64,000 nt of DNA from a bacterium (GCA_031441465.1 JANOEP010000009.1:32001-96000), one strand, 5' to 3'. Counted from the first letter of the stretch, positions 1 through 64,000 are shown. The notes: generated by a model from the letters alone, not told the origin. Numbers and translations are program-made.

Positions 1-66
1 CCCCACTCGATTCACGGCAGCAGTTACGGGACGATGCCGATCGAGTAGATGGGAAGGGCAGACCTG

Positions 67-1128
67 CTAGTGGTCATGGCGATGGTGGGCATCGGGTGTG
101 TGTGGATGATCGTGCTCAATGGTCTCGTGCCGATGCAGGTGAACGTGCGGTTCCGCTCCGTCCACACCCGCGGCATGCTCATGCCGGTGGTGCTCATCAT
201 CGTGGGCGTGGGCGTGCTCATGCATGAGTGCCTCGTGTCGATGGGAATGCGCGTGGCGCTCGCGCAAGAGCAACACGACTCCGCCGATCATCGCGGCCAT
301 CGCAGCCATGTCGATCGCCGAAAGCCTCTCGTCCAGGACGACCGTGGCGAGTATGGCGCCCAGGAACGGCGCGGTCGCGAAGTAGGCGGCCTCGCGTGCG
401 GCGCCCAAAAGGCGCAGGGCGTAGGCGTCGAGCACCACGCTCGCCCCATAGCTGACGGCTCCGAGGGCCGCGGCGGCCAGCACCAGGGACGCGGACGGCA
501 ATCGCTCTCCGATCGCCAGTCCCAGGCCCAGGTTGACCATGCCTGCCGTCAGGGTCTTGATCCGCACCACCGCAAATGGATCGCGTAGAGACAGTCGCTG
601 AGTGAGGTTGTTGTCGAGCCCCCAGCAGAGACACGCTCCTGTGATACAGAGGACACCCACCGCGTCGGCGCCGACTTCCCCGGGGCTCGTCTTAAGCACG
701 CCGGCACCGAGCAACACCAAGACGGCCGCCAGTGCCGTTCGTCGGCCGAGATGCTCCCGGAATACGACCACGGCCAGCAGAATCGTGAACGGAGCCTCGA
801 GGTTCAGCAATAGCGAGCCGACGACGCCGCGCACCCGGTCCAGGCCGACAAGCATGAGAATTGGGGCGAGGATTCCCCCGGCGACCACGACCCCTGAGAT
901 GAAGCCGATATCGGCGCGCTTCAGGCTCGCCTCAGGGACGTTTCGCCGAAAGGGCATCGCCAGGCTAATGGCGATCCCGGCCCCGCCGTAAAGAAGGCCA
1001 GCCAGAGTCACGGGCCGAACATCGGCCAGCAGCAGCTTAGCCAATGGAGCACTGAGGCCGAATAGGGCTGCCGCCAGCAAGCCGGCCAAGGCGCCGCTGC
1101 TGCTGATCTTCGAACCGAAAGGAGTCAT
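67..1128 (-). CDS. DMT/EamA-family transporter with His-rich C-terminal tail
   Basis: About 10 hydrophobic segments with EamA-like motifs (LLNLEAPFTILLA, YFATAPFLG) and a His-rich tail; start placed at ATG 1128. Confidence 0.85.
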   Translation of the reverse strand: MTPFGSKISSSGALAGLLAAALFGLSAPLAKLLLADVRPVTLAGLLYGGAGIAISLAMPFRRNVPEASLKRADIGFISGVVVAGGILAPILMLVGLDRVRGVVGSLLLNLEAPFTILLAVVVFREHLGRRTALAAVLVLLGAGVLKTSPGEVGADAVGVLCITGACLCWGLDNNLTQRLSLRDPFAVVRIKTLTAGMVNLGLGLAIGERLPSASLVLAAAALGAVSYGASVVLDAYALRLLGAAREAAYFATAPFLGAILATVVLDERLSAIDMAAMAAMIGGVVLLLRERHAHSHRHEALMHEHAHAHDDEHHRHEHAAGVDGAEPHVHLHRHETIEHDHPHTPDAHHRHDH

Positions 1129-1373
1129 GGTTGGCAACGCGCCTTCGTCACAGGACCGTCGCATGGGGAACCATGGTCACAATAGTCGAGGCCGTTTCCA
1201 GCAACAACAATCCGATCATTGGCCGACGTTCTTAATTCTCGATCCACGGCACCCCCGACAACATGTCCCGTCTGCCACCCGTCAAGCCCCCTTGACCACC
1301 ACCGGCTGCCCATTCGCTGCTTACCGGTCAATTGCCGTCATCCGACCCGAGGACAACGATTGAGTTCTTTCGT

Positions 1374-1414
1374 CCGACACTTCGAGTGGGCGCAGGGTAG
1401 GTAACCCATAGAGG
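1374..1414 (+). promoter_or_regulatory. Element promoter motif, copy 1 (before packaging operon)
   Basis: CCGACAC-ttcgagtgggcgca-GGGTAGGTAA-cccat-AGAGG. Confidence 0.75.
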
Positions 1415-1462
1415 CACACATTCCGCCCCGAGCGGAGACCGGGTATCGCCCCAGGAGTGACG

Positions 1463-1765
1463 ATGTTCCGCCGCGAGGCGCTCGTACTTGGCAGGTACAA
1501 GCGCGATCCCAACCGCTGGCAGACCGATTTCGGCCGCTGGGTGGCCGATTTCGGCGTGCCTCGCATCGTCGCCGGCCTCGCCCACGACCCGGACCTGCGA
1601 GTCACCAACCAGGCCGTCTACGAGTGGCTCCAGGGCCATGCCCCCCAGCCGGCCCGAGCCATGGCCCTGGTCGAGATGTCCCAGGGCCGTCTCACCCTCG
1701 AGGCCATCTACGAGCACAGCAGGCAGGTTAAGCAGTCAGAGGGCGACACCGGAGGCCAGCGATGA
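1463..1765 (+). CDS. Small Cro-like helix-turn-helix protein
   Basis: RBS AGGAG at 1453; HTH-like segment VTNQAVYEWLQGHAP. Confidence 0.6.
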   Translation: MFRREALVLGRYKRDPNRWQTDFGRWVADFGVPRIVAGLAHDPDLRVTNQAVYEWLQGHAPQPARAMALVEMSQGRLTLEAIYEHSRQVKQSEGDTGGQR

Positions 1766-2427
1766 GGATCGACCTCCAGATCGATTCCGCCCCGCTCGTC
1801 CTGCGCCTGCAGAACGGCCAGCGCCGCCTGGCCTACGCCGTCGTCAACGCCATCAACAACACAGCCAAGCGGATCCAGGCCGTGGAGCGGCGGCGCGTCG
1901 AGGAAGAGTTCACGGTCCGCAAGAAGGAGTTCATCCAGCGCCAGGCGGCAGTCATCAAGCCGTTCGCCAACGTGCGGCAGGGACGTCCCTTCGCAGAGAT
2001 CGGCGTCGGGCAGAAGCCCCGCCTCCTGCTGTCCGCCTTCGAGCGCGGTGCCGAGCGCAAGCCGTTCACGCAGGGCGCCAGGCGGGTGGCCGAGCCCGTG
2101 GTCGGCGGGCCCGCGCGCCCGCAGTTCAGTCAGCAGGTCACGCCCGAGCTACGCATGGCTCGCCTTCGCTTCGACCCCACCAAGACCGGCCGCCGACGCG
2201 CTGGCGTCACGCGCACCAAGACCTACCTCGTGCCTGAGGTTGGGATCTTCCAGCGCGTCAGCCCCGTCGCGACGCGCCTCGTCTACTTCTTCTCGAAGGG
2301 CAAGAAGATCAAACCGCGTCTGCACTTCGTCGAGACGGCAGAGAAGGAAGCCGACCGTTGGTTTCGCGAGGAGATGGAGCGAGAGGTCATCAACGCCATT
2401 GCCAGGTCGAAAGGAAGCGGACTGTGA
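1762..2427 (+). CDS. Basic phage protein, possibly lambda gpZ/neck-like
   Basis: ATGA overlap with the upstream gene; AVVNAINNTAKRIQ resembles gpZ-like N-termini; function uncertain. Confidence 0.5.
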   Translation: MRIDLQIDSAPLVLRLQNGQRRLAYAVVNAINNTAKRIQAVERRRVEEEFTVRKKEFIQRQAAVIKPFANVRQGRPFAEIGVGQKPRLLLSAFERGAERKPFTQGARRVAEPVVGGPARPQFSQQVTPELRMARLRFDPTKTGRRRAGVTRTKTYLVPEVGIFQRVSPVATRLVYFFSKGKKIKPRLHFVETAEKEADRWFREEMEREVINAIARSKGSGL

Positions 2428-3107
2428 CAGGGATGTGTATCACCTGCGGAGCGAATCCACGGAAGAAGGGACGCAGGCAGTGCGGCCCTTGCGCCTGGCG
2501 CTCCGAAGACCCGGACAAGGTGCGTGCGCGTCGCAAACGGAGCGGACCGCAGCGTACCGAGTACAAGCGCCGCGTTCGCCGCGAGGCTGGCGCCGAGCCG
2601 ATGGACGTCAAGCGAGCGCGGCGCGCCCAGCGGCACACTGAGGCTGAAGCCAAACGTGCAGAGCGGTTGGTCGCCAACAGCCTCGAGCGCAAGCCGTGGC
2701 TGCGATTCCCCGCGGACAGTGCCGAGAGATACCGGTGCCGCTACGAGAACGATCCCGCCTTCGCCAGGCGCGAACGGGAGCGGGCCATCGTGTTCCGATA
2801 CACACACCCCGATCTCGCCGTGAAGTCCGATCGGGGCAACCACTGGCAGTGGGCTGCATCACGAGCCGACGGATCGGTGACGAGCGCTGTGGTTCGCAAT
2901 CTCCTGCGAGCCAAGCAGTGCTACCTCTGCGGGGTCGATCTGACGCCCGACAACAGGTCCATCGACCATCGGCACGCACTTGCGCTCGGCGGAGCCCATG
3001 CCGCGGAGAACCTGGCCGCGTGCTGTTTGCCCTGCAACCGGGAGAAGGGTGCTGGGGAGAGGCAGATGCGATGCGAACGCGACGGACACCATTGGCAGCA
3101 GCCGTAA
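2424..3107 (+). CDS. HNH endonuclease
   Basis: CYLC...SIDHRHALALGGAHAAENLAACCLPCNREKG; N-terminal CxxC pairs; GTGA overlap. Confidence 0.85.
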   Translation: MTGMCITCGANPRKKGRRQCGPCAWRSEDPDKVRARRKRSGPQRTEYKRRVRREAGAEPMDVKRARRAQRHTEAEAKRAERLVANSLERKPWLRFPADSAERYRCRYENDPAFARRERERAIVFRYTHPDLAVKSDRGNHWQWAASRADGSVTSAVVRNLLRAKQCYLCGVDLTPDNRSIDHRHALALGGAHAAENLAACCLPCNREKGAGERQMRCERDGHHWQQP

Positions 3108-3119
3108 GTCATTGCAGTT

Positions 3120-3162
3120 AGGTACTTTGGGCCAAAAACACCGCGGGTGGCCGGCGACCTCG
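3120..3162 (+). other. Putative cos site (cosQ-like plus cosN-like)
   Basis: GGCCGGCGACCT at 3149-3160 matches the lambda cohesive end GGGCGGCGACCT at 11/12; AGGTACT at 3120-3126 resembles cosQ GGGTCCT. Confidence 0.6.
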
Positions 3163-3184
3163 GCCCTCATAGCGTGGGAGAGTC

Positions 3185-4678
3185 ATGAAACAAGTTACCA
3201 CCGACACCAAACGTTCCAGTTCCGAAACGCCCACGAAGGCCACAGACGCGCCCGAAACGGCCGCCACGGGAGATTCCACGGGCCCGGACTCCCCCGTCCG
3301 TCTGCCCGGAAAACTGGAACACTGGAACATCGACCGGCTCCGCCCCTACGAGCGGAACCCGCGAACCCACAGCCCCGAGCAGATCACCAAGATCGCCGCC
3401 AGCCTGCTTGAGTTCGGCTGGACCAACCCGATCCTGGTGGACGGCGACGCCGGCATCATCGCCGGCCACGGGCGGCTCCTGGCGGCCCGCGAGTTGGGGA
3501 TGACTACCGTCCCGGTGATCGAACTCACACACCTGACCGAGGCACAGAAGCGTGCCTACGTCATCGCCGACAATCGTCTCGCCCTGGATGCGGGCTGGGA
3601 CGAGGACTTGCTGGCCGAGGAGTTGAGGGCGCTGGAGGGCCTCGACTTCAACCTCGAGCTGACCGGGTTCGGCTTGGACGAGCTGCACGATCTCCTCGAC
3701 GATGAGACCATCGAAGAAGTCCCCGCTCCGGAACCTCCCGATGAACCCGTGAGCCAGCAGGGCGATCTGTGGATCCTGGGCAACCACCGCCTCTTGTGCG
3801 GCGATAGCTCCGACGCCGCGTCGCTCGATCGGCTGCTGGGCGGCGCCGTGATCCACCTCGTGAACACCGACCCGCCCTACAACGTGAAGGTCGAGCCTCG
3901 GTCCAACAACGCAATCGCCGCAGGGCTGTCGAGCTTCCCGGCGGCCAAGAGCGCAGTGGAAGCCTCCGACGCTCGCGGCATGCACCACCAGGGGTTCGAC
4001 CTGGCCCGCCACAAGACCAAGTCGAAGCCTACCGGCAAGATGCGCGCGAAGGACCGCCCCCTGGCCAACGACTTCGTCTCGGACGAGGCCTTCGACGAGC
4101 TGCTCCTGGCCTGGTTCGGGAACATCGCCCGCGTGCTGCAGCCCGGTCGCTGCTTCTACATCTGGGGCGGCTACGCCAACTGCGGAAACTACCCCCCGGT
4201 CCTGAAGGCATGCGGGCTCTACTTCAGCCAAGCGATCATCTGGGTGAAGGAACACCCCGTGCTGACCCGCAAGGACTACATGGGTAACCACGAATGGGCG
4301 TTCTACGGCTGGCGCGAAGGGGCGGGGCACAAGTTCTACGGCCCGACGAACGCCGTCGATGTCTGGGCGGTCAAGAAGGTCAACCCACAGAGCATGGTCC
4401 ATTTGACCGAGAAGCCGATCGAACTGGCCGTGCGCGCGATCCAGTACTCCTCAAAGCAAGGTGAGAACGTGCTCGATCTGTTCGGCGGCAGCGGCTCGAC
4501 CCTCATGGGTGCAGACCAGATCGGCCGGCATGCGTTCCTCATGGAACTCGATCCCGCCTACACCGACGTGATCGTGATGCGCTGGCAGGAAGCCACCGGA
4601 CAGCAGGCCACGCTCGACGGAGACGGACGCACGTTCGACGCGGTCGCCGCTGACCGCGGGGCTGCTCGGGATGAGTAG
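3185..4678 (+). CDS. ParB-N domain fused to an N4/N6 DNA methyltransferase
   Basis: ParB motif IIAGHGRLLAA; catalytic TDPPY; HLTEKP; SAM-binding DLFGGSGST. Confidence 0.92.
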   Translation: MKQVTTDTKRSSSETPTKATDAPETAATGDSTGPDSPVRLPGKLEHWNIDRLRPYERNPRTHSPEQITKIAASLLEFGWTNPILVDGDAGIIAGHGRLLAARELGMTTVPVIELTHLTEAQKRAYVIADNRLALDAGWDEDLLAEELRALEGLDFNLELTGFGLDELHDLLDDETIEEVPAPEPPDEPVSQQGDLWILGNHRLLCGDSSDAASLDRLLGGAVIHLVNTDPPYNVKVEPRSNNAIAAGLSSFPAAKSAVEASDARGMHHQGFDLARHKTKSKPTGKMRAKDRPLANDFVSDEAFDELLLAWFGNIARVLQPGRCFYIWGGYANCGNYPPVLKACGLYFSQAIIWVKEHPVLTRKDYMGNHEWAFYGWREGAGHKFYGPTNAVDVWAVKKVNPQSMVHLTEKPIELAVRAIQYSSKQGENVLDLFGGSGSTLMGADQIGRHAFLMELDPAYTDVIVMRWQEATGQQATLDGDGRTFDAVAADRGAARDE

Positions 4679-4681
4679 GCG

Positions 4682-5245
4682 GTGGCCAGGCAAGCGAAGA
4701 AGGAGTTGATCTCCCAGCGCGAGTACGCTCGTCGGCTCGGCGTCTCCCACGTGGCAGTCCAGCGCGCCGTGAAGACGGGCCGGATCTCGACGGTGAATGG
4801 GAAGGTCGACCCGGCCCAGGCCGACCGGCAGTGGCAGGAGAACACCGACCAGAGCAAGCCCCGCAACCGGATCACCGGCAGCCCCAAACAGGCCCGGACG
4901 CCCGGAGAACCGTCTGAGCCCATGGACATGGGCGTGGCCGACGAGGTCATCGGCGGCACCAACACGGCAACCGGCTATGCCAAGGCCCGCGCCCCCCGCG
5001 AGCTGTACCAGGCGCAACTGGCCAAGCTCGAGCTGGACCGTCAACGCGGCACCCTGATCCGGGCCGACGAGGTCCGCATCGGGGCGTTCAACATGGCCCG
5101 CAAGGCCAGAGACCAGTTGATCGCCCTGCCCGAGCGCGTCGCTGCGCTCTTGGCCGCTACCCAGGAGCCCGCCGAGGTCCAACGCATCCTCGAGGAAGAG
5201 ATCGAGCGGATCTGCCAGGAGGTCGCGGATGCAGAACGGCCGTGA
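4682..5245 (+). CDS. terS: Terminase small subunit (Nu1-like)
   Basis: N-terminal HTH (SQREYARRLGVSHVAV), helical C-terminus, overlaps the large subunit gene. Confidence 0.75.
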   Translation: MARQAKKELISQREYARRLGVSHVAVQRAVKTGRISTVNGKVDPAQADRQWQENTDQSKPRNRITGSPKQARTPGEPSEPMDMGVADEVIGGTNTATGYAKARAPRELYQAQLAKLELDRQRGTLIRADEVRIGAFNMARKARDQLIALPERVAALLAATQEPAEVQRILEEEIERICQEVADAERP

Positions 5246-7079
5246 CGTCTACGAGACCGCCTACCGGGCGGGCTGGCGCCCCGAGCCGCGGCTGACCGTC
5301 AGCACCTGGGCGGACGCGCACCGTGTCATGGGCAACCGCGCTGGCCACGCGGCGACCCACTGGCGCACGGCGACCACGCCCTACCTGCGCGAGATCATGG
5401 ACGCCCTGGGCCCCCGCTCGCCGGCGCGGCGAGTCGTCTTCATGAAGGGCTCCCAGTTGGGGGGCACCGAAGCAGGCAACAACTGGCTCGGGTTCGTCAT
5501 GCACCACTCGCCCGGTCCGATCCTGGTCCTGCGTCCGACCGTAGACGAAGCCCGGCGCTTCAGCCGGCAGCGCCTGGACCCCATGATCGCCACAACTCCG
5601 GTGCTACACGACCTGGTCCGCGAAGCGCGTTCACGCGACGGCGGCAACAGTCTTCTTATCAAGGAATTCCCCGGCGGGGTCCTGTTCCTCACCGGCTCGA
5701 ACTCGGCGACCGGCGTCAAGTCGATGCCGATCCGCTGGCTCTTCTGCGACGAGATCGACGAGTACCCGGGCGACGTGGACGGCCAGGGCGATCCGATCGC
5801 GCTCGCCGAGAAGCGGACCACCGGCCCGACCTACTCACGGCGGAAGATCTTTCTCGTCTCGACGCCCACGATCAAAGGCATCTCGCGGATCGAACGGGAG
5901 TATCTGGTCTCGGACCAGCGGCGCTACTTCGTCCCCTGCCCTCACTGCGGCAACTACGACTGGATGCGCTGGGAGAACATCCGCTGGATGAACGACGACC
6001 CGAAGACCGCCGTCCTCGCCTGTGTCGCCTGCGGCGTCCTGATCGAAGAGCGGTTCAAGACGCAGATGCTCAGCCAGGGTCAGTGGCGCCCTACGGCTGT
6101 CGGCAACGGCGACACCATCGGGTTCCACCTCTCCAGCCTCTACTCCCCGCTTGGCTGGCTACCGTGGGCGGCAACCGTCGCCGAGTTCCTGGAGTCCAAG
6201 GACAACCCGCTGCGGCTGAAGAACTGGGTCAACAGCGTGCTGGGCGAGACCTGGGAAGAACGCGGGGAGACCGTCGAACCCGGCAGTTTGCTGGCACGGG
6301 CGGAGCGGTATACGGCCGAGGTCCCGGCCGGCGTGGGTGTGCTCGTCGCTTCGGTGGACGTCCAGGGTGACCGCCTGGAGTGCGCGGTGAAGGGCTACGG
6401 CGTCGCCGAGGAGTCCTGGCTGGTCGCCTTCTCCCAGTTCCATGGCGATCCCGGGCGCGACCAGGTCTGGCTCGATCTCGACCGCTTCCTACGGCAGGAG
6501 TTCACCCACGAGTGCGGCCAGAAGGTCCCGATCACCTGCGTGGCCGTCGACAGCGGCGGGCACCACTCCGAGCAGGTCTACCGCTTCTGCCGCGCCCGGA
6601 TCGACCGGCGCGTGTTCGCCGTCCGCGGTGGTTCCGAGCGCGGCAAGCCTCTGGTCGGCCGCCCGTCCGATCACAACCGCTATCGGGCGAAGCTGTTCAC
6701 CCTCTGCGTCGACACGGGCAAGGAGATCGTGTACTCGCGGCTGCGGATCGGGAGCTCGGGGCCCGGCTACTGCCACCTGCCCGAGTGGATCGACGCCGAG
6801 TATGTGGCGCAGCTAACCGCCGAGAAGGCCATCCGCAAGTGGGTGAAGAACCGCGGCACGGTTCGCGAGTGGGTCAAGACCCGCGAGCGCAACGAGGCGC
6901 TCGATCTGGAGGTCTACTGCCTGGCCGCCCTCTACATCCTGGGGCCGGCGTTCGTGAAGTCCCTACCGGAGCGGGCCGCCGCCCTGGCCCACCGGCGCGA
7001 GACGCCGGCGGTGACCGAACCGGAGCCGTCCGCGCCAATACCGCGGCGCCGGGGGTGGATCGATGGGTGGAGGGGATAA
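5229..7079 (+). CDS. terL: Terminase large subunit, GpA family
   Basis: TPYLREIMD, MKGSQLGGTE, DEIDEYPGD, STPT, CPHC zinc finger, VDVQGDR, VDSGG, NEALD. Confidence 0.95.
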   Translation: MQNGRDVYETAYRAGWRPEPRLTVSTWADAHRVMGNRAGHAATHWRTATTPYLREIMDALGPRSPARRVVFMKGSQLGGTEAGNNWLGFVMHHSPGPILVLRPTVDEARRFSRQRLDPMIATTPVLHDLVREARSRDGGNSLLIKEFPGGVLFLTGSNSATGVKSMPIRWLFCDEIDEYPGDVDGQGDPIALAEKRTTGPTYSRRKIFLVSTPTIKGISRIEREYLVSDQRRYFVPCPHCGNYDWMRWENIRWMNDDPKTAVLACVACGVLIEERFKTQMLSQGQWRPTAVGNGDTIGFHLSSLYSPLGWLPWAATVAEFLESKDNPLRLKNWVNSVLGETWEERGETVEPGSLLARAERYTAEVPAGVGVLVASVDVQGDRLECAVKGYGVAEESWLVAFSQFHGDPGRDQVWLDLDRFLRQEFTHECGQKVPITCVAVDSGGHHSEQVYRFCRARIDRRVFAVRGGSERGKPLVGRPSDHNRYRAKLFTLCVDTGKEIVYSRLRIGSSGPGYCHLPEWIDAEYVAQLTAEKAIRKWVKNRGTVREWVKTRERNEALDLEVYCLAALYILGPAFVKSLPERAAALAHRRETPAVTEPEPSAPIPRRRGWIDGWRG

Positions 7080-7445
7080 CGCATGCGCTGGCGAGAAGTA
7101 GGGACTACGCCGGGTTGGGCGAGATGCGCTGCAAGAAGCGCCCCGGCGTTCCCCACTGATGAAGAATCATATCAGATGCATGTCGAATGTTCAACTGGCG
7201 TGAGGCTCTGCGGCGCGCCGGGGGCGCGGGTTTCCGATTCGAGCTCAGAGCTACCGGCCAAAGGACGCCGACTTGGCGTCTCTGCCGCCCAGGAATTGGC
7301 CCCAAATCACCATTCCTCGCGCCAATCGCAAGACGCTGCAAACAATGCATTTATCTGTTGTTTTGCCTTCCCATTCGGCCCAGAAAGCTCGTCACTGTGA
7401 CTGCGGCGGGCACGGGGCCCGGCGCGCCAGAACTAGGAGAACCCC

Positions 7446-7712
7446 ATGACGGTCAACGAGATGATCGAGCGCCTGCAGGAGGTCGCGGGCGACGGCTTTG
7501 GCGAATGCGAGGTGCGCCTCGCCTTCCAACCCAGCTGGCCGCTGCAGTTCGAGATCGGCGGGATCGCGGTCCCCGACGACGAGTCCCGCGGCCAGGGCGA
7601 ACCCGACGAAGAACCGGATGACGCGGCCTCGGTGGTCTACCTCGTCGAGGGCGGCCACCCCAATGGCGACTCCCCCTACGCGCCCGCCTGGGCGTTCGCC
7701 GCGGCGCAGTGA
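7446..7712 (+). CDS. Small acidic hypothetical protein
   Basis: RBS AGGAGA, ATG start, first gene of a tightly packed run. Confidence 0.75.
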   Translation: MTVNEMIERLQEVAGDGFGECEVRLAFQPSWPLQFEIGGIAVPDDESRGQGEPDEEPDDAASVVYLVEGGHPNGDSPYAPAWAFAAAQ

Positions 7713-7725
7713 GGAGGCCGATCCC

Positions 7726-7938
7726 ATGGCAACGAATCACGACCGGCCCTCGCGACTGCGCTTCAACGACGGGATGGAGTTCGACCTCAGCGGCGACCTG
7801 CGGGTCGTCCACCGCCGCGACGGCTGGTACGTCGTCGGCCGGGGCATGCTCGTCCCCGTCGCCGATCGCGAAGAAGGCGACCGCATGGTCGCGGAAATGA
7901 ACAACCGAGGAGGCGATAGCGATGCGCTACGGACCTGA
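7726..7938 (+). CDS. Small hypothetical protein (70 aa)
   Basis: RBS GAGGAGG before ATG 7726. Confidence 0.7.
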   Translation: MATNHDRPSRLRFNDGMEFDLSGDLRVVHRRDGWYVVGRGMLVPVADREEGDRMVAEMNNRGGDSDALRT

Positions 7939-8248
7939 CGACAAGTTCTGGGTCGTCGTCGACCCCAAGCCTCACAGCACGCTCGAAGATCTCATGTTTC
8001 GTGCCTCGCTCCGAGACCTGGAGCTGCAGTTCAAGGGCGGGCTGCAGATCGAAGAGAACCCGACGCTCTTCACCGACGAGCAAGCGGCGAAGTACGAGGC
8101 CTACGGGCGGATGACCGCCATGCGGGCCAGCCAGGCCATCCTGCGCGCTGGCCGCGAGAACCCCGACACCCGGATCGATCGCGTGGAGATCTACGGTGCT
8201 GACGGGACGCTGGTGTTCGCGGCGGACATCACGCAGGAGGTCGACTGA
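7922..8248 (+). CDS. Hypothetical protein
   Basis: RBS GAGGAGG; operon packing. Confidence 0.75.
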   Translation: MRYGPDDKFWVVVDPKPHSTLEDLMFRASLRDLELQFKGGLQIEENPTLFTDEQAAKYEAYGRMTAMRASQAILRAGRENPDTRIDRVEIYGADGTLVFAADITQEVD

Positions 8249-8249
8249 C

Positions 8250-8501
8250 ATGGCGACGAACGCGGCGCCGCGATTCGGCTTCGAGGCACACCAAGTGTTC
8301 TGGAACGAGCAGGGCAGCATCGTCTGCGCCTGCTGCCACATCCCCTACCCCGGGACCGACACCTGGATCTGGGAGCGGTGGGAGGAGATCACGCCCGCTG
8401 ACATGGTGGAAATCGACCGCCAGGGCGGGCGCGTGGCGTGCGAGGGCTGCGGCAAAGAGCCCAGCCGGATCGCGCGCCTGACATCAAGCGAGAGGAACTG
8501 A
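8250..8501 (+). CDS. Small Cys-rich, possibly zinc-binding protein
   Basis: RBS AGGAGG; CACC and CEGC motifs. Confidence 0.7.
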   Translation: MATNAAPRFGFEAHQVFWNEQGSIVCACCHIPYPGTDTWIWERWEEITPADMVEIDRQGGRVACEGCGKEPSRIARLTSSERN

Positions 8502-8504
8502 ACC

Positions 8505-8759
8505 ATGAGCAAGACCACGAAGAAGACGACGCGGGCCCGCAAGCCCGCCGCCGAAAAGCCGGCCGCTGAGACCAAGGCCCCGCGCGAGGAGCTCTGCGTG
8601 TTCGCTTTCCGGCTGACCGAGGCCGAGCGGGACGCCATCCACAAGGCAGCCGGGCCGGCGAAGGCCTCGAAGTTCGCGCGCAACCTGCTTGTCGCCGCCG
8701 CGACGAAGGACGACGCGGCGGTCAGGGCGATCATGAAGGAGATCGCGGCCGTAGCCTAG
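8505..8759 (+). CDS. Probable ribbon-helix-helix DNA-binding protein with basic N-terminal tail
   Basis: VFAFRLTEAERDAIHKAAG...SKFARNLL pattern. Confidence 0.6.
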   Translation: MSKTTKKTTRARKPAAEKPAAETKAPREELCVFAFRLTEAERDAIHKAAGPAKASKFARNLLVAAATKDDAAVRAIMKEIAAVA

Positions 8760-8780
8760 CTCGCTGGCTCCATCCCAGCA

Positions 8781-8814
8781 CCGACGACCTCTCGGCGACC
8801 CGAGGGGTCTTCGG
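8781..8814 (+). terminator. Hairpin ending the + strand operon
   Basis: CCGACGACCTCTCGG-cgac-CCGAGGGGTCTTCGG; only a weak U-tract. Confidence 0.5.
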
Positions 8815-8867
8815 CTTCAGGGCAGTGAAGGCCTCGCCCCCATCTTCCAGTCTCAACCGCCAGGCCG

Positions 8868-9179
8868 TTTCACCCCTTCACCCTTTTCACCCACCCTCAC
8901 ATGCACACGAGAATACAGAAAGAAATAGTACGCGGGGGTGAAAGGGTGAAAGGGGGAATTAGAGAGATAACTCATTGAAATATATATATTTATCATTTCT
9001 GTCTTTCACCCTGTTTCACCCTCTTCTTTTCTTCCTTTGCGAGGGGGCGAAAAGGGTGAAATGCGTGCAACGTGTTGTTGTCCATGCTCTTACGGCGATT
9101 TTTACCGTTGGCGTTTCACCTTTGGGCGTTCTGGCACCCGATCGGGTGAAAGGCGCTGCTGTTTCACCGTGGGGGTGAA
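8868..9179. repeat. Iteron array with AT-rich core; putative replication origin
   Basis: 12 copies of TTCACC/GGTGAA in both orientations around TTGAAATATATATATTTATCATTT, just downstream of the primase gene. Confidence 0.8.
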
Positions 9180-9307
9180 CGGAGCGGGCTCCAGCTGGTG
9201 GCGTTCCCTGTCTCTGTGCTGAAGATCCAGAAATGACAGTCCACATGCACAAGCGGACATATTGCATCCACTTGTGCTTTCTGATCGCATTGCCAAAACG
9301 GGGTGCC

Positions 9308-11458
9308 TCAGCCGGCGATGGCTGCTTTCTCCATCAGCCGGTAGAACTGCCCGCCGCCACCGCTGACGATCTCCGTCCGAATCGCGATGTCGCCGCGCTG
9401 TTCCAAGGTGCTGATCAGGACGCGGAAAGTCTTGGCGTCGATCTTCATTCGCTTCAGGAGCACGCTGTGGGACAGCTCGCCACCTGGTGCCGTCCGCAGC
9501 TTGCGCAGGAGCTTGAGGCATTCAGCATGGAAGGGATTCTCGGCCACGTGGGATTGGGCCATGAACAGCATGCGGCGAGCCTGGTGGATAGCGAATCGGC
9601 TCGCCCAGTCCGCAGCCTCGCGCCCGATCTCGGGATTCAGATGGTTCTCGCTGACCGCGTAGATCAGCGCAAGCTTGCGCGCGTGCTCGGCGACCCGACC
9701 CCACAACGCCGTGCCGGCCGAATCGCCGACGCCCTCGGCTCGCGCATACTCCTGCTCGGCCTCACCACGCGCTTCGTCGAGGACCGTTCGCGCTGCTTCT
9801 GTTTGCGGCACGATCAAGGGCACGGGGTGCCAGTCCTGTAGGTTCCCGGTTCCGGGCCGGAAATCGGCCCACCATCGCGCCGTCTGCAGGACGCTGTCAG
9901 GGACCGGATGAATCCCCGGCGCCCGCCCTTGTGACCGAGTTCCGCACTCGAGGATGATCGTCCGCGCGAAGAACCCGTTGGTCAACATGCGCTCCGAGAG
10001 CGCCTCATAGTAGTGGTTCGGGATGGCCGTACCGAAGACCACCAGGCAAGGCTGGTCAATCGCGCCAGGCGTGTCACGACCGGCTTTACGCCGCATGGGG
10101 AAGATCGAGTTAGCCGTCGAGAACATCGTCAGCAGTGTGCCCATGATGTTCTCGTGCCGGGCATCGCGAGACTTGTTGATCGACTGCAACATGCCGTCGA
10201 TCTCGTCTGTCTGAAACAGCATGCACGGTTCTGTGAGGAGAGCATCTTGAACCCCTTCTCCGGACGCGAACCGGCCGCCGACCTGGTCGGACAACCCGAC
10301 AGCATGCAGTATCTCGGTATTCAGCTTGCGTGGCCGGTCTTTGCCGGCCGAGGAGAGAGCCAAGCCGAGCAAGTATAGGTTGGTCCGGTTGTCGTCCGGG
10401 TCGCGGACCTTTCGTCCCGCCAGTACACCCAGCAGGGCAAGAGCACCAGCGAACGCCAGCACCACGTTGGGGTATGGAGCGGTGGCCAGGCAGTGGTCCA
10501 TGACCTCGGACACGAATCCAGGGATGCGCAGCAACTCGTCAGGAATCGGGCCGGGATCGACCAGCGCCGGTGCCGGATCCTCGGCCGGGGTGGCCATCTC
10601 GGCGTCCTGTCCCCAGTGGTTTTCGGCCACTGCGACGGCGACCTGGTCGGGCTCGTAGCTGGCGACGCTGGCGGCGATCCGTTCGACTTCCCGCCCGGTC
10701 ACTGGCGGCCGGCAGCGGTCCTGGTTGGCCCGCGTCAGGGCGACCAGGATCTCCTCCTGGCTCATCCCCACCCGGCGCATGGCCCCGCCCAGGCGCGCCA
10801 ACGTGGCGTTCCGTTGGCCGGTTGGTATCACATTGCCACCGGCCGCCGGCGTCGCGCCCTGGGGCGCCACGAGTGCGCCGTGGGCCGCCACCTGGCCGTC
10901 CTCAGCGGGCCGTTTGCCTCCCTGGACAAAGAGGTCCGCTCCGCCGTCGACCTGGGCCGCGAGCCACGCGGGGGACTCAGGCTGATCGGCCGGCCCAGTC
11001 TCGATAGCCTTGATCCACTGGTACGGCTTGCCGCCCACCACCGAGGGCGGCAGGACGATGTAGCCTCCGTTGGCCCGGGTGTCGACCTTCGGGGCGAGCC
11101 GACCCGCGGTGCTGCTCCAGCTCTTGCCCGCCGGCTGCCGGAAGATGTAGTGCCGGCCGCCGCGAGGGGTCAGCGAGACCGGGCATTCTCCGAGCGCCTC
11201 GAGGTCATCGCCAGGCCAGGGGTTGTCAGCCCCGTCGACGTCGACGACCAGGAGGCCGGCGGTCGGCATGCCGATGTTCGCGTCCGGCCGCGCCGTCCAC
11301 CAAGCCGTGATCTGGCCGGCATCCGTCGTGGCGTCCAGGAACCCATGCGGCGTCGCGGGGGCTTTTCCGCACGGAATGCACGGAAAGACCGGGTACCCGA
11401 GCTCCGCATACCTCAACGCCGCCTGCAGCATCTTCCCGTTGGATTCGCCCACAAGCAC
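9308..11458 (-). CDS. Bifunctional primase/polymerase (Prim-Pol, PriCT, DUF3987-like C-terminus)
   Basis: YAELGYPVFPC, ANIG...VVDVD, TPRGGRHYIF, DTRANGGYIVLPPS, GQRNATL; start uncertain. Confidence 0.88.
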   Translation of the reverse strand: MLVGESNGKMLQAALRYAELGYPVFPCIPCGKAPATPHGFLDATTDAGQITAWWTARPDANIGMPTAGLLVVDVDGADNPWPGDDLEALGECPVSLTPRGGRHYIFRQPAGKSWSSTAGRLAPKVDTRANGGYIVLPPSVVGGKPYQWIKAIETGPADQPESPAWLAAQVDGGADLFVQGGKRPAEDGQVAAHGALVAPQGATPAAGGNVIPTGQRNATLARLGGAMRRVGMSQEEILVALTRANQDRCRPPVTGREVERIAASVASYEPDQVAVAVAENHWGQDAEMATPAEDPAPALVDPGPIPDELLRIPGFVSEVMDHCLATAPYPNVVLAFAGALALLGVLAGRKVRDPDDNRTNLYLLGLALSSAGKDRPRKLNTEILHAVGLSDQVGGRFASGEGVQDALLTEPCMLFQTDEIDGMLQSINKSRDARHENIMGTLLTMFSTANSIFPMRRKAGRDTPGAIDQPCLVVFGTAIPNHYYEALSERMLTNGFFARTIILECGTRSQGRAPGIHPVPDSVLQTARWWADFRPGTGNLQDWHPVPLIVPQTEAARTVLDEARGEAEQEYARAEGVGDSAGTALWGRVAEHARKLALIYAVSENHLNPEIGREAADWASRFAIHQARRMLFMAQSHVAENPFHAECLKLLRKLRTAPGGELSHSVLLKRMKIDAKTFRVLISTLEQRGDIAIRTEIVSGGGGQFYRLMEKAAIAG

Positions 11459-11469
11459 CTACTTCAAGG

Positions 11470-13191
11470 TCAGAAGGGTAGATCGTCATCATCCAGCGGG
11501 TCGTAGGCACCCGCGGAGCCACCGGCCAGGACTCCGGTCGGCTCGCGGTCGTCGTCCATCCCCGGTTCGCGCCAGGCGGGCCTGTCATCCAGCTCGTAGC
11601 CGATGATCCGCGGGAACTGGTCACCAACCACGGTGCGCACGGTGATCGAGCGGGTCCGGCACAGTGCGCCGTCGTTGGCCAGCAACTCAGCCACGGCCGC
11701 AGTCCGCGGCGCCGGAGCGGTCGACCTGCGCCGCCACCACGATTCGGCCTTCTGGCGGGCCCAGCCGGTATGTTCGAAGCAGATCCACTCGGACTGGTGC
11801 TGGTGAAAGCCGGTTTGGTACTCGACCCGCAGGGTCTTGGGCGCATCCTCTGGAGCGCCCTTCTTGCTGTGGATGCTGTAGAAGACCTCACGCACGTCGT
11901 GGACCGTGGTCGTCACCTCGCCCGAGAGAATGCCCTCAGTAGACGCGGTCGCCTCGTGCTGCCGCCGGTCGGGAGGCGGGAACTCGTAGCCGCAATCCGG
12001 GCACACGGCGTAGCCGGCGGCGATCAGGCTCTGGCACTCAGGGCACTGCTTGGCCGGCGCCTCGCCGTTGCCGCGATGGTTGACGGCCTGTATCCGGATG
12101 GCGTCGACAGGTCCGTGCCGCAGCACATTCCCGCCGAAGTCCAGAACCAGGCAGTTCTCCTTGCCCGCGTTCAGGCGGAATCCGCGACCAACCATCTGAT
12201 AGTAGAGCCCCGGCGACAACGTCGGCCGCACCATGGCCACGCAGTCGATGTTCGGCGCGTCGAATCCCATGGTCAGCACGTTGACGTTGACCAGGTACTT
12301 GATCCTGCCGGCCTTGAACTCGGCCAGGACCCGGTCGCGCTCCTCGGTCGCGGTCTCGCCGAAGACGGTGGCCACCGTCTCGTTCCCCATCCTGCGCAAG
12401 ACCGCGGCGACATGCTCGCCATGCTGGACTCCGGTGGTGAACACGAGGACCGAGTGCCGCCCCTGGGTCTGCTCGACGATCTCCCGGCAGGCCGACTCGA
12501 CGAGCTCGTCGGTGTCCATGAGGTCCTCGGCCTCGCCGGCCACGAACTCGCCCGCGCGCACATGCAGACCCGAAGTGTCCAGCGGCTGGGCACACCCCTT
12601 GGTGATCAACGGGCAGAGGTAGCCCTGGATGATCAGTTCCTTCACGCCAATCTCGTAGCAGACCTCGTTCAGGACGTTACCAGGCTCGCAGATCATTCCG
12701 CTCTTCATCCGAAACGGTGTCGCGGTCAGCCCGATCACCCGCAGGTTGGGATTCACCTTGCGGGCGTCCTCCAGAAAGGTCCGGTACATCCCGTCCCCGT
12801 CCGGGGGAATCATGTGCGCCTCGTCGATGATCACCAGGTCGAAGGCGTCGAGCTCGCAGGCCCGTCGGTAGACCGACTGGATCCCCGCAATGATGATCGG
12901 GTGCTCAGTGTCCCTGCTCTTCAGACCCGCTGAGTAGATCCCGGTCTTCATCCACATCTCAGGCGCCACGACGTGGATCTTGTCCAGCGCCTGCTCGAGC
13001 AGCTCCTTGACGTGGGCCAGGATCAGGACACGGCCGCCCCAACGCCCAACGGCATCCCTGCAGACCGTGGCCATAACGGGAGTTTTGCCCCCACCTGTCG
13101 GAATCACCACGCAGGGATTGTCGTCGCGTTCGCGCAGGTGGCTGTAGATCGCAGCCACCGCCTCCTGTTGGTAGGGCCTGAGCTCAAGCAC
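11470..13191 (-). CDS. SF2 DEAH-box helicase with zinc finger (RadD/YejH-like)
   Basis: LRPYQ, PTGGGKT, DEAH, TATP, QMVGRGFR, CPEC/CPDC. Confidence 0.92.
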   Translation of the reverse strand: MLELRPYQQEAVAAIYSHLRERDDNPCVVIPTGGGKTPVMATVCRDAVGRWGGRVLILAHVKELLEQALDKIHVVAPEMWMKTGIYSAGLKSRDTEHPIIIAGIQSVYRRACELDAFDLVIIDEAHMIPPDGDGMYRTFLEDARKVNPNLRVIGLTATPFRMKSGMICEPGNVLNEVCYEIGVKELIIQGYLCPLITKGCAQPLDTSGLHVRAGEFVAGEAEDLMDTDELVESACREIVEQTQGRHSVLVFTTGVQHGEHVAAVLRRMGNETVATVFGETATEERDRVLAEFKAGRIKYLVNVNVLTMGFDAPNIDCVAMVRPTLSPGLYYQMVGRGFRLNAGKENCLVLDFGGNVLRHGPVDAIRIQAVNHRGNGEAPAKQCPECQSLIAAGYAVCPDCGYEFPPPDRRQHEATASTEGILSGEVTTTVHDVREVFYSIHSKKGAPEDAPKTLRVEYQTGFHQHQSEWICFEHTGWARQKAESWWRRRSTAPAPRTAAVAELLANDGALCRTRSITVRTVVGDQFPRIIGYELDDRPAWREPGMDDDREPTGVLAGGSAGAYDPLDDDDLPF

Positions 13192-13537
13192 TTCGGACTT
13201 CCTCCAGGCGCACCAGAGTGCGGCCGCCGCGGACGCACCCGCACATCTCGATGTTCAGCTTCTTGATCTGGCTGTCGTCGGCGTACAGGCCGCCGTGCTG
13301 GAGCGCATCAAGAAGGGCCTTTTGCAAATTGTCTGCATCGCGACGCTGGTGATTGGGCGGGTAGACTTCGATCTCCATGCGCAGCGGACCCCGCAAGCCG
13401 CCGACTCCGAGGCCGGCGAGGATGGCGCAGACCCGTTCGCGGAACCTGCGCCCCTCGCGGCTGATGAGCGTCCGGTGACCAACGCGCCGGTAGTAGTGGT
13501 TCACCGACGGCGGAAACGGCAGCTCGATCTCGATCAT
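13184..13537 (-). CDS. rusA: RusA-family Holliday junction resolvase
   Basis: LPFPPSVNHY, RRDADNLQKALLDAL, DDSQI. Confidence 0.9.
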   Translation of the reverse strand: MIEIELPFPPSVNHYYRRVGHRTLISREGRRFRERVCAILAGLGVGGLRGPLRMEIEVYPPNHQRRDADNLQKALLDALQHGGLYADDSQIKKLNIEMCGCVRGGRTLVRLEEVRSA

Positions 13538-13989
13538 CGGCGGGCCCAAGGCGGGGTGCTTGTCGCCTCCTGCTGAGGCACGCCCGCGGCGGCGTCCTTG
13601 CGGGCGTAGCCGCGGATCTCGTTGACCACGTCACCGGTGTCGTCGCGTTTCTTGCATTTCACCGTGATCACCAGAGGCAGGTTGTGCAGTTCGATCGAAT
13701 CCTTGGGCTGCAGCACGCCGATCGCGCGGCAGAGAGCCGACAGTTCGCCCTGGGCGATCTGGACGGCCTGCCGGTTCGGATTGTCCAGGTTGAGCCGCGA
13801 CCAGAGCAGCCGGTTCTTGAACGGCCCGTCGATCACCTGGAACGTGAGCTCCAGATAGTGACCGGCACCGCTCTTGGTCGGCTTCATCTGCGAGTCGGTG
13901 ATGATGGCGATGTACTTGCCCGCGGGCAGCGGCTCGAAATCGGTCGCGGGGTCGACGTTGTTGGCGTCAAAGCCGTTGAGATTTGCCAT
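13534..13989 (-). CDS. DUF669-like single-stranded DNA-binding protein
   Basis: DFEPLPAGKY...YLELTFQVIDG, C-terminal PPW. Confidence 0.75.
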   Translation of the reverse strand: MANLNGFDANNVDPATDFEPLPAGKYIAIITDSQMKPTKSGAGHYLELTFQVIDGPFKNRLLWSRLNLDNPNRQAVQIAQGELSALCRAIGVLQPKDSIELHNLPLVITVKCKKRDDTGDVVNEIRGYARKDAAAGVPQQEATSTPPWARR

Positions 13990-13991
13990 GG

Positions 13992-14774
13992 CTACTTCGC
14001 TCCTTTGCTCTTGCCGCCCTGCGGCGCGACGATCGGTTCGGTGGTCATGTGCTGGGCGTAGACGTTCCAGTCCAGCGGCATCTCTTCGGGGAGACTCAGG
14101 CGGTTCTTGGCCACGTGGGCGGGGCGCTCGACCGTACGCAGGACGCGCTCGCCAGTGCCGATGCCCTGGTTGCGTTTGCGGTCGAAGCCCTCGTCGGTCT
14201 GCTTGGTGAAGACCTTGAACGTGGCGAACAGGACCTCGTCGCACCACTCCTGCAGGACTTGGGATGCCAGGCGGTGCAGACGTGGCACGTAGCGGTCGTA
14301 GCTATCGGTCTCGGGGTTCTCGAAACGCTCGATCCGGGCGTGGGCGATCAGAACCGTCGTCATGCCCTTGTCGCTGCGCAGCGCGGACAGGCCCTCGAGG
14401 AACTCGCGCCATTGCGACATGGCGAACACGTAGCCCTTGGCGTAGCCGATGTCCTCGATGCTCTCGACGTTTCGCTTGCGGCAGACGTCGGTCCAGATAA
14501 GGCGTTCCAGCCAGTCCAGCGAATCCACCACAACGGTTCGATAGGGGTGCTCGTCGGTGTAGAGCTCCGACAGGGCCTGCATGGCCTGATCGAACGTCGT
14601 GGTGACCGGGAACTTGGCGCAGTTGATCTCGCCGAGGCCATCCTCGGTTTGAATGAACACGGGCTTCGGTGCGCACGATGCGAAGGTCGACTTCCCGATG
14701 CCGTGGGTGCCGTAGAGCATCACCCGTCTCGGGGCCGGACCTCGTCCGCTGGTGACTTGCTGCAGAAGCTTCAC
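13992..14774 (-). CDS. Phage ATP-binding protein (AAA_24/Sak4-like)
   Basis: YGTHGIGKST Walker A, VVDSLDWLE; RBS AAGGAG before GTG. Confidence 0.85.
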   Translation of the reverse strand: MKLLQQVTSGRGPAPRRVMLYGTHGIGKSTFASCAPKPVFIQTEDGLGEINCAKFPVTTTFDQAMQALSELYTDEHPYRTVVVDSLDWLERLIWTDVCRKRNVESIEDIGYAKGYVFAMSQWREFLEGLSALRSDKGMTTVLIAHARIERFENPETDSYDRYVPRLHRLASQVLQEWCDEVLFATFKVFTKQTDEGFDRKRNQGIGTGERVLRTVERPAHVAKNRLSLPEEMPLDWNVYAQHMTTEPIVAPQGGKSKGAK

Positions 14775-14805
14775 GGTCGCATCTCCTTTCCGGTTGAGAT
14801 TGGTT

Positions 14806-14877
14806 GGGAAGCGGGCGGACCCAGGGAGTCCCGACGCGCTCGGGCGACAGCGCGTCACGCCATTCCGCCCGCTCCCC
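14806..14877 (-). ncRNA. Candidate intergenic structured RNA
   Basis: 14-bp outer stem and 8-bp inner stem; one G-U pair valid only on the - strand. Confidence 0.4.
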
Positions 14878-14884
14878 TTGGCGT

Positions 14885-15712
14885 TCAGATCCAGTCGAAG
14901 TCGCGGATGTCCTCGTAGCCGGTGAGCCACTCGTCCCGCTCTCGGCAGTCGATCAGGCGCGCGATGCCTTCCTCGTTCTCCTTCTGGGCGAGCCCGAGAA
15001 CCTCCTCGCTGATCCTCCAGACGCCGCAGCGCACGGGTTCGCGCTTCTCCACGGCGATCATGTAGACGGGGAGGTTCGTGCCGGTGAGGAAGGCGATCAC
15101 GGATCGGTAGAAGGCCAGCTGGTGAGCGTAGCCGTAGGCGCGCGCATCCGTCTGAAGCCAGTCGATGTTCTCGCAGGTCTTCAGGTCGACGATCCCGCGC
15201 TCGGGATTCAGCCAGTCCAGACGCGACTGGCATGGCAGGCCGCAGTACGTCGCCCGCACCACGCCTTCGGGGACACCGTCAGCCAGAAGAGCCGAGGCGT
15301 GCTTGTGGGTCTGCACCGACGCGTTGAGACCTTCGATCAGGGCTGCCTGCTCGTCATCGAGCACGGGCTTGCCCTGCTCGTCCGCCCAGTCCTGGAAGGC
15401 CTTTGTGCGGCTGCCGAACGGCTGGCCGGTCCTCGGGTTGATCGGCCCGCCGAAGGCGTAGGTCTGCTCGTAGACCTCGCGGCCTTCGAGGATCAGGACA
15501 TGCGCAGCGCGGCCGACGACGTACGCCGGGCGGTCCTGGTCTTGCACCAGTCCGAGGTGCTTCTTGTGGTAGAGCAGCGGGTTGCGCCGGAACTCGGCCA
15601 GCATGTGGCTGGACAGGTACTTGCCAGCCTGGGCGTGGTACACGTCGGCCGGTTCGCAGATCAGGTCCTGGACGCTCCACGCGCGTCGCTTGAAGACTTC
15701 TGGCAGGTTCAT
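14885..15712 (-). CDS. PD-(D/E)xK exonuclease (RecE/ExoVIII, DUF3799-like)
   Basis: YHA...LSSH, GRAAHVLILE, RLDWL...IVDLKT, YAHQLAFY. Confidence 0.85.
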   Translation of the reverse strand: MNLPEVFKRRAWSVQDLICEPADVYHAQAGKYLSSHMLAEFRRNPLLYHKKHLGLVQDQDRPAYVVGRAAHVLILEGREVYEQTYAFGGPINPRTGQPFGSRTKAFQDWADEQGKPVLDDEQAALIEGLNASVQTHKHASALLADGVPEGVVRATYCGLPCQSRLDWLNPERGIVDLKTCENIDWLQTDARAYGYAHQLAFYRSVIAFLTGTNLPVYMIAVEKREPVRCGVWRISEEVLGLAQKENEEGIARLIDCRERDEWLTGYEDIRDFDWI

Positions 15713-16014
15713 GAGTTGAGGTCCTCCGTTTCCGTCTTGGGCATGCGCTCGACGCGGCTGACCGAAAAGGCCCCCTCGCCGAACTCCCGGATGGCAAAAC
15801 CCGTGAAGATGCGGCTGATGTCCTGACCGACGACCGTGTCGGCATCGATCACGCAGGCGTGTTTCTCGGCGTCGAAGCAGTACTTCGCGTCGAGCCTCAC
15901 CCGCGACTTCCCGTGCAGGCCCTCGACCGCCATCACGGCCAGGAGCAGGGTGCTCTCGATCTCGTCTGCCGGCGCGGTGGCCTCGAACTCGTAGCGGTGG
16001 ATTTCTCGGTTCAT
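15709..16014 (-). CDS. Hypothetical protein
   Basis: RBS AGAGGA; ATGA overlap with the next gene. Confidence 0.75.
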   Translation of the reverse strand: MNREIHRYEFEATAPADEIESTLLLAVMAVEGLHGKSRVRLDAKYCFDAEKHACVIDADTVVGQDISRIFTGFAIREFGEGAFSVSRVERMPKTETEDLNS

Positions 16015-16049
16015 CGTGCTTCCTCTTTTGCAGTTCCGGGCGTGTCTGC

Positions 16050-16090
16050 CCGCTGAGGGTTACTTACCCTGTCCCTTGCCGAGGTGTCGG
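16050..16090 (-). promoter_or_regulatory. Element promoter motif, copy 2 (before replication operon)
   Basis: CCGACAC-ctcggcaagggaca-GGGTAAGTAA-ccctc-AGCGG; overlaps the sigma gene stop codon. Confidence 0.75.
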
Positions 16091-16683
16091 GAGTCGCCGA
16101 GGTATTCGCGCAGTCCGTTGTCCTCGAAGATCTTCCGCAGACGGGCGATGCCCTTTTCGTAGAGCGTGCTGCGCGGCACGCCGATTTCGCGGGCGATCTC
16201 GGCCACGGTTCGGGTCTGCAGGCGGCGGGCGAAGTCACGCAGATCCTCGGGCAGTTCGTCCAACACCAACGAGAGGTCGAGCCTGAGGTCGATGCGTTCG
16301 GCCTCAGGGCGGTCGTGGCGCGCGAGTTCTTCGTCGTAGGCGTCCTGGCTGAGGACCTCGTCGAGCCCACGCTGCTGGCCGTCCTGGTCCTCGACCTGCG
16401 CATCCAGCGGGCAGACATGCCGCCGGTAGTCGCGCTTCTCCTGGCGCTGGTGGCGAATCAGGGTGGAGACCTTGCGGTCGACGACACGGGCCACGAAGGT
16501 GCTCAGGCCCGCCCTGTCGGGATCGTATTTGGCGAGTCGCCGCAGCAGATCCAGCATCATGTCCTGCTGCAGGTCGTCGTAGTCGTCGCGGGTGAATCCG
16601 TACTTGTTGATCAACTGCCTGGCTTTGTGCCGAATGACTTCACGGGCGTATCCGTCAAGGATGCGCTGCTTCGCGTTCTCCAT
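16060..16683 (-). CDS. Sigma-70-family (ECF-like) sigma factor
   Basis: Region 2 DDLQQDMMLDLL...YDPDRAGLSTFV; region 4 HTH TVAEIAREIGVPRSTL. Confidence 0.8.
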   Translation of the reverse strand: MENAKQRILDGYAREVIRHKARQLINKYGFTRDDYDDLQQDMMLDLLRRLAKYDPDRAGLSTFVARVVDRKVSTLIRHQRQEKRDYRRHVCPLDAQVEDQDGQQRGLDEVLSQDAYDEELARHDRPEAERIDLRLDLSLVLDELPEDLRDFARRLQTRTVAEIAREIGVPRSTLYEKGIARLRKIFEDNGLREYLGDSRHLGKGQGK

Positions 16684-16704
16684 CGGAACCTCTTTTGAGG
16701 CCGC

Positions 16705-16813
16705 GGAGAGGCGCAAGGGTGTCGCACGAGGCAGCGCATAGACCGGCGTGGCGGAGGCGCACGTGGTTCGCCGTTACGGCGACACCCACATGCACCTCCA
16801 CCTTGTGGCCGGT
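16705..16813 (-). ncRNA. Candidate cis-regulatory leader RNA with alternative pairings
   Basis: Long hairpin 16742-16813 with three G-U pairs valid only on the - strand; competing complement at 16708-16725. Confidence 0.5.
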
Positions 16814-16868
16814 TGTATGTCTGGTGACGATCAGTCAGGGATGAGTGCGGGGCGGCCAGCCCCTCGGG

Positions 16869-17195
16869 TCAGGCGGCGGCTTCCTCCACCTGCATGCGGA
16901 AGGGCAGGCCGTGCTTGACCTCCAGGCAACGCACCGTCGCGTTGCCAAGGGAGGCAAACGTGTCCATGAGTTCCTGGACGCTCGACTTCAGAGCGAAGTC
17001 GGTGAGCCCGGCTTCGGAACGACGACCATTGCCGGCGCCGAACTTCACGTCCCGGACAACGCGAGGACGAGGTTTGAGCACCGGCAGGCCGTCGCGGATC
17101 ACGAGCCCTTCGATGATGCCGAAATCGAGCTTCTGCATCAGTCCGACGAGCTCGACCTGGGCTGGCAAGAGTGCGGATTTCCTGGGAGGCTTCAT
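16869..17195 (-). CDS. Hypothetical protein (108 aa)
   Basis: RBS AGGAAGGA before ATG 17195; globular-looking composition. Confidence 0.7.
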   Translation of the reverse strand: MKPPRKSALLPAQVELVGLMQKLDFGIIEGLVIRDGLPVLKPRPRVVRDVKFGAGNGRRSEAGLTDFALKSSVQELMDTFASLGNATVRCLEVKHGLPFRMQVEEAAA

Positions 17196-17293
17196 GGAGG
17201 ATCCTTCCTGCTGTTGGTGTCCTGGGGATAACCTGTGCGTAACCTGTGGCCTAAACACTAAACGCTGTGGACCAAAAAAAGGGGTTGGGGACA

Positions 17294-17989
17294 TCACGAG
17301 AACAACCCTGGAACTGGCACGTGGGTCCGGATCAGCCCCAGCTCGATCAGGCGGATCTGCATCGCCTGCGCCGAGACCTCGAACACCGGTGCCATCTGCC
17401 TCGCTACCTCGACCGTGGGCCGTTCGTCCGCGCCGAGACCCCAGCGGGCCTTCAGGTCTGCGATCTCGTCGGCGGCGATGTACGGCCGCCGCGACCCGTG
17501 GACGGATTCCCACTGGGCGTAAACCATGTCCTTCGGCATCAGCACGTTGCCCGCGAAGGAGTCGGCCTGCCATTCCCGTGGGTCCTTCGATCCCGATCGG
17601 CACACAATGGGCTCCTCCCTACCCGCGAACAGAACCTCTTGCCCTTGGTCGGCCAGATACCGATGCCGGTGCAATTCCCAATGACCGATCTCGTGCCCGA
17701 CCGTGAACCGGTAGCGCCCCAGTTTGTCCGGAAACACGGACGGATCGAGGGACTGATCGATTTTCACCTCGCGAGACCGGATCCAGGTACCGCCCAGGAC
17801 ATTCGGGACATTCAACAGTCGCGGAAGATCCGCGAAGTCGAACGTGAGACCGAGATGGGCCTCGAGGATCTCTTCGACCGGAACCGGCGGCTGAACGCTC
17901 ACACCATACTTCCTGCCGTAGTCGGCCAACAAGACCAGGGTGCCAGCTTCGATGTCTTCCTTGGGGACAAAGTCATGGGATCGCGCCAT
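17294..17989 (-). CDS. ImmA/IrrE-family metallopeptidase
   Basis: RFTVGHEIGH (HExxH), EWQADSFA, FEVSAQAMQIRL. Confidence 0.9.
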   Translation of the reverse strand: MARSHDFVPKEDIEAGTLVLLADYGRKYGVSVQPPVPVEEILEAHLGLTFDFADLPRLLNVPNVLGGTWIRSREVKIDQSLDPSVFPDKLGRYRFTVGHEIGHWELHRHRYLADQGQEVLFAGREEPIVCRSGSKDPREWQADSFAGNVLMPKDMVYAQWESVHGSRRPYIAADEIADLKARWGLGADERPTVEVARQMAPVFEVSAQAMQIRLIELGLIRTHVPVPGLFS

Positions 17990-18013
17990 TCGTACCTCCT
18001 GTACGTCCTGCGA

Positions 18014-18379
18014 TCAGGACTTCCTCTTCATGTACCGTATGGTTCGTTCGAGATCCTCGGCGGTAAAGCCGCGGTCACGTGCCGCTCGCAGTAGGTCGGC
18101 CATCGCCCTGGGCTCGGACTTGATGATTTCATCGAGCTCCGGGTCGGTCTTGCCGGCCAGCGCCAGCAATTCATCGGCATCGACTTCGAGCAGTGCGGCC
18201 ATCGTGATGATGTGCTCTGCTCTCGGCGGATCGAATTCTCCGGTTTCGATCTTGCTCAGGAACGTGGCGCTTATACCGACTTTCTGTGCGAACTGCCTGA
18301 GGGAAAAAGTGGGATCGACCGCCTTCTTCGCCTCGCGGAGATCACGAATCCGCTGCCCGAATCTTAGGTTTCCTGCCAT
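18014..18379 (-). CDS. XRE-family HTH repressor (ImmR-like)
   Basis: FGQRIRDLRE...SLRQFAQKVGISATFLSKIETG. Confidence 0.9.
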   Translation of the reverse strand: MAGNLRFGQRIRDLREAKKAVDPTFSLRQFAQKVGISATFLSKIETGEFDPPRAEHIITMAALLEVDADELLALAGKTDPELDEIIKSEPRAMADLLRAARDRGFTAEDLERTIRYMKRKS

Positions 18380-18558
18380 GGTTTCACCGCCTTCCTCTTG
18401 CCGAACGGCCTGGGTGACGCGCTCGGTCTGTCGGACATCGCCGCCCGTTCATGTTCAGTTAATACTACACACAAGCTCGGCCGTCAAGGGTGTGTGATCT
18501 GATCGCGGTCGGTCTGTTGTGAAATAACAAGTTAGGGTTTTTGCCCTGCGCCCTAGAG

Positions 18559-18969
18559 TCAGTCCGGGACCCCCGCCTTGAGGTCCCGCCACATCACCCG
18601 CTGCTTCCGCCAGTCCGGAACCGCGGCGATCGGCCGGACCATCTTCTCGCCGACGGGGGCCCGGCCGCCATCCGAGCGGGGCAGGTACAGGATCTCCTCC
18701 TGGATGTCCGGAGCCAGGAGAACCAGGCTCATGATCTGCGTCATGCGGGCGCGCGTCACCAGCTGCAAGCGGGCCAGCTCGGCGTAATCGGCGACTTCCC
18801 CTTGCCGATGGAGGTCCGCCATGTGGATCGCCAAGGCCATCACGCGCGAGATGCGAGGCACGCCGCCCAGAGCCGGCGGGTTCGCCTTGACCCCTTCCTG
18901 AATCACCTTCCTGCCACGCTTCATACTCCGGAAATGGACTTCCTTCGTGATCTTCAGCGGCCGTGTCAT
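18559..18969 (-). CDS. Recombinase-associated small HTH-like protein
   Basis: YAELARLQLVTRARMTQIMSL; translationally coupled to the recombinase. Confidence 0.7.
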   Translation of the reverse strand: MTRPLKITKEVHFRSMKRGRKVIQEGVKANPPALGGVPRISRVMALAIHMADLHRQGEVADYAELARLQLVTRARMTQIMSLVLLAPDIQEEILYLPRSDGGRAPVGEKMVRPIAAVPDWRKQRVMWRDLKAGVPD

Positions 18970-20519
18970 GCGTTCTCCTCCGCGTACTCGCGCGACAACA
19001 TCTCGATGCCCGCCGGGTGGAAGGTCACCGCCACCGTTCCCTTGTCGCCGTCGTAGTCCACGCGCTGGATCAAGAGTCGCAGCACCCGCGCCTGCTCGCG
19101 CAGCGTGAGCGTCTCCCAGACAGGATCGAAGGCGGCCATCGCTCGGGCGGCCTCTTTCTCGTCGATCAGATCCCGCCCCAAGGTGGCCATCTCCTCCCGG
19201 ATCTCAGCCAGGCGCAGCTCCACGCCACGAATGCGATCCAACAGGTCAGCCATGCGGTCGGTGGCCGTGCCGCCAGAACCGACCGAACCCGCCAGGTCGC
19301 GCATCTGGGCGTTGTGGCGCCTCAGTTCGCGCGTCAGACCCGACTTCTCAGCCTCGAGCTCCTTGATCCGCGCCTTGGCCTCTGCCCGCGCTCCACCCAG
19401 CGTCTCGGCCAGGAGCGCTGGATCGCTCCCGATGCAACGCACCTGGTCGATGACGAACTTCTCGATCTCGCCGGCGGGGATCGCCTTCGACGGGCAGTTG
19501 TGCCAGCCGCGCTTCTGGGCGTTGGCGCAGACGTAGTACCGGTAGCGCCGGTCCTTCTTGGTGGCGTGGGTCGGCACCATGGCGCAGTTGCACGGCACGC
19601 AATTGATCAGGCCCTTGAGGATGGCGCCGAACTGGTTGCAAACGTGCCTGCCGCCATTGGCCCCGTTGCGCCCCAGGATCTGCCTGACGCGGCGGAACGT
19701 CTCGTCGTCCACGATCGCCGGTTGCTCCCCGGCGTGAATCTCGTCCTTGTAGGTCGACCGGCCGGTATAGAGGACATTGGTCAACAGGCAGTAGAGGCTG
19801 TGCTTGTTGAAGGGCGAGCCGCCGGATTCGCGGCCCTTCCTGGTGGTCCACTGCTTGTTGGTCCACCCCCGCGCGTCCAGCTCCGCAATGGTGGCGATGA
19901 GCGACTCGCGGTCCAGGTAAAGCTCGTAGATGGCCCGCACGTGGGTGGCCTCCGCCTCGTTGACCAGCAGGCGGCCGCCTCGAGGATCGACGTCGAAACC
20001 GAGGATCGGCCGCCCACCGGACCACTTCCCCTTGCGGCGGGTCGCAGCGATCTTGTCGCGCGTGCGCTCGGAGATGATCTCCCGCTCGAACTGCGCGAAC
20101 GACAGCAGGATGTTCAGGGTCAGCCGACCCATGGAACTAGTCGTGTTGAACTGCTGCGTCACAGAGACGAAGGAGACGCCGCGCTTGTCGAGGGCTTCCA
20201 TGATCCGGGTGAAGTCCAGCAGGCTGCGCGACAACCGGTCGACCTTGTAGACCACGATGCAGTCGATCCGCCCGGCCTCGACGTCGGCCATCAGGCGCTT
20301 GAACGCTGGGCGTTCCATGTTGCCGCCAGTGTAGCCACCGTCATCGTATCGGTCCGGCAGGCAGACCCACCCCTCGCTCTTCTGGCTGGCAATGAAGGCC
20401 TCGCCGGCCTCGCGCTGGGCGTCGAGGCTGTTGAACTCCTGCTCGAGCCCTTCCTCTGTGCTCTTGCGGGTGTAGGTGGCGCAGCGAATGGTCGGGGTGC
20501 CCGTCCTCCTACCGGCCAT
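18966..20519 (-). CDS. Large serine recombinase (resolvase, recombinase and zinc-ribbon domains)
   Basis: YTRKST, VDRLSRS, FAQFEREIISER, CVPC...YYVC...C. Confidence 0.93.
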   Translation of the reverse strand: MAGRRTGTPTIRCATYTRKSTEEGLEQEFNSLDAQREAGEAFIASQKSEGWVCLPDRYDDGGYTGGNMERPAFKRLMADVEAGRIDCIVVYKVDRLSRSLLDFTRIMEALDKRGVSFVSVTQQFNTTSSMGRLTLNILLSFAQFEREIISERTRDKIAATRRKGKWSGGRPILGFDVDPRGGRLLVNEAEATHVRAIYELYLDRESLIATIAELDARGWTNKQWTTRKGRESGGSPFNKHSLYCLLTNVLYTGRSTYKDEIHAGEQPAIVDDETFRRVRQILGRNGANGGRHVCNQFGAILKGLINCVPCNCAMVPTHATKKDRRYRYYVCANAQKRGWHNCPSKAIPAGEIEKFVIDQVRCIGSDPALLAETLGGARAEAKARIKELEAEKSGLTRELRRHNAQMRDLAGSVGSGGTATDRMADLLDRIRGVELRLAEIREEMATLGRDLIDEKEAARAMAAFDPVWETLTLREQARVLRLLIQRVDYDGDKGTVAVTFHPAGIEMLSREYAEENA

Positions 20520-21009
20520 CGGCGCACCCCTTTTCAACCAAATTGAAGAACCCGAACCCATTCCAGTGGGTGCCCGTGACCTTCTTGGCCACGGCGCTCA
20601 AGGTCCGGTAGATGTCGCCCTCGTACTCGAACCCCTTTGGTAGGACCCGCACCTCGATGACCTGGCCCTTGTAGCGGCGTGTGATGATCGCGCCGGGCAT
20701 GGGCAGGCGGTCGTCCTGGGGGAATTCGATGGGAGCGGTTGCGGTCACGCCGCCGGGCACGACGGCCCGCGGCCTCGGTGCGGTCAGGCGGACGTCCGAC
20801 TCGGTGGCCAGTTCCCGGGCCCGCTGCCGGGCACGCTCGGACAAATCGCCCTCCTGGTTGACCTGCAAGCGCCAGACGATCCGGCGGATCAGGAACTCCT
20901 TGTGACGGGAGGCCGTGTCCTCGCCAAAGACCTCGGCGTACTTCCTCCGCAGCTCCGGCACCGTCATGCGCTTCAACGCGGTGATTTCCTTCCCGATGTT
21001 CAACGCCAT
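20509..21009 (-). CDS. DUF2924-like protein
   Basis: ELRRKYAEVFG, IVWRLQ, PGAIITRRYKG, TLSAVAKKVTGTHWNGFGFFNL. Confidence 0.85.
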   Translation of the reverse strand: MALNIGKEITALKRMTVPELRRKYAEVFGEDTASRHKEFLIRRIVWRLQVNQEGDLSERARQRARELATESDVRLTAPRPRAVVPGGVTATAPIEFPQDDRLPMPGAIITRRYKGQVIEVRVLPKGFEYEGDIYRTLSAVAKKVTGTHWNGFGFFNLVEKGCADGR

Positions 21010-21022
21010 GGTGCATCTCCTC

Positions 21023-21235
21023 TCATGTTCTCGGCTCGGCTAACCAGGACACATGAGGGTCGCCGGGCGCGGACACATCAAGGGCTTTCTGGTCGGTGGA
21101 ATCGGGCGCGGAATCGCATGCTTCCGGCGGGTTCGTGCATGCGGTGCGCAGGCGGAGCAGGCCGCGGCCAAGGATGGCGGCGACCTCCTGACGGTGCTGC
21201 GTTGGGGTCAGATCATCGGGGATTGAATGCTGCAA
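21023..21235 (-). CDS. Small hypothetical protein
   Basis: RBS GGAGG before TTG; EVAAILGRGLLRLR helix. Confidence 0.5.
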   Translation of the reverse strand: MQHSIPDDLTPTQHRQEVAAILGRGLLRLRTACTNPPEACDSAPDSTDQKALDVSAPGDPHVSWLAEPRT

Positions 21236-21260
21236 GGGTCGCCTCCGGGTAACGGTAACA

Positions 21261-21301
21261 CCTCTGGTGTTTACCTACCCGGAGACAGTTGAATGTGTCG
21301 G
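21261..21301 (-). promoter_or_regulatory. Element promoter motif, copy 3 (before recombinase operon)
   Basis: CCGACAC-attcaactgtctcc-GGGTAGGTAA-acacc-AGAGG. Confidence 0.75.
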
Positions 21302-21418
21302 ATCCACCGTTGCGACGCCTCGCAGCGCACGGACCTGGCTTTCCGCTCAAGAGGAAATCTTGCTCGGAGACCAGGCGTGGGGTGAGTGATGCGAGGTCAC
21401 GAGCTCCATTCTCACCGC

Positions 21419-22159
21419 TCACAGAAGACCGGACTTGGCCGTTAGGTTCCTCAGATTGTCACGAATTCGTTCACGTGCTTCCAGTGGATCCACCCTCCAG
21501 ATGTCTCCGAGCGCACGCTCCGCCTGATCCACATCCCAGGGGAACAGCGGTTCCATGCCGTTTCTCGTGAACGGTCCGTCTGTCTCCGTCAATACGCGGT
21601 CGATTGGCATCAGACCGACGAGTTTCCGACCTTTCTCGCCCTTCAGCATCGCGGGCCCCACGCTGAACCAGCACCCCAGCGAGATGGCGCGCAGCAACTC
21701 CCTCTCGGTCCCGGAGAACCAGTGAAGCACCGGCGTGCTTGATCCTACATAGCGCTCGATCTCGTCAAACGTCTCTGTGGCCGCCCCCCTCGAGTGAACA
21801 CTCATGATGCGCCCGCCCTCATGGTCAACTGCCTGGAGGATCGTTCGGAAGATCTCTGTTTGTAATGGGAGTGATGCTCGATGCCGTCGCGAACCGTCGA
21901 GCCCGATTTCACCGACGAATCTGGCTTCCGGCAAGAGTTTAATGAACCGCGCTACCTCTCCCGCCCGTTCGACCACCAGCTCGGGATGGAGACCTAACCC
22001 CAAGTGCACTCTCGGCGCGCTGTCAATGACTCGCTTGGTTCCGCTCCATGCCAGCGGGGTGGTCGTAACGGCCAGAACGTAGCATTGCCTTCGCACAGCT
22101 TCGACGACGACCGCTTGTGGGTCGGGGTACAGATCGATGTGGCAGTGCAGATCAATCAC
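21419..22159 (-). CDS. qatD: TatD-family nuclease, Qat system
   Basis: DLHCHIDLY, GLGLHP, GEIGLD, HWFSG, LTETDGPF; fourth gene of the operon. Confidence 0.9.
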   Translation of the reverse strand: MIDLHCHIDLYPDPQAVVVEAVRRQCYVLAVTTTPLAWSGTKRVIDSAPRVHLGLGLHPELVVERAGEVARFIKLLPEARFVGEIGLDGSRRHRASLPLQTEIFRTILQAVDHEGGRIMSVHSRGAATETFDEIERYVGSSTPVLHWFSGTERELLRAISLGCWFSVGPAMLKGEKGRKLVGLMPIDRVLTETDGPFTRNGMEPLFPWDVDQAERALGDIWRVDPLEARERIRDNLRNLTAKSGLL

Positions 22160-23427
22160 AGTATTCCCGATGCCTCAAGGAGGATCCGAGCTTCATCGAT
22201 ACCGCGACCTACGGTTTGCGTGAACGGTGTCGGGTTGTCGAGCTCTGCGAAACTGATTGCCCCAGACGCCCAGCGCTCGACATCCTCTGCCTGCACTCGC
22301 AAGCACGCCATGGCGAGAGAACGAACGTCGTCGAACTCCCGCTGTGCACTCAGGTTAGCGAACTCGTAGACCGTGCCGTCAGGCTGTCCCCATCTTAGGA
22401 AAGCGGCCCGCCGTACCAGACACGGGATACACCGTCCACAGTGCTTGTAGCCGTAGCGCCCAAACCTCCCGCAGCTCGTGGATTGACTCGCGAGGTTTTG
22501 AAGAAGATCCTGCCGGCGACACTCCGCAAGTAGCTCGCCTTTCGTTCGAAACTGGTACGGGTTCCGAATCACAACGTTCAGCCCCACCGTTTCCCAGATG
22601 CTCTGCATCTGCCGGAGGAAGTACGGATGGGTGGTTCGCGTACTCAGACTTCCAATCCGAAGGTTGGTCAATGGAACGTTCATGCTGATGAAGCCGTTCT
22701 CCGGCACAACGAGATGGACAGAAGTCGCCGCCGACTCTCGGAGCGCAGAGGCAGCGAGCAGGCCGTACGCGAGGAATATGACAGAACGCGCCCTTTGGGA
22801 GCGCTCAGCCGTACCGGGCGGTCGGGCAGCGTGCGAGAGCTGAAGATGAGTCAGGCCAGAGCCGATCGTGGCCGCGAAAGCACCTTGTCGATCAGAATCG
22901 CCGCTAGCTCGTTGGCTGACGAGAATGGGCGTCCTCCCCTCGTCGACAAGGTCGATCGCGCCCACCAGGCTGTCCATGCCGCCAGAGAGCAGACACACGG
23001 TGTCCCCGGATGGCCGCCTCTGACCAAGTCGTCTCCGCTTTGCCCGCGGGGGAGGAGTCGGACCACCGCCCTCAAATTCGATAGTCCAGACGTCACCTGT
23101 GAGAAACCCTAGCGCCTTTTCGAGTGCAGCGGCTTGGGGCGTCCAGGTCAACGGCGATTGCACAGCCACGCTTAACTCAATCTGACGAGTCCAGCCATCT
23201 GCGCTTCTGTGCCGCAGACATCCTTGGTCCGCCGCAATCACTGCCAAGGCGATAGACAAGAAGTCCCAGGTCATGGAATCGACAACGAGCCCCGATCGAC
23301 GCACCTCGATCGGAATCGATGACCCAACCCGGCCGATCCGGCCCGACGTCGGTGCCGTGTACATTGCGAAGGCAATCCCCGTGGCATCGTCCATCGCGGG
23401 CGGGTTCTGGGAGCATACGATCTTCAC
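22156..23427 (-). CDS. qatC: QueC-like protein, Qat system
   Basis: LLSGGMDS PP-loop, PENGFIS, STRTTHP, TKGE, HCGRCIPCLVRR. Confidence 0.9.
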   Translation of the reverse strand: MKIVCSQNPPAMDDATGIAFAMYTAPTSGRIGRVGSSIPIEVRRSGLVVDSMTWDFLSIALAVIAADQGCLRHRSADGWTRQIELSVAVQSPLTWTPQAAALEKALGFLTGDVWTIEFEGGGPTPPPRAKRRRLGQRRPSGDTVCLLSGGMDSLVGAIDLVDEGRTPILVSQRASGDSDRQGAFAATIGSGLTHLQLSHAARPPGTAERSQRARSVIFLAYGLLAASALRESAATSVHLVVPENGFISMNVPLTNLRIGSLSTRTTHPYFLRQMQSIWETVGLNVVIRNPYQFRTKGELLAECRRQDLLQNLASQSTSCGRFGRYGYKHCGRCIPCLVRRAAFLRWGQPDGTVYEFANLSAQREFDDVRSLAMACLRVQAEDVERWASGAISFAELDNPTPFTQTVGRGIDEARILLEASGIL

Positions 23428-24224
23428 TCGACATACTCCTCGAACACCGAAAAGGTCTCTTGGATGACCTTGCTCGTGAGAATTGCGACGGCCGAGCCAT
23501 CCATGGGACGACTAGTCTGTCGCTGCGTCCGGAATGCCGCCGAGACCGTCTCCTCGACGTACTCCCGGATCTCCTTCATTCGATCGATAGCAGAAGCCGG
23601 ACTGGGAGCCTTTTCCAAGATGGACCTGCCCACGTCGAGCTCGATGCGCTGCACGATTTCGTACACTATGTGGCGCTCAAGAACCCACTCGATCTGCTGC
23701 TCCGTAAGCGACGCGATGTCCACGTTGGGGTCGTTCGCCAGGAGATCGGAAAGAGCCGCGTTGACCGCCCTCTGGCTCGACTCCGCATCTTGTGTGCCAT
23801 CACTGGGACTGACGAATCTGGCGACCCTGTCGATAATCTCCCGAGCCGATCGCCCTGCAAGACTTGCCGCATCAAAGCCAAGATGCGCGGGATCGATGGT
23901 ACCGGCGCTGAGCCCTCTGAGGGCGTCGACGAGAACGCCGGAGCGATTGGCCGCACCTCCCATTCTCCGGGCGGCGCTGCGCGACCCACCCAAGCCCTTA
24001 CCCGCATAGCTGGCGAGACCGCGGCGAAGCGATGAGCGATCACCTGACCGTGCGAAATCGCCGAGCCCCCGCCGCGCAGTGCCGAACCTCGCTCGGGGTG
24101 CGAGAGGCCCTGCGGCAGATTGGTCTTGCTCGGCGACCGGTTCCGGCTCGCCAGCCTCCGGTACCCACGGAGGAACGAGCGGCACCCCACTCCCAGGGCC
24201 GGAACTGGACGCGGAGGTCCCCAT
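23424..24224 (-). CDS. qatB: Qat system protein B
   Basis: MGTSASSSGPGSGVPLVPPW N-terminus; lies between the KAP NTPase and the QueC-like gene; TGATG coupling. Confidence 0.85.
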   Translation of the reverse strand: MGTSASSSGPGSGVPLVPPWVPEAGEPEPVAEQDQSAAGPLAPRARFGTARRGLGDFARSGDRSSLRRGLASYAGKGLGGSRSAARRMGGAANRSGVLVDALRGLSAGTIDPAHLGFDAASLAGRSAREIIDRVARFVSPSDGTQDAESSQRAVNAALSDLLANDPNVDIASLTEQQIEWVLERHIVYEIVQRIELDVGRSILEKAPSPASAIDRMKEIREYVEETVSAAFRTQRQTSRPMDGSAVAILTSKVIQETFSVFEEYVE

Positions 24225-26083
24225 CAGACATCCTTCTTTGCGAGCGCCTTGATTGCCTTCTTCACCGGTCCCGGTGTCTCCGGGCTCTTCGACCACAGAT
24301 CGAGCGCCTCGCGCGCCCAATCTTTGTCGCCGAGCAGGGGAATGATGGCCGGGGTCAGGCGCGACGGGCTGAGCTGTGTCAGGAATTTGCCGAACGCCGT
24401 AGCCATCTCAGGCGCTGCTTCGATGAGCGCGAGGAACGCCCACAACACGTTTGGCTTGCCCCACGACTGCTCCTGCCGAGCGCGGACCATCAGGCGCTCT
24501 ACTATGATCGTGTGGTCTCTGCCTGGAAGTGCGCGGAGTGAATCGCCAAGAGTCGAGGTGGCGGAAGTCAGCTTCAGAAGCCCTTCGAGCAGCGCGAGTG
24601 CCGGCGTGGACATCTGATCGGCTGCGGTTACGATGGGGAGCGTCTCCCGACTGACGTAGACGACGGCGCGAAGATCGAGCTCCCCCAGTTCGGGTTCGAG
24701 GGCAAGCCAGTCCTTCACAAATGGCGTATCCCAATCGCGGTCGGGCCGGGTAATGTCGCCCCCCGAACGAGCCTGTCGTTCCCACTCCGCCAGAAACGCT
24801 GGGCGTCCTTCATCACCATCGTTTACGGCTGTCACCAGGCGCTGGTACGCCGATTCGGCAGCACACCGCTCAAAGAGCAGCACCTTTGCGAGCGTCGACT
24901 CGTCGACCGCCACGCCCTGTGACTTCGCGACCGCTAGACGGATCCATAGTGTGTTCAGAAACCGCTTGATCAGACGGGGATTTCCGTTGATCTGTTGGGC
25001 GGTCGTCATTAGCGGAGCGAGTCGATCGGCGAGCTCCAGGTTCGCTCGGACTCCCACATCGACGTCCGGAACAAGCTCGGTCATGAAGGCCAGGTCGACG
25101 CGCTTACCAGACCAGGATGATGTAAGGCGCTCGCAGACCTTCGAGCGAATTTCCTCCATTCGCTCATCACTTAACCCCGCCTTGTTCAGATAGAGCAACA
25201 TCAAGTAGGCGCGAACTTCCTGGGTGCCCAATGGCGGCACGCGGAGTGGAACCTGGATGAGCTTGTCGAAATAGTTCGTGACCAGGTCGTTGTCAAACTC
25301 TACGCCCGTGAAGTGAACGCGCACGGCGTGACGGATCATCTTGTCGTCCGCAGCAATCACGAATGCCGTTCGCGGTAGAAACAGGAACAGTCGCATGGCC
25401 TCCAACGTGGAAATTGCTGTAGCGGGAAGGCATCGATCGAGGTCGTCGATAAAGACGACCAACGTCGTGTCCATCGCCTTGAGGATCTCCTCGAACTGTT
25501 CCCGCAGCGCGTGGATCTGCTGAGGCGGCGTCTCTTCTTTGGCCGGCTTGACCGTCTCGGCCCCCGCCTTCACAACCTCTTTGCCCGCCTTCTCGAGGGT
25601 CGCAACGTCCTTCTTCGTAACGTCGCCATCCGTCACTCCTTGTAACGCGGCCCAGGCTGCTCCCAATATGCCGACGGGAGGTATTCCAGCGGCCATCGCC
25701 ACGGCAGAGCCGGCGGTGAGTCCGGCGACACGAAACCAGTCGACGCGCCCCAGGAACTTCTTTGCCTTGGTCAGCGCCGTCCGGTTGTCCGCGGCCTTCT
25801 CGACCAGCTTGGTGGCAATCTCTTCGAGCAGCGCGGCGCGCGCGTCATCGTATCCCTGGTAGAGCCAGGCGTTGAAGTTGACAAAGAGGTACTTCTTACC
25901 TTCGTCACGCGCCTTCAAGGCGTCGGAGATGAGGTTCAACATCGAAGACTTGCCGACACCCCAGCCACCCGATACGCCGATCGATAGCGGCGAACCATCC
26001 GCCTGTACGATCAGCTCTGCGGCAGTCTCGGCTACGCATCGGAAGTTGAGATAATCCTCTCTGGTGTCGTTATCGGACCACAA
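24224..26083 (-). CDS. qatA: KAP-family P-loop NTPase, Qat system
   Basis: MWSDNDT..DYLNF, GGWGVGKSS, FNAWLYQGYDD, IDDLDRC, NPRLIKRFLN. Confidence 0.9.
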   Translation of the reverse strand: MWSDNDTREDYLNFRCVAETAAELIVQADGSPLSIGVSGGWGVGKSSMLNLISDALKARDEGKKYLFVNFNAWLYQGYDDARAALLEEIATKLVEKAADNRTALTKAKKFLGRVDWFRVAGLTAGSAVAMAAGIPPVGILGAAWAALQGVTDGDVTKKDVATLEKAGKEVVKAGAETVKPAKEETPPQQIHALREQFEEILKAMDTTLVVFIDDLDRCLPATAISTLEAMRLFLFLPRTAFVIAADDKMIRHAVRVHFTGVEFDNDLVTNYFDKLIQVPLRVPPLGTQEVRAYLMLLYLNKAGLSDERMEEIRSKVCERLTSSWSGKRVDLAFMTELVPDVDVGVRANLELADRLAPLMTTAQQINGNPRLIKRFLNTLWIRLAVAKSQGVAVDESTLAKVLLFERCAAESAYQRLVTAVNDGDEGRPAFLAEWERQARSGGDITRPDRDWDTPFVKDWLALEPELGELDLRAVVYVSRETLPIVTAADQMSTPALALLEGLLKLTSATSTLGDSLRALPGRDHTIIVERLMVRARQEQSWGKPNVLWAFLALIEAAPEMATAFGKFLTQLSPSRLTPAIIPLLGDKDWAREALDLWSKSPETPGPVKKAIKALAKKDV

Positions 26084-26896
26084 TGTGGTCTCCTTCCAGC
26101 CACGCCATCGTCTTCATGACAAGCGCCATGGATCGGTCCCGTCCGCGCCTCAGCTTTCACAAAGGGGCGGGGAACAATTCTCCCCTTACCTCGGCAGTTG
26201 CAGAATCCAGTGCTTGGGACCCGGGCAACCGCGGACTGGCGCCGCACACCTGCGCTGCCTGCGGGGTCCGTCAATCTTGCTTGTCGAGGCTGAGTCATAC
26301 CTCTTGAAGCCATCACAGCCCCACCCAGAGGCGTGGTTCGGTTACAGATACGCCAAACCCCGCAATGCTCATTCGGACACTTGGATCCGCGTCCGGAATC
26401 ATATGCCACATTCCTTGCGAACACGATACGTAACTGCTGCGTTAAATCCGAGAGTGGTGCGAAACAGTCGGGTAAGCCAGAGAAGTCGCCTCCCCCGGTC
26501 CCCCACAGATCCGAAGTTGAGGCATCCCCCCATTCCGTCCGGTTCCTGAGGGCGGGAGTTCATACGAAGAAGCTAGCGGCAGTTTCTCCACAGTGGAAAC
26601 CGCCCCTCTCTTGATGACGGTTACGATCGACCACCACGAGCTTCCCGAGCGCTAAATCCGAGGGGGTTGTGAAACAGAGATTCCGAGAGTTTTTCTACCA
26701 CCGACCGGGGTCCGGCCGTAACCCCTGACTGTTCCCACCGACCCCCAAACTCTCCTCCCAAAACAGAGATTTCGACCCCACCCGGCGAAACCGCGCAATC
26801 CGTTGCCAGACTTGGGGATAAGCGAAAAGCCCGAAAGCTCTCGCCCCGGGCCACGCCGCTAACCGGAAGGTATGTCGAATTCCGCTGAAAAAGGAT

Positions 26897-26971
26897 TGGC
26901 TCCCCGGGTAGGGCTCGAACCTACAACCCTGCGGTTAACAGCCGCATGCTCTACCATTGAGCTACCGAGGA
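26897..26971 (-). tRNA. tRNA-Asn (GTT)
   Basis: TCCTCGGTAGCTCAATGGTAGAGCATGCGGCTGTTAACCGCAGGGTTGTAGGTTCGAGCCCTACCCGGGGAGCCA folds into a full cloverleaf with encoded CCA. Confidence 0.97.
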
Positions 26972-27028
26972 ACCAGAACTCGTGCGTTGGATACCGCCGC
27001 CCAAGCTGGGCGCTCCAGCGGAATCGGT

Positions 27029-27057
27029 ACGATAGCCGATCAAGCCCAACCTGTCAA
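27029..27057 (-). promoter_or_regulatory. Sigma-70 promoter for tRNA-Asn
   Basis: TTGACA-17 nt-TATCGT. Confidence 0.7.
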
Positions 27058-27187
27058 GATATCGGCCGTTCCGGGGCTTTCTTGAGGATTCCCGCCTGGG
27101 TCGGGCTCCGATCCCTCTTGCCGAACCGGCTCGTTCGCGATCTAATCGCGGAGCTGACCCCCATCTCCCCACGCGCGGAGGAACCTC

Positions 27188-27532
27188 ATGAAGCCCCACG
27201 CCTGGATCCACGAGTTCCCCGCCGCGATCACCGTCTGCGACGCGGCGGGGATCATTCTCGAGATGAACGCGCGCGCCATCGCGACCTTCGCCGACCAGGG
27301 CGGCGCCGCCCTGGTCGGCCTGAACCTCCTGGACTGCCACCCCGAACCCTCGCGCTCGCAGGTGACCTCCATGCTGACCAACCGCACCCGCAACGCCTAC
27401 ACGATCGAGAAGCGCGGCGTGCGCAAGCTGATCTACCAGTCCCCCTGGTTCCTGGACGGCGAGTACGGCGGCTTCGTGGAGCTGTCGCTGGAGATCCCCG
27501 CGGCGATGCCGCACTTCGTCCGTCAGGGCTGA
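27188..27532 (+). CDS. Stand-alone PAS-domain protein
   Basis: ITVCDAAGIILEMN...LVGLNLLDCHP. Confidence 0.8.
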   Translation: MKPHAWIHEFPAAITVCDAAGIILEMNARAIATFADQGGAALVGLNLLDCHPEPSRSQVTSMLTNRTRNAYTIEKRGVRKLIYQSPWFLDGEYGGFVELSLEIPAAMPHFVRQG

Positions 27533-27583
27533 TTCGGGCCCGGTGATTGGCTGCGTTCGCGGGATTGCCGTATCCTGATCCGC

Positions 27584-29239
27584 ATGAAAAACACTCCCCT
27601 CATCCTGGGCGGCCACGTCGGCGACCTGGACGTCCGCTTCGAGCTGGGCGAAGGCGTCCACGTCGTCGGCCGCAGCGCCGACTGCGCCGTCGTGTTGGCC
27701 GAGTCCTCGATCTCGCGCCGCCACGCCGAGATCGAGCACCTCGACGGGCGGGTCCGCATCCACGATCTGGGCAGCCACAACGGCACGCAGGTCAACGGGG
27801 TCGCGATCGGAGACTGGCAGGAACTGAAGCACGGCGACAAACTGGTGCTGGGCCGAGCGACGCTCACCGTCGGCGGCAAGCCGGACACGCAGGCGCTGAT
27901 GACCTTCGTCGGCGACCGGCCGTCGACGGGCGTGGCGATCACCTGGCACGAGGTCACCGGGCGCGACCGCAGCGGCCGCCTCTCCCTGCGCGCGGGCGGC
28001 AAGCGCGCCGAGCTGTTCACCGTGCTGGCCGAAGCGGGCAGCCTGCTGATCTCCCCGGGCGCGCCCGAGGACCTCTTCGAACCCATCCTGGACCTCGTCG
28101 ACGCGGCCATGGCGCCCGAACGCGCGCTGATCGTGCTGCTGGACGAGCAGGACGGCGAGCCGCAGGTACGGGCCTCCCGGGTGCGCGGCGGCGGCGCGGC
28201 CTCGAACATCATGCTGAGCCGCACGGTGATCGAGCGGGTGCTCGGCGAGCGGGTCTCGTTCCTGATCGAGGATGCGCAGCGGGACGTGGCCCTGCAGGCG
28301 CAGATGAGCATCATCTCGCAGGGGCTGCACACGGCCATGGCCGCGCCGCTGTTCGACAACCAGAGCGTCATCGGCCTGCTCTACGCCGACTCCGCCGACA
28401 CCGCCGACCGCTACACCACCGACGAGTTGAAGGCCTTCACCCTGCTGGCCAACTGCATCGCGGTCGCCCTGACCCACGCCCGCTACCACACCATGGAGGC
28501 CGAGAAGCAGCGCCTCGACACCGAACTGGGTGCGGCGAGGCGCATCATGGCCACGCTGCTGCCCGCCGAGGCGCCGGCGGTCGCGGGCTGGGAGCTGCTG
28601 ACCCACCTGGAGTCCTGCACCGAGGTGGGCGGCGATCTCTACGACGTCTTCCCACTGCCCGACGGGCGCCTAGCGGTCGTGATCGGGGACGTGGCGGGCA
28701 AGGGGCTGGGCGCGGCGCTGCTCGTCTCCTCGCTGCTGCCGCTGCTGCGCGGACTCGCCGGTTCGATCCCCGACCCCTCGGACCTCGTCCACCGGCTCAA
28801 CGCCGTGCTCTTCGCCGCCACCGAGTCGATCCGCTACGCCACGCTGTTTGTGGGACTGCTCGATCCGGCCACCGGCGAGCTCGCCTACGTCAACGCCGGC
28901 CACAACCCGCCCTTCGTGGTACGCGGCGACGGCGCGACCGAGTCGCTGGCCGGCACGGGACTGCCGGTGGCCCTGGTCGAAGAGGGGGTGTGGCGGGCCG
29001 GCGCGGCGGCGCTCGCGCCCGGCGACCTGTTGGTGCTCTACACCGACGGCATCCCCGAGGCCTGGAACGCCGAGGACGAGGACTACGGGGACGAGCGGCT
29101 GCGCGCCCTGCTGGCGTCGCTGCGCGGCTGCCCCGTGGCCGCGGTGCGCGACGCCGTGCTGGCCGAAGTGAAGGCTTTCGTGGGCGAGGCTCCCACCAGC
29201 GACGACGTGACGCTGGTGCTGCTGCGGCGCCTGCCCTGA
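27584..29239 (+). CDS. FHA-GAF-SpoIIE/PP2C phosphatase
   Basis: FHA motifs VGRS..SRRHA..DLGSHNGT; PP2C motifs VGGDLYD, GDVAGKG, NAGH, YTDG, DDVT. Confidence 0.92.
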   Translation: MKNTPLILGGHVGDLDVRFELGEGVHVVGRSADCAVVLAESSISRRHAEIEHLDGRVRIHDLGSHNGTQVNGVAIGDWQELKHGDKLVLGRATLTVGGKPDTQALMTFVGDRPSTGVAITWHEVTGRDRSGRLSLRAGGKRAELFTVLAEAGSLLISPGAPEDLFEPILDLVDAAMAPERALIVLLDEQDGEPQVRASRVRGGGAASNIMLSRTVIERVLGERVSFLIEDAQRDVALQAQMSIISQGLHTAMAAPLFDNQSVIGLLYADSADTADRYTTDELKAFTLLANCIAVALTHARYHTMEAEKQRLDTELGAARRIMATLLPAEAPAVAGWELLTHLESCTEVGGDLYDVFPLPDGRLAVVIGDVAGKGLGAALLVSSLLPLLRGLAGSIPDPSDLVHRLNAVLFAATESIRYATLFVGLLDPATGELAYVNAGHNPPFVVRGDGATESLAGTGLPVALVEEGVWRAGAAALAPGDLLVLYTDGIPEAWNAEDEDYGDERLRALLASLRGCPVAAVRDAVLAEVKAFVGEAPTSDDVTLVLLRRLP

Positions 29240-29255
29240 GTCATTACCGCGCCTC

Positions 29256-32200
29256 TCAGGTCCGCCCCGCCCTCCGACCGCTCAGCCGCGTCTGGAAGCG
29301 ATCGAGGTAGGTGAAGAACACCGGCGTCACGTAGAGGGTGATCAGCTGCGAGAAGAGCAGGCCGCCCACGACGCACAACCCCAGCGGCCGCCGCGCCTCC
29401 GAGCCCGCGCCCATCCCCAGCGCGATCGGCAGCGTGCCCACCAGTGCGGCCAGCGTGGTCATCATGATCGGCCGGAAGCGGATGCTGCAGGCCTGGACGA
29501 TGGCCGCCTCCGCCTCCATGCCCCGGCGCTTCGCGTCCAGCGCGAAGTCGATCATCATGATGGCGTTCTTCTTCACCACGCCGATCAGCATGATCAGGCC
29601 GACGAAGCTGTACAGGCTCAGGTCGGCCTTGAAGATCAGCAGCGTCAGCAGCGCCCCGAACAGGGCGAAGGGCAGGCCGGTCAGGATCGTGATCGGGTGC
29701 ACGAAGCTCTCGTAGAGGATGCCCAGGATCAGGTAGACGACCAGGATGGCGATGATCAGCATGGCCGTCATGCCGGACTGCGAGGCCTTGAACGCCTGGG
29801 CGGTGCCCGCGAAATTCGTGACGATCGACGACGGCAGCGTCTCGCGCGCGATCCGGTTGACGGCCGCCACCGCCTCGCTCAGCGCCACCCCCTCGCCGAG
29901 GTTGAAGGACACCGTCACCGACGGCAGCTGCCCCGAGTGGTTGACCGTGAGCGGCCCGACGCCGGGCACGATCTGCGCGATCGCCGACAGCGGCACCAGC
30001 CCGCCGCCGGCCGCGCTCACGTAGAGGCTGCCGACGGCCGCCGCGTCGCGCTGGCGCTCCGGCAGCAGTTCCATCAGCACGTAGTACTGGTTGTTCGGCG
30101 CCAGGATGGTCGACACCTGGCGCGTGCCGAACGCCGAGTAGAGGGTCTCCTCGATCGCCCGCGGCGTCACGCCGAGCGAAGCGGCGCGGTCGCGGTCGAT
30201 GACGACGTCGATCTCGGGGTTGCTCACACGCAGGTCGCTGTTGATGTCGCGCAGCGCCGGCTCTTGCCGCAACCGGGATTCGAACACGGGCGCGGCCGCG
30301 TACAGCGCGTCGAGGTCGGCCGACTGCAGGGTGAACTGGTAGAGCCCCGACGCGAAGCGCGCGCCGATGTTGATGGCCGGCGGGTTGGTGACGAAGGCGC
30401 GGATGCCCGGGATCGCGGCCAGCTTGCCGCGCAGGCTGCCGACGACCTGGTCGGCGCTCAGCTCCCGCTCGGCGCGCGGCTTCAGGCGCAGGAAGAAGCG
30501 GCCCTGGTTGCCGGACGCGGTCGGCCCGCCGGCCCCGACGCTCGACATGAAGACGTCGACGTTCGGGTCCTGCGCCAGCACCGCCGCCACGCTCTGCTGG
30601 TGCGCGCTCATGGCCTCGTACGAGAGCCCTTCCGCCCCTTCCGTCGTTCCGGTGAGGAACCCGGTGTCGGTGCTGGGGATGAAGCCCTTGGGCACCACCT
30701 GGAACAGGACCATCGTGCCGGCGAACACCGCCGCCGACAGCAGCAGCGTGGCGCGCTTGTGCCGCATCGCCGTGCCGAGCGTCCGCTCGTACAGCGCGAG
30801 CCCGCCCGTCCACACCCGCTCGATGCCGTCGTAGAACCGGTTGTGCTTCACGTGCTGGGGCTTCAGGAAGCGGCTGCACATCATCGGCGTCAGCGTCAGC
30901 GACACGAAGCCCGAGACCAGGATCGCGGTCATGATGACGACCGCGAACTCCCGGAACAGCCGGCCCATGATCCCGCCCATGAACAGGATGGGGATGAACA
31001 CCGCGGCCAGCGAGAGCGTCATCGAGACGATGGTGAAGCCGACCTCGCGCGCCCCGTCGACCGCGGCCGCGTAAGGCTGCTTCCCCATCTCCAGGTGACG
31101 GTAGATGTTCTCCAGCATCACGATGGCGTCGTCCACGACGAAGCCGACCGACAGGGTCAGCGCCATCAGCGACAGGTTGTCCAGGCTGTGGCCCAGCAGC
31201 GCCATCACCCCGAACGTCCCCACCAGCGACATCGGCAAGGCGAGGCTGGGGATCACCGTGGCCGACAGGTTGCGCAGGAACAGGAAGATCACCAGCACCA
31301 CCAGGCACAGGGTCAGCAGCAGGGTGAACTTGACGTCGCGGATCGACTCGCGGATCGGCTGGGCCCGGTCGATCATCACGTTCAGCGTCGCGGAAGCCGG
31401 CAGCTGGCTGCGCAGGTCCGGCAGCAACGCCTGCACCGCCCGCGAGACTTCGTCGGTGTTGGTGCCGGGCTGCCGCTGCACGGCCAGCATGATCGCGCGC
31501 TGGTCGACGAACCAGCTGGCGGTGCGGTCGTTCTGCACGCCGTCGACGACACGCCCCAGGTCCTGCAGGCGCACCGGCGCGCCGTCGCGGTAGGCCACCA
31601 CGATCGGCCGGTACTCCGCCGCCGAATTCAGCTGCCCGGTGGCGCGCACGGTCGTGGCCTTGTCCGGGCCCCACAGCGTGCCGGTGGGCAGGTTGACGTT
31701 GTTCGCCTGGATCGACCGGACGACCTCGTCGAGGCCGATGCCGCGCGAGGCCAGGGCCTGCGGGTCGAGCTGCACGCGCACCGCGTACTTCTGGGTGCCG
31801 TAGACCTGCACCTGGGCCACGCCGCTCACCATCGAGATGCGCCGCGCGATCATCGTCTGCGCGTACTCGTCCAGGACCGAGAGCGGCAGCGTCGGCGACG
31901 TGATGTTGATCATGAGGATGGGCGAGTCGGCCGGGTTCACCTTCTGGTAGGACGGCGGCGACGGCATGTCGCTCGGCAGCTGCCGCTGCACCGCGGCGAT
32001 GGCGGCCTGCACGTCCTGCGCGGCGGCGTCGATGTCGCGCTCCAGGCTGAACTGGATGGTGATCGAGGTGGAGCCCAGGCTGCTCGTGGAGGTCATGTTG
32101 TCGATGCCGGCGATGGTGGAGAACTGCTTCTCCAGCGGCGTCGCCACCGCCGAGGCCATGGTCTCGGGGCTGGCGCCGGGCAGGCCCGCCGACACCGAGA

Positions 32201-32324
32201 TCGTCGGGAAGTCCACGTTCGGCAGGTCGCTGACCGGCAGCTGCCGGTAGCCCAGGACGCCGGCCCCGAGGATGGCCAGCATGACCAGCGTCGTCATGAC
32301 CGGCCGGCGGATGAAGATGCTCAT
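29256..32324 (-). CDS. RND efflux permease (MdtB/MdtC-like)
   Basis: FIRRPV, GFVVDDAIVMLEN, GVVKKNAIMMIDFA, RFRPIMMTT. Confidence 0.95.
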   Translation of the reverse strand: MSIFIRRPVMTTLVMLAILGAGVLGYRQLPVSDLPNVDFPTISVSAGLPGASPETMASAVATPLEKQFSTIAGIDNMTSTSSLGSTSITIQFSLERDIDAAAQDVQAAIAAVQRQLPSDMPSPPSYQKVNPADSPILMINITSPTLPLSVLDEYAQTMIARRISMVSGVAQVQVYGTQKYAVRVQLDPQALASRGIGLDEVVRSIQANNVNLPTGTLWGPDKATTVRATGQLNSAAEYRPIVVAYRDGAPVRLQDLGRVVDGVQNDRTASWFVDQRAIMLAVQRQPGTNTDEVSRAVQALLPDLRSQLPASATLNVMIDRAQPIRESIRDVKFTLLLTLCLVVLVIFLFLRNLSATVIPSLALPMSLVGTFGVMALLGHSLDNLSLMALTLSVGFVVDDAIVMLENIYRHLEMGKQPYAAAVDGAREVGFTIVSMTLSLAAVFIPILFMGGIMGRLFREFAVVIMTAILVSGFVSLTLTPMMCSRFLKPQHVKHNRFYDGIERVWTGGLALYERTLGTAMRHKRATLLLSAAVFAGTMVLFQVVPKGFIPSTDTGFLTGTTEGAEGLSYEAMSAHQQSVAAVLAQDPNVDVFMSSVGAGGPTASGNQGRFFLRLKPRAERELSADQVVGSLRGKLAAIPGIRAFVTNPPAINIGARFASGLYQFTLQSADLDALYAAAPVFESRLRQEPALRDINSDLRVSNPEIDVVIDRDRAASLGVTPRAIEETLYSAFGTRQVSTILAPNNQYYVLMELLPERQRDAAAVGSLYVSAAGGGLVPLSAIAQIVPGVGPLTVNHSGQLPSVTVSFNLGEGVALSEAVAAVNRIARETLPSSIVTNFAGTAQAFKASQSGMTAMLIIAILVVYLILGILYESFVHPITILTGLPFALFGALLTLLIFKADLSLYSFVGLIMLIGVVKKNAIMMIDFALDAKRRGMEAEAAIVQACSIRFRPIMMTTLAALVGTLPIALGMGAGSEARRPLGLCVVGGLLFSQLITLYVTPVFFTYLDRFQTRLSGRRAGRT

Positions 32325-33460
32325 CGGGCGCCTCCCGGCGCCGGCCGCGACGGCTTGACCTCCACGACCGCGCCCGGCACCAGCCGCATCTGCCCGTCGA
32401 TCACGACCGCCTCGCCGTCCCGCAGGTCGCCCGCCACCACGGACAGACCGTCGATGGTGCGGTCCACGACGACGGCGCGCTTCTCGACCTTCAAATCGGC
32501 GCCCACGACGAAGACGAACAACCCGTCGCGCCCGGTCACCACGGCGGCGGCGGGCACCGTCAGCGCGGCGGGGTCGACCGCGAGCACCAGGTCGACGTCC
32601 ACGAACTGCCCCGGCCAGAGCGCGCCGTCCGCGTTCGCGAACTCCGCCTTCAGCGTCACGGTGCCGGTGGCGGCGTCGACGGCGTTGTCCACGAAGACCA
32701 GGCGGCCGACGAGCGCCTCGCCCGCGCCGTCGCGCGACGGCCGCGCGTGGACCGCGAGCGCGGCTCCCGCCGCGCGCCGCCTCACCTGCGGCAGCCCGTC
32801 GCCCGGCACGGCGAAGACGACCCGGATCGGGCTCAGCTGGTTGACGACGACGAGCGGGCTGCCGTTCGGCGCCACCACGTTGCCCTTCTTGACCAGGATG
32901 CTCCCGGTGCGGCCGGCCACGGGCGACGACACGGTGGCGTAGGCGAGGGACAGCTTCGCCTGCTCGACCGCCGCCCGGTCGGCCTGCACGGCGGCCCGGA
33001 AGACGTCCGCCTGGGTGCGGGCCGTGTCGAACTGTTCGCGCGTCACGTAGTCCTTCGCCACCAGCTTCTCGTAGCGGGCGGCCTGCGCCTCGGCGTTGGC
33101 GGCCTGCGCCTCGTCGCGCGCGAGCTGGGCCCGCGCCGCCTCCAGCGCCGCCTGCAGCGGCCGCGGGTCGATCTGGAACAACGGCTGACCGGCCTGGACG
33201 TCGTCGCCTTCGGTGAAGGCCACGCGCGTGATCACGCCGCCCACCTGCGGGCGGACCGCCACCGACTCGATCGGCTCGACCGTGCCCACCGCGTTCAGCA
33301 GCAGCGGTGCGGGCTGCACCTTCACGAGGCCGGTCACCACGGGCACCGGCGGCGCTTTGGCCGGCGGCTTGGCGCCCGTGCCCGCCGCGGCCAGGACGAC
33401 GGCGATCACGCTCGCGAGCAGCGTCAGGGCGGGAGCCGGGTGCTTGGTCGTCGCCGTCAT
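32321..33460 (-). CDS. RND membrane fusion protein (MdtA-like)
   Basis: VRPQVGG, LFQIDPRP, DNAVDAATGT, LWPGQFV; start placed at ATG 33460. Confidence 0.92.
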   Translation of the reverse strand: MTATTKHPAPALTLLASVIAVVLAAAGTGAKPPAKAPPVPVVTGLVKVQPAPLLLNAVGTVEPIESVAVRPQVGGVITRVAFTEGDDVQAGQPLFQIDPRPLQAALEAARAQLARDEAQAANAEAQAARYEKLVAKDYVTREQFDTARTQADVFRAAVQADRAAVEQAKLSLAYATVSSPVAGRTGSILVKKGNVVAPNGSPLVVVNQLSPIRVVFAVPGDGLPQVRRRAAGAALAVHARPSRDGAGEALVGRLVFVDNAVDAATGTVTLKAEFANADGALWPGQFVDVDLVLAVDPAALTVPAAAVVTGRDGLFVFVVGADLKVEKRAVVVDRTIDGLSVVAGDLRDGEAVVIDGQMRLVPGAVVEVKPSRPAPGGAR

Positions 33461-34947
33461 CGGGTCACCTCGGGGTGCAGGTTGTCGGGAGCCAGGGGAT
33501 TCGCGCCGCGCAGCCCCAGGACGCCCGCGTCGCGGGCGAGCTGCGCCAGGGAGGTGAACCAGCCGAGCCGCGCGTTGATCCGCTGGGCGCGCGCCGTCGC
33601 GAGCGCGCGCTGCGCCGAGAGCAGGTCCAGGATGTCGCCCACGCCCTCGCGGTAGCGGCCCAGCGCGACCTGCTCGGAAGCCGCGGCGCTGGCCAGCAGC
33701 TCCTCGGCCGTCTGCACGCGCTCGGTGGCGGTGAGGAAGTCGCTGTGCGCGACGAAGATCTCGTAGACGACCCGCTGCTCGACACCGCGCGCCCGCTCGG
33801 CGGCCGCCTCGGCCTCGGCTTGCGCCCGCGCCAGTTCGTGCCGTCCCGAGAAGCCTCCGAAGAGCGGGACGCTGAGCACCAGCGCCCCGCTCGTGCGGTC
33901 GGTGGGGTCGTCCACGCCGTCGGTCCAGAGCCGGCCCGTCGAGCCGCTCACCGACAGCGACGGCAGCAGGCTGGAACGCGCGCTGCGGACGCGGGCCGCG
34001 GCGGCCTGCGCCCGCGCCTGCGCCGCCTGCAGGTCGGGCCGCGCCGCCACGGCCCGCCCGATCAACTCCTCCACCGCGAGCGCGACACCGTCGACCGGGA
34101 TGTCGGGCACGCCGATCTCGATGTCGAAGGGAACGTTCGCCGGGTAGCCCATCGACACCGCGAGCGCGCCCTTGGTCGTGCGCACCTGGCCCTCGGTGGC
34201 CTGCAGGTCCAGCTTCACCTGGGCGCGGGCCGTGCGCGCCTGCAGCACGTCGGCGATCGTGGCCAGACCGACCTCGTGCCGCGCTTCGGCCGCGGCGAGG
34301 CTGCTGTCCGCCTCGGCGTAGGAGACGCGGTTCGCCTCGAGGATGGCCTTGGCTCCCCCGTAGTGGTGGAACGCCGTCACCACGTCCAGGACGGCGTCCT
34401 GGATGACGGCGTTGTGCGTCCAGTCGGCCGCCAGCAGGCCCTGCTTCGCGGCCTCGATGCGCCCGGCGCGCCCGCCGAAATCCAGCAGTTGCCACGACAG
34501 GGCGGCGCCGTGTCCGTACGTGGTGGACCAGGTCCCGCTGCGGTTCTGCGCGGAGGCGGTGTTGCCGCGCGCGAGCGTGGCGTTGCCGTTCAAGGTGGGC
34601 AGGCGGGTCCCCCGCGCGGAGCCGTAGCTAGCGGCGGCCGCCTTGGCGTCGGCCCAGGCCGCGCGGGAGGCCGGGCTGTTGGCCAGCGCGATGTCCACGA
34701 CCTCGGCCAGGGTGAGGTTCGCCAGCCGGTCCAGGACCTCGTCGGGCGGGAGGGCCGCGACGGCCGGCACGGGCGCCGCGGCGGCACGCGGCGGCGGCGT
34801 CCAGAGCGCGTCGGGCGCGGGCGCCGTCCCGGCCACGCCGTCGACGCGGGGTGGACCGCTCGCGCAGCCGGCGGCGAGCAGCGTTGCGAGAACGAGCAGA
34901 ACCGCCGCGCCGCCGCGGCCGGGCGGAGCCTGGAATCGAACGTTCAT
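33457..34947 (-). CDS. TolC-family outer membrane efflux lipoprotein
   Basis: Lipobox LAAGC; OEP repeats (LLDFGGR, VPLFGG, RYREGVG). Confidence 0.9.
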   Translation of the reverse strand: MNVRFQAPPGRGGAAVLLVLATLLAAGCASGPPRVDGVAGTAPAPDALWTPPPRAAAAPVPAVAALPPDEVLDRLANLTLAEVVDIALANSPASRAAWADAKAAAASYGSARGTRLPTLNGNATLARGNTASAQNRSGTWSTTYGHGAALSWQLLDFGGRAGRIEAAKQGLLAADWTHNAVIQDAVLDVVTAFHHYGGAKAILEANRVSYAEADSSLAAAEARHEVGLATIADVLQARTARAQVKLDLQATEGQVRTTKGALAVSMGYPANVPFDIEIGVPDIPVDGVALAVEELIGRAVAARPDLQAAQARAQAAAARVRSARSSLLPSLSVSGSTGRLWTDGVDDPTDRTSGALVLSVPLFGGFSGRHELARAQAEAEAAAERARGVEQRVVYEIFVAHSDFLTATERVQTAEELLASAAASEQVALGRYREGVGDILDLLSAQRALATARAQRINARLGWFTSLAQLARDAGVLGLRGANPLAPDNLHPEVTR

Positions 34948-35107
34948 GATGTCCTCCCGGGCCACCTTAGGAACCAGGCGAGCGGCGGTCAAGGAGCCAT
35001 CGCCGCCGCCGCGACGAGCGGGGAATCGACCCGCCGTCGTCCAGGCGTTACACTGCTGCGGACCGCGCTCGCCGGTGAGCCGACTCGGGAAGGAGCGTCC
35101 GTTGGTG

Positions 35108-36751
35108 ATGATGACTGAACATACGAGACCGGGATTTCCTGCGGACCGGGCCGGTAGCGGCGGCTGGACATCCTCGCTGCTGGCCGGCGCGGGCGCCCTG
35201 GCGCTCTACCTGCTGCTGGCGCCGCCGGCGGTCGGCGACAAGGACGCGGCGGAGTTCACGCTGGTGCTGGCGACGCGCGGCGTCGCCCACCCCACCGGCT
35301 ATCCCCTCTACACGCTGCTCGGCCACCCCTTCGTGACGCTCCTGCACGCTTGCGGGGCGAGCTGGGCCTACGCCGCCAACGCGTGGAGCGCGCTGGGCGG
35401 CGCGGTGGCCGTCGCGCTGCTGCACAAGCTGGCCCGCGGACTGGTCGCGGGCGACCGCGGCGGCACCGCGCTGGCGTGGCTGCCCGCGCTGCTCTTCGGT
35501 CTCAATCCCATCTGGACCTTCGAGACGACGCTGGCCGAGACCGGCTCCTGGCACGTGGCCTGGTCCTGCGGCGCGGCGCTGCTGGCCCTGCGCCTGCTCG
35601 TGCGGCTGGACGCGCCCGGCGCCGTCACCGATGTGGGCGCCCGCCGCGGCGCGGCAGCCTGGGGTCTGGTCTGCGGCCTCGGCCTGGCGCACCACGCGAC
35701 GGCCCTGCTGCTGGCGGCGCCCCTGACGCTCGCGCTCGCGATCCCGGCGCGGCGGCGCGGACTGCCGGCGCGCCTGCTCGTCCCCCCGCTGGCCGGCCTG
35801 CTGCTGCCGCTGCTGTCCTACGGCTTCGTCGCCTGGCGGGCCTTCCACCCCGGGACTGTGCAGTGGCCGCTGCTCGCCCCCGCCTGGGGAGCCGTCTTCG
35901 ACCATCTCCGGGCCGGCCAGTACCGCGAATACTTCGGGCGCTTCCACCCCTCGGCCGCCCAGGCGCATTTCCTGGCGCTCTACGTCTACCCGTTCCTGGC
36001 CCTGTCCGCGCTCGCGCTCGGCACGGCGATCCGCGCGGCCGGACCCGGACCGCGGCGACGGCTGCTGCTGGCGATCGCGGCCGGCTGCCTCGTCGAGTGC
36101 GCCGTGGCGTTCAACTACGGCGTGCCCGACCCCTCGTCCTACTTCCTGCCGATCCTCGCGCTCGGGATGATCGCCACGGCGCCTGCAGCGGCCCGCGCCG
36201 GCCGGGCGCTGGGGGGACGCGGCCGGAGTCCGGCCGTAGCCGGCGCTTTGCTGGTGCTGGCCCTGGTCGCCCTTGCGACGCCGTGGCTGCGGACGAGCTG
36301 GGAACGGCGCGGCGTGTACGTCCGTCACGAGCAACTGATCAAGAGCATGTGGGAGTCCGTCACCGCCGAACGGGGCTTCCTGATCTGGGCCGACGACATG
36401 GCGTACCGGCTGCGCGCTTGGCAGATCCTCGACGGCGAGAAGCCCGGACTCGTGGTGGTGAATCCGGCCCTGTTGACCCACCCGTGGCCGCGCCGCGAGT
36501 TCACGCGCCGCCACGGGTTCGACCCGCTGGCAGGCGTGACGCTGCCGCGCGAAGGTCAGCTCGGGCGCGCCGGCGCGGACACGGTCGTCGCGAACCTGCT
36601 CGGCGGGACGGCCCGGAGCATCAACGCTCAGTCGTCCCTGCCGGTGTTCATGTTCGACCCCGCGGGGCCTTCGGTGCGGATGCTGCGCAAGCCCACGACC
36701 GAACCGGCCGCGCCGACGAGCACAGCGCCGAGTTCGCAGTTGTCGAGGTAG
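35108..36751 (+). CDS. DUF2723-family (GT-C/TMEM260-like) membrane glycosyltransferase
   Basis: DAAEF...GVAHPTGYPLYTLLG, GLAHH; multiple TM segments. Confidence 0.8.
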   Translation: MMTEHTRPGFPADRAGSGGWTSSLLAGAGALALYLLLAPPAVGDKDAAEFTLVLATRGVAHPTGYPLYTLLGHPFVTLLHACGASWAYAANAWSALGGAVAVALLHKLARGLVAGDRGGTALAWLPALLFGLNPIWTFETTLAETGSWHVAWSCGAALLALRLLVRLDAPGAVTDVGARRGAAAWGLVCGLGLAHHATALLLAAPLTLALAIPARRRGLPARLLVPPLAGLLLPLLSYGFVAWRAFHPGTVQWPLLAPAWGAVFDHLRAGQYREYFGRFHPSAAQAHFLALYVYPFLALSALALGTAIRAAGPGPRRRLLLAIAAGCLVECAVAFNYGVPDPSSYFLPILALGMIATAPAAARAGRALGGRGRSPAVAGALLVLALVALATPWLRTSWERRGVYVRHEQLIKSMWESVTAERGFLIWADDMAYRLRAWQILDGEKPGLVVVNPALLTHPWPRREFTRRHGFDPLAGVTLPREGQLGRAGADTVVANLLGGTARSINAQSSLPVFMFDPAGPSVRMLRKPTTEPAAPTSTAPSSQLSR

Positions 36752-37929
36752 GGTCCGCGGACGGGATCGGTGTCATCGGCGCGGACGGCGAACGATTCGC
36801 AGCCCGGTCCGCGCGCGAAGAGCGGCACCAGCGAGTTGGTGTGCTCGCCGGTGAGGAACACGTAGGCCGGCACGGGACCGGCGAGGTGGCCGCTCTCGTG
36901 GTCCGCGGTGACCACCACGAGCGTCTCCGCGAGCAGGCCGCGCTCGTCGAGCCACGCCGTCGCGGCCTCGACCGCCCGGTTGAAATCCGTCATCTCCTCG
37001 ATCATGCGCCCGACCTGTCGGTCGTGGCTGGCCCAGTCCACGGCGCCCCCTTCGATCAGCAGGCAGAAGCCGTCGGGATCCTCGTCGACGACGTTCAGGG
37101 CGGCCAGCGCCATCTCGGCCAGGGTCGGAACGTCGGCGTTGCGCGGCACGGCGAAGGGTGCCGCGAGCGGATCGCCGTCGCGCTGCTCCTGCAGCGTCTC
37201 GCGCACCGGCGGCACGCCGACCACGCGGCGCGGCGTCGCGCCGCGGGCCAGGGCCTGGAACTGCTCGCGCGTCGTGACCAGGGACCAGGGACCCGCGGAC
37301 TCCGCACCGAGCCGGCCGGCGACGAGCGAATCCCAGATCGCGGCGCCGCCGACCCGGCCGTAGTCCGCGACATCGCGCCGGTGCCCGCCGTCGTCGTACC
37401 AGGGATGCCCGGCGCCCATGACGACGTCCAGCTCGCCGCCGCCGAGCATGAGTCGCGCGATCTCCAGGTAGGCGCCGCGGTCCCGGCAGGAGACGGCGAA
37501 ACCCGCCGGCGTGGCGTGGACGAACGGCACCGTGGTGACGACGCCGGTCGACTTCCCGGCCGCGGCCATGGCCTGGGCGAGCGTCACCAGCGGATCGCCG
37601 CGGGGATCGACCGCCAGCCGCCCGTTGACCGTCTTGACCCCGGTGGTCATGGCGGTGATCGCGGCGGCCGAATCGGTGGGGTCGCGGTCGCACCAGGCGG
37701 GGTCGCGCCACGTCGGCTCGGGATCGTAGGCCCCGCCGTCGGGCGGGGTGCTCATCGCGAGGCGCACCGGCCAGCCGTCGTACACCTGGCGGCCGGTCGG
37801 ATCCGTCTCGTGGAGACGGGCGGCCTCGAAGTGCAGGAACCCCGCGCCGTCGGCGACGAACAGCACGATGTTGCGCGGGGCGGGCGTGCCCGCGGCCAGG
37901 CAGAGCGAGACGAGCAGGTGCGTGAACAC
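36628..37929 (-). CDS. Alkaline phosphatase
   Basis: VADGAG, TDSAA (catalytic Ser), HATPA, EGGAVDWASH, TADHE; signal peptide; RBS AAGGAG. Confidence 0.9.
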   Translation of the reverse strand: MFTHLLVSLCLAAGTPAPRNIVLFVADGAGFLHFEAARLHETDPTGRQVYDGWPVRLAMSTPPDGGAYDPEPTWRDPAWCDRDPTDSAAAITAMTTGVKTVNGRLAVDPRGDPLVTLAQAMAAAGKSTGVVTTVPFVHATPAGFAVSCRDRGAYLEIARLMLGGGELDVVMGAGHPWYDDGGHRRDVADYGRVGGAAIWDSLVAGRLGAESAGPWSLVTTREQFQALARGATPRRVVGVPPVRETLQEQRDGDPLAAPFAVPRNADVPTLAEMALAALNVVDEDPDGFCLLIEGGAVDWASHDRQVGRMIEEMTDFNRAVEAATAWLDERGLLAETLVVVTADHESGHLAGPVPAYVFLTGEHTNSLVPLFARGPGCESFAVRADDTDPVRGPYLDNCELGAVLVGAAGSVVGLRSIRTEGPAGSNMNTGRDD

Positions 37930-38022
37930 GGGACTCCTTTCGGGATCCGGTGAATGTAGTCGCTGATTGCGAAAAATTCGAGAAGCGTCGGTCTCGCGCC
38001 TCACCGGTCCGGTCACACGCGA

Positions 38023-38051
38023 AAGGCCGCCCCCTCGGCGGGAGCGGCCTT
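38023..38051 (-). terminator. Intrinsic terminator-like hairpin
   Basis: AAGGCCGCTCCC-GCCGA-GGGGGCGGCCTT after the stop at 38072. Confidence 0.6.
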
Positions 38052-38071
38052 CGCTCGCCGGCGGCCGGCGA

Positions 38072-38740
38072 TCACCGGTACATGCTCTTGACGTTGCCCC
38101 AAGCGGTCTGCTCGGCGGGAACGCCGCACTCCATGTAGTTGTAGGTGACCGAGTAGCTGACGTAGGCCTGCAGGCCGATCGACCAGCTGTTGGCGCCGAA
38201 CTGGGAGGACATGTTGAAAGCCGTGCAGGGGAGGTTGACCGTGCCGGCGCCCGTGAACAGCGCCAGGTCGAGGGCGCTCGCCAGGCAGACCGTGTTGCCG
38301 ACGGACACGTCCAGCCCGGAGTGGGTCACGCCGGAGGTGCCGGCGTAGTCGGCGACGCCGTCGTAGGACGTGACCGGACCCGAAAAGGCCTGCAACGGCT
38401 GGAGCACCATCACCGGCGACAGGTCGGGCCGCCGGAGCGTGACCTGGACCTCGAAGTTGCTCGTCACGGTCGTGGGGAAGGTCTGGATGTTCTCGAAGCT
38501 CAGGAAACCGGCCCCATGCGCCGTCGCCTGCACGCAGACGGAGGTCAGGCACTGGCCGGGAAGGTCGAACTGCGGCACGGACTGGTAGGGGAACGTGTAC
38601 TGGCTCGCGCCGAGATAAGGCGACGGACCGTACACGCTGCTGTGCGTGATGGACGCGGCCCGGGCGCCGGCGGCGTTGATCGTCAGCGACAGGCACACGG
38701 CGAGGGCGAGACGGGCGGCGACCGATTTCATGATGGTCAT
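38072..38740 (-). CDS. Secreted beta-rich protein (choice-of-anchor E-like) with C-terminal WGxxKxxYR motif
   Basis: Signal peptide; VPQFD...LTSV; ends VPAEQTAWGNVKSMYR. Confidence 0.75.
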   Translation of the reverse strand: MTIMKSVAARLALAVCLSLTINAAGARAASITHSSVYGPSPYLGASQYTFPYQSVPQFDLPGQCLTSVCVQATAHGAGFLSFENIQTFPTTVTSNFEVQVTLRRPDLSPVMVLQPLQAFSGPVTSYDGVADYAGTSGVTHSGLDVSVGNTVCLASALDLALFTGAGTVNLPCTAFNMSSQFGANSWSIGLQAYVSYSVTYNYMECGVPAEQTAWGNVKSMYR

Positions 38741-38921
38741 GGCAACTCTCCCATGATTGAAGACCGCGAACGGGAACTGCACCTGATATACCGGGCAAGG
38801 CGACCGGATCGTAGGGGTTGCTCTCCGCGGGGCGATCCCACTGCGGAGAGAGGAAAAGGGTAGGCCCAATGAAGATTGATCGCCACCTGTTTAGGGTGGG
38901 AGGTGGGCGGGCGGGAATCGG

Positions 38922-40394
38922 CTACAGCGCCTTCGCGACGATCCGGAAATGCCGCCCGGTGATGGCGAGGGTGACCGCCAGGCCGATCCGGTCGGGATGC
39001 TGCAGGAGTGTCGTGGTGAGGAATCCCCAGTAGGCGCGGCGGCCGCGTTCGCAGATCCCGATGCGCCACAACGACTTCATCAGCGCCCGCAGGTCGCTCC
39101 GCGACAGGTGCGCGCGCGGCCCGCGGGATCGGTGGTTCTCCAGGAGGATCCGGGCACGGCGGTAGTAGGTGTTCGGCTCGTAGAGCCGGCGCATCAGGAG
39201 GCGGTAGTTCTCGATCAGGAACTCGCGGTCCAGCTTCGGCTCGAAGTTGAAGGTCGCCTTGGTGTTGTCGCCGCCGCCGTCGCCCCGCAGGCGCCCCTCG
39301 CCCGCCAGCCGCCGGTAGAGGCGGCTGCGCGGGATGGCCTGGAGCATCCCGACCATCGCGGTGACCACGCCGGCGTTCTGGATGAACTCGAACTGCCGCT
39401 GGAAGATGTCGGCGCGGTCGCTGTCGAAGCCCACGATGAAGCCGCCCATGACCTCCAGACCGGCGTGCTGGATGCGGCGCACGGCCGTCGGCAGGTCGCT
39501 GCGCAGGTTCTGCGTCTTGTGGCACTCCTGCAGGCTCTCGGCACAGGGGGTCTCGATGCCCAGGAACACTTTCTTGAAGCCGGCTTCGACCATCAACTGC
39601 AGCAGCTCCGGGTCCTCGGCCATGTTCACCGAGGCCTCGGTCAGGAACGTCATCCGCGCGCGCGTCGCGCGGCGCCAGCCGATCATCGCGCGCAGCAGCT
39701 CCTTGCAGCGCCGCGGGTCGCCCACGAAGTTGTCGTCGACCAGGAAGGTCTGGCCCCGCCAGCCGCGCAGGCGCAGCACGTCCAGCTCGGCGAGGAAACG
39801 CTCGGGCGTCTTGTAGCGGGGCTTGTGCCCGTTCAGCGCCACGACGTCGCAGAACTCGCAGTCGAAGGGGCAGCCGCGGCAGGACTGCACCGACATCGTC
39901 GCGTACTCCCGCAGGTCGATCAGGTCCCAGCGCGGCAGGGGCGTCAGCGACAGGTCGGGGTAGCGCGGCGCCTCGTACAGGAGCTGGACGCGTCCCGCTT
40001 CCATGTCGGCGACGAGCGCCGCCGCTGTCTCCTCCGCCTCGCCGACCACGACGTGGTCGACGCCCGGATTGTCGGCCGCGTCGGTGGTGAACAGCGGCCC
40101 GCCGCCGATCACCGGCTTGCCCGCCGCGCGGCAGGTCCGGATCACCGCGAGCAGCGAGTCGCGCTGCGCCAGCATGGCGCTGACGAGCACGTAGTCCGCC
40201 CAACGCACGTCGGTGGCCGGCAGGGGCCGGCAGTTCAGGTCGACGACCTTCAGCTCCCAGTCGCGCGGCAGCAGGCCGGCGAGGGTCAGCAGTCCCAGGG
40301 GGGGATTCGAAGCGCGCTTGCCCACGAAGGGCAGGGCGTTGCGGAAGCTCCAGAAGGTATCCGGGGTGCGCGGTTCGACCAGCAGGACCCGCAT
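38922..40394 (-). CDS. B12-binding radical SAM protein (DUF4070-like C-terminus)
   Basis: PPLGLLTLA, GEAE, CPFDCEFC, DDNF, GIET, GFIVGFD. Confidence 0.9.
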   Translation of the reverse strand: MRVLLVEPRTPDTFWSFRNALPFVGKRASNPPLGLLTLAGLLPRDWELKVVDLNCRPLPATDVRWADYVLVSAMLAQRDSLLAVIRTCRAAGKPVIGGGPLFTTDAADNPGVDHVVVGEAEETAAALVADMEAGRVQLLYEAPRYPDLSLTPLPRWDLIDLREYATMSVQSCRGCPFDCEFCDVVALNGHKPRYKTPERFLAELDVLRLRGWRGQTFLVDDNFVGDPRRCKELLRAMIGWRRATRARMTFLTEASVNMAEDPELLQLMVEAGFKKVFLGIETPCAESLQECHKTQNLRSDLPTAVRRIQHAGLEVMGGFIVGFDSDRADIFQRQFEFIQNAGVVTAMVGMLQAIPRSRLYRRLAGEGRLRGDGGGDNTKATFNFEPKLDREFLIENYRLLMRRLYEPNTYYRRARILLENHRSRGPRAHLSRSDLRALMKSLWRIGICERGRRAYWGFLTTTLLQHPDRIGLAVTLAITGRHFRIVAKAL

Positions 40395-40472
40395 GGGGGT
40401 CTCCGTTCGGCGGGGGCGGCGAAACGATCCGCCTACATGATAATATGTTTTCATGAAAACGAAAGGGCCGCG

Positions 40473-41651
40473 TCAGCCCGCCCGCAGCGCCTCGCTGACC
40501 GGGCGCCGCGCCGCGGCGCGGGCGGGGAAGTAGCCGCCGACGAGGCCGAGCACGACCGACGCCAGCAGGCCGATGGCCAGGATGCCCGGGGAGATGCGGA
40601 ACTCGAAGGCGACCTCGCTGAACGAGGCCCAGTTGGTGGTGCCCGTCGAGACGCCGTGCACGGGCAGGGCCAGCAGGCAACCCAGCACGCCGCCGATCAG
40701 GCACAGCAGCACCGACTCGATCAGGAAGCTGGCCAGGATCGCGCGCGGCGTGAAGCCCAGGGCCAGCAGGGTCGCGATCTCGCGGCTGCGCGAGCCGACC
40801 GCCGCGTACATCGTGTTCAGGGCGCCGAGGACCGCGCCGGCGGCCATCACCACCACCAGGAACAGGCCGAGGGCGCGGATCACGCCGGCCAGCTGCTCGG
40901 ACTGGGCGCGGTAGTATTCCCGCTCGATGCGGGGCTCGGCCCGCACGCGCGGGTCGGCCTCCAGGCGCGCCAGGAGATCGGCGAGTCGGTCGGGGTCGGT
41001 CAGCCGCAGCGTCAGCGAGGAGAACCCGCGGCGGTCGAAGACCGGCAGGAGCGTCTCGAGATCGCCCCAGATCTCGGAGTCGAAGCCGCTGCCGCCGGCG
41101 TCGAAGGAGCCCACCACGCGGAAGTCGCGGCCGCCCATGCGCAGCGTCTCCCCCACCCCGCAACCCTCGAAGCGCCGGCCCAGCTTGCCGCCCGCCAGCA
41201 CTTCGTCCGTGCCGGGCTTCAACATCCGGCCCTCGCGCAGGCGGATGTCGGGCCGCAGCTCGAACACCCGCGGCTCGACGCCGCGCACCGTGACGTTCGA
41301 GGAGGCGGCCGGGTCGTCGCGCCGCACCAGGTTCACCAGCACGACCATCTCGGGCAGGGCCAGCGGCTCGCCGTCGGCGCCGCGGGCCACGGCCGGGTCG
41401 GCCGAGGCGATGCGGGCGGCCTCGCGCGAGATCCCCGACATCATCTCGCTCGTGGCGCCGCCGCGCAGGACGATGGCGTTGTCGGGCCGTCCCGTCGAGA
41501 CGAGCGTGGCGCTGAAGCCGTGCGCCAGCGCGAGGGTCAGCACGAGCACCGCCACGACCAGGGCGATGCCGCCGGCGGTCATCAGCGTCATCGTGCGCCG
41601 CACGACCAGGTTGCGCAGGTTGTACTGCAGCGGCAGCCGCATCGTCGTCAC
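40473..41651 (-). CDS. ABC transporter permease (MacB/FtsX-like)
   Basis: RSREIATLLALGF; FtsX-type TM arrangement. Confidence 0.9.
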   Translation of the reverse strand: MTTMRLPLQYNLRNLVVRRTMTLMTAGGIALVVAVLVLTLALAHGFSATLVSTGRPDNAIVLRGGATSEMMSGISREAARIASADPAVARGADGEPLALPEMVVLVNLVRRDDPAASSNVTVRGVEPRVFELRPDIRLREGRMLKPGTDEVLAGGKLGRRFEGCGVGETLRMGGRDFRVVGSFDAGGSGFDSEIWGDLETLLPVFDRRGFSSLTLRLTDPDRLADLLARLEADPRVRAEPRIEREYYRAQSEQLAGVIRALGLFLVVVMAAGAVLGALNTMYAAVGSRSREIATLLALGFTPRAILASFLIESVLLCLIGGVLGCLLALPVHGVSTGTTNWASFSEVAFEFRISPGILAIGLLASVVLGLVGGYFPARAAARRPVSEALRAG

Positions 41652-42793
41652 CCCGTGTGGCGCAGCGCATCGACGATGCGCAGCCGCGCCGCGTTCCAGG
41701 CCGGCGCCACGCCGCTGACCACGCCCAGGAAGAGCGCGATGCCGAGCGCCTGCGCCACGGTGCCGTCCGTGACCGTGAAGCGGGGGAAGAAACCGCCCGC
41801 CGTGAAGTCCGAGAGATCGAAGACCAGCCGCGCGAGCCCCGCCCCGAGCACGCCGCCGACCAGGGTGATCAGGAGCGACTCGGCCAGCACCAGCCCGACC
41901 ACGGCGCGGTCGGCGAAGCCCAGGGCCTTCAGCACCGCGATCTCGCGCGTGCGCTCGCGCGCGGCCATCATCATCGTGTTCATCGAGACCAGCACGATGG
42001 CGATGACGATGGCGGTGCCCAGAGAGTAGATCACCGCCTGGATGTTGCCGAGCATCGAGATGAAGCCGAGCTGGAACGCCTTCTCGGTCTCGGTCTTGGT
42101 CTCCGCGGCGCTGTTGGCGAAGGTCTCGTCGACGATCCGGGCGACGTCGCCGGCGCGGTCCGGGTCGGCGAGCTTCAGCACGAAGGTGCCGACCTGTCCC
42201 CAGTCGCCCAGGCTCTGGTTGAGGTACTCCCCGTTGAACAGCAGCCAGTTGGTGTCCAGATCCGGCGTCGCGGGTTGCGCCACGCCGCAGACCGTGAAGT
42301 CCCAGACGCCCTCGAAGATGGTGCCGCGCAGGGTGATCCGATCGCCGACCTCGAAGCCGTACTTGCGCGCCAGCTTCTCGCCGACGATGCAGGCCGTGCG
42401 TTCGCGCCGGAAGGTGTCCTTCTCCTCGGCCGTCAGGCGGTACTCGGGGTAGATCTCGAAGTAGCGCAGGGGGTCGATCGCGAACTGGGCGAAGAAGTTG
42501 CGCTCGTCGATGTAGACGCCGCCGAACCAGGTCGCCCAGCTCACGTCCTCGACGCCCGGGATCTGGGTCAGCCGGTCGCGGTAGGAGATCGGCAGGAAGA
42601 AGGTCAGCGAGGTCGAGCGGCGCGTGATCAGCCGGGCCGATGATGCCGACTCGAGCGAAGCGGCCAGCGAGGTGATCACCGTGCGCAGCGTGCAGAACAG
42701 GAAGAGCGAGACGACGATCGACAGGACCGTCAGCAGCGTCCGCCGCTTGTTGCGCAGCGTGTTGCGCAGGATGAAGGGCAGGAACCGCGTCAC
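41648..42793 (-). CDS. ABC transporter permease (MacB/FtsX-like)
   Basis: [23 protein letters not shown]. Confidence 0.9.
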
Positions 42794-43503
42794 GGCCGCT
42801 CCCGGCGGACCGACTCGACGAGGACCCCTTTATCGAGGTGCAGCACGCGGTGGGCGCGCTCGGCGGCGCGCGGGTCGTGGGTGACCATCACGACCGTCTT
42901 GCCGAACTCGCGGTTCAGGCGCCCGATCAGGTCGAGGATTTCGGCGGCCGAAACGGCGTCCAGGTCGCCGGTCGGCTCGTCCGCCACCAGCAGCGACGGG
43001 TCGCTGACGATCGCCCGCGCGATCGCGACGCGCTGCTCCTGCCCGCCCGAGAGCTGGCGCGGGTAGTGGTCGCTGCGGTCGTGCAGGCCGACGACGTCCA
43101 GCACGTCCAGCACGTGCTGCTTCCGCTCGCGGCGGTCCAGGGAGGTCAACAGCAGCGGCAACTCGACGTTCTGGAACGCCGTCAGCACCGGGATCAGGTT
43201 GTACGACTGGAAGATGAAGCCGACGTGCCGCGCGCGGAAGGCGGCCAGCGCGGCGTTGTCGAGGCCGCCGAGGTCCACCCCCGCCACCACGACGCGCCCG
43301 GAGGTCGGCGTGTCGATGCCGCTGACCAGGTTCAGGATGGTCGACTTGCCCGAGCCGGACGGGCCCATCAGGGCGAGGAACTCGCCGGCCGCGACGTCGA
43401 GGTCGAGCGCGGCAAGGACCGGCACCGCGATCGTGTCGCGCCGGTAGGTCTTGCTCACGCCGCGCAGGGCGATGATCGGCTGTCCGGCGGCGACGCTCAC
43501 CAC
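42790..43503 (-). CDS. ABC transporter ATP-binding protein
   Basis: [26 protein letters not shown]. Confidence 0.95.
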
Positions 43504-43522
43504 GCTCCTCCTTCGTTCCGGA

Positions 43523-44755
43523 TCAGAGCGAGATGCGCACGCGTTGTCCCGAGCGCAGGCGCGAAGCCCCGCCGACGACGACCTGGTCGCCGTCGTCGAG
43601 CCCGACGAGGATCTCCACCAGTTCTCCGCTGCGCTCCCCGACGGTGACGTTCTGGGCGACCGCCTTGCCGTCGCGCACGAGCCAGACCCTGCTCTTACCC
43701 TCCTGCTCGCGCACCGCCGCGGCCGGCACGCGCAGCACCTTCGGGACGGTCGTGATGCGGTCGGTCGGGCGGGTCTCCAGGAAGGTCACCTTCGCCCCGA
43801 GATCGGGGCGGACGCGCGAATCCGCCGCCACGAACCGCACGCGCACCGGGATGGTGGCCTTGTCGCGATCGGCCGATGGGTAGATGGAGCGGACCTCGCC
43901 GGGATAATGGACCTCCGGGTAGGCGTCCAGGACCACGTCGCACGGCATGCCGAGCGCCACTCGCGCGATGTAGCTCTCGTTCACGTCCACGCCGACCTCG
44001 AGGGTGCCCAGGTCGGCGATGGTGACCACCGCGCCGGCGCGGGCGGTGTTGCTGGTCATGATCGGGCCGACGATCTCGCCCACCTCGGCGTCCTTGCGCA
44101 GGACCGCGCCGGCGAACGGGGCCGTGATGCGCGTCTTGTCGAGTTCCAGGCGCGCGGTCTGCAGCGCCGCGCGGGCCACGGCGACCAGGGCCCGGGCGGC
44201 CCGGACCTCCGCGACCGCGGTCATCGCGACGGTGTCCGCGCTTTCGTCCTCCTCGGCGCCGATCGCGCCGGCCGCCCGCAGGTCGGCGCGTCGGGCGGCG
44301 CGTCGGCGGGCGTCGACCTCGACGGCCTCGGCCTGCGCCTGACGCGCCTCGGCGAGCGCGAGGTCCGCCTCGGCGCGGGCGACGGCCGCCCGCTGGTCCT
44401 CGTCGAGCAGGCGCGCCACGACCTGGCCCGCCGACACGGTGTCGCCCTCCTCGACCGTGACCTCGGCGAGGCGGCCGGTGGCGCGGGCCGCCACCGAGGC
44501 CTGGTGGCGGGCCTCGACGTAGCCGTTGGTCGTCAGCACGACCTTGCCCTGTTCGGCCGGGCCGCCGCCGCCGCTGCGGGCCGTGGCCACGGTGACCGTG
44601 GCCGGCCGCGTCAGGAACGACAGCACGGCGATCACGACGACCGCCGCCAGCAGGATCCAGGGCCAGCGCCGCGGTTTCCGCCGCGCGCTGCGTTCGTCGT
44701 CGGTGATGCGCAGTTTTCCCAGATCGGCGGAAGCCGCGCCGCGTCCGTCAGCCAC
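43523..44755 (-). CDS. Periplasmic adaptor (membrane fusion protein) of the ABC exporter
   Basis: N-terminal TM, ITAPFAG, VDVNES; start placed at GTG 44755. Confidence 0.88.
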   Translation of the reverse strand: MADGRGAASADLGKLRITDDERSARRKPRRWPWILLAAVVVIAVLSFLTRPATVTVATARSGGGGPAEQGKVVLTTNGYVEARHQASVAARATGRLAEVTVEEGDTVSAGQVVARLLDEDQRAAVARAEADLALAEARQAQAEAVEVDARRRAARRADLRAAGAIGAEEDESADTVAMTAVAEVRAARALVAVARAALQTARLELDKTRITAPFAGAVLRKDAEVGEIVGPIMTSNTARAGAVVTIADLGTLEVGVDVNESYIARVALGMPCDVVLDAYPEVHYPGEVRSIYPSADRDKATIPVRVRFVAADSRVRPDLGAKVTFLETRPTDRITTVPKVLRVPAAAVREQEGKSRVWLVRDGKAVAQNVTVGERSGELVEILVGLDDGDQVVVGGASRLRSGQRVRISL

Positions 44756-44813
44756 GGTTCGAACCTGCCTCGTTCGGGTGGTCGGAGTCGTTTCCGCGTG
44801 TCGGATGGAATGT

Positions 44814-44842
44814 AGTCTAGGCACGAGCGGCAGCCCGGTCAA
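44814..44842 (-). promoter_or_regulatory. Sigma-70 promoter of the ABC exporter operon
   Basis: TTGACC-17 nt-TAGACT. Confidence 0.6.
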
Positions 44843-44885
44843 GGGCGCCGGGTTGCCTCTCGGGAGCGTGGAGCCTCGGTCCGGG

Positions 44886-45722
44886 CTAGTAATCACTCCC
44901 CATCGGCAGGGCTTCCAGCTCCCGCGCCGTGAAGACCGGGCCTTCCTTGCAGACGTACGTGCCGCCGATGTTGCACCGGCCGCACTTGCCCACGCCGCAC
45001 TTCATGCGGTTCTCGAGCGTGGTGACGATCTGCTCGGGGGCGAAGCCCAGCTTGTCGAGCACGGGCATCGAGAACTTGATCATGATCGGGGGGCCGCACA
45101 CGAAGGCCAGGCCGTTGCTCGAGGGCGGGGCGTACTGCTCGAGCGCGGTCGGCACGAAGCCGATCTTGCCCTTCCAGTCGGGGGTTTCGCCGCCGGGATC
45201 GACCGTGGTCACCAGCTCCACGTCGCTGCGCGCCTCCCAGTCGGCCAGCTCGTGCTTGTAGACGAGGTCCGCCACGCTGCGCGCGCCGTAGACGATGCGC
45301 ACGGCCCCGAACTCGTCGCGGCGGTCCAGCACGTTCCAGATCAGGCAGCGCAGGGGCGGCAGGGCGATGCCGCCGACCACGAACAGCAGGTCCTTGCCGC
45401 GGTACTCCTCGAGCGGGAAGTGGTTCCCGTACGGCCCGCGGAAGCCGATGACGTCGCCGACCTCCTTGCGGCGCAGCACCTCGGTCACCTTGCCCATGGC
45501 GCGGAAGGTGCACTCGAGGTGACCCTTCCAGGTGGGCGGCGAGGCGATGCAGAAGGTCGACTCGCCCTCGCCGAACGCCGAGTACAGTCCGAACTGGCCG
45601 GCGAGGAAGCTGAACGACTCGCGCATCTGCGGCTCGACGAAGCGCAGTTTGAGCGTCTTGACGTCGTGCGTCTCCTGGCGGGTCTCGAAGATCTCCATCA
45701 GGTGCGGCGTGTAGAGCCTCAT
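44886..45722 (-). CDS. flxA: FAD/NAD-binding oxidoreductase with 2Fe-2S cluster (FlxA/AsrB-like)
   Basis: RGPYGN, GGIALPP, CGPPIM, MKCGVGKCGRC...VCKEGP. Confidence 0.8.
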   Translation of the reverse strand: MRLYTPHLMEIFETRQETHDVKTLKLRFVEPQMRESFSFLAGQFGLYSAFGEGESTFCIASPPTWKGHLECTFRAMGKVTEVLRRKEVGDVIGFRGPYGNHFPLEEYRGKDLLFVVGGIALPPLRCLIWNVLDRRDEFGAVRIVYGARSVADLVYKHELADWEARSDVELVTTVDPGGETPDWKGKIGFVPTALEQYAPPSSNGLAFVCGPPIMIKFSMPVLDKLGFAPEQIVTTLENRMKCGVGKCGRCNIGGTYVCKEGPVFTARELEALPMGSDY

Positions 45723-46750
45723 CGCACACCTCCCTGGCCGGCGGGCGCCGCCCCGAACACCTGCAGCACCTCGACGAGGTCCATGCCGGCGGGGCAGGCG
45801 TCCACGCACCGCCCGCAGCCGGTGCAGAGCAGGTGGCCGAACTTGTCGGGGTAGTAGACGAACTTGTGGTAGATGCGCTGCCGGTAGCGCCGCGACTGGC
45901 GCGGGCGCGGGTTGTGTCCCGAAGCGTGCGCCGTGAAGTGGTCGAACGCGCAGGCGTCCCAGTTTCGCACGCGCTCGCCGCGGCGCCAGTCCCCCTCGTC
46001 CACCACGTCGAAGCAGTGGCACGACGGGCAGACGTAGGCGCAGGTCCCGCACCCCACGCAGGCGTCCGACAGCGACTCCCACACCGGGTCGTCGAAGCGG
46101 TCGCGCAGCGCGGCGGCGGCCGCCGCGACGTCCAGCGGGAGCGTGCCGGCCTTGCCGGGGGCGGGCCGGCCGGCGTCGGCCGGGGCCGCGGACAGCGGTT
46201 GCGGCGCGCCGGCGAGCGCCGCTTCGCCGGCCTCGGTCAGGGCGCAGACGGTGTAGCCGCCCTCGACCGGGGAGATCATCACGTCGGCCTGCGGCGACCA
46301 CGCGGGGTCGACCCCCGCGGCGGCGCAGAAGCAGCTTTCGGGCGACGGCGCCGCGGCGCAGCCGAGCGCCACCAACAGCGTGCCGGCCCGGCGGGCCTCG
46401 AACGGCTCGTCGATGTAGTCCCAGCGCATGACCGCGTCGAGCGCGCGCACACCCGCCACGTCGCACGGGTGCACGAGCAGCAGCACGGTCGGGGGCGCGT
46501 CCAGGGGCGCTTCGACGATCTGCGGCGGGTTCGTTGCCAGGTCGTAGACGAACAGCGTCTCGTGGCGCGGCAGCAGCCACTCGCGCGGCGACACCTTCGT
46601 GCGGCCGTAGTCCCAGGCGACCTCGCCGGCGTCGCGGATCGGCGCCCAGACCGGTCCCGCGGGCGTGACGACGGGCGCGACGACCCGGCGCTCGCGCAGC
46701 AGGGCGCTCGTCCAGGTCTTGAGATCGTCGACGGTCCAACGCTGGTCCAC
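45719..46750 (-). CDS. flxB: 4Fe-4S dicluster protein (FlxB/AsrA-like)
   Basis: HPCD, CVGCGTCAYVCPSCHC, CTGCGRCVDACP. Confidence 0.8.
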   Translation of the reverse strand: MDQRWTVDDLKTWTSALLRERRVVAPVVTPAGPVWAPIRDAGEVAWDYGRTKVSPREWLLPRHETLFVYDLATNPPQIVEAPLDAPPTVLLLVHPCDVAGVRALDAVMRWDYIDEPFEARRAGTLLVALGCAAAPSPESCFCAAAGVDPAWSPQADVMISPVEGGYTVCALTEAGEAALAGAPQPLSAAPADAGRPAPGKAGTLPLDVAAAAAALRDRFDDPVWESLSDACVGCGTCAYVCPSCHCFDVVDEGDWRRGERVRNWDACAFDHFTAHASGHNPRPRQSRRYRQRIYHKFVYYPDKFGHLLCTGCGRCVDACPAGMDLVEVLQVFGAAPAGQGGVR

Positions 46751-46762
46751 GTCCGGCCTCCT

Positions 46763-48046
46763 CTACAGGATGAACGGCGCCTGGTCGTCCTGGCGCCCGA
46801 AGAGCAACGGGGAGCGCCGCTCGCCCTCGGCCGGCGGGCCGAAGTCGCGCAGCGCGGCGCGGTTGAGGTGCGCCCCGAGCGCGGCCAGCGGGATGCCCAC
46901 GGGGCAGGCGTCGCTGCAGGCGCCGCACTCGACGCAGCGGCCCGCCTGGTGGAAGGCGCGCGTCACGTTCCAGACCCAGTTGCCCGCCGGGGTGGGCGAC
47001 GAGTCGATCCAGCGCGGGCGCGTCTTGTCGGCGACGCAGCGCACGCAGGAGCAGGTCGGGCAACCCTCGCGGCAGGCGTAGCAGCGCAGGCAGCGCGAGA
47101 AGGCGGCGCTCCAGAAGGCCCAGCGATCCTCGGCCGGGACGTCGGGGCCGGGCACGCCGTGGATCTCCCAGGCGGGCTCATCGCTCGGCGCCGCCGGCGC
47201 TCCATCGCGCTCGTAGACGCGCACGCGCGCCGGATCGATCTGCTGCTCGGCCTGCAGCCGCGCGATCGCCTCGCGCCGTCCCGGGCCGGCCACGATGCCG
47301 AACACGCCCTCCGGCTCCTCGCGCAGCCGGCGCAGCAGGAGCGGCACCAGCGGCGTGGCGGCGTCGGCGGCCGTGAACAGTCCGACCTCTTCGGGGCTGC
47401 GCGCCCACATCGCGCGCGGGTGGTCGGCCCGGCGTCCGGCGCGCAGGCCGAGCACCGCCTTGACCGCACCCGAGACGAGGTCGGCGCGCATGGCGTCGCG
47501 ACCCGGCAGTTCCGTCGCCGCCGGTCCCGCCGGCTTCGCGCGCCCCGTCGTCGCCCAGCCGCGCGCGAGGGCGCCTTCGGCCGGCGCGAAGCCGGGGAAC
47601 GGGCCGAGGGCCCGCACCGTGTCGGTCACGTTGCGCACGACGTCGACGAACTTGCCCCCCTCGGCGGCCGACACCCACGAGAAGTGGATGCGGTTCTGGT
47701 CCATGCCGACGAAGTCGAGCAGCTCGCGGAACATCACCCAGCGCCGCCGGGCGGCGTAGTTGCCGCTCGTGTAGTGGCAGTCGCCCGGGTGGCAGCCCGA
47801 CACGAGCACGCCGTCGCTGCCCATGGCGAAGGCCCGCAGCAGGAACAGCGGGTCGATGCGCCCGGTGCACGGCAGCTTGATCAGGCGGATCTGCGGCGGG
47901 TACTTCAGGCGGCTCGTGCCGGCGAGGTCGGCCCCCGCGTACGTGCACCAGCGGCAGACGAAGGCGGTGATCCGCGGCTGCCAGGTCGCGGCGTCCTCGC
48001 CCCCGACGATCGCAGCGGCGCCTCTCGTGTCGGTTTCCGCGCTCAT
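46763..48046 (-). CDS. MvhD-like domain fused to a 4Fe-4S dicluster domain (FlxCD-like)
   Basis: CRWCTYAGAD, PCTGR, GCHPGDCHY, then CLRCYACREGCP and CVECGACSDACP. Confidence 0.85.
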   Translation of the reverse strand: MSAETDTRGAAAIVGGEDAATWQPRITAFVCRWCTYAGADLAGTSRLKYPPQIRLIKLPCTGRIDPLFLLRAFAMGSDGVLVSGCHPGDCHYTSGNYAARRRWVMFRELLDFVGMDQNRIHFSWVSAAEGGKFVDVVRNVTDTVRALGPFPGFAPAEGALARGWATTGRAKPAGPAATELPGRDAMRADLVSGAVKAVLGLRAGRRADHPRAMWARSPEEVGLFTAADAATPLVPLLLRRLREEPEGVFGIVAGPGRREAIARLQAEQQIDPARVRVYERDGAPAAPSDEPAWEIHGVPGPDVPAEDRWAFWSAAFSRCLRCYACREGCPTCSCVRCVADKTRPRWIDSSPTPAGNWVWNVTRAFHQAGRCVECGACSDACPVGIPLAALGAHLNRAALRDFGPPAEGERRSPLLFGRQDDQAPFIL

Positions 48047-48068
48047 CTCACATCTCCTTCGCGCGGCC

Positions 48069-50066
48069 CTAGGGGACCAGCGCGCTGATCTGGGCGAAGA
48101 TCTGCTCGTCGGTGTAGCCGGCAAGTTCGAGCGACTTCGACGGGCAGGTGGCCACGCAGGTCCCGCAACCGTTGCAGACGCCGGCGTTCACCCTGGCCGT
48201 GCGACGCAGCAGCCGTCCCTGCCGGTCCCGCACCTCGTTCAGTTCGACGGCGCCGTAGGGGCAGACCTCCTGGCAGGCGAAGCAGCCCGCGCAGACGGTC
48301 TCGTTCACGCGGGCGACGACCGGCTCGCGATCCAGCGTCTCGCGCGAGAACAGCACGGCCACCTTGGCCGCCGCCGCGCTCGCCTGCGCCACGGCCTCGG
48401 GGATGTCCTTGGGTCCCTGGCAGGCGCCGGCCAGCATGACGCCGGCGGCCGCCGATTCGACCGGCCTCAGTTTCGGGTGCGCCTCGGAATAGAAGGCGTG
48501 GCCGTCGTAGCCGACGCCGAACTTCTGCGCCAGGCGCGCCGCGCCGGTCTGCGGGCGGATCGCCGTGGCGAGCACGACCAGATCGGCCCGGATCTCCATC
48601 TGCCGGCCCGCGAGGGTGTCGACGCCCGAGACGACGATCTGGCCGCCGTCCTCGTACAGCCGCGACACCTTGCCGCGCAGGTAGAGGACCTCGTCCTGTT
48701 CGACGGCGCGCCGCACGAACTCGTCGTAGCCCTTGCCGGGCGCGCGCACGTCCATGTAGAAGACCACGGCCTTGCCCTCGTGCACTTTGTGCTTGTAGAG
48801 CAGGGCGTGCTTGGCCGTGTACATGCAGCAGATCTTCGAGCAGTACTCGATCCCCTTGGCGCGGTCGCGGCTGCCGACGCACTGCAGGAAGACCACGGTC
48901 TGCGGCACCTTGCCGTCCGAGGGTCGGCGGATCTCGCCGCCCGTCGGCCCCGACGCCGAGGCGAGGCGCTCGAACTGCAGGCCGTCGATGACGTCCGCGA
49001 TCTTGCCGCCGCCGTACTCGGGGTAGCCGCGCAGGCCGGCGCCCGGGTCGCCGATGTCGTAGAGCTGGTAGCCCGTCGCCAGCACCGCGGCGCCGACGTT
49101 TTCGACCACGAACTCGTCCTGCTGCTCGAAGTCCACCGCGCCCGGCCCGCACACCTTTTCGCAGACGCCGCACTTGCCCGTCTTGAAGTGCGTGCAGCGC
49201 TCGCGGTCGATGACCGGCTTGTTCGGCACGGCCTGCGGGAACGGGATGTAGATGGCGGCGCGGTGGCCCAGCCCCGCGTCGAACGCGGACGGGATCTTCT
49301 TCTGCGGGCACTTCTGCTGGCAGACGCCGCAGCCGGTGCACTTCGCCATGTCCACCGAGCGCGCCTTCTTGCGGATCGTGACGCGGAAGTTGCCGATGTA
49401 GCCCTCGACCTTCTCGACCTCGCTGTAGGTGTGCAGCGTGATCAGGGGGTGCTGGGCGACCTCGACCATGCGCGGCGTCAGGATGCACTGCGAGCAGTCG
49501 AGCGTCGGGAAGGTCTCCGACAGCTGGCTCATGTGCCCGCCGATGGACGGCTCCTTCTCCACCATCACCACCGGGATGCCGGCGTTGGCCATGTCCAGCG
49601 CCGCCTGGATCCCGGCGATGCCGCCGCCGACCACCAGCGCGCGCCGGGTCAGCGGCACCTTGATCGGGAACAGGTCCTCGTTGCGCTTGACCTTCTCGAC
49701 CATCATGCGCACCAGGTCGATCGCCTTGTCGGTGGCCGCCGGGCGATCCTCGTGCACCCACGAGCACTGCTCGCGCACGTTCACCATCTCGCAGCGGAAG
49801 GGGTTGAGCCCCTCGTTGAACGTGGCGCGGCGGAACGTCGGCTCGTGCATGGCCGGGCTGCACGCGGCCACCACCACGCCGTCGAGCTTCAGGTCGCGGA
49901 TCGCGGCGCGCACCATGTTCTGTCCCGGATCCGAGCACATGTACTTGTTGTCCACGGCGTGGACGACGCCGGGCAGCGCGCCCGCGGCTTCGGCGACCCT
50001 GGCGCAGTCCACGGTGCGTCCGATGTTCTCGCCGCAGTGGCAGATGAAGACCCCGATCCTAGACAT
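48069..50066 (-). CDS. hdrA: Heterodisulfide reductase subunit A
   Basis: RIGVFICHCG, AACSP, NVREQCSWVH, GGGIAG, TFPTLDCSQC, QCVGSRD, CSKICC, GACQGPKDI. Confidence 0.95.
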   Translation of the reverse strand: MSRIGVFICHCGENIGRTVDCARVAEAAGALPGVVHAVDNKYMCSDPGQNMVRAAIRDLKLDGVVVAACSPAMHEPTFRRATFNEGLNPFRCEMVNVREQCSWVHEDRPAATDKAIDLVRMMVEKVKRNEDLFPIKVPLTRRALVVGGGIAGIQAALDMANAGIPVVMVEKEPSIGGHMSQLSETFPTLDCSQCILTPRMVEVAQHPLITLHTYSEVEKVEGYIGNFRVTIRKKARSVDMAKCTGCGVCQQKCPQKKIPSAFDAGLGHRAAIYIPFPQAVPNKPVIDRERCTHFKTGKCGVCEKVCGPGAVDFEQQDEFVVENVGAAVLATGYQLYDIGDPGAGLRGYPEYGGGKIADVIDGLQFERLASASGPTGGEIRRPSDGKVPQTVVFLQCVGSRDRAKGIEYCSKICCMYTAKHALLYKHKVHEGKAVVFYMDVRAPGKGYDEFVRRAVEQDEVLYLRGKVSRLYEDGGQIVVSGVDTLAGRQMEIRADLVVLATAIRPQTGAARLAQKFGVGYDGHAFYSEAHPKLRPVESAAAGVMLAGACQGPKDIPEAVAQASAAAAKVAVLFSRETLDREPVVARVNETVCAGCFACQEVCPYGAVELNEVRDRQGRLLRRTARVNAGVCNGCGTCVATCPSKSLELAGYTDEQIFAQISALVP

Positions 50067-50946
50067 GGTTCGCCTCCCGCGCCGGGATCAGCGCGTCCAC
50101 GCGGACGGGCACGATGTGGCGGTGCAGGCCGAGCGTCCGCGGCTCGATGCCGAGCGCCAGGCCGATCACCTGGGTGACGTAGAGGACGGGCATCTCGAAG
50201 TCGAACTTCATCTGCTTCGCGATCGCCGGCTGCGTCATGTCGAGGTTCGCGTGGCAGAGCGGGCAGGCGACCATCATCGCCTGCGCGCCGCGCGCGTGCG
50301 CCATCGCCAGCAGCTTGCCCGACAGGTCGCGCACGATGCCGGGCTCGGGCAGCGCCAGCGAGGCGCCGCAACAGTCCAGCCGCAGCGGCCAGGCCACGGG
50401 CTCCCCGCCCGCCAGGCGGACGAGGTCCTCGAGCAGGGTCGGGTCCTCGGCGTCGTCGAAGGCGTTTTCCCCGCGCGGCCGCGTCAGCAGGCAGCCGTAG
50501 TAGCAGGCGACCTTCAACCCGTTCAGCGGGCGCGTCACCTTCGCGGCCACCGCCTCGCTCACGTCCGAGCGCGCCAGCAGCTGAGCCACGTGCAGGATCT
50601 CCAGATCGGGGTCGATGCGGCCACCCACGCGCGCCGCCGCCGCCGGCGCCGCCGCGGGATGGGCGCGCAACTCGGCGCTCGCCGCGCGCAGCCGGGAAAA
50701 GCAGGAGGCGCAGCCGGTCAGCAGGGGCCCCGCTCCGGTCGCCGTGGCGCGGGCGAGGTTCCAGTCGCCCAGCACGTGCGCCGACTCCGCGTCGATCGCG
50801 TGCGCCGGCGTGGCGCCGCAGCAGCACCAGTCCTCGATCTCACGCAGTTCGAAACCGAGGACGCCGGCCACCGCACGGATGGACTCGTCGTACTCGCGTG
50901 CGGTGGCGTGCAGCGAACAGCCGGGGTAGTAGGAAAAGCTGGTCAC
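50059..50946 (-). CDS. hdrB: Heterodisulfide reductase subunit B
   Basis: YYPGCSL, WCCCGA, YYGCLLTRP, CCGAS, ACPLCHANLD. Confidence 0.92.
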   Translation of the reverse strand: MTSFSYYPGCSLHATAREYDESIRAVAGVLGFELREIEDWCCCGATPAHAIDAESAHVLGDWNLARATATGAGPLLTGCASCFSRLRAASAELRAHPAAAPAAAARVGGRIDPDLEILHVAQLLARSDVSEAVAAKVTRPLNGLKVACYYGCLLTRPRGENAFDDAEDPTLLEDLVRLAGGEPVAWPLRLDCCGASLALPEPGIVRDLSGKLLAMAHARGAQAMMVACPLCHANLDMTQPAIAKQMKFDFEMPVLYVTQVIGLALGIEPRTLGLHRHIVPVRVDALIPAREANHV

Positions 50947-51485
50947 GGCTGCTCCTTTCCCGGCAGAGCTTGCCGACGGCGCGCCAGGCCGGGGCCGCGC
51001 AGCGTCTTGCCGTCGAGCCGGATCTTCCCGCGCGTGAGAAGCGCGGGAAGGCTTTCGAGATTCTGGAAAAAGGCCCGCGCGCGCAGGTTGTACTCGGCCC
51101 CCAGCTTGACCTCGCTGAGGCGGCCCGAGGCGAGCACCTGCTGCACGAAGATGCGGTTGAACAGGCGCGCGCGGCGCGCGGCGGCCGGCACGGTGCCGGC
51201 CTGCTCGGCTTCCGCGCGCAGCGCGTCCATCACGCGCGAGAGATCGAGCTCCTGCGGGCAGCGCACCGCGCAAGTCTGGCAGCCGACGCACAGCCACGGC
51301 TGCAGAGCGCTGAGCGGCTCGTCGCTGTCGAGTTGCAGATGCCGCATCACCTGGTGCGGCAGCAGATCGCCGCGGCCCGCGGTCGGGCAGCCGGCGGTGC
51401 AGCAGCCGCACTGGTAGCAACTGAAGACGTTCAGATCCGCGGCCCGCGCGACGCGCGCGCGCAACGATCCCGTCGCGCTGTTCAT
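50943..51485 (-). CDS. hdrC: Heterodisulfide reductase subunit C
   Basis: CYQCGCCTAGCP, WLCVGCQTCAVRCPQ. Confidence 0.9.
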   Translation of the reverse strand: MNSATGSLRARVARAADLNVFSCYQCGCCTAGCPTAGRGDLLPHQVMRHLQLDSDEPLSALQPWLCVGCQTCAVRCPQELDLSRVMDALRAEAEQAGTVPAAARRARLFNRIFVQQVLASGRLSEVKLGAEYNLRARAFFQNLESLPALLTRGKIRLDGKTLRGPGLARRRQALPGKEQP

Positions 51486-51657
51486 GTCCACGCCCCCGGA
51501 ATGGGTCAAGGTCGGGAAAACTCCTCTTCGTGTCTCCGGCGGAAAGGTCTCGCCTCCCGGCCGGCCTACCGACACATCCGATGATTCGGCTGAAATATTG
51601 TTATTGTTTTGACAAATTCAAGAACAATGATGGATCAAGATAATCATATTCAACAAC

Positions 51658-51791
51658 ATAGGTTGTGGCTGGAAGATTGGGTCCACCAGGAATCCATGAA
51701 ATAATATTCAAAATAATATCCAATAATAAACATAAGCAGTGAAGTCGAGTAGGCTCATCCTCCCGGACCCAATTTCCCTGCCACAACCTAT
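51658..51791. repeat. 27-bp imperfect inverted repeat enclosing 80 bp, inside an AT-rich island
   Basis: ATAGGTTGTGGCTGGAAGATTGGGTCC (51658-51684) versus GGACCCAATTTCCCTGCCACAACCTAT (51765-51791), 24/27 complementary. Confidence 0.8.
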
Positions 51792-51878
51792 TGATAGAGA
51801 TATTCAATCTTAATTAATGTACATTGCCCTGCGGCGAATCGCGGCGATGCCGCCACACTATATTTACAGGAGCCCCCC

Positions 51879-54800
51879 ATGAACGACGACCGCACCTATT
51901 CGCTGGGACCCGACGACGACCGCACCCTGCCGCTCGGACCCGCCGGCGGCGGCGCCCCAGGCGAGGACGTCGGCTCGGTGATCGGACCCTACAAGCTGCT
52001 GCGCCGCATCGGCGAGGGCGGCATGGGCGAGGTCTTCGAGGCCGAGCAGACCGAGCCCATCCGCCGTCGCGTCGCGTTGAAGGTCATCAAGCAGGGCATG
52101 GACACCCGCGCGGTGGTGGCCCGCTTCGACGCCGAGCGCCAGGCGCTCGCCCTGATGGACCATCCCTGCATCGCCAAGGTCTTCGACGCCGGCGCCACCG
52201 ACCGCGGTCGCCCCTTCTTCGTCATGGAGTACGTCGAGGGCGAGTCGATCACCGACTACTGCAACCGCCGGCGCCTGGGCACCGACGAACGACTCGAGCT
52301 GTTCGTGCGCGTCTGCGAGGGCGTGCAGCACGCCCACCAGAAGGCCGTGATCCACCGCGACCTGAAGCCATCGAACATCCTGGTCGCGGAGGTCGACGGC
52401 CGGCCCGCGCCGAAGATCATCGATTTCGGCGTGGCCAAGGCCACGACGCAGCGCCTGACCGAGATGACGATGTTCACCGAGCTGGGCCAGCTGATCGGCA
52501 CGCCCGAGTACATGAGCCCCGAGCAGGCCTCCCTGACCGACGACGACATCGACACGCGCACCGACGTCTACGCCCTGGGCGTGGTGCTGTACGAGTTGCT
52601 GTCCGGCGCGCTGCCCTTCGAGTCGCGCGAACTGCGCAAGGCCGGCTACGAGGCGATCCGCAAGATCATCCGCGAGCAGGACCCGCCGCGGCCGAGCACG
52701 CGCTTCAGCGGCCTCGGGGAGCGCAGCACGAGCGTGGCCGATGCCCGCGGCATCGCGCCGAAACGGCTGCAGAGCGAGCTGCGCGGCGACCTGGACTGGA
52801 TCACGATGAAGGCGCTGGAGAAGGACCGCGATCGGCGCTACGAGACGGCCAACGGCCTGGCGGCCGACGTGCGGCGCCACCTGCGCAACGAGCCGGTGAG
52901 CGCCGGGCCGCCGAGCGCGTCGTACCGCCTGGGCAAGCTGGTGCGGCGCAACCGCGGCACCTTCGCCGCGCTGGGGGCGATCGCGGTCGTGCTGGTGGCG
53001 GCCGTGGTGGTCAGCTCGGTCATGTACGTGCGCGCCGAGCGGGCGTCGCGCCTGGCCCGCAGCGAGGCCAGCAAGGCCACGCAGGTGTCGCGCTTCCTGG
53101 GGGACATGCTCGGCGGCGTGGGGCCGCACGTGGCCCAGGGGCGGGACACGAAGATGCTGCGCGCGATCCTCGACGAGACCGCCGCGCGCGTCGGCAAGGA
53201 GCTGGCGGACCAGCCCGAAGTGGAGGCGGCGCTGCGGCTGCAGCTGGGGCTCACCTACCGCCAGCTCGGCGAGTACGAGGCCGCGCAGGAGCAGATCGAC
53301 CGCGTGCGCGAACTCCAGACGGCGTTCGACCGCGCGTCGCCCTTCCCCGCCAAGTTCCTGGTGGAGGCCGGCTCGCTGGCCTGGAACCGCGGCGAGATGA
53401 AGGACGCCGAGGCGACGTACCGGCAGGCCCTGCTGCGCATGGCGGACGCGGCGCCGGTCGATTCGGTCGCCTGGGCCGAGGCCTCCCTCTACCTGGCGAA
53501 CGTCCTGCAGGAGCAGGGTCACTACGTCGAGGCCGACTCGCTGATGCACCTCTCCCTCGCGATCTACCGCGGCCTGCCGCAGGAGTCCGACGCCCTGGCG
53601 GTGAACCTCAACAGCCTGGGCAACCTGTCGCGCTACCAGGGCGACCTTCCGGCCGCCGAAGGCTTCTACAACGAAGCCCTGGCGGTCCACCGCCGGGTGC
53701 TGGGCGACGCCCACCCGTTCGTGGCCACCGACCTGCACAACCTGGGCCGGCTGCTGGACGCGATGGGGCGCAGCGAACAGGGCGAGAAGCTGCTGCGCGA
53801 GGCGATCGCGATCCACGGACGGGTCTTCGACGGCCCCCATCCGGACACGGCGATCCTGCTGCGCTCGCTCGCGGAGCTCATCATGAGTTCCGAACGCTTC
53901 GACGAGGCGGATTCGCTCGCGCAGGCCGCCTGCGCCATGACGCGGACGATCTACGGCGACCACAACGAAAACACCGTGCACGCGCTGATCTCGGTGGCCG
54001 AGGTGCAGTCGCGGCGGGGGAACCTCGCGGCGGCCGAAGCGACCTTCGCCGGACTCGTGACGACCTGCCGCGACACCGGGATCACCGATCCCGGCCTGCT
54101 GTCGACCGTGCTTTACCGACTGGCGACGACGCAGCTGAAGCAGGGGCGCAACCGGGACGCGCTGGCGCCCTTCGCCGAGGCGGTCGAACTCTCGACCGCG
54201 GTCAGCGGCGCGGACCATCCCAACACCCTGCTGTTCCGCAACGACTACGCCCGCGCGCTGGCCGGACTGGGGGACGACGAGGCGGCGGTGCAGCAGCTCC
54301 GCGTGGTCCTCGCCGCCCGGGAGCGGGTCCTGGGCCCGGGGCACCCCGAAACATCGATCACGCGCGTGGATCTGGGACGCAGCCTCCGGCGCCTGGGCAA
54401 GCCGGAGGAAGCCGAGGCTCAGCTGCGTCAGGGGCGCGACGACTACGGGGCCGCCAAGGGGAACGACCATCCCGGGCGCTGGATCGGCACGGTGCACCTG
54501 GCCGGCGCGCTGATCGACCTGAAACGGTTCGACGCCGCCGAACAGGAGTTGCAGGCCGCCGAGGAGTTCTACCTGGAGCATTCCGGGGCGGGCAGCGTCG
54601 AAACCCGGTGGGTCCGCGTGAGGCTTTCCAATCTCTACCTGAGGGCGGGGCGCCGGGCCGACGCCGACCGCATGATGGCCCTGGCCCTGGACGGGACGCC
54701 GGGTCCCGTCGATGCGCGGACCCGCGGTCGGGCCCTGAACGACCGGGGCGAGTCCTGGTTGGCCATGGACAAGCCGGACGAGGCCGAGAAATCCCTGAAG

Positions 54801-54938
54801 GAAAGCTTCAAGATCCTCGAAGCGGAACTGGGCGCCACCAACGGTGACACCCAGTACGCCATGCGCCTGCTGGCCACGACCTGCGACCGTCTGGGCCGGC
54901 CGCGGGACGCGGCCGCCTGGCGCGCACGGCTGCAGTGA
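51879..54938 (+). CDS. Hanks-type Ser/Thr kinase with TM segment and TPR repeats
   Basis: GEGGMGEV, VALK, HRDLKPSN, DFG, GTPEYMSPE; TPR-like repeats. Confidence 0.95.
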   Translation: MNDDRTYSLGPDDDRTLPLGPAGGGAPGEDVGSVIGPYKLLRRIGEGGMGEVFEAEQTEPIRRRVALKVIKQGMDTRAVVARFDAERQALALMDHPCIAKVFDAGATDRGRPFFVMEYVEGESITDYCNRRRLGTDERLELFVRVCEGVQHAHQKAVIHRDLKPSNILVAEVDGRPAPKIIDFGVAKATTQRLTEMTMFTELGQLIGTPEYMSPEQASLTDDDIDTRTDVYALGVVLYELLSGALPFESRELRKAGYEAIRKIIREQDPPRPSTRFSGLGERSTSVADARGIAPKRLQSELRGDLDWITMKALEKDRDRRYETANGLAADVRRHLRNEPVSAGPPSASYRLGKLVRRNRGTFAALGAIAVVLVAAVVVSSVMYVRAERASRLARSEASKATQVSRFLGDMLGGVGPHVAQGRDTKMLRAILDETAARVGKELADQPEVEAALRLQLGLTYRQLGEYEAAQEQIDRVRELQTAFDRASPFPAKFLVEAGSLAWNRGEMKDAEATYRQALLRMADAAPVDSVAWAEASLYLANVLQEQGHYVEADSLMHLSLAIYRGLPQESDALAVNLNSLGNLSRYQGDLPAAEGFYNEALAVHRRVLGDAHPFVATDLHNLGRLLDAMGRSEQGEKLLREAIAIHGRVFDGPHPDTAILLRSLAELIMSSERFDEADSLAQAACAMTRTIYGDHNENTVHALISVAEVQSRRGNLAAAEATFAGLVTTCRDTGITDPGLLSTVLYRLATTQLKQGRNRDALAPFAEAVELSTAVSGADHPNTLLFRNDYARALAGLGDDEAAVQQLRVVLAARERVLGPGHPETSITRVDLGRSLRRLGKPEEAEAQLRQGRDDYGAAKGNDHPGRWIGTVHLAGALIDLKRFDAAEQELQAAEEFYLEHSGAGSVETRWVRVRLSNLYLRAGRRADADRMMALALDGTPGPVDARTRGRALNDRGESWLAMDKPDEAEKSLKESFKILEAELGATNGDTQYAMRLLATTCDRLGRPRDAAAWRARLQ

Positions 54939-54942
54939 TCGA

Positions 54943-55950
54943 CTACAGGTCGTTCTCCAGCACGACCCGGTAGCGCGCCTTGCCCGCCGCCAAGTGGGCG
55001 ACGGCCTTGTTCGCCTCGCTCAGCGGGAAGAACTCCGTCACCGCCTCGATGCCGTGGCGCGTGCAGAACTCCAGCATCTTGCGAATGGTCTCGGGCGAGC
55101 CCAGCGGCGAGCCCGACACGCTCTTCTGCCCCATGATGAGCCCGAAAGCCGGCACCGGAAGGGGCTCCAGCACGGCGCCGACGAGGTGCAGCCGGCCGCG
55201 GGGTCCCAGCGCGCCCAGATAGCGCGCCCAGTCCAACGGCGCGTTCACCGTCGAGAGGATGAAGTCCAGCGAGCCGGCGATCGCGTCGAGCTGGGCGGCG
55301 TCGCGCGAGTCGACGATCCGGTGGGCGCCCATCCCCACGGCCTCGTCGTGCTTGCCGCCGCTGGACGTGAAGGCCGTCACCTCGCAGCCCCAGGCGTTGA
55401 GGAACTGCACCGCGAGGTGGCCGAGGCCGCCGAGGCCGATCACGCCGACGCGGTCGGTCGGCTTGACGCCGAGGTCCAGGATCGGGTGGAAGACCGTGAT
55501 GCCGCCGCAGAACAGCGGCCCCGCCTTGCGCGGGTCCAGCCCGGCCGGCAGCGCGATCGCCCACTCGGCGTTGCAGCGCACCTTGTCGGCGAAGCCGCCG
55601 TGGCGATGGACGATGGTGGACTCCCCGTGCGTGCACAGGTTGTGGTCGCCGCCCATGCACTGCGGGCAGGTCATGCAGCTGCCGCTGACCCAGCCGAGGC
55701 CGACGGTGTCGCCGACCGTGTGGTTCTTCACCCGGCCGCCGACCGCGGCGACGCGGCCGACCACCTCGTGGCCCGGCACGAAGGGGTAGGCGGTCATGCC
55801 CCATTCGTTGTTCAGCATCGAGAGGTCGGAGTGACAGATCCCGCAGGCGGTCACGTCGATCTCCACCTGGTCGGGTCCGAGGGTGCCGGGGTCGTAATCG
55901 AAACGGGCGAGTTGGCCGCCCGCGGCTTGGGCGGCATAGGCACGGATCAT
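54943..55950 (-). CDS. Zn-dependent NAD(P) alcohol dehydrogenase/aldehyde reductase (Ahr/CAD-like)
   Basis: CGICHSD, GHEVVG, structural Zn cysteines, GLGGLGH. Confidence 0.92.
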   Translation of the reverse strand: MIRAYAAQAAGGQLARFDYDPGTLGPDQVEIDVTACGICHSDLSMLNNEWGMTAYPFVPGHEVVGRVAAVGGRVKNHTVGDTVGLGWVSGSCMTCPQCMGGDHNLCTHGESTIVHRHGGFADKVRCNAEWAIALPAGLDPRKAGPLFCGGITVFHPILDLGVKPTDRVGVIGLGGLGHLAVQFLNAWGCEVTAFTSSGGKHDEAVGMGAHRIVDSRDAAQLDAIAGSLDFILSTVNAPLDWARYLGALGPRGRLHLVGAVLEPLPVPAFGLIMGQKSVSGSPLGSPETIRKMLEFCTRHGIEAVTEFFPLSEANKAVAHLAAGKARYRVVLENDL

Positions 55951-56044
55951 CGCTGGTCTCCTCGCTGGAGTGACATGGGGGTCGGTTTCACCCCGGCAGT
56001 GTAGGCGTGGCGGGGGCGAGCCGCTACGGAACCGGGGAATACGC

Positions 56045-56076
56045 GGAACGGGAGAGCCGCGAGGCTCCCCCGTTCC
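56045..56076 (-). terminator. Hairpin downstream of the 56103-56543 gene
   Basis: 14-bp stem GGAACGGGGGAGCC-TCGC-GGCTCTCCCGTTCC on the - strand. Confidence 0.6.
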
Positions 56077-56102
56077 TTCGCGATCGGGTGCCGGCGAACC
56101 GG

Positions 56103-56543
56103 TCAGTGGCGACCGCCGGAAACCGCACGGGCGCCCTTGGTCGGGCACGTGCCGGGACCGAAGCCGGTGCCGTCGCCGGGGCCGGTGCCGCCGTTGCCGG
56201 TGCCGTCGCCCGGGCCGTAGCCGCAGACGCCGCCGGCCATCGACTTCCACATGGCCTTCACACGGTACAGAAAACCTTCCGTGTTCAGCGTGCAGGTCGG
56301 GTCGCAGTCACCCTCGCCGGGGCCGAAGCGGGAGCCCGTGCCGTCGGCGGGCGGAACGTAGTCGGGATCGAGCCCGTTGGGGATGCCGTCGCCGTCGACG
56401 TCCGGGGCCAGATCGTTGAAGCCGTCGCCGTTCTCGTCGACGAAGCCGCCGACGCCGTACCCGTACGACTGGGCGGAGGCCAGGGAAGCGAGGGCCGTCA
56501 GCGCGAGGATCGCGAGCACGGTGAGTGCGAGACGTGTCTTCAT
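56103..56543 (-). CDS. Small secreted protein with DxDGDG Ca-binding-type motifs and Gly-rich GPGDGTG repeats
   Basis: RBS AAGGAG; signal peptide; DENGDGFND, DVDGDGIPN. Confidence 0.8.
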   Translation of the reverse strand: MKTRLALTVLAILALTALASLASAQSYGYGVGGFVDENGDGFNDLAPDVDGDGIPNGLDPDYVPPADGTGSRFGPGEGDCDPTCTLNTEGFLYRVKAMWKSMAGGVCGYGPGDGTGNGGTGPGDGTGFGPGTCPTKGARAVSGGRH

Positions 56544-56602
56544 GGTGTTGCTCCTTCACATCTGCGTGGCTGTCGAGGCGAGGTCTTGTGAGCGGCCGAC
56601 CA

Positions 56603-56619
56603 AGCAGGAGGCGGGCCAA
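56603..56619 (-). promoter_or_regulatory. Sigma-54 -24/-12 promoter
   Basis: TTGGCCCGCCTCCTGCT (GG-N10-GC) about 60 nt before ATG 56543. Confidence 0.6.
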
Positions 56620-56719
56620 GTTCGCGGCACGGGTCCGACCGTCGTCGCAACACGTTGGCTCGCAGGTGATTGCCGTTGGCGGGCCGGCGCCGTCGCGACG
56701 CGGCGCCGGCCCGCCAACG

Positions 56720-56747
56720 CGACGATCTGGTCGAATCGTTCGACGAA
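56720..56747 (-). promoter_or_regulatory. Putative enhancer (activator binding site), copy A
   Basis: TTCGTCGAACGATTCGACCAGATCGTCG on the - strand; 21/28 identical to copy B. Confidence 0.55.
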
Positions 56748-56862
56748 CCTCGTACCGCAAACGACCCTTGTGCTGCGGATAGGCGCGGGGTAAGGTGGCG
56801 CAGCCGGCGCCCTCGCCGTCCGTGCCGGCCCGCCCATCCCCCGTCGCGGAGCTTCTGCCACC

Positions 56863-58593
56863 GTGATCTTCCCCACCGGTCCCAGGCTCTGGCTGCTGCG
56901 CCCCGCCGTCGTCGTGGCGACGCTGGTGCTGGCGGGAGCCGTGTTCATCGCGACGACCGTGCTCGAGATCCGCAGCGCGCGCTCGACGCTCGTGCAGTTG
57001 ACGGTCGGCCACGCCGAGCAGATCCAGCGCGTGGTCGGCGAGAGCCAGGGGCACGCGCTCGCCGCATTCGAAGCCTGGGAGACGCAGGCCGGCGAACGCT
57101 TGCTGGCCCTGGCGGCGCTCGTGGATCGCCTCGTGCGGGACGAGCGGCGGCCGCAGGCGTTGCTCGACAGCATCGCGACCGCCAACAACCTGACCTGCCT
57201 GACGGTGCGCTGGCCGGACCGGCGCACCATCGCCGCGGCCTCCGCATCTCCCGGGGCCGTCGGCGAGGCCGCGTGCTGGGACGATCTCGAAGCGGCCGGC
57301 GTGTCGTCGCTGCGGCCGGGAGAGGCGCGCGTGCTGCGGGCGCCGGCGGACGACGGCGGCGGCTACCGCCTGATCGGCACGCGTCGGCGGTCCGACGGCG
57401 GCATCGTCTGCGCGGGGATGGACGCCGCCGTCCTGGCGGCCGAACGGCGGCGGATCGGACCCGGGCGCCTGCTGCAGGTGCTGGGCCAGAGCAGCGGCAC
57501 CGCCTTCCTGGCGCTGCAGGACGAGGGAGGGATCCTCGCGGCGACGCCCAACGTGGACCGGCTCTCCTCGCTGGCCGGCGACACGCTGCTGGCGCGGGTG
57601 ATGGCGACCGGAGTTCCGGCTTCGCGCGAGGTGGTGTTCGCGGATCACCGGGTGCTGGAGCAGGTGTCGCGGCTCGACGTGGCGGGTCGACCCGTGAGCC
57701 TGCTGCGCGTGGGCTTGGACCTGAGCGAGGTCGAGCGGCGGCAGCGCGAAATTGGCCGCAGCCTAGCCGTGCACTCCCTGCTGCTGCTGGCGGCGCTGGG
57801 CGCCGGCGCCGCCCTGCTGATCGCCAGCCGGCGCCTGACGGCCGCCCGCGCCGCGTGGGCGCTGGCGCGGCGGGAAGTCACGGCTCTCGAGGAGGAGCGC
57901 GCGCGGCGGGAGCGCAGCTTCGCCCTGGGCGAGCTGGCTTCGGGCGTGGCTCACGAGATCCGCAACCCGCTCAACGCGATCCACGTCGTCGCGCAGCGCC
58001 TCGGCCGCGAGTTCGTGCCGACGCAGGGCGAGGCGGAGTACCGGCAGCTGACCGGGACAGTGCGCGGCGAGGTCGGCCGCATCAACCGCATCGTCGAGCA
58101 GTTCCTGCGCTACGCCCGCCCGGCTGCGCCGAGCCTGCGCCCGACCGACGTCGCGGCGCTGGTGCGCGACGTCGTCACGCTCGTGCAAGGCCGGTTCGAG
58201 GCCAAGGGTGTCGGGATCGCCGTGACAACGCCCGAACGGCTGGACATCACCGCCGATCCGGACCTGCTGCGTCAGGCGCTGCACAACCTGCTCGACAACG
58301 CGCTGAGCGCCTGCCCGACGGGGGCGCGCACGGACGTCGAACTGCGGGCCGAAGGCGAGCGGATCCTGCTGACCGTCCGCGACACCGGCTGCGGCATCGC
58401 GCCGGCCGAACTGGGGCGCATCTTCAACCTCTACCACACCACCAAGCCGGACGGCACCGGGCTCGGGCTCGCCGTCGTCGACCAGGTCGCCGCGCAGCAC
58501 GGCGGGCGGGCGTCGGCCGAAAGCCGGCCGGGGCTCGGCTCGGCCTTCACCCTCGAGTTGCCGCTCGGCGGCGCGACGGAGGACGCACGATGA
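56863..58593 (+). CDS. Membrane sensor histidine kinase
   Basis: Two TM segments; AHEIRNPL, NLLDNA, DTGCG, GTGLGL. Confidence 0.93.
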   Translation: MIFPTGPRLWLLRPAVVVATLVLAGAVFIATTVLEIRSARSTLVQLTVGHAEQIQRVVGESQGHALAAFEAWETQAGERLLALAALVDRLVRDERRPQALLDSIATANNLTCLTVRWPDRRTIAAASASPGAVGEAACWDDLEAAGVSSLRPGEARVLRAPADDGGGYRLIGTRRRSDGGIVCAGMDAAVLAAERRRIGPGRLLQVLGQSSGTAFLALQDEGGILAATPNVDRLSSLAGDTLLARVMATGVPASREVVFADHRVLEQVSRLDVAGRPVSLLRVGLDLSEVERRQREIGRSLAVHSLLLLAALGAGAALLIASRRLTAARAAWALARREVTALEEERARRERSFALGELASGVAHEIRNPLNAIHVVAQRLGREFVPTQGEAEYRQLTGTVRGEVGRINRIVEQFLRYARPAAPSLRPTDVAALVRDVVTLVQGRFEAKGVGIAVTTPERLDITADPDLLRQALHNLLDNALSACPTGARTDVELRAEGERILLTVRDTGCGIAPAELGRIFNLYHTTKPDGTGLGLAVVDQVAAQHGGRASAESRPGLGSAFTLELPLGGATEDAR

Positions 58594-59942
58594 CCGATGT
58601 GAGGGTGCTGATCGTCGACGACGAAGCGAACCAGCGCGAGGCGTTGGGCGGCTTCCTGCTGAAGCGGGGCTACGACGCCGTGCTCGCCGCGGACGGCGAG
58701 ACGGCGCTGCGCATCATCCACGACAGCATCGTGGACGTGATGCTCACCGACGTGCGCATGCCCGGCATGGACGGCGCCGAGCTGCTCGCGAGAGCGAGGG
58801 CGGCCAACCCCCTGCTCGAGGTGATCGTCATCACGGCCTTCGGCACGATCGCCGACGCGGTGGAGGCGATGAAGCGCGGCGCTTCCGGCTACATCACCAA
58901 GCCGATCGACCTCGACGACATCGAGCTGCAGGTCCAGAAGGCGGTGGAGCGGCGCCACCTGGTCTCGGAAGTGCGCGAGCTGCGCCGGCGGGTGGCGGCC
59001 CCGCACACGTTCGCCGGGATCGTGGCCGAAAGTCCGGCCATGACCGAGGCGCTGGACCTCGCGTCGCGGGCCGCCGCGACCGACGCCACCGTGCTGATCC
59101 GCGGCGAGAGCGGCACCGGCAAGGAACTCGTCGCGCGCGCGTTGCACCACGCCAGCGCCCGACGCGACGGCCCGTTCGTGGCGGTCAACTGCGCCGCCTT
59201 CGCCGCCACGCTGCTCGAAAGCGAGCTGTTCGGGCACGAGAAGGGCGCCTTCACCGGGGCCGACCGGCAGCGGGCCGGACGTTTCGAGTCGGCGACAGGC
59301 GGCACCCTGTTCCTCGACGAGATCGGGGATCTGCCCCAGCCGCTGCAGGTGAAGCTGCTGCGCGTGCTGCAGGAACGGACCTTCGAGCGTGTCGGCGGCA
59401 ACCAGACCCTGACCGCCGACGCGCGCATCGTGGCGGCCACCCACCGCGACCTCGAGCAGATGATCGCGGACGGAGCCTTCCGGCAGGACCTCTACTACCG
59501 TCTCGACGTGGTCAACATCCGCCTGCCGGGGCTGCGCGAGAGGCGGGCGGACATCCCGGCGCTCATCGAGCACTTCCGTCACAAGGCCGCGGCCCAGTAC
59601 GGCAAGTCGGTGGACGCGATCAGCCGCGAAGCCATGGACCTGCTGGTCAAGCACGATTACCCGGGCAACGTCCGCGAGCTGGAGAACCTGGTGACGCGCA
59701 TGATCGTGCTCGCCCGCAGCCCGATCGCGACGCTGTCCGACCTGCCGGGCGGCACGGGCGGGCAGGACACGCGACGGCTCGACGACTGCCGCGGCGACCT
59801 GCCGCGCTTCGTGGAGGAGGTCGAGAAGCGCGTCGTCCGCGAGGCCCTCGACGCGGCGGGCGGCAACCAGAGCCAGGCGGCGCGCGCGGTGGGCTTGACC
59901 GAGCGCAACCTGCGCTACAAGTTGCAGAAGTGGGGCTGGTAG
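58590..59942 (+). CDS. Sigma-54-dependent response regulator (NtrC/ZraR/AtoC family)
   Basis: REC domain, GESGTGKE, GAFTGA, FLDEIG, YPGNVREL, Fis-type HTH. Confidence 0.95.
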   Translation: MTDVRVLIVDDEANQREALGGFLLKRGYDAVLAADGETALRIIHDSIVDVMLTDVRMPGMDGAELLARARAANPLLEVIVITAFGTIADAVEAMKRGASGYITKPIDLDDIELQVQKAVERRHLVSEVRELRRRVAAPHTFAGIVAESPAMTEALDLASRAAATDATVLIRGESGTGKELVARALHHASARRDGPFVAVNCAAFAATLLESELFGHEKGAFTGADRQRAGRFESATGGTLFLDEIGDLPQPLQVKLLRVLQERTFERVGGNQTLTADARIVAATHRDLEQMIADGAFRQDLYYRLDVVNIRLPGLRERRADIPALIEHFRHKAAAQYGKSVDAISREAMDLLVKHDYPGNVRELENLVTRMIVLARSPIATLSDLPGGTGGQDTRRLDDCRGDLPRFVEEVEKRVVREALDAAGGNQSQAARAVGLTERNLRYKLQKWGW

Positions 59943-59952
59943 TCGCGCCGGA

Positions 59953-59980
59953 TTCGTCGAGGCGTTCGACGAAAACGTCG
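59953..59980 (+). promoter_or_regulatory. Putative enhancer (activator binding site), copy B
   Basis: TTCGTCGAGGCGTTCGACGAAAACGTCG containing the perfect palindrome TTCGTCGA-N5-TCGACGAA. Confidence 0.55.
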
Positions 59981-60057
59981 AGCGCCGACCGCGACGCGCA
60001 CTGGGATGGTCCCCGTATCTGTAGACAAGACAACGAAATGAGTGCGCCTCCCCATCG

Positions 60058-60073
60058 GGGCCGCAAAGTTGCT
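60058..60073 (+). promoter_or_regulatory. Sigma-54 -24/-12 promoter
   Basis: GGGCCGCAAAGTTGCT (GG-N10-GC with TTGC). Confidence 0.55.
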
Positions 60074-60217
60074 GGGAGTCGCCACAAGGTCCTCCGAGGG
60101 ACTGCGGTGAGCTACCCAACAACGAGTGGACCCCCTCGCACTTGGTAGCGATCCGTGAAGAGGGGGCGGGGAGAGGCGAGGCTCTTCCGCCCCCTCCGAC
60201 AATCTAAGGGGATGCCG

Positions 60218-60889
60218 ATGTTCAAGACATTCATCACGATGGGATTCGTCGCCGCCGCGACCGTCGCGGCGGCCGCCGATCCGTCCGGACCGCCCGTGCC
60301 GGCCGCCGGCTGGGTCGATCAGGACCGGGACCAGCGCCACGACCTGTTCCGGGACGCCGACGGTGACGGCACCAACGACGTCGACGGGCGCCGCTACGAT
60401 CACCCGTTCGCCTGGTCCGACGCCGACGGCGATCTGCTCAACGATCACTACCGCGACGCCGACGGCGACGGCGTCAATGATCTCGAGACCGGCTTCCATG
60501 ACGCCGATGCCGACGGACACGACGACAACGTGCTCGACATGAACGGCGACGGTTGCAACGACATCACGGGCCTGGCCTACTCCCGCAACGACCTGCACGG
60601 GGACCGCTACGGGTTCGTGCACGACGGCGCCTTGTGGGTGGACGAAGACGGCGACGGCTTCCCGGACGACCGGATGGGACCGGGCCACGAGGGGCGCACG
60701 GGACAAGAGGACCGCTTCCAGGATCACGACGGCGACGGCCTGGCCGACGGATGCTGGTTCCAGGACGGCGGCTTCCAGCACCACCGCGCGAACACCGGAC
60801 ACGACGGCACCGGACACGGTGGCACCGGACACGGCGGATCAGGAAACGGCGGCGGCGGCGGCTTCCCGACCGGACCGGGACCCCGGTGA
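60218..60889 (+). CDS. Secreted Asp-rich protein with about 8 Dx(D/N)xD(G) Ca-binding-type loops and a Gly/His tail
   Basis: Signal peptide; DQDRD, DADGDG, DADGD, DADGDG, DADADG, DMNGDG, DEDGDG, DHDGDG. Confidence 0.8.
   Translation: MFKTFITMGFVAAATVAAAADPSGPPVPAAGWVDQDRDQRHDLFRDADGDGTNDVDGRRYDHPFAWSDADGDLLNDHYRDADGDGVNDLETGFHDADADGHDDNVLDMNGDGCNDITGLAYSRNDLHGDRYGFVHDGALWVDEDGDGFPDDRMGPGHEGRTGQEDRFQDHDGDGLADGCWFQDGGFQHHRANTGHDGTGHGGTGHGGSGNGGGGGFPTGPGPR
60793..60837 (+). repeat. Three 15-bp coding tandem repeats (TGHDG/TGHGG)
   Basis: CACCGGACAC starts at 60793, 60808 and 60823. Confidence 0.85.
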
Positions 60890-62007
60890 CGTTGACGACC
60901 ATGCGGCGCGCCGGCCTGCTGTTCGCGGCGGTGTTCGCCTGCCTGCCGGCCGCCCTGCAGGCGCAGTCGGCCTGGACCGCCGGAGCCGGCGCCTCGCTGG
61001 TCGCGACCGACAACGTGTTCGGCACCGAGTCTTCGCCCGGGGACGACGTCCTCGACGGTCGCGGCTGGCTGCTCTGGACGCCCGCCGACGCTCTGCAGCT
61101 GGGCGCCTCCGGGCGCCTGGTCCGCTTCCTCGACAACCCGGATCTGAATCACGGCTACCTCCAGGCTTCCGCCGAAGTCCAGCGGGCGACGCCGGGCGCG
61201 CTCACACAATGGAAGGCCGGCCTGGCCGGCGCTCGGAGGTCCAACGAAGACCTCTACGCGTCCTACGACTTCCGGGAAGGCAGCGCCTACCTGTCCGCGA
61301 AACGCTACCTCGGCCCCAGCCTCACCGCCCAGATGCGGGCCGACACTTCGAAGCGGACCTACCCCGACTCCCCGGATGAGGACGCGCACCGGGTCTGGCT
61401 GTCCTTCCGGCTGCAACGCTCGCTGCCGTCGCGCACGAGCCTCGGTCTCGGCGCGCGCGCGGGATGGAAGGGCTACGCCACCGATCAGTCGGATCCGGCG
61501 GCGGCCTGGGAGGTCTCCGCACAGGCGGCCCAGTCGTTGTCGGCCAGGCTCGCCCTGCGCGCCTGGTGGTCGCACGCCCGGCTGTACGAGTACGGCGACG
61601 TCGCCGCGCAGCTCGCCGCGTTCGACAACCCCCTGCACGACGAATTTTCCGCCGACGGCCCCCGCCTCGGCGCGGCCCTGAAGGCGATCCTGCCCCGCAA
61701 CTGCCTCGCCGAGCTGTCCGCGGAACGGGCCTGGCTGGATTACCCCGGCCGCCCGCCGCAGGTCTACGATCCCGCGACGAACGAATTCCAGTTCGACGCC
61801 GACGAGCAGATCGTCCTGGGCCCCGGCGTACGGAGCGATTCGCTGTCGCGCGTCCGCCTCGATCTCGAACAACGCACCGCCGCGGCCCTGGGCGGCGCGA
61901 GTGTGAGCCTGTACGCTTCCGTCGAGTGGTCGCAGCGGACTTCCAACGATCTCTACTGGGAATGGAGCGGCTGGTCGGCGCAGGCAGGCGCGGCGATCGA
62001 GTACTGA
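60886..62007 (+). CDS. Probable outer membrane beta-barrel protein
   Basis: Signal peptide, alternating beta-strand pattern, terminal aromatic residue (AAIEY); GTGA coupling, alternative start at ATG 60901. Confidence 0.7.
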   Translation: MTLTTMRRAGLLFAAVFACLPAALQAQSAWTAGAGASLVATDNVFGTESSPGDDVLDGRGWLLWTPADALQLGASGRLVRFLDNPDLNHGYLQASAEVQRATPGALTQWKAGLAGARRSNEDLYASYDFREGSAYLSAKRYLGPSLTAQMRADTSKRTYPDSPDEDAHRVWLSFRLQRSLPSRTSLGLGARAGWKGYATDQSDPAAAWEVSAQAAQSLSARLALRAWWSHARLYEYGDVAAQLAAFDNPLHDEFSADGPRLGAALKAILPRNCLAELSAERAWLDYPGRPPQVYDPATNEFQFDADEQIVLGPGVRSDSLSRVRLDLEQRTAAALGGASVSLYASVEWSQRTSNDLYWEWSGWSAQAGAAIEY

Positions 62008-62021
62008 CCGTGATCCGACAC

Positions 62022-62058
62022 GCGGCCCGGGGACGTTTCACCGCCGCCCCCGGGCCGC
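62022..62058. terminator. Hairpin between convergent genes
   Basis: GCGGCCCGGGG...CCCCGGGCCGC followed by TTCCTT. Confidence 0.55.
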
Positions 62059-62068
62059 TTCCTTCGGG

Positions 62069-64000
62069 TCAGATCAACGGCATGTTGTCATAAGGCACCC
62101 CATGGTCCACGCAGAGGGACCACGCTGCGGGCCTGGCGGCGAGCCACGCCCGGGCCTTGGCGGCCGCGCCGGCCCACTCCACCTCGCGATCGGCCAGGTG
62201 CGTCTCGAGCGTCTGCAACGCCCACCTGGTGGCGACCACGGCGGCCGCCGTGACCGCATCCAGAGTGGTCAGGCTCCTCGCCTCCTGCTTCAGCTCCTGG
62301 AGCTTGGCGCCGACGGCCTTGGCCAGTTCCCTGGTGAGGAGCCAGGAGCCGTCCGCTTGCTGGGCCAGCATGAGTTGCATGAGCAGGTCCGGCTTGCCGG
62401 ACGCGACCTGTGTCCTTCTGCGACGAGGCGGTCCTGCGAGCTGCTCGGCATCCATCTTCCGGAACGCGCTGAACAGGGTTCTGTTCGCCTCGTGATCGGA
62501 ACCGGTGTCGAGATAGGCCTTGTAGACGATCGATTCGCACTCGTAAATCAGATGGCGCGAGTCCATCCCGCCCCACCCCCGCGTCAGCGCCACCGGCACC
62601 CGGCGCAGCTCGGCCGTCCCCTCGACGTGCGACTCCCGGTCCACGGCCACGAAACTGGTCAGGCTGGACATCACCTGGTAGGCGCAGGCCAGCTCGACGA
62701 TGCGCTTCTCGGGACCGCTGCGCTTGCGTTCTTTCTGGGCGGAGCCCGTGCGCGGCGGCGCCTCCTCCAGGTCGCGGATCGCCAGGCGGGCCATCAGGGC
62801 GGGCAGGCCGGCGTCGCTCGCGGCGACCTCCGACGTGTCCAGCGGCAGCGACCAGGACCGCACGTTCTCGCCGTCGCGGGCGCGCAGCGTCACGCTGCCC
62901 TCCCCCGCCCCGCGCAGCCGCGCCATCACCGTGAACTGCTCGCCGCCGAACAGCCGGTTGAGAATGCCGGGCGTCACCAGATCGGGCTGCAGGCCCTCCC
63001 ATTCCAGTTCGATGCCGGTCCAGGCCGGACCGCCCAGGCGCCCGAACATCCGCAACACCTTGGGTTCGATGCGCTCACCCGGGAAGACAAACTCCGCCGC
63101 GCCCCCGGTCGCGCGCGCCAGCCCGCGCACCAGGTGCTCCGAAGCGCCGCGGCCGATGCCGAAGGTGAACAGGCGCGTGCCCGGATGACTGCCGACCAGG
63201 TCGATGCACTGCTTCTCGTTGCCCACCTCGCCGTCGGTCAGCAGCAGGATGTCGCACCGGCGCCCGGCGCCCGCTTGCAGGATGTGCCGCAGCGGAGACA
63301 TCAGTTCCGTGCCGCCCAGGTCGGCGTTCATGGCCTGGATGGCCGCGGTGGCCTGGTCCAGCGTCGTCTGGTCGTAGGCGACGGCATGCGGGTAGAGGGA
63401 TTCGAAGCTCGAGCCGAAGCTCACCACGTTGAAGGAGTCGCCCGCCCGCAGGCTGCGCAGGCAGAGCAGCAGGGCGTTCTTGGCCTGCTCGATGCTCTCC
63501 CCGCTCATCGAGCCGGAGCGGTCGATCAGGAAGACGACCTCGCGCGCGACGCTCTCCGTCGCCGGCATCTCGGGCCGGAAATTCAGCAACGCCGCGAAGC
63601 CGCCGGTGGGGTCGGGCACCACCGTGACGCGCGGCTGGAAGGGATCCGACTGCCGGATGTTGAGCACGAAGTCCTGGTCCAGGGCCGTGGACTCGGCGGC
63701 CAGGGTGATCCCGGCCCGCATCCCGTCCAGGGTGATCGCCACGGGATGGCTCGGGCACTCGATGCCGCGCAGCGGCGACGCACCGGTGTAGGCCACGTCC
63801 AGGCGCAGGCCGTAGGGCACGCCCCCGGGCGCGACCGGCGGCGTGATGTGGTCGCGCTCGGACGGGTCCATCCCGGCTGCCTGATCGGCGGGGATGTAGC
63901 GCGGCGAGATGGTGGTGGGTAGGCTGAGGCGCACCCCGTCGGCCGTGGCGTCCAGCATGGTGGCGTACTCCAGGGTCACGGTCGCCTCGGCGCCCGGGGC
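62069..64000 (-). CDS. VIT/VWA-domain protein (5' end outside the window)
   Basis: MIDAS motif DRSGS, LGGTE, LLTDGE, FTFGIG; ITI-like PTTISPRY and SSLTSFVAVD. Confidence 0.88.
   Translation of the reverse strand, partial: APGAEATVTLEYATMLDATADGVRLSLPTTISPRYIPADQAAGMDPSERDHITPPVAPGGVPYGLRLDVAYTGASPLRGIECPSHPVAITLDGMRAGITLAAESTALDQDFVLNIRQSDPFQPRVTVVPDPTGGFAALLNFRPEMPATESVAREVVFLIDRSGSMSGESIEQAKNALLLCLRSLRAGDSFNVVSFGSSFESLYPHAVAYDQTTLDQATAAIQAMNADLGGTELMSPLRHILQAGAGRRCDILLLTDGEVGNEKQCIDLVGSHPGTRLFTFGIGRGASEHLVRGLARATGGAAEFVFPGERIEPKVLRMFGRLGGPAWTGIELEWEGLQPDLVTPGILNRLFGGEQFTVMARLRGAGEGSVTLRARDGENVRSWSLPLDTSEVAASDAGLPALMARLAIRDLEEAPPRTGSAQKERKRSGPEKRIVELACAYQVMSSLTSFVAVDRESHVEGTAELRRVPVALTRGWGGMDSRHLIYECESIVYKAYLDTGSDHEANRTLFSAFRKMDAEQLAGPPRRRRTQVASGKPDLLMQLMLAQQADGSWLLTRELAKAVGAKLQELKQEARSLTTLDAVTAAAVVATRWALQTLETHLADREVEWAGAAAKARAWLAARPAAWSLCVDHGVPYDNMPLI

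Follow-up and report, generated by a model that had tools for sequence, protein, structure and literature searches.

Mobile elements that encode a sigma factor with its own promoters are a known concept, exemplified by phage SPO1, by SigN of Bacillus subtilis pBS32 and by Sig7-8 of Tn916. Sig7-8 is an ICE-encoded sigma factor on which excision depends and which switches on the main promoter of the element; it has been described as a split sigma of two subunits that drives a single promoter, autoactivated and located ahead of its own genes (Gomberg and Grossman, bioRxiv 10.64898/2026.10.01.756105). Phage sigma factors include SPO1 gp28 and gp33/34 and T4 gp55 (bioRxiv 10.64898/2026.10.01.756105), and those of phiEco32/7-11 have a promoter consensus of their own (PMC4331800). 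The locus considered here represents a new element family. It lies in a window of 64,000 nucleotides, the whole stretch of bacterial DNA that was analysed (GCA_031441465.1, JANOEP010000009.1:32001-96000), and is an integrated, phage-like, capsid-less element of about 20 kb that encodes a sigma factor of its own and carries a bipartite motif three times, as P1 to P3. These copies are likely to be promoters read by polymerase carrying the element's own sigma, forming a private three-promoter regulon that would span the excision/integration, replication/recombination and DNA-packaging genes of the element.

A tailocin-like element, PBSX, has a sigma factor as well, Xpf. As far as the phage sigma factors are described in the reports above, the likeness lies in redirecting the host core polymerase to a private consensus before viral gene blocks; theirs, however, belong to complete viruses or a tailocin-like element and serve mostly late structural genes, whereas the putative regulon here takes in the recombinase, replication and terminase genes, the element has neither capsid nor tail genes, and two of its putative promoters stand at the element ends. 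What is shared with Tn916, in the account given of Sig7-8, is that a mobile element encodes its own sigma factor. In contrast to that account, the present sigma is a single 207-aa protein with three putative promoters, of which none immediately precedes the sigma gene, the element has terminase and replication genes but no conjugation genes, and its control seems to rely on a repressor (Xre/ImmA-like) together with an RNA leader. SigN of pBS32, as outlined in the same report (bioRxiv 10.64898/2026.10.01.756105), differs from the present sigma in protein family and in the phylum of its host, and a DNA-damage trigger can only be presumed for our element.

The motif, CCGACAC-N14-GGGTA(A/G)GTAA-N5-AG(A/C)GG, is present in exactly three copies in the window, and the whole 3.49-Mb genome has no others:

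1374..1414, plus strand: P1, exact match of 47.1 bits, at the left end of the element, directed into the packaging block
16050..16090, minus strand: P2, 48.7 bits, over the end of the sigma gene (its last 10 codons plus the stop), directed into Orf101
21261..21301, minus strand: P3, 51.7 bits, at the right end of the element, directed into the recombinase block

An earlier sequence-only reading had given these same three positions, and the full 41-nt sites, N5-AG(A/C)GG included, were confirmed as exact at all of them. With up to two mismatches allowed, a scan of the window returned three matches, all exact, and none of 100 dinucleotide shuffles contained any match; at the same tolerance the genome (3,492,914 bases) held P1, P2 and P3 and no further copy, with zero matches for a reversed-pattern control, in keeping with the rarity in the host that this reading called for. 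GGGTA[AG]GTAA is found three times in the genome, always within P1-P3, and CCGACAC alone 905 times. A genome scan with a position weight matrix (threshold 8 bits; the reversed genome yields a single match, of 11.4 bits) placed the next-best site after P1-P3 at 17.9 bits (C16:839-879).

The spacer is 14 nt long in every copy: in 589,568 bases of related loci N14 was matched 36 times and the spacings N8-N13 and N15-N21 not once, while spacer and flank sequences diverge and the spacer columns carry little information, so that the earlier description of spacers exactly 14 nt long and dissimilar holds. Conservation among 38 distinct copies extends outside the search pattern to T9 (33/38), C10 (31/38), C20 (31/38), A31 (29/38), A37 (31/38) and G38 (31/38). 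P1 and P3 are non-coding; P2 lies partly within the sigma coding sequence, whose stop codon (TAA, 16060-16062) falls inside it, as had been noted. This overlap could be taken to mean that the repeat has no regulatory function and combines a coding constraint on the sigma C terminus with chance or duplicated DNA elsewhere, for close sigma homologs keep a C-terminal tail ..SRH..K..GK* encoding CCGACAC...GGTAAGTAA, and conservation in close relatives could reflect that tail. Such a reading is already disfavoured and very improbable, given the non-coding location of P1 and P3, the shuffles devoid of matches, the invariant spacing around variable spacer sequence, and the tail-less sigma homologs, which carry the motif in non-coding DNA past the stop codon.

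The genes behind the three copies, as recognised with Pfam and PHROGs, form three blocks:

1464..8759, plus strand: packaging block, behind P1
1464-1765, plus strand: 100-aa first gene of the packaging block
1762-2427, plus strand: 221-aa ORF (phrog_1924, labelled 'minor tail protein', 3.8e-13)
within 2358-3107, plus strand: HNH gene (Pfam HNH_5, 1.7e-7)
3185-4678, plus strand: ParB-N6 methyltransferase (Pfam N6_N4_Mtase, 5.6e-24)
4682-5245, plus strand: TerS (phrog_57, 7.6e-33)
5229-7079, plus strand: gpA-type TerL (GpA_ATPase 6.2e-90, GpA_nuclease 2.4e-86, phrog_15 1e-239)
7083-8759, plus strand: four small ORFs without family match in Pfam or PHROGs
9308..16014, minus strand: replication/recombination block, behind P2
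15709-16014, minus strand: Orf101 (101 aa), first gene after the sigma stop codon
14885-15712, minus strand: PDDEXK/ExoVIII-like gene
about 13992-14880, minus strand: Sak4-like ATPase
13534 to about 13990, minus strand: DUF669 SSB-like gene
13184-13549, minus strand: RusA
11470-13191, minus strand: helicase
9308-11458, minus strand: PrimPol-DUF3987
18559..21235, minus strand: excision/integration block, behind P3
21023-21235, minus strand: 70-aa ORF, first gene behind P3, with DUF2924 next
20509-21009, minus strand: DUF2924 (Pfam, 1.1e-39)
18966-20561, minus strand: large serine recombinase (Pfam Resolvase 1e-37, Recombinase, Zn_ribbon_recom)
18559-18969, minus strand: 136-aa ORF (phrog_14161)

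From GTAA to the start codon, the distance is 59 nt for P1 (ATG 1464; 52 nt to GTG 1457), 45 nt for P2 (ATG 16014) and 35 nt for P3 (TTG 21235), close to the 35-58 nt of the sequence-only reading. Its placement of the copies before packaging, replication and DUF2924 operons stands for all three blocks; behind P3 the 70-aa ORF comes first and DUF2924 second. The product of the first P1 gene is HTH-like.

In the ORFs called across 1-26083, the Pfam and PHROGs libraries returned no capsid, portal, protease or tail families except for the 'minor tail protein' label on the 221-aa ORF; since no recognisable capsid, portal or tail genes are present, 'packaging' would need a helper. The gene set, with recombinase, regulation, replication and packaging functions and without capsid, portal or tail families in Pfam/PHROGs, is satellite-like. 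Like PICI, cfPICI, P4-like elements and PLE, the element is an island of about 20 kb with recombinase, repressor module, replication and packaging genes that lacks a full virion gene set; unlike them, it combines TerS, a gpA-type TerL and HNH with no capsid or portal genes, has a serine recombinase with DUF2924, and encodes its own sigma factor. No description of a satellite-encoded sigma factor was found in the phage-satellite and phage-sigma literature searched.

The sigma gene itself is a single open reading frame:

16060..16683, minus strand: ECF-type sigma factor gene, 207 aa from ATG 16683

By its profile matches and structure model, the protein is an ECF-type (group 4) sigma factor, predicted to bind polymerase. 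It matches TIGR02937 (sigma70-ECF) over residues 17-174 with 62.6 bits against a cut-off of 42.9 (E 3.2e-17), which upholds the earlier assignment of a sigma-like protein to this gene, Pfam Sigma70_r2 with 33.6 bits against 24 (3.3e-8), and the PHROG sigma families 1740 and 351; no Pfam Sigma70_r4 match was reported. An AF2 model contains helical blocks at 13-99 and 138-199 joined by a low-confidence, disordered linker (about 100-137), an architecture that, with the length of 207 aa, fits regions 2 and 4 only, without region 1.1 or 3. The top Foldseek matches in the PDB are sigma factors, and the whole model aligns to ECF sigma chains, 6koo_F and 6in7_B among them (E about 1e-3), with a low TM (about 0.3), the domain orientation being different. 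Within its own genome a query with the sigma protein (E<=0.001) finds the element's gene as the sole match. Neither orf108, upstream of the sigma gene, nor Orf101 has a family match, and no anti-sigma partner was identified with Pfam, PHROGs or TIGR-type models; a co-transcribed anti-sigma is usual for ECF sigmas, not obligatory.

Classical ECF promoters have an AAC-type -35 element, as in TGAAAC-N16-CGTA of B. subtilis sigma-W and GGAACTT-N16-TCAAA of E. coli sigma-E. Our system resembles these in the two-domain sigma (region 2 and a putative region 4), the rigid bipartite motif and a GTA-containing -10 at about 15-16 nt from the -35, but departs from them in its CCGACAC -35, which is not AAC-type, in a conserved -10 of 10 nt (GGGTAnGTAA) followed by a conserved CAGAGG, and in the long inter-domain linker of the AF2 model (about residues 100-137). 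Two registers would fit the motif sequence. In an ECF-like register, the -35 would be CCGACAC, separated by 15-16 nt from a GGTA -10, with the start right after GTAA; in a canonical register, CGACAC would be followed after 17 nt by the -10 TA(A/G)GTA, with GGG just 5' of it and the conserved A of CAGAGG as start. Upstream of host tRNA genes, TTGACA-like-N16-18-TAnnnT is present in 18 of 51 cases, a count without a chance control. The TA(G/A)GTA of the motif lacks the final T of the host TAnnnT form, and the motif appears not to be a host housekeeping promoter, as its -10 part departs from the TTGACA/TAnnnT form.

The motif is real, private to the element, fixed in spacing and conserved before three orthologous genes. 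In relatives it stands ahead of the same three first genes, namely the 100-aa gene, Orf101 and the small ORF behind P3. Related DNA gave 53 relaxed matches, 24 of them before Orf101 homologs, 13 before the P3 small ORF/DUF2924 and 9 before the P1 gene. All 46 are co-oriented with the gene, and one of the nine P1-type matches is false, lying inside the P1 gene itself; true placements, directly upstream and co-oriented, therefore number 45/53, the remainder having no recognised gene (6/53) or too little flank (1/53), and the conservation of position that the sequence-only reading had set as a check is borne out. P1-type orthologous copies precede the 100-aa gene in 7 other contigs or records, and for 10 of the 13 P3-type copies (12 of them in other DNA) the small-ORF homology, projected back to the first residue, begins at one and the same offset, 38, counted from motif position 30. 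All relatives examined have an Orf101 homolog behind the sigma gene, and even at 28-36% identity relatives still carry a motif variant right behind the sigma stop codon. Five other genomes with the element hold 14 matches at <=1 mismatch on six contigs (reversed-pattern control 0), of which the followed-up copies lie in the element, one (G062:C115) marking that genome's packaging end, and two (G063:C3, at 69206, a contig end before a P3-type ORF, and at 10879) were not traced to an element.

Motif and sigma gene also occur together and vary together. Of 208 genomes of the class, 14 carry the motif, 13 the sigma gene (E<=1e-8) and 9 both, again as the sequence-only reading expected, although these counts overstate the support because related genomes are not independent, and the reversed-pattern control gave 3 matches. 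The four sigma-only genomes all carry diverged variants right after the sigma stop codon; the five motif-only genomes comprise one with a decayed remnant (G181), two with the motif on short contigs or at a contig end (G017, G142) and two (G088, G090) which lack the extended consensus and look like chance matches. Variants are element-private and common to all copies of one element: L024 has CCGACGC...GGGTATGTAT in 3/3 copies, and C occupies motif position 22 in 2/2 copies of G011 and 3/3 copies of G013, genomes with an extra internal copy ahead of the DUF669 SSB-like gene. When metagenomes were scanned by motif first, the best 80 of 119 stretches were examined, and 43/80 place the motif before homologs of the same genes (P1 4, P2 12, P3 27), 37/80 being not assignable and many chance matches being expected, on a rough estimate, for a 33-bit pattern in a collection of this size. 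The sigma cassette is also found in a complete myovirus-type prophage (G214). There and in G215 only the motif copy after the sigma gene is detectable, and the three-promoter regulon is not general among distant carriers of the cassette.

Position and orientation are promoter-like and silent on the reader, and the motif might be a promoter, or promoter plus operator, read by something other than the element's sigma: a host alternative sigma, a helper-phage factor, or an element DNA-binding protein acting with the host holoenzyme, for which the HTH-like protein encoded by the first P1 gene and the Xre-type repressor are candidates. The sigma-70-type look of the canonical register (CGACAC-N17-TA(A/G)GTA), the other DNA-binding candidates of the element and the single motif copy beside the sigma gene in G214 and G215 would all suit a different reader. 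Such a reader is nonetheless unlikely: the dyad symmetry usual in HTH-dimer operators is lacking in all three copies of the motif, the motif is best conserved across the whole family in the position right behind the sigma gene, the absence of further copies in the host genome argues against a host sigma regulon, and the own-genome query matched the element's sigma gene alone. Variants private to each element and shared by its copies moreover imply that the reader is encoded by the element. The motif thus appears promoter-like and tied to the sigma gene by co-occurrence, private variants and post-stop location, in line with the sequence-only reading, and we infer that it would act as a promoter with the sigma factor as its reader and the trigger as proposed below. 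Counted against the sigma regulon are the missing Pfam Sigma70_r4 match, the CCGACAC -35 that is not AAC-type, and the single copy in G214/G215.

P1 (plus strand, 1374) and P3 (minus strand, 21301) lie at the extreme ends of the element, inverted and facing inward, and bound the region shared with relatives; the sequence 5' of the P1 -35 part is unrelated between elements. This location as inverted repeats at the very ends raises the alternative that the two copies are P and P' half-sites of the serine recombinase, with or without DUF2924, their bipartite shape reflecting its two DNA-binding domains and their promoter-like placement being incidental. Large serine integrase att sites do consist of bipartite half-sites, and recombinase-bound sites would look the same at both ends. 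Similarity between elements ends at CCGACAC itself or no more than about 17-60 nt before it, a host ORF in G063 has its stop codon 17 nt before CCGACAC, P3-type ends occur as tandem remnants in G062, and in an excised circle P1 and P3 would make a long inverted repeat around the joint. Inverted copies at both ends are thus as att-type repeats would have them, but conserved internal copies are not: every relative has a third copy behind its sigma gene, 5.2 kb into the element, and this copy is the best conserved of the family; in G011 and G013 the DUF669 SSB-like gene is preceded by yet another internal copy; and the complete prophage in G214 keeps the motif after the sigma gene, far from any end. 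Beyond the shared core, moreover, P1 and P3 resemble each other no more closely than each resembles P2. Half-sites are on this evidence decidedly improbable; the two functions are not exclusive, as end-located promoters could overlap att arms.

The sigma-regulon reading gains a candidate control region from the genes and intergenic DNA upstream of the sigma gene:

16684..16869, minus strand: structured leader between orf108 and the sigma gene, core 16713-16827
16870..17195, minus strand: orf108 (108 aa), conserved ORF ahead of the leader and the sigma gene
17196..17293, minus strand: intergenic region past the ImmA-like gene, with a stem then a T8 run (terminator-like) and repeats CACAGGTTA
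17294-17989, minus strand: ImmA-like M78 peptidase (Pfam Peptidase_M78, 8.7e-9)
18014-18379, minus strand: Xre-type HTH repressor candidate (Pfam HTH_31, 7.5e-12)

Homologs of orf108 occupy the same position in 17 aligned relatives; its AF2 model (pLDDT 88.5) consists of a duplicated helix plus beta-hairpin, with no convincing match among solved structures. Conservation in the leader exceeds that of the coding DNA on either side; the leader fold has z = -4.78, and its last hairpin covers the Shine-Dalgarno sequence and start codon of the sigma gene. In an alignment of 18 sequences, 94.8% of cells are paired and in eight pairs both partners change, a number that none of 500 shuffles reached (3.1±1.0); the leader model R1 scores 121.9 bits at this locus, and no Rfam match was found. 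This conserved, covarying leader of about 170 nt probably adds post-transcriptional control of the sigma gene. Some relatives have a similar leader in the 5' leader of the recombinase operon.

The features of 17196..17293, read from the sequence and kept in close relatives, make it a candidate early promoter/operator region serving orf108 and the sigma gene. Ahead of the HTH gene, TTGACG-N17-TATTAA is seen by eye with a CACACA/TGTGTG inverted repeat, and the scripted TTGACA/TAnnnT pattern had no match there. As in ImmR/ImmA of ICEBs1, an Xre-family HTH gene adjoins an M78 (ImmA/IrrE) peptidase gene in a mobile element, near the recombinase, but both genes are co-directional with their surroundings here and divergent from the induced operon in ICEBs1, the derepressed target would be the sigma cassette instead of a structural operon, and cleavage is putative. 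ImmA/ImmR derepression would be a candidate trigger, judged only by the presence of the HTH and M78 peptidase genes. In quiescence, the Xre-type repressor and ImmA-like protease would hold shut an early promoter that lies ahead of orf108 and the sigma gene; induction would lead to transcription of both genes, the leader, by hiding the ribosome-binding site, would set an extra gate on sigma translation, and the sigma factor would then fire P3, P2 and P1. The sequence-only reading contained neither orf108 and its structured leader, nor the inverted end location of P1 and P3, nor the absence of capsid genes.

What is new here, relative to the systems above, is the candidate outer promoters at the extreme ends of the element, facing inward, the conserved covarying leader between a 108-aa ORF and the sigma gene, and the presence of the same sigma cassette in a complete myovirus-type prophage. 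A joint reading of the satellite family as having a portable sigma cassette, a new leader RNA class and end-coupled promoters is tentative, and we consider it rather doubtful as a whole. If true, the cassette of orf108, riboregulatory leader, ECF-type sigma gene, its promoter and orf101 would be the master switch of undescribed capsid-less, terminase-carrying satellites and their parent phages, and the leader a new cis-regulatory RNA class gating sigma translation. Terminal sigma-dependent promoters would turn back-to-back across attP upon excision, and a physical link would then tie the transcription of excision and packaging genes to the site of recombination and to whether the element is integrated or excised.

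G061 and G063 show the same distance of about 20 kb between P3 and P1, and in G216 and G217 P2 and P1 are about 15 kb apart; the gene content between the ends was checked in G061 only. In the genome of the present element, the site at C16:839-879 precedes a truncated copy of the first gene of the packaging operon.

The motif CCGACAC-N14-GGGTA(A/G)GTAA has three exact matches in the window, at 1374-1404 (+), 16060-16090 (-) and 21271-21301 (-). The three copies claimed by the sequence-only reading are therefore confirmed at their coordinates, and the observation has been considerably strengthened: a pattern scan allowing up to two mismatches found no fourth match in the window, and dinucleotide-preserving shuffles of the window yielded no match of any kind (0/100). 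A scan of the whole genome to which the window belongs (3,492,914 bases, 74 contigs) returned these three copies only, again with up to two mismatches, and none for the reversed pattern; in the same genome GGGTA[AG]GTAA occurs three times and CCGACAC 905 times. With a position weight matrix made from 38 distinct motif copies, the window sites score 47.1, 48.7 and 51.7 bits and no other window site reaches 12 bits, while the reversed genome, scanned at a threshold of 8 bits, gives a single match of 11.4 bits. The next best site of the genome itself (17.9 bits, contig C16:839-879) precedes a truncated second copy of the 100-aa gene that follows the first motif copy (C16:1-900), and is for this reason read as a remnant of a related element. 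The description of the spacers as exactly 14 nt long and dissimilar in sequence also held. The spacing is absolute in related loci: across 589,568 bases the two motif halves are found together 36 times, each time with N14, and no pair has N8-N13 or N15-N21. Both the spacers and the upstream flanks differ between elements.

The genes associated with the three copies, annotated with Pfam and PHROGs, are arranged as follows.

Full motif copies, with the trailing N5-AG(A/C)GG, and gene blocks of the element
1374-1414, + strand: motif copy P1
After P1, + strand: packaging block, beginning with a 100-aa ORF (ATG 1464), then a 221-aa ORF, HNH endonuclease, ParB-N6 DNA methyltransferase, TerS and gpA-type TerL (GpA_ATPase 6.2e-90), and ending with four small ORFs without family match
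16050-16090, - strand: motif copy P2
After P2, - strand, converging on the packaging block: Orf101 (101 aa), PDDEXK/ExoVIII-like nuclease, Sak4-like ATPase, DUF669 SSB-like protein, RusA, helicase and PrimPol-DUF3987
21261-21301, - strand: motif copy P3
After P3 and upstream of P2, - strand, from upstream to downstream: 70-aa ORF, DUF2924, large serine recombinase, 136-aa ORF, Xre-type HTH, ImmA-like M78 peptidase, orf108, 186-nt non-coding leader and sigma gene (16060-16683)

The G+C content is 61-67% over 1-28 kb and 67-76% beyond. Searches with Pfam and PHROGs found no capsid, portal, protease or tail family in the element, except for one label in the packaging block, where the 221-aa ORF (1762-2427, +) matches PHROG 1924 'minor tail protein' with an E value of 3.8e-13, the sole structural-sounding label. 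A P3-P1 distance of ~20 kb, or a P2-P1 distance of ~15 kb, recurs in four related genomes (G061, G063, G216 and G217), the gene calls of G061 give the same ORF order with no ORF of structural-gene size between the ends, and IMG/VR classes records of this element family as proviruses, 43-49% complete. Taken together, these observations lead us to read the element family as conserved and capsid-less rather than as a single decayed prophage. For the element of the window, 'satellite-like' or 'reduced derivative' is the most fitting description. Directly outside the P3 end lies a complete QatABCD anti-phage system (QatD, QatC, QatB, QatA; 21419-26083, -; PADLOC E 7e-87 to 3e-161), in place of which G061 has TetR and efflux genes. 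Since the Qat genes are replaced in this relative and the shared DNA ends at P1 and P3, the core element can be delimited to approximately 1374-21301. The G+C content of the Qat DNA is below that of the host, and no motif copy precedes the Qat genes. Beyond them, ~5.6 kb past the P3 end, is a tRNA-Asn gene (26897-26971, -).

The proposed placement of the motif before the packaging, replication and recombinase operons is borne out in homologous elements, in which it is kept before the same genes. Related DNA was taken from reference genomes, IMG/VR and further genomes, with locus retrieval based on an alignment of 13 closer sigma sequences, and was scanned with a relaxed motif pattern. Among the resulting 53 matches, some of which come from overlapping records and are not independent, an Orf101 homolog follows directly in 24, the small P3 ORF or DUF2924 follows in 13, and the 100-aa P1 gene accounts for nine, including a false match within that gene; six have no recognised gene and one has too little flank. 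All the gene-assigned matches are co-oriented with their gene. When the downstream homology is projected back to the first residue of the gene, its offset from motif position 30 is nearly constant within a class: 38 in 10 of the 13 P3 copies, and 46-48 in the close clade of the P2 class. Conservation extends to positions outside the search pattern (T9 in 33/38 copies, C10, C20, A37 and G38 in 31/38 each, A31 in 29/38), which gives the extended consensus CCGACACnTCGa...C(c)GGGTAnGTAA.C..cAGAGG. The C-terminal tail found in close sigma homologs, ..SRH..K..GK*, is simply what the motif encodes, and more distant homologs stop earlier, the motif then lying in non-coding DNA past the stop codon; it is therefore the DNA that is conserved, not the peptide. 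On one contig of a related genome (G062, C255, locus L046, 15967-18874), three tandem P3-type copies are found within 3 kb, each followed by a partial small P3 ORF, an arrangement resembling a stack of end remnants or insertions nested at a single site.

The protein encoded by the sigma gene passes the sigma70-ECF model TIGR02937 (62.6 bits vs a cut-off of 42.9) and has a Sigma70_r2 match in Pfam. Its structure model consists of two helical domains with a disordered linker between them, and the best structural matches of this model are solved sigma factors (M. tuberculosis SigH and SigE, AlgU, and a B. subtilis SigH model). The database holds 159 homologs at E<=1e-3 among 1070 candidates, and the only match of the sigma query in its own genome is the element's own gene. 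Co-occurrence of motif and sigma gene was followed across 208 genomes of the window's class, using profile A1 at E<=1e-8 for the sigma and the strict motif pattern: the motif is present in 14 genomes (three matches for the reversed-pattern control), the sigma family in 13 and both in nine, counts that are treated as descriptive because related genomes are not independent. All four genomes with the sigma only (G013, G051, G184 and G203) carry diverged motif versions directly past the sigma stop codon, for example CCGTCAC-N14-CGGTAGATAA and CCGACAC-N14-CCGTATCC. Those with the motif only comprise a decayed remnant (G181) in which the recombinase is cut short (166-aa ORF) and, as read by eye, adjoins a transposase-like ORF, two genomes represented by a 3.3-kb contig and a match at a contig end (G017, G142), and two with single matches without the extended consensus (G088, G090). 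Some variants are private to one element: locus L024, the sigma of which is 50% identical, has CCGACGC...GGGTATGTAT in all three of its copies, and position 22 is C instead of G in both copies of G011 and all three of G013. A motif-first metagenome scan gave 119 stretches, and among the 80 examined 43 precede homologs of the same genes (4 P1, 12 P2 and 27 P3); the remaining 37 are unassigned, some resembling divergent family members and some chance matches. From this comparative sequence evidence, P1-P3 are probably the regulon of the element's own sigma factor, which is the best explanation of their occurrence.

The sigma family is not restricted to capsid-less elements, since a complete 42-kb myovirus-type prophage in IMG/VR (G214, loci L085-L087), which has portal, MuF, protease, sheath, tape-measure and baseplate genes, carries the cassette of orf108, leader, sigma, the promoter variant CCGTCAT-N14-GTGTATGTAT, Orf101 and PrimPol; the copy after its sigma gene is the only one detectable. 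Orf101 (15709-16014, -) invariably follows the sigma gene and promoter as the next gene, a position kept down to 34% identity. It has no family match, and its candidate roles are those of a sigma partner, an anti-sigma or a replication factor; a predicted sigma-Orf101 complex scored 0.00 vs a mark of 0.32, which counts neither for nor against the anti-sigma idea.

In the host, 18 of 51 tRNA genes have TTGACA (<=2 mismatches)-N16-18-TAnnnT within 150 nt upstream, a count made with no chance control, and TTGACA is mostly exact in these sites; one of the 18, the tRNA-Asn gene beside the element, has a canonical promoter-like site, TTGACA-N17-TATCGT, at 27029-27057 (-). The possible -35 and -10 hexamers of the motif are CCGACA and TA(G/A)GTA, and a host housekeeping promoter is disfavoured, as TA(G/A)GTA is without the final T of the host TAnnnT form. 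Host sigma-70-type sites within the element are not above chance (3 found vs 2.3±1.5 expected). As a promoter of the element's sigma factor, the motif would fit two registers: an ECF-like one, with CCGACAC, 15-16 nt and GGTA and a start near the end of GTAA, and a canonical one, with CGACAC, 17 nt and TA(A/G)GTA preceded directly by GGG and a start at the conserved A37 of CAGAGG. The P3 copies have a small inverted repeat after GTAA, (A/T)CACC-AGA(GA)-GGTG(T/A), both sides of which change in some elements, and this hairpin, if transcribed, favours the earlier start.

P1 and P3 are the outermost parts of the DNA that elements have in common, both facing inward, and the flanks upstream of them are unrelated between most elements; in G063 17 nt separate the stop codon of a host ORF from the -35 part of P1, and ~60 nt upstream of P3 are common to G061 and G062 only. 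This terminal, inward-facing position would also suit half-sites of the large serine recombinase, but every relative has the third motif copy in the interior of the element, a fourth one precedes the SSB-like gene in G011 and G013, and the complete prophage G214 retains a copy after its sigma gene, for which reasons the half-site explanation is rated low. The promoter role could still overlap with a recombinase-site role. A search with both flanks in six same-genus genomes gave no usable match to an empty site, and there is no direct repeat of at least 8 nt between the two junction regions, nor one of at least 11 nt between the left end and the tRNA region.

None of P1-P3 precedes the sigma gene itself, and upstream of its leader no promoter of the sigma type was found, only a partial GCGACAC without the -10 part. 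The ImmA-like gene is followed at its 3' side by a stem and T8, then by the repeats CACAGGTTA and orf108, and the region before orf108 is a candidate repressor-controlled early promoter, an ImmA/ImmR-type trigger for the sigma being plausible. Upstream of the HTH gene (18380-18558, -), TTGACG-N17-TATTAA with the flanking inverted repeat CACACA...TGTGTG, read by eye, is a candidate autoregulated repressor promoter; a scan with the TTGACA/TAnnnT pattern gave no match there. The orf108 gene (16870-17195, -) always stands before the leader and sigma gene in relatives. Its structure is predicted with confidence (pLDDT 88.5) as a duplicated helix plus beta-hairpin, which has no solved-structure match at E<=0.001 in a Foldseek search of the PDB (best VIA-align Z 3.2) and was assigned to no known fold.

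Structured leader of the sigma gene
16684-16869, core 16713-16827, - strand: structured leader between orf108 and the sigma gene
Within 16684-16869: leader helix, GUGGGUGUCG/CGACACCC

The conservation of this leader (170 nt) exceeds that of the neighbouring coding DNA, its fold is far better than those of shuffles (z = -4.78), and it is recognisable in relatives with a sigma only 31-52% identical. Pairs were counted in 18 sequences on the RNAalifold structure with four hand-added anti-Shine-Dalgarno/Shine-Dalgarno pairs: 94.8% of cells are paired vs 90.7±0.6 in shuffles, eight pairs change on both sides vs 3.1±1.0 (0/500 shuffles reach eight), and sliding the structure by 1-3 columns leaves 31-56% paired. 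All 18 sequences (18/18) can form the helix GUGGGUGYCG : CGRCACCC, which has two covarying positions, and both the Shine-Dalgarno sequence and the start codon of the sigma gene are covered by the last hairpin. In the single-sequence fold, part of GUGGG is instead in a long local hairpin, where compensating changes occur too; the leader may switch between two folds or form a pseudoknot. With a covariance model (R1), the leaders that precede the sigma genes of G214, G215 and G216 score 95-111 bits, matches that hold by construction because G214 and G215 were in training and G216 is nearly identical to the L023 row. Within the window's family 10 of 91 genomes match, most of the strong matches coming from the training set; the 10 comprise nine of the 10 sigma-positive genomes plus G020. 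Directly after the motif, the model also gives weaker matches (18-38 bits, E<=0.05) in 14 of 80 metagenome loci, including L102, L105, L111, L123 and L130. These sit in the 5' leader of P3-type operons, as judged in four of the loci from the small ORF downstream, and in three of these four (L105, L123 and L130) GUGGGC can pair next to the ribosome-binding site; the leader RNA module seems to be reused. A search of Rfam over 1-28000 left the leader unmatched and returned only tRNA-Asn and a sub-threshold microRNA match regarded as chance. The leader may be a new cis-regulatory RNA, and it may control sigma synthesis.

Xpf of PBSX is a sigma factor of a mobile element, and phiEco32/7-11 reportedly bring their own sigma factor as well. 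For Tn916, a preprint describes Sig7-8 as needed for excision and autoactivated, and its Discussion names SigN of pBS32, gp33/34 of SPO1 and gp55/gp33 of T4 as further mobile-element sigma factors (10.64898/2026.10.01.756105). Within the literature searched, nothing was found on this sigma family, its motif or a satellite-encoded sigma factor. The present finding extends a known theme, as mobile elements bringing their own sigma are well established, and it differs from the known cases in pairing a single ECF-type sigma with three putative identical-core promoters covering excision, replication and packaging, in the location of promoters at the element's ends, and in the structured leader that precedes the sigma gene. 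Most original as leads are this leader RNA and the end-located promoters, and both go beyond the original finding: putative promoters coinciding with the termini of an element that a serine recombinase moves, and a conserved structured leader with a possible role in sigma synthesis. If the regulon is real, one sigma and one 41-nt promoter would make up a self-contained transcription programme of a mobile element in a lineage of uncultured, high-GC bacteria, and the two would constitute an orthogonal sigma/promoter combination whose background should be very low, because the host genome has no other motif copy. It would also aid the annotation of a recurrent kind of 'incomplete provirus' in metagenomes. 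Nearly identical elements (L016, L022 and L023) are found on 8-19-kb contigs of bins labelled Desulfocapsa, Verrucomicrobia and Planctomycetota, labels that could reflect either a mis-binned mobile element or a genuinely wide host range.
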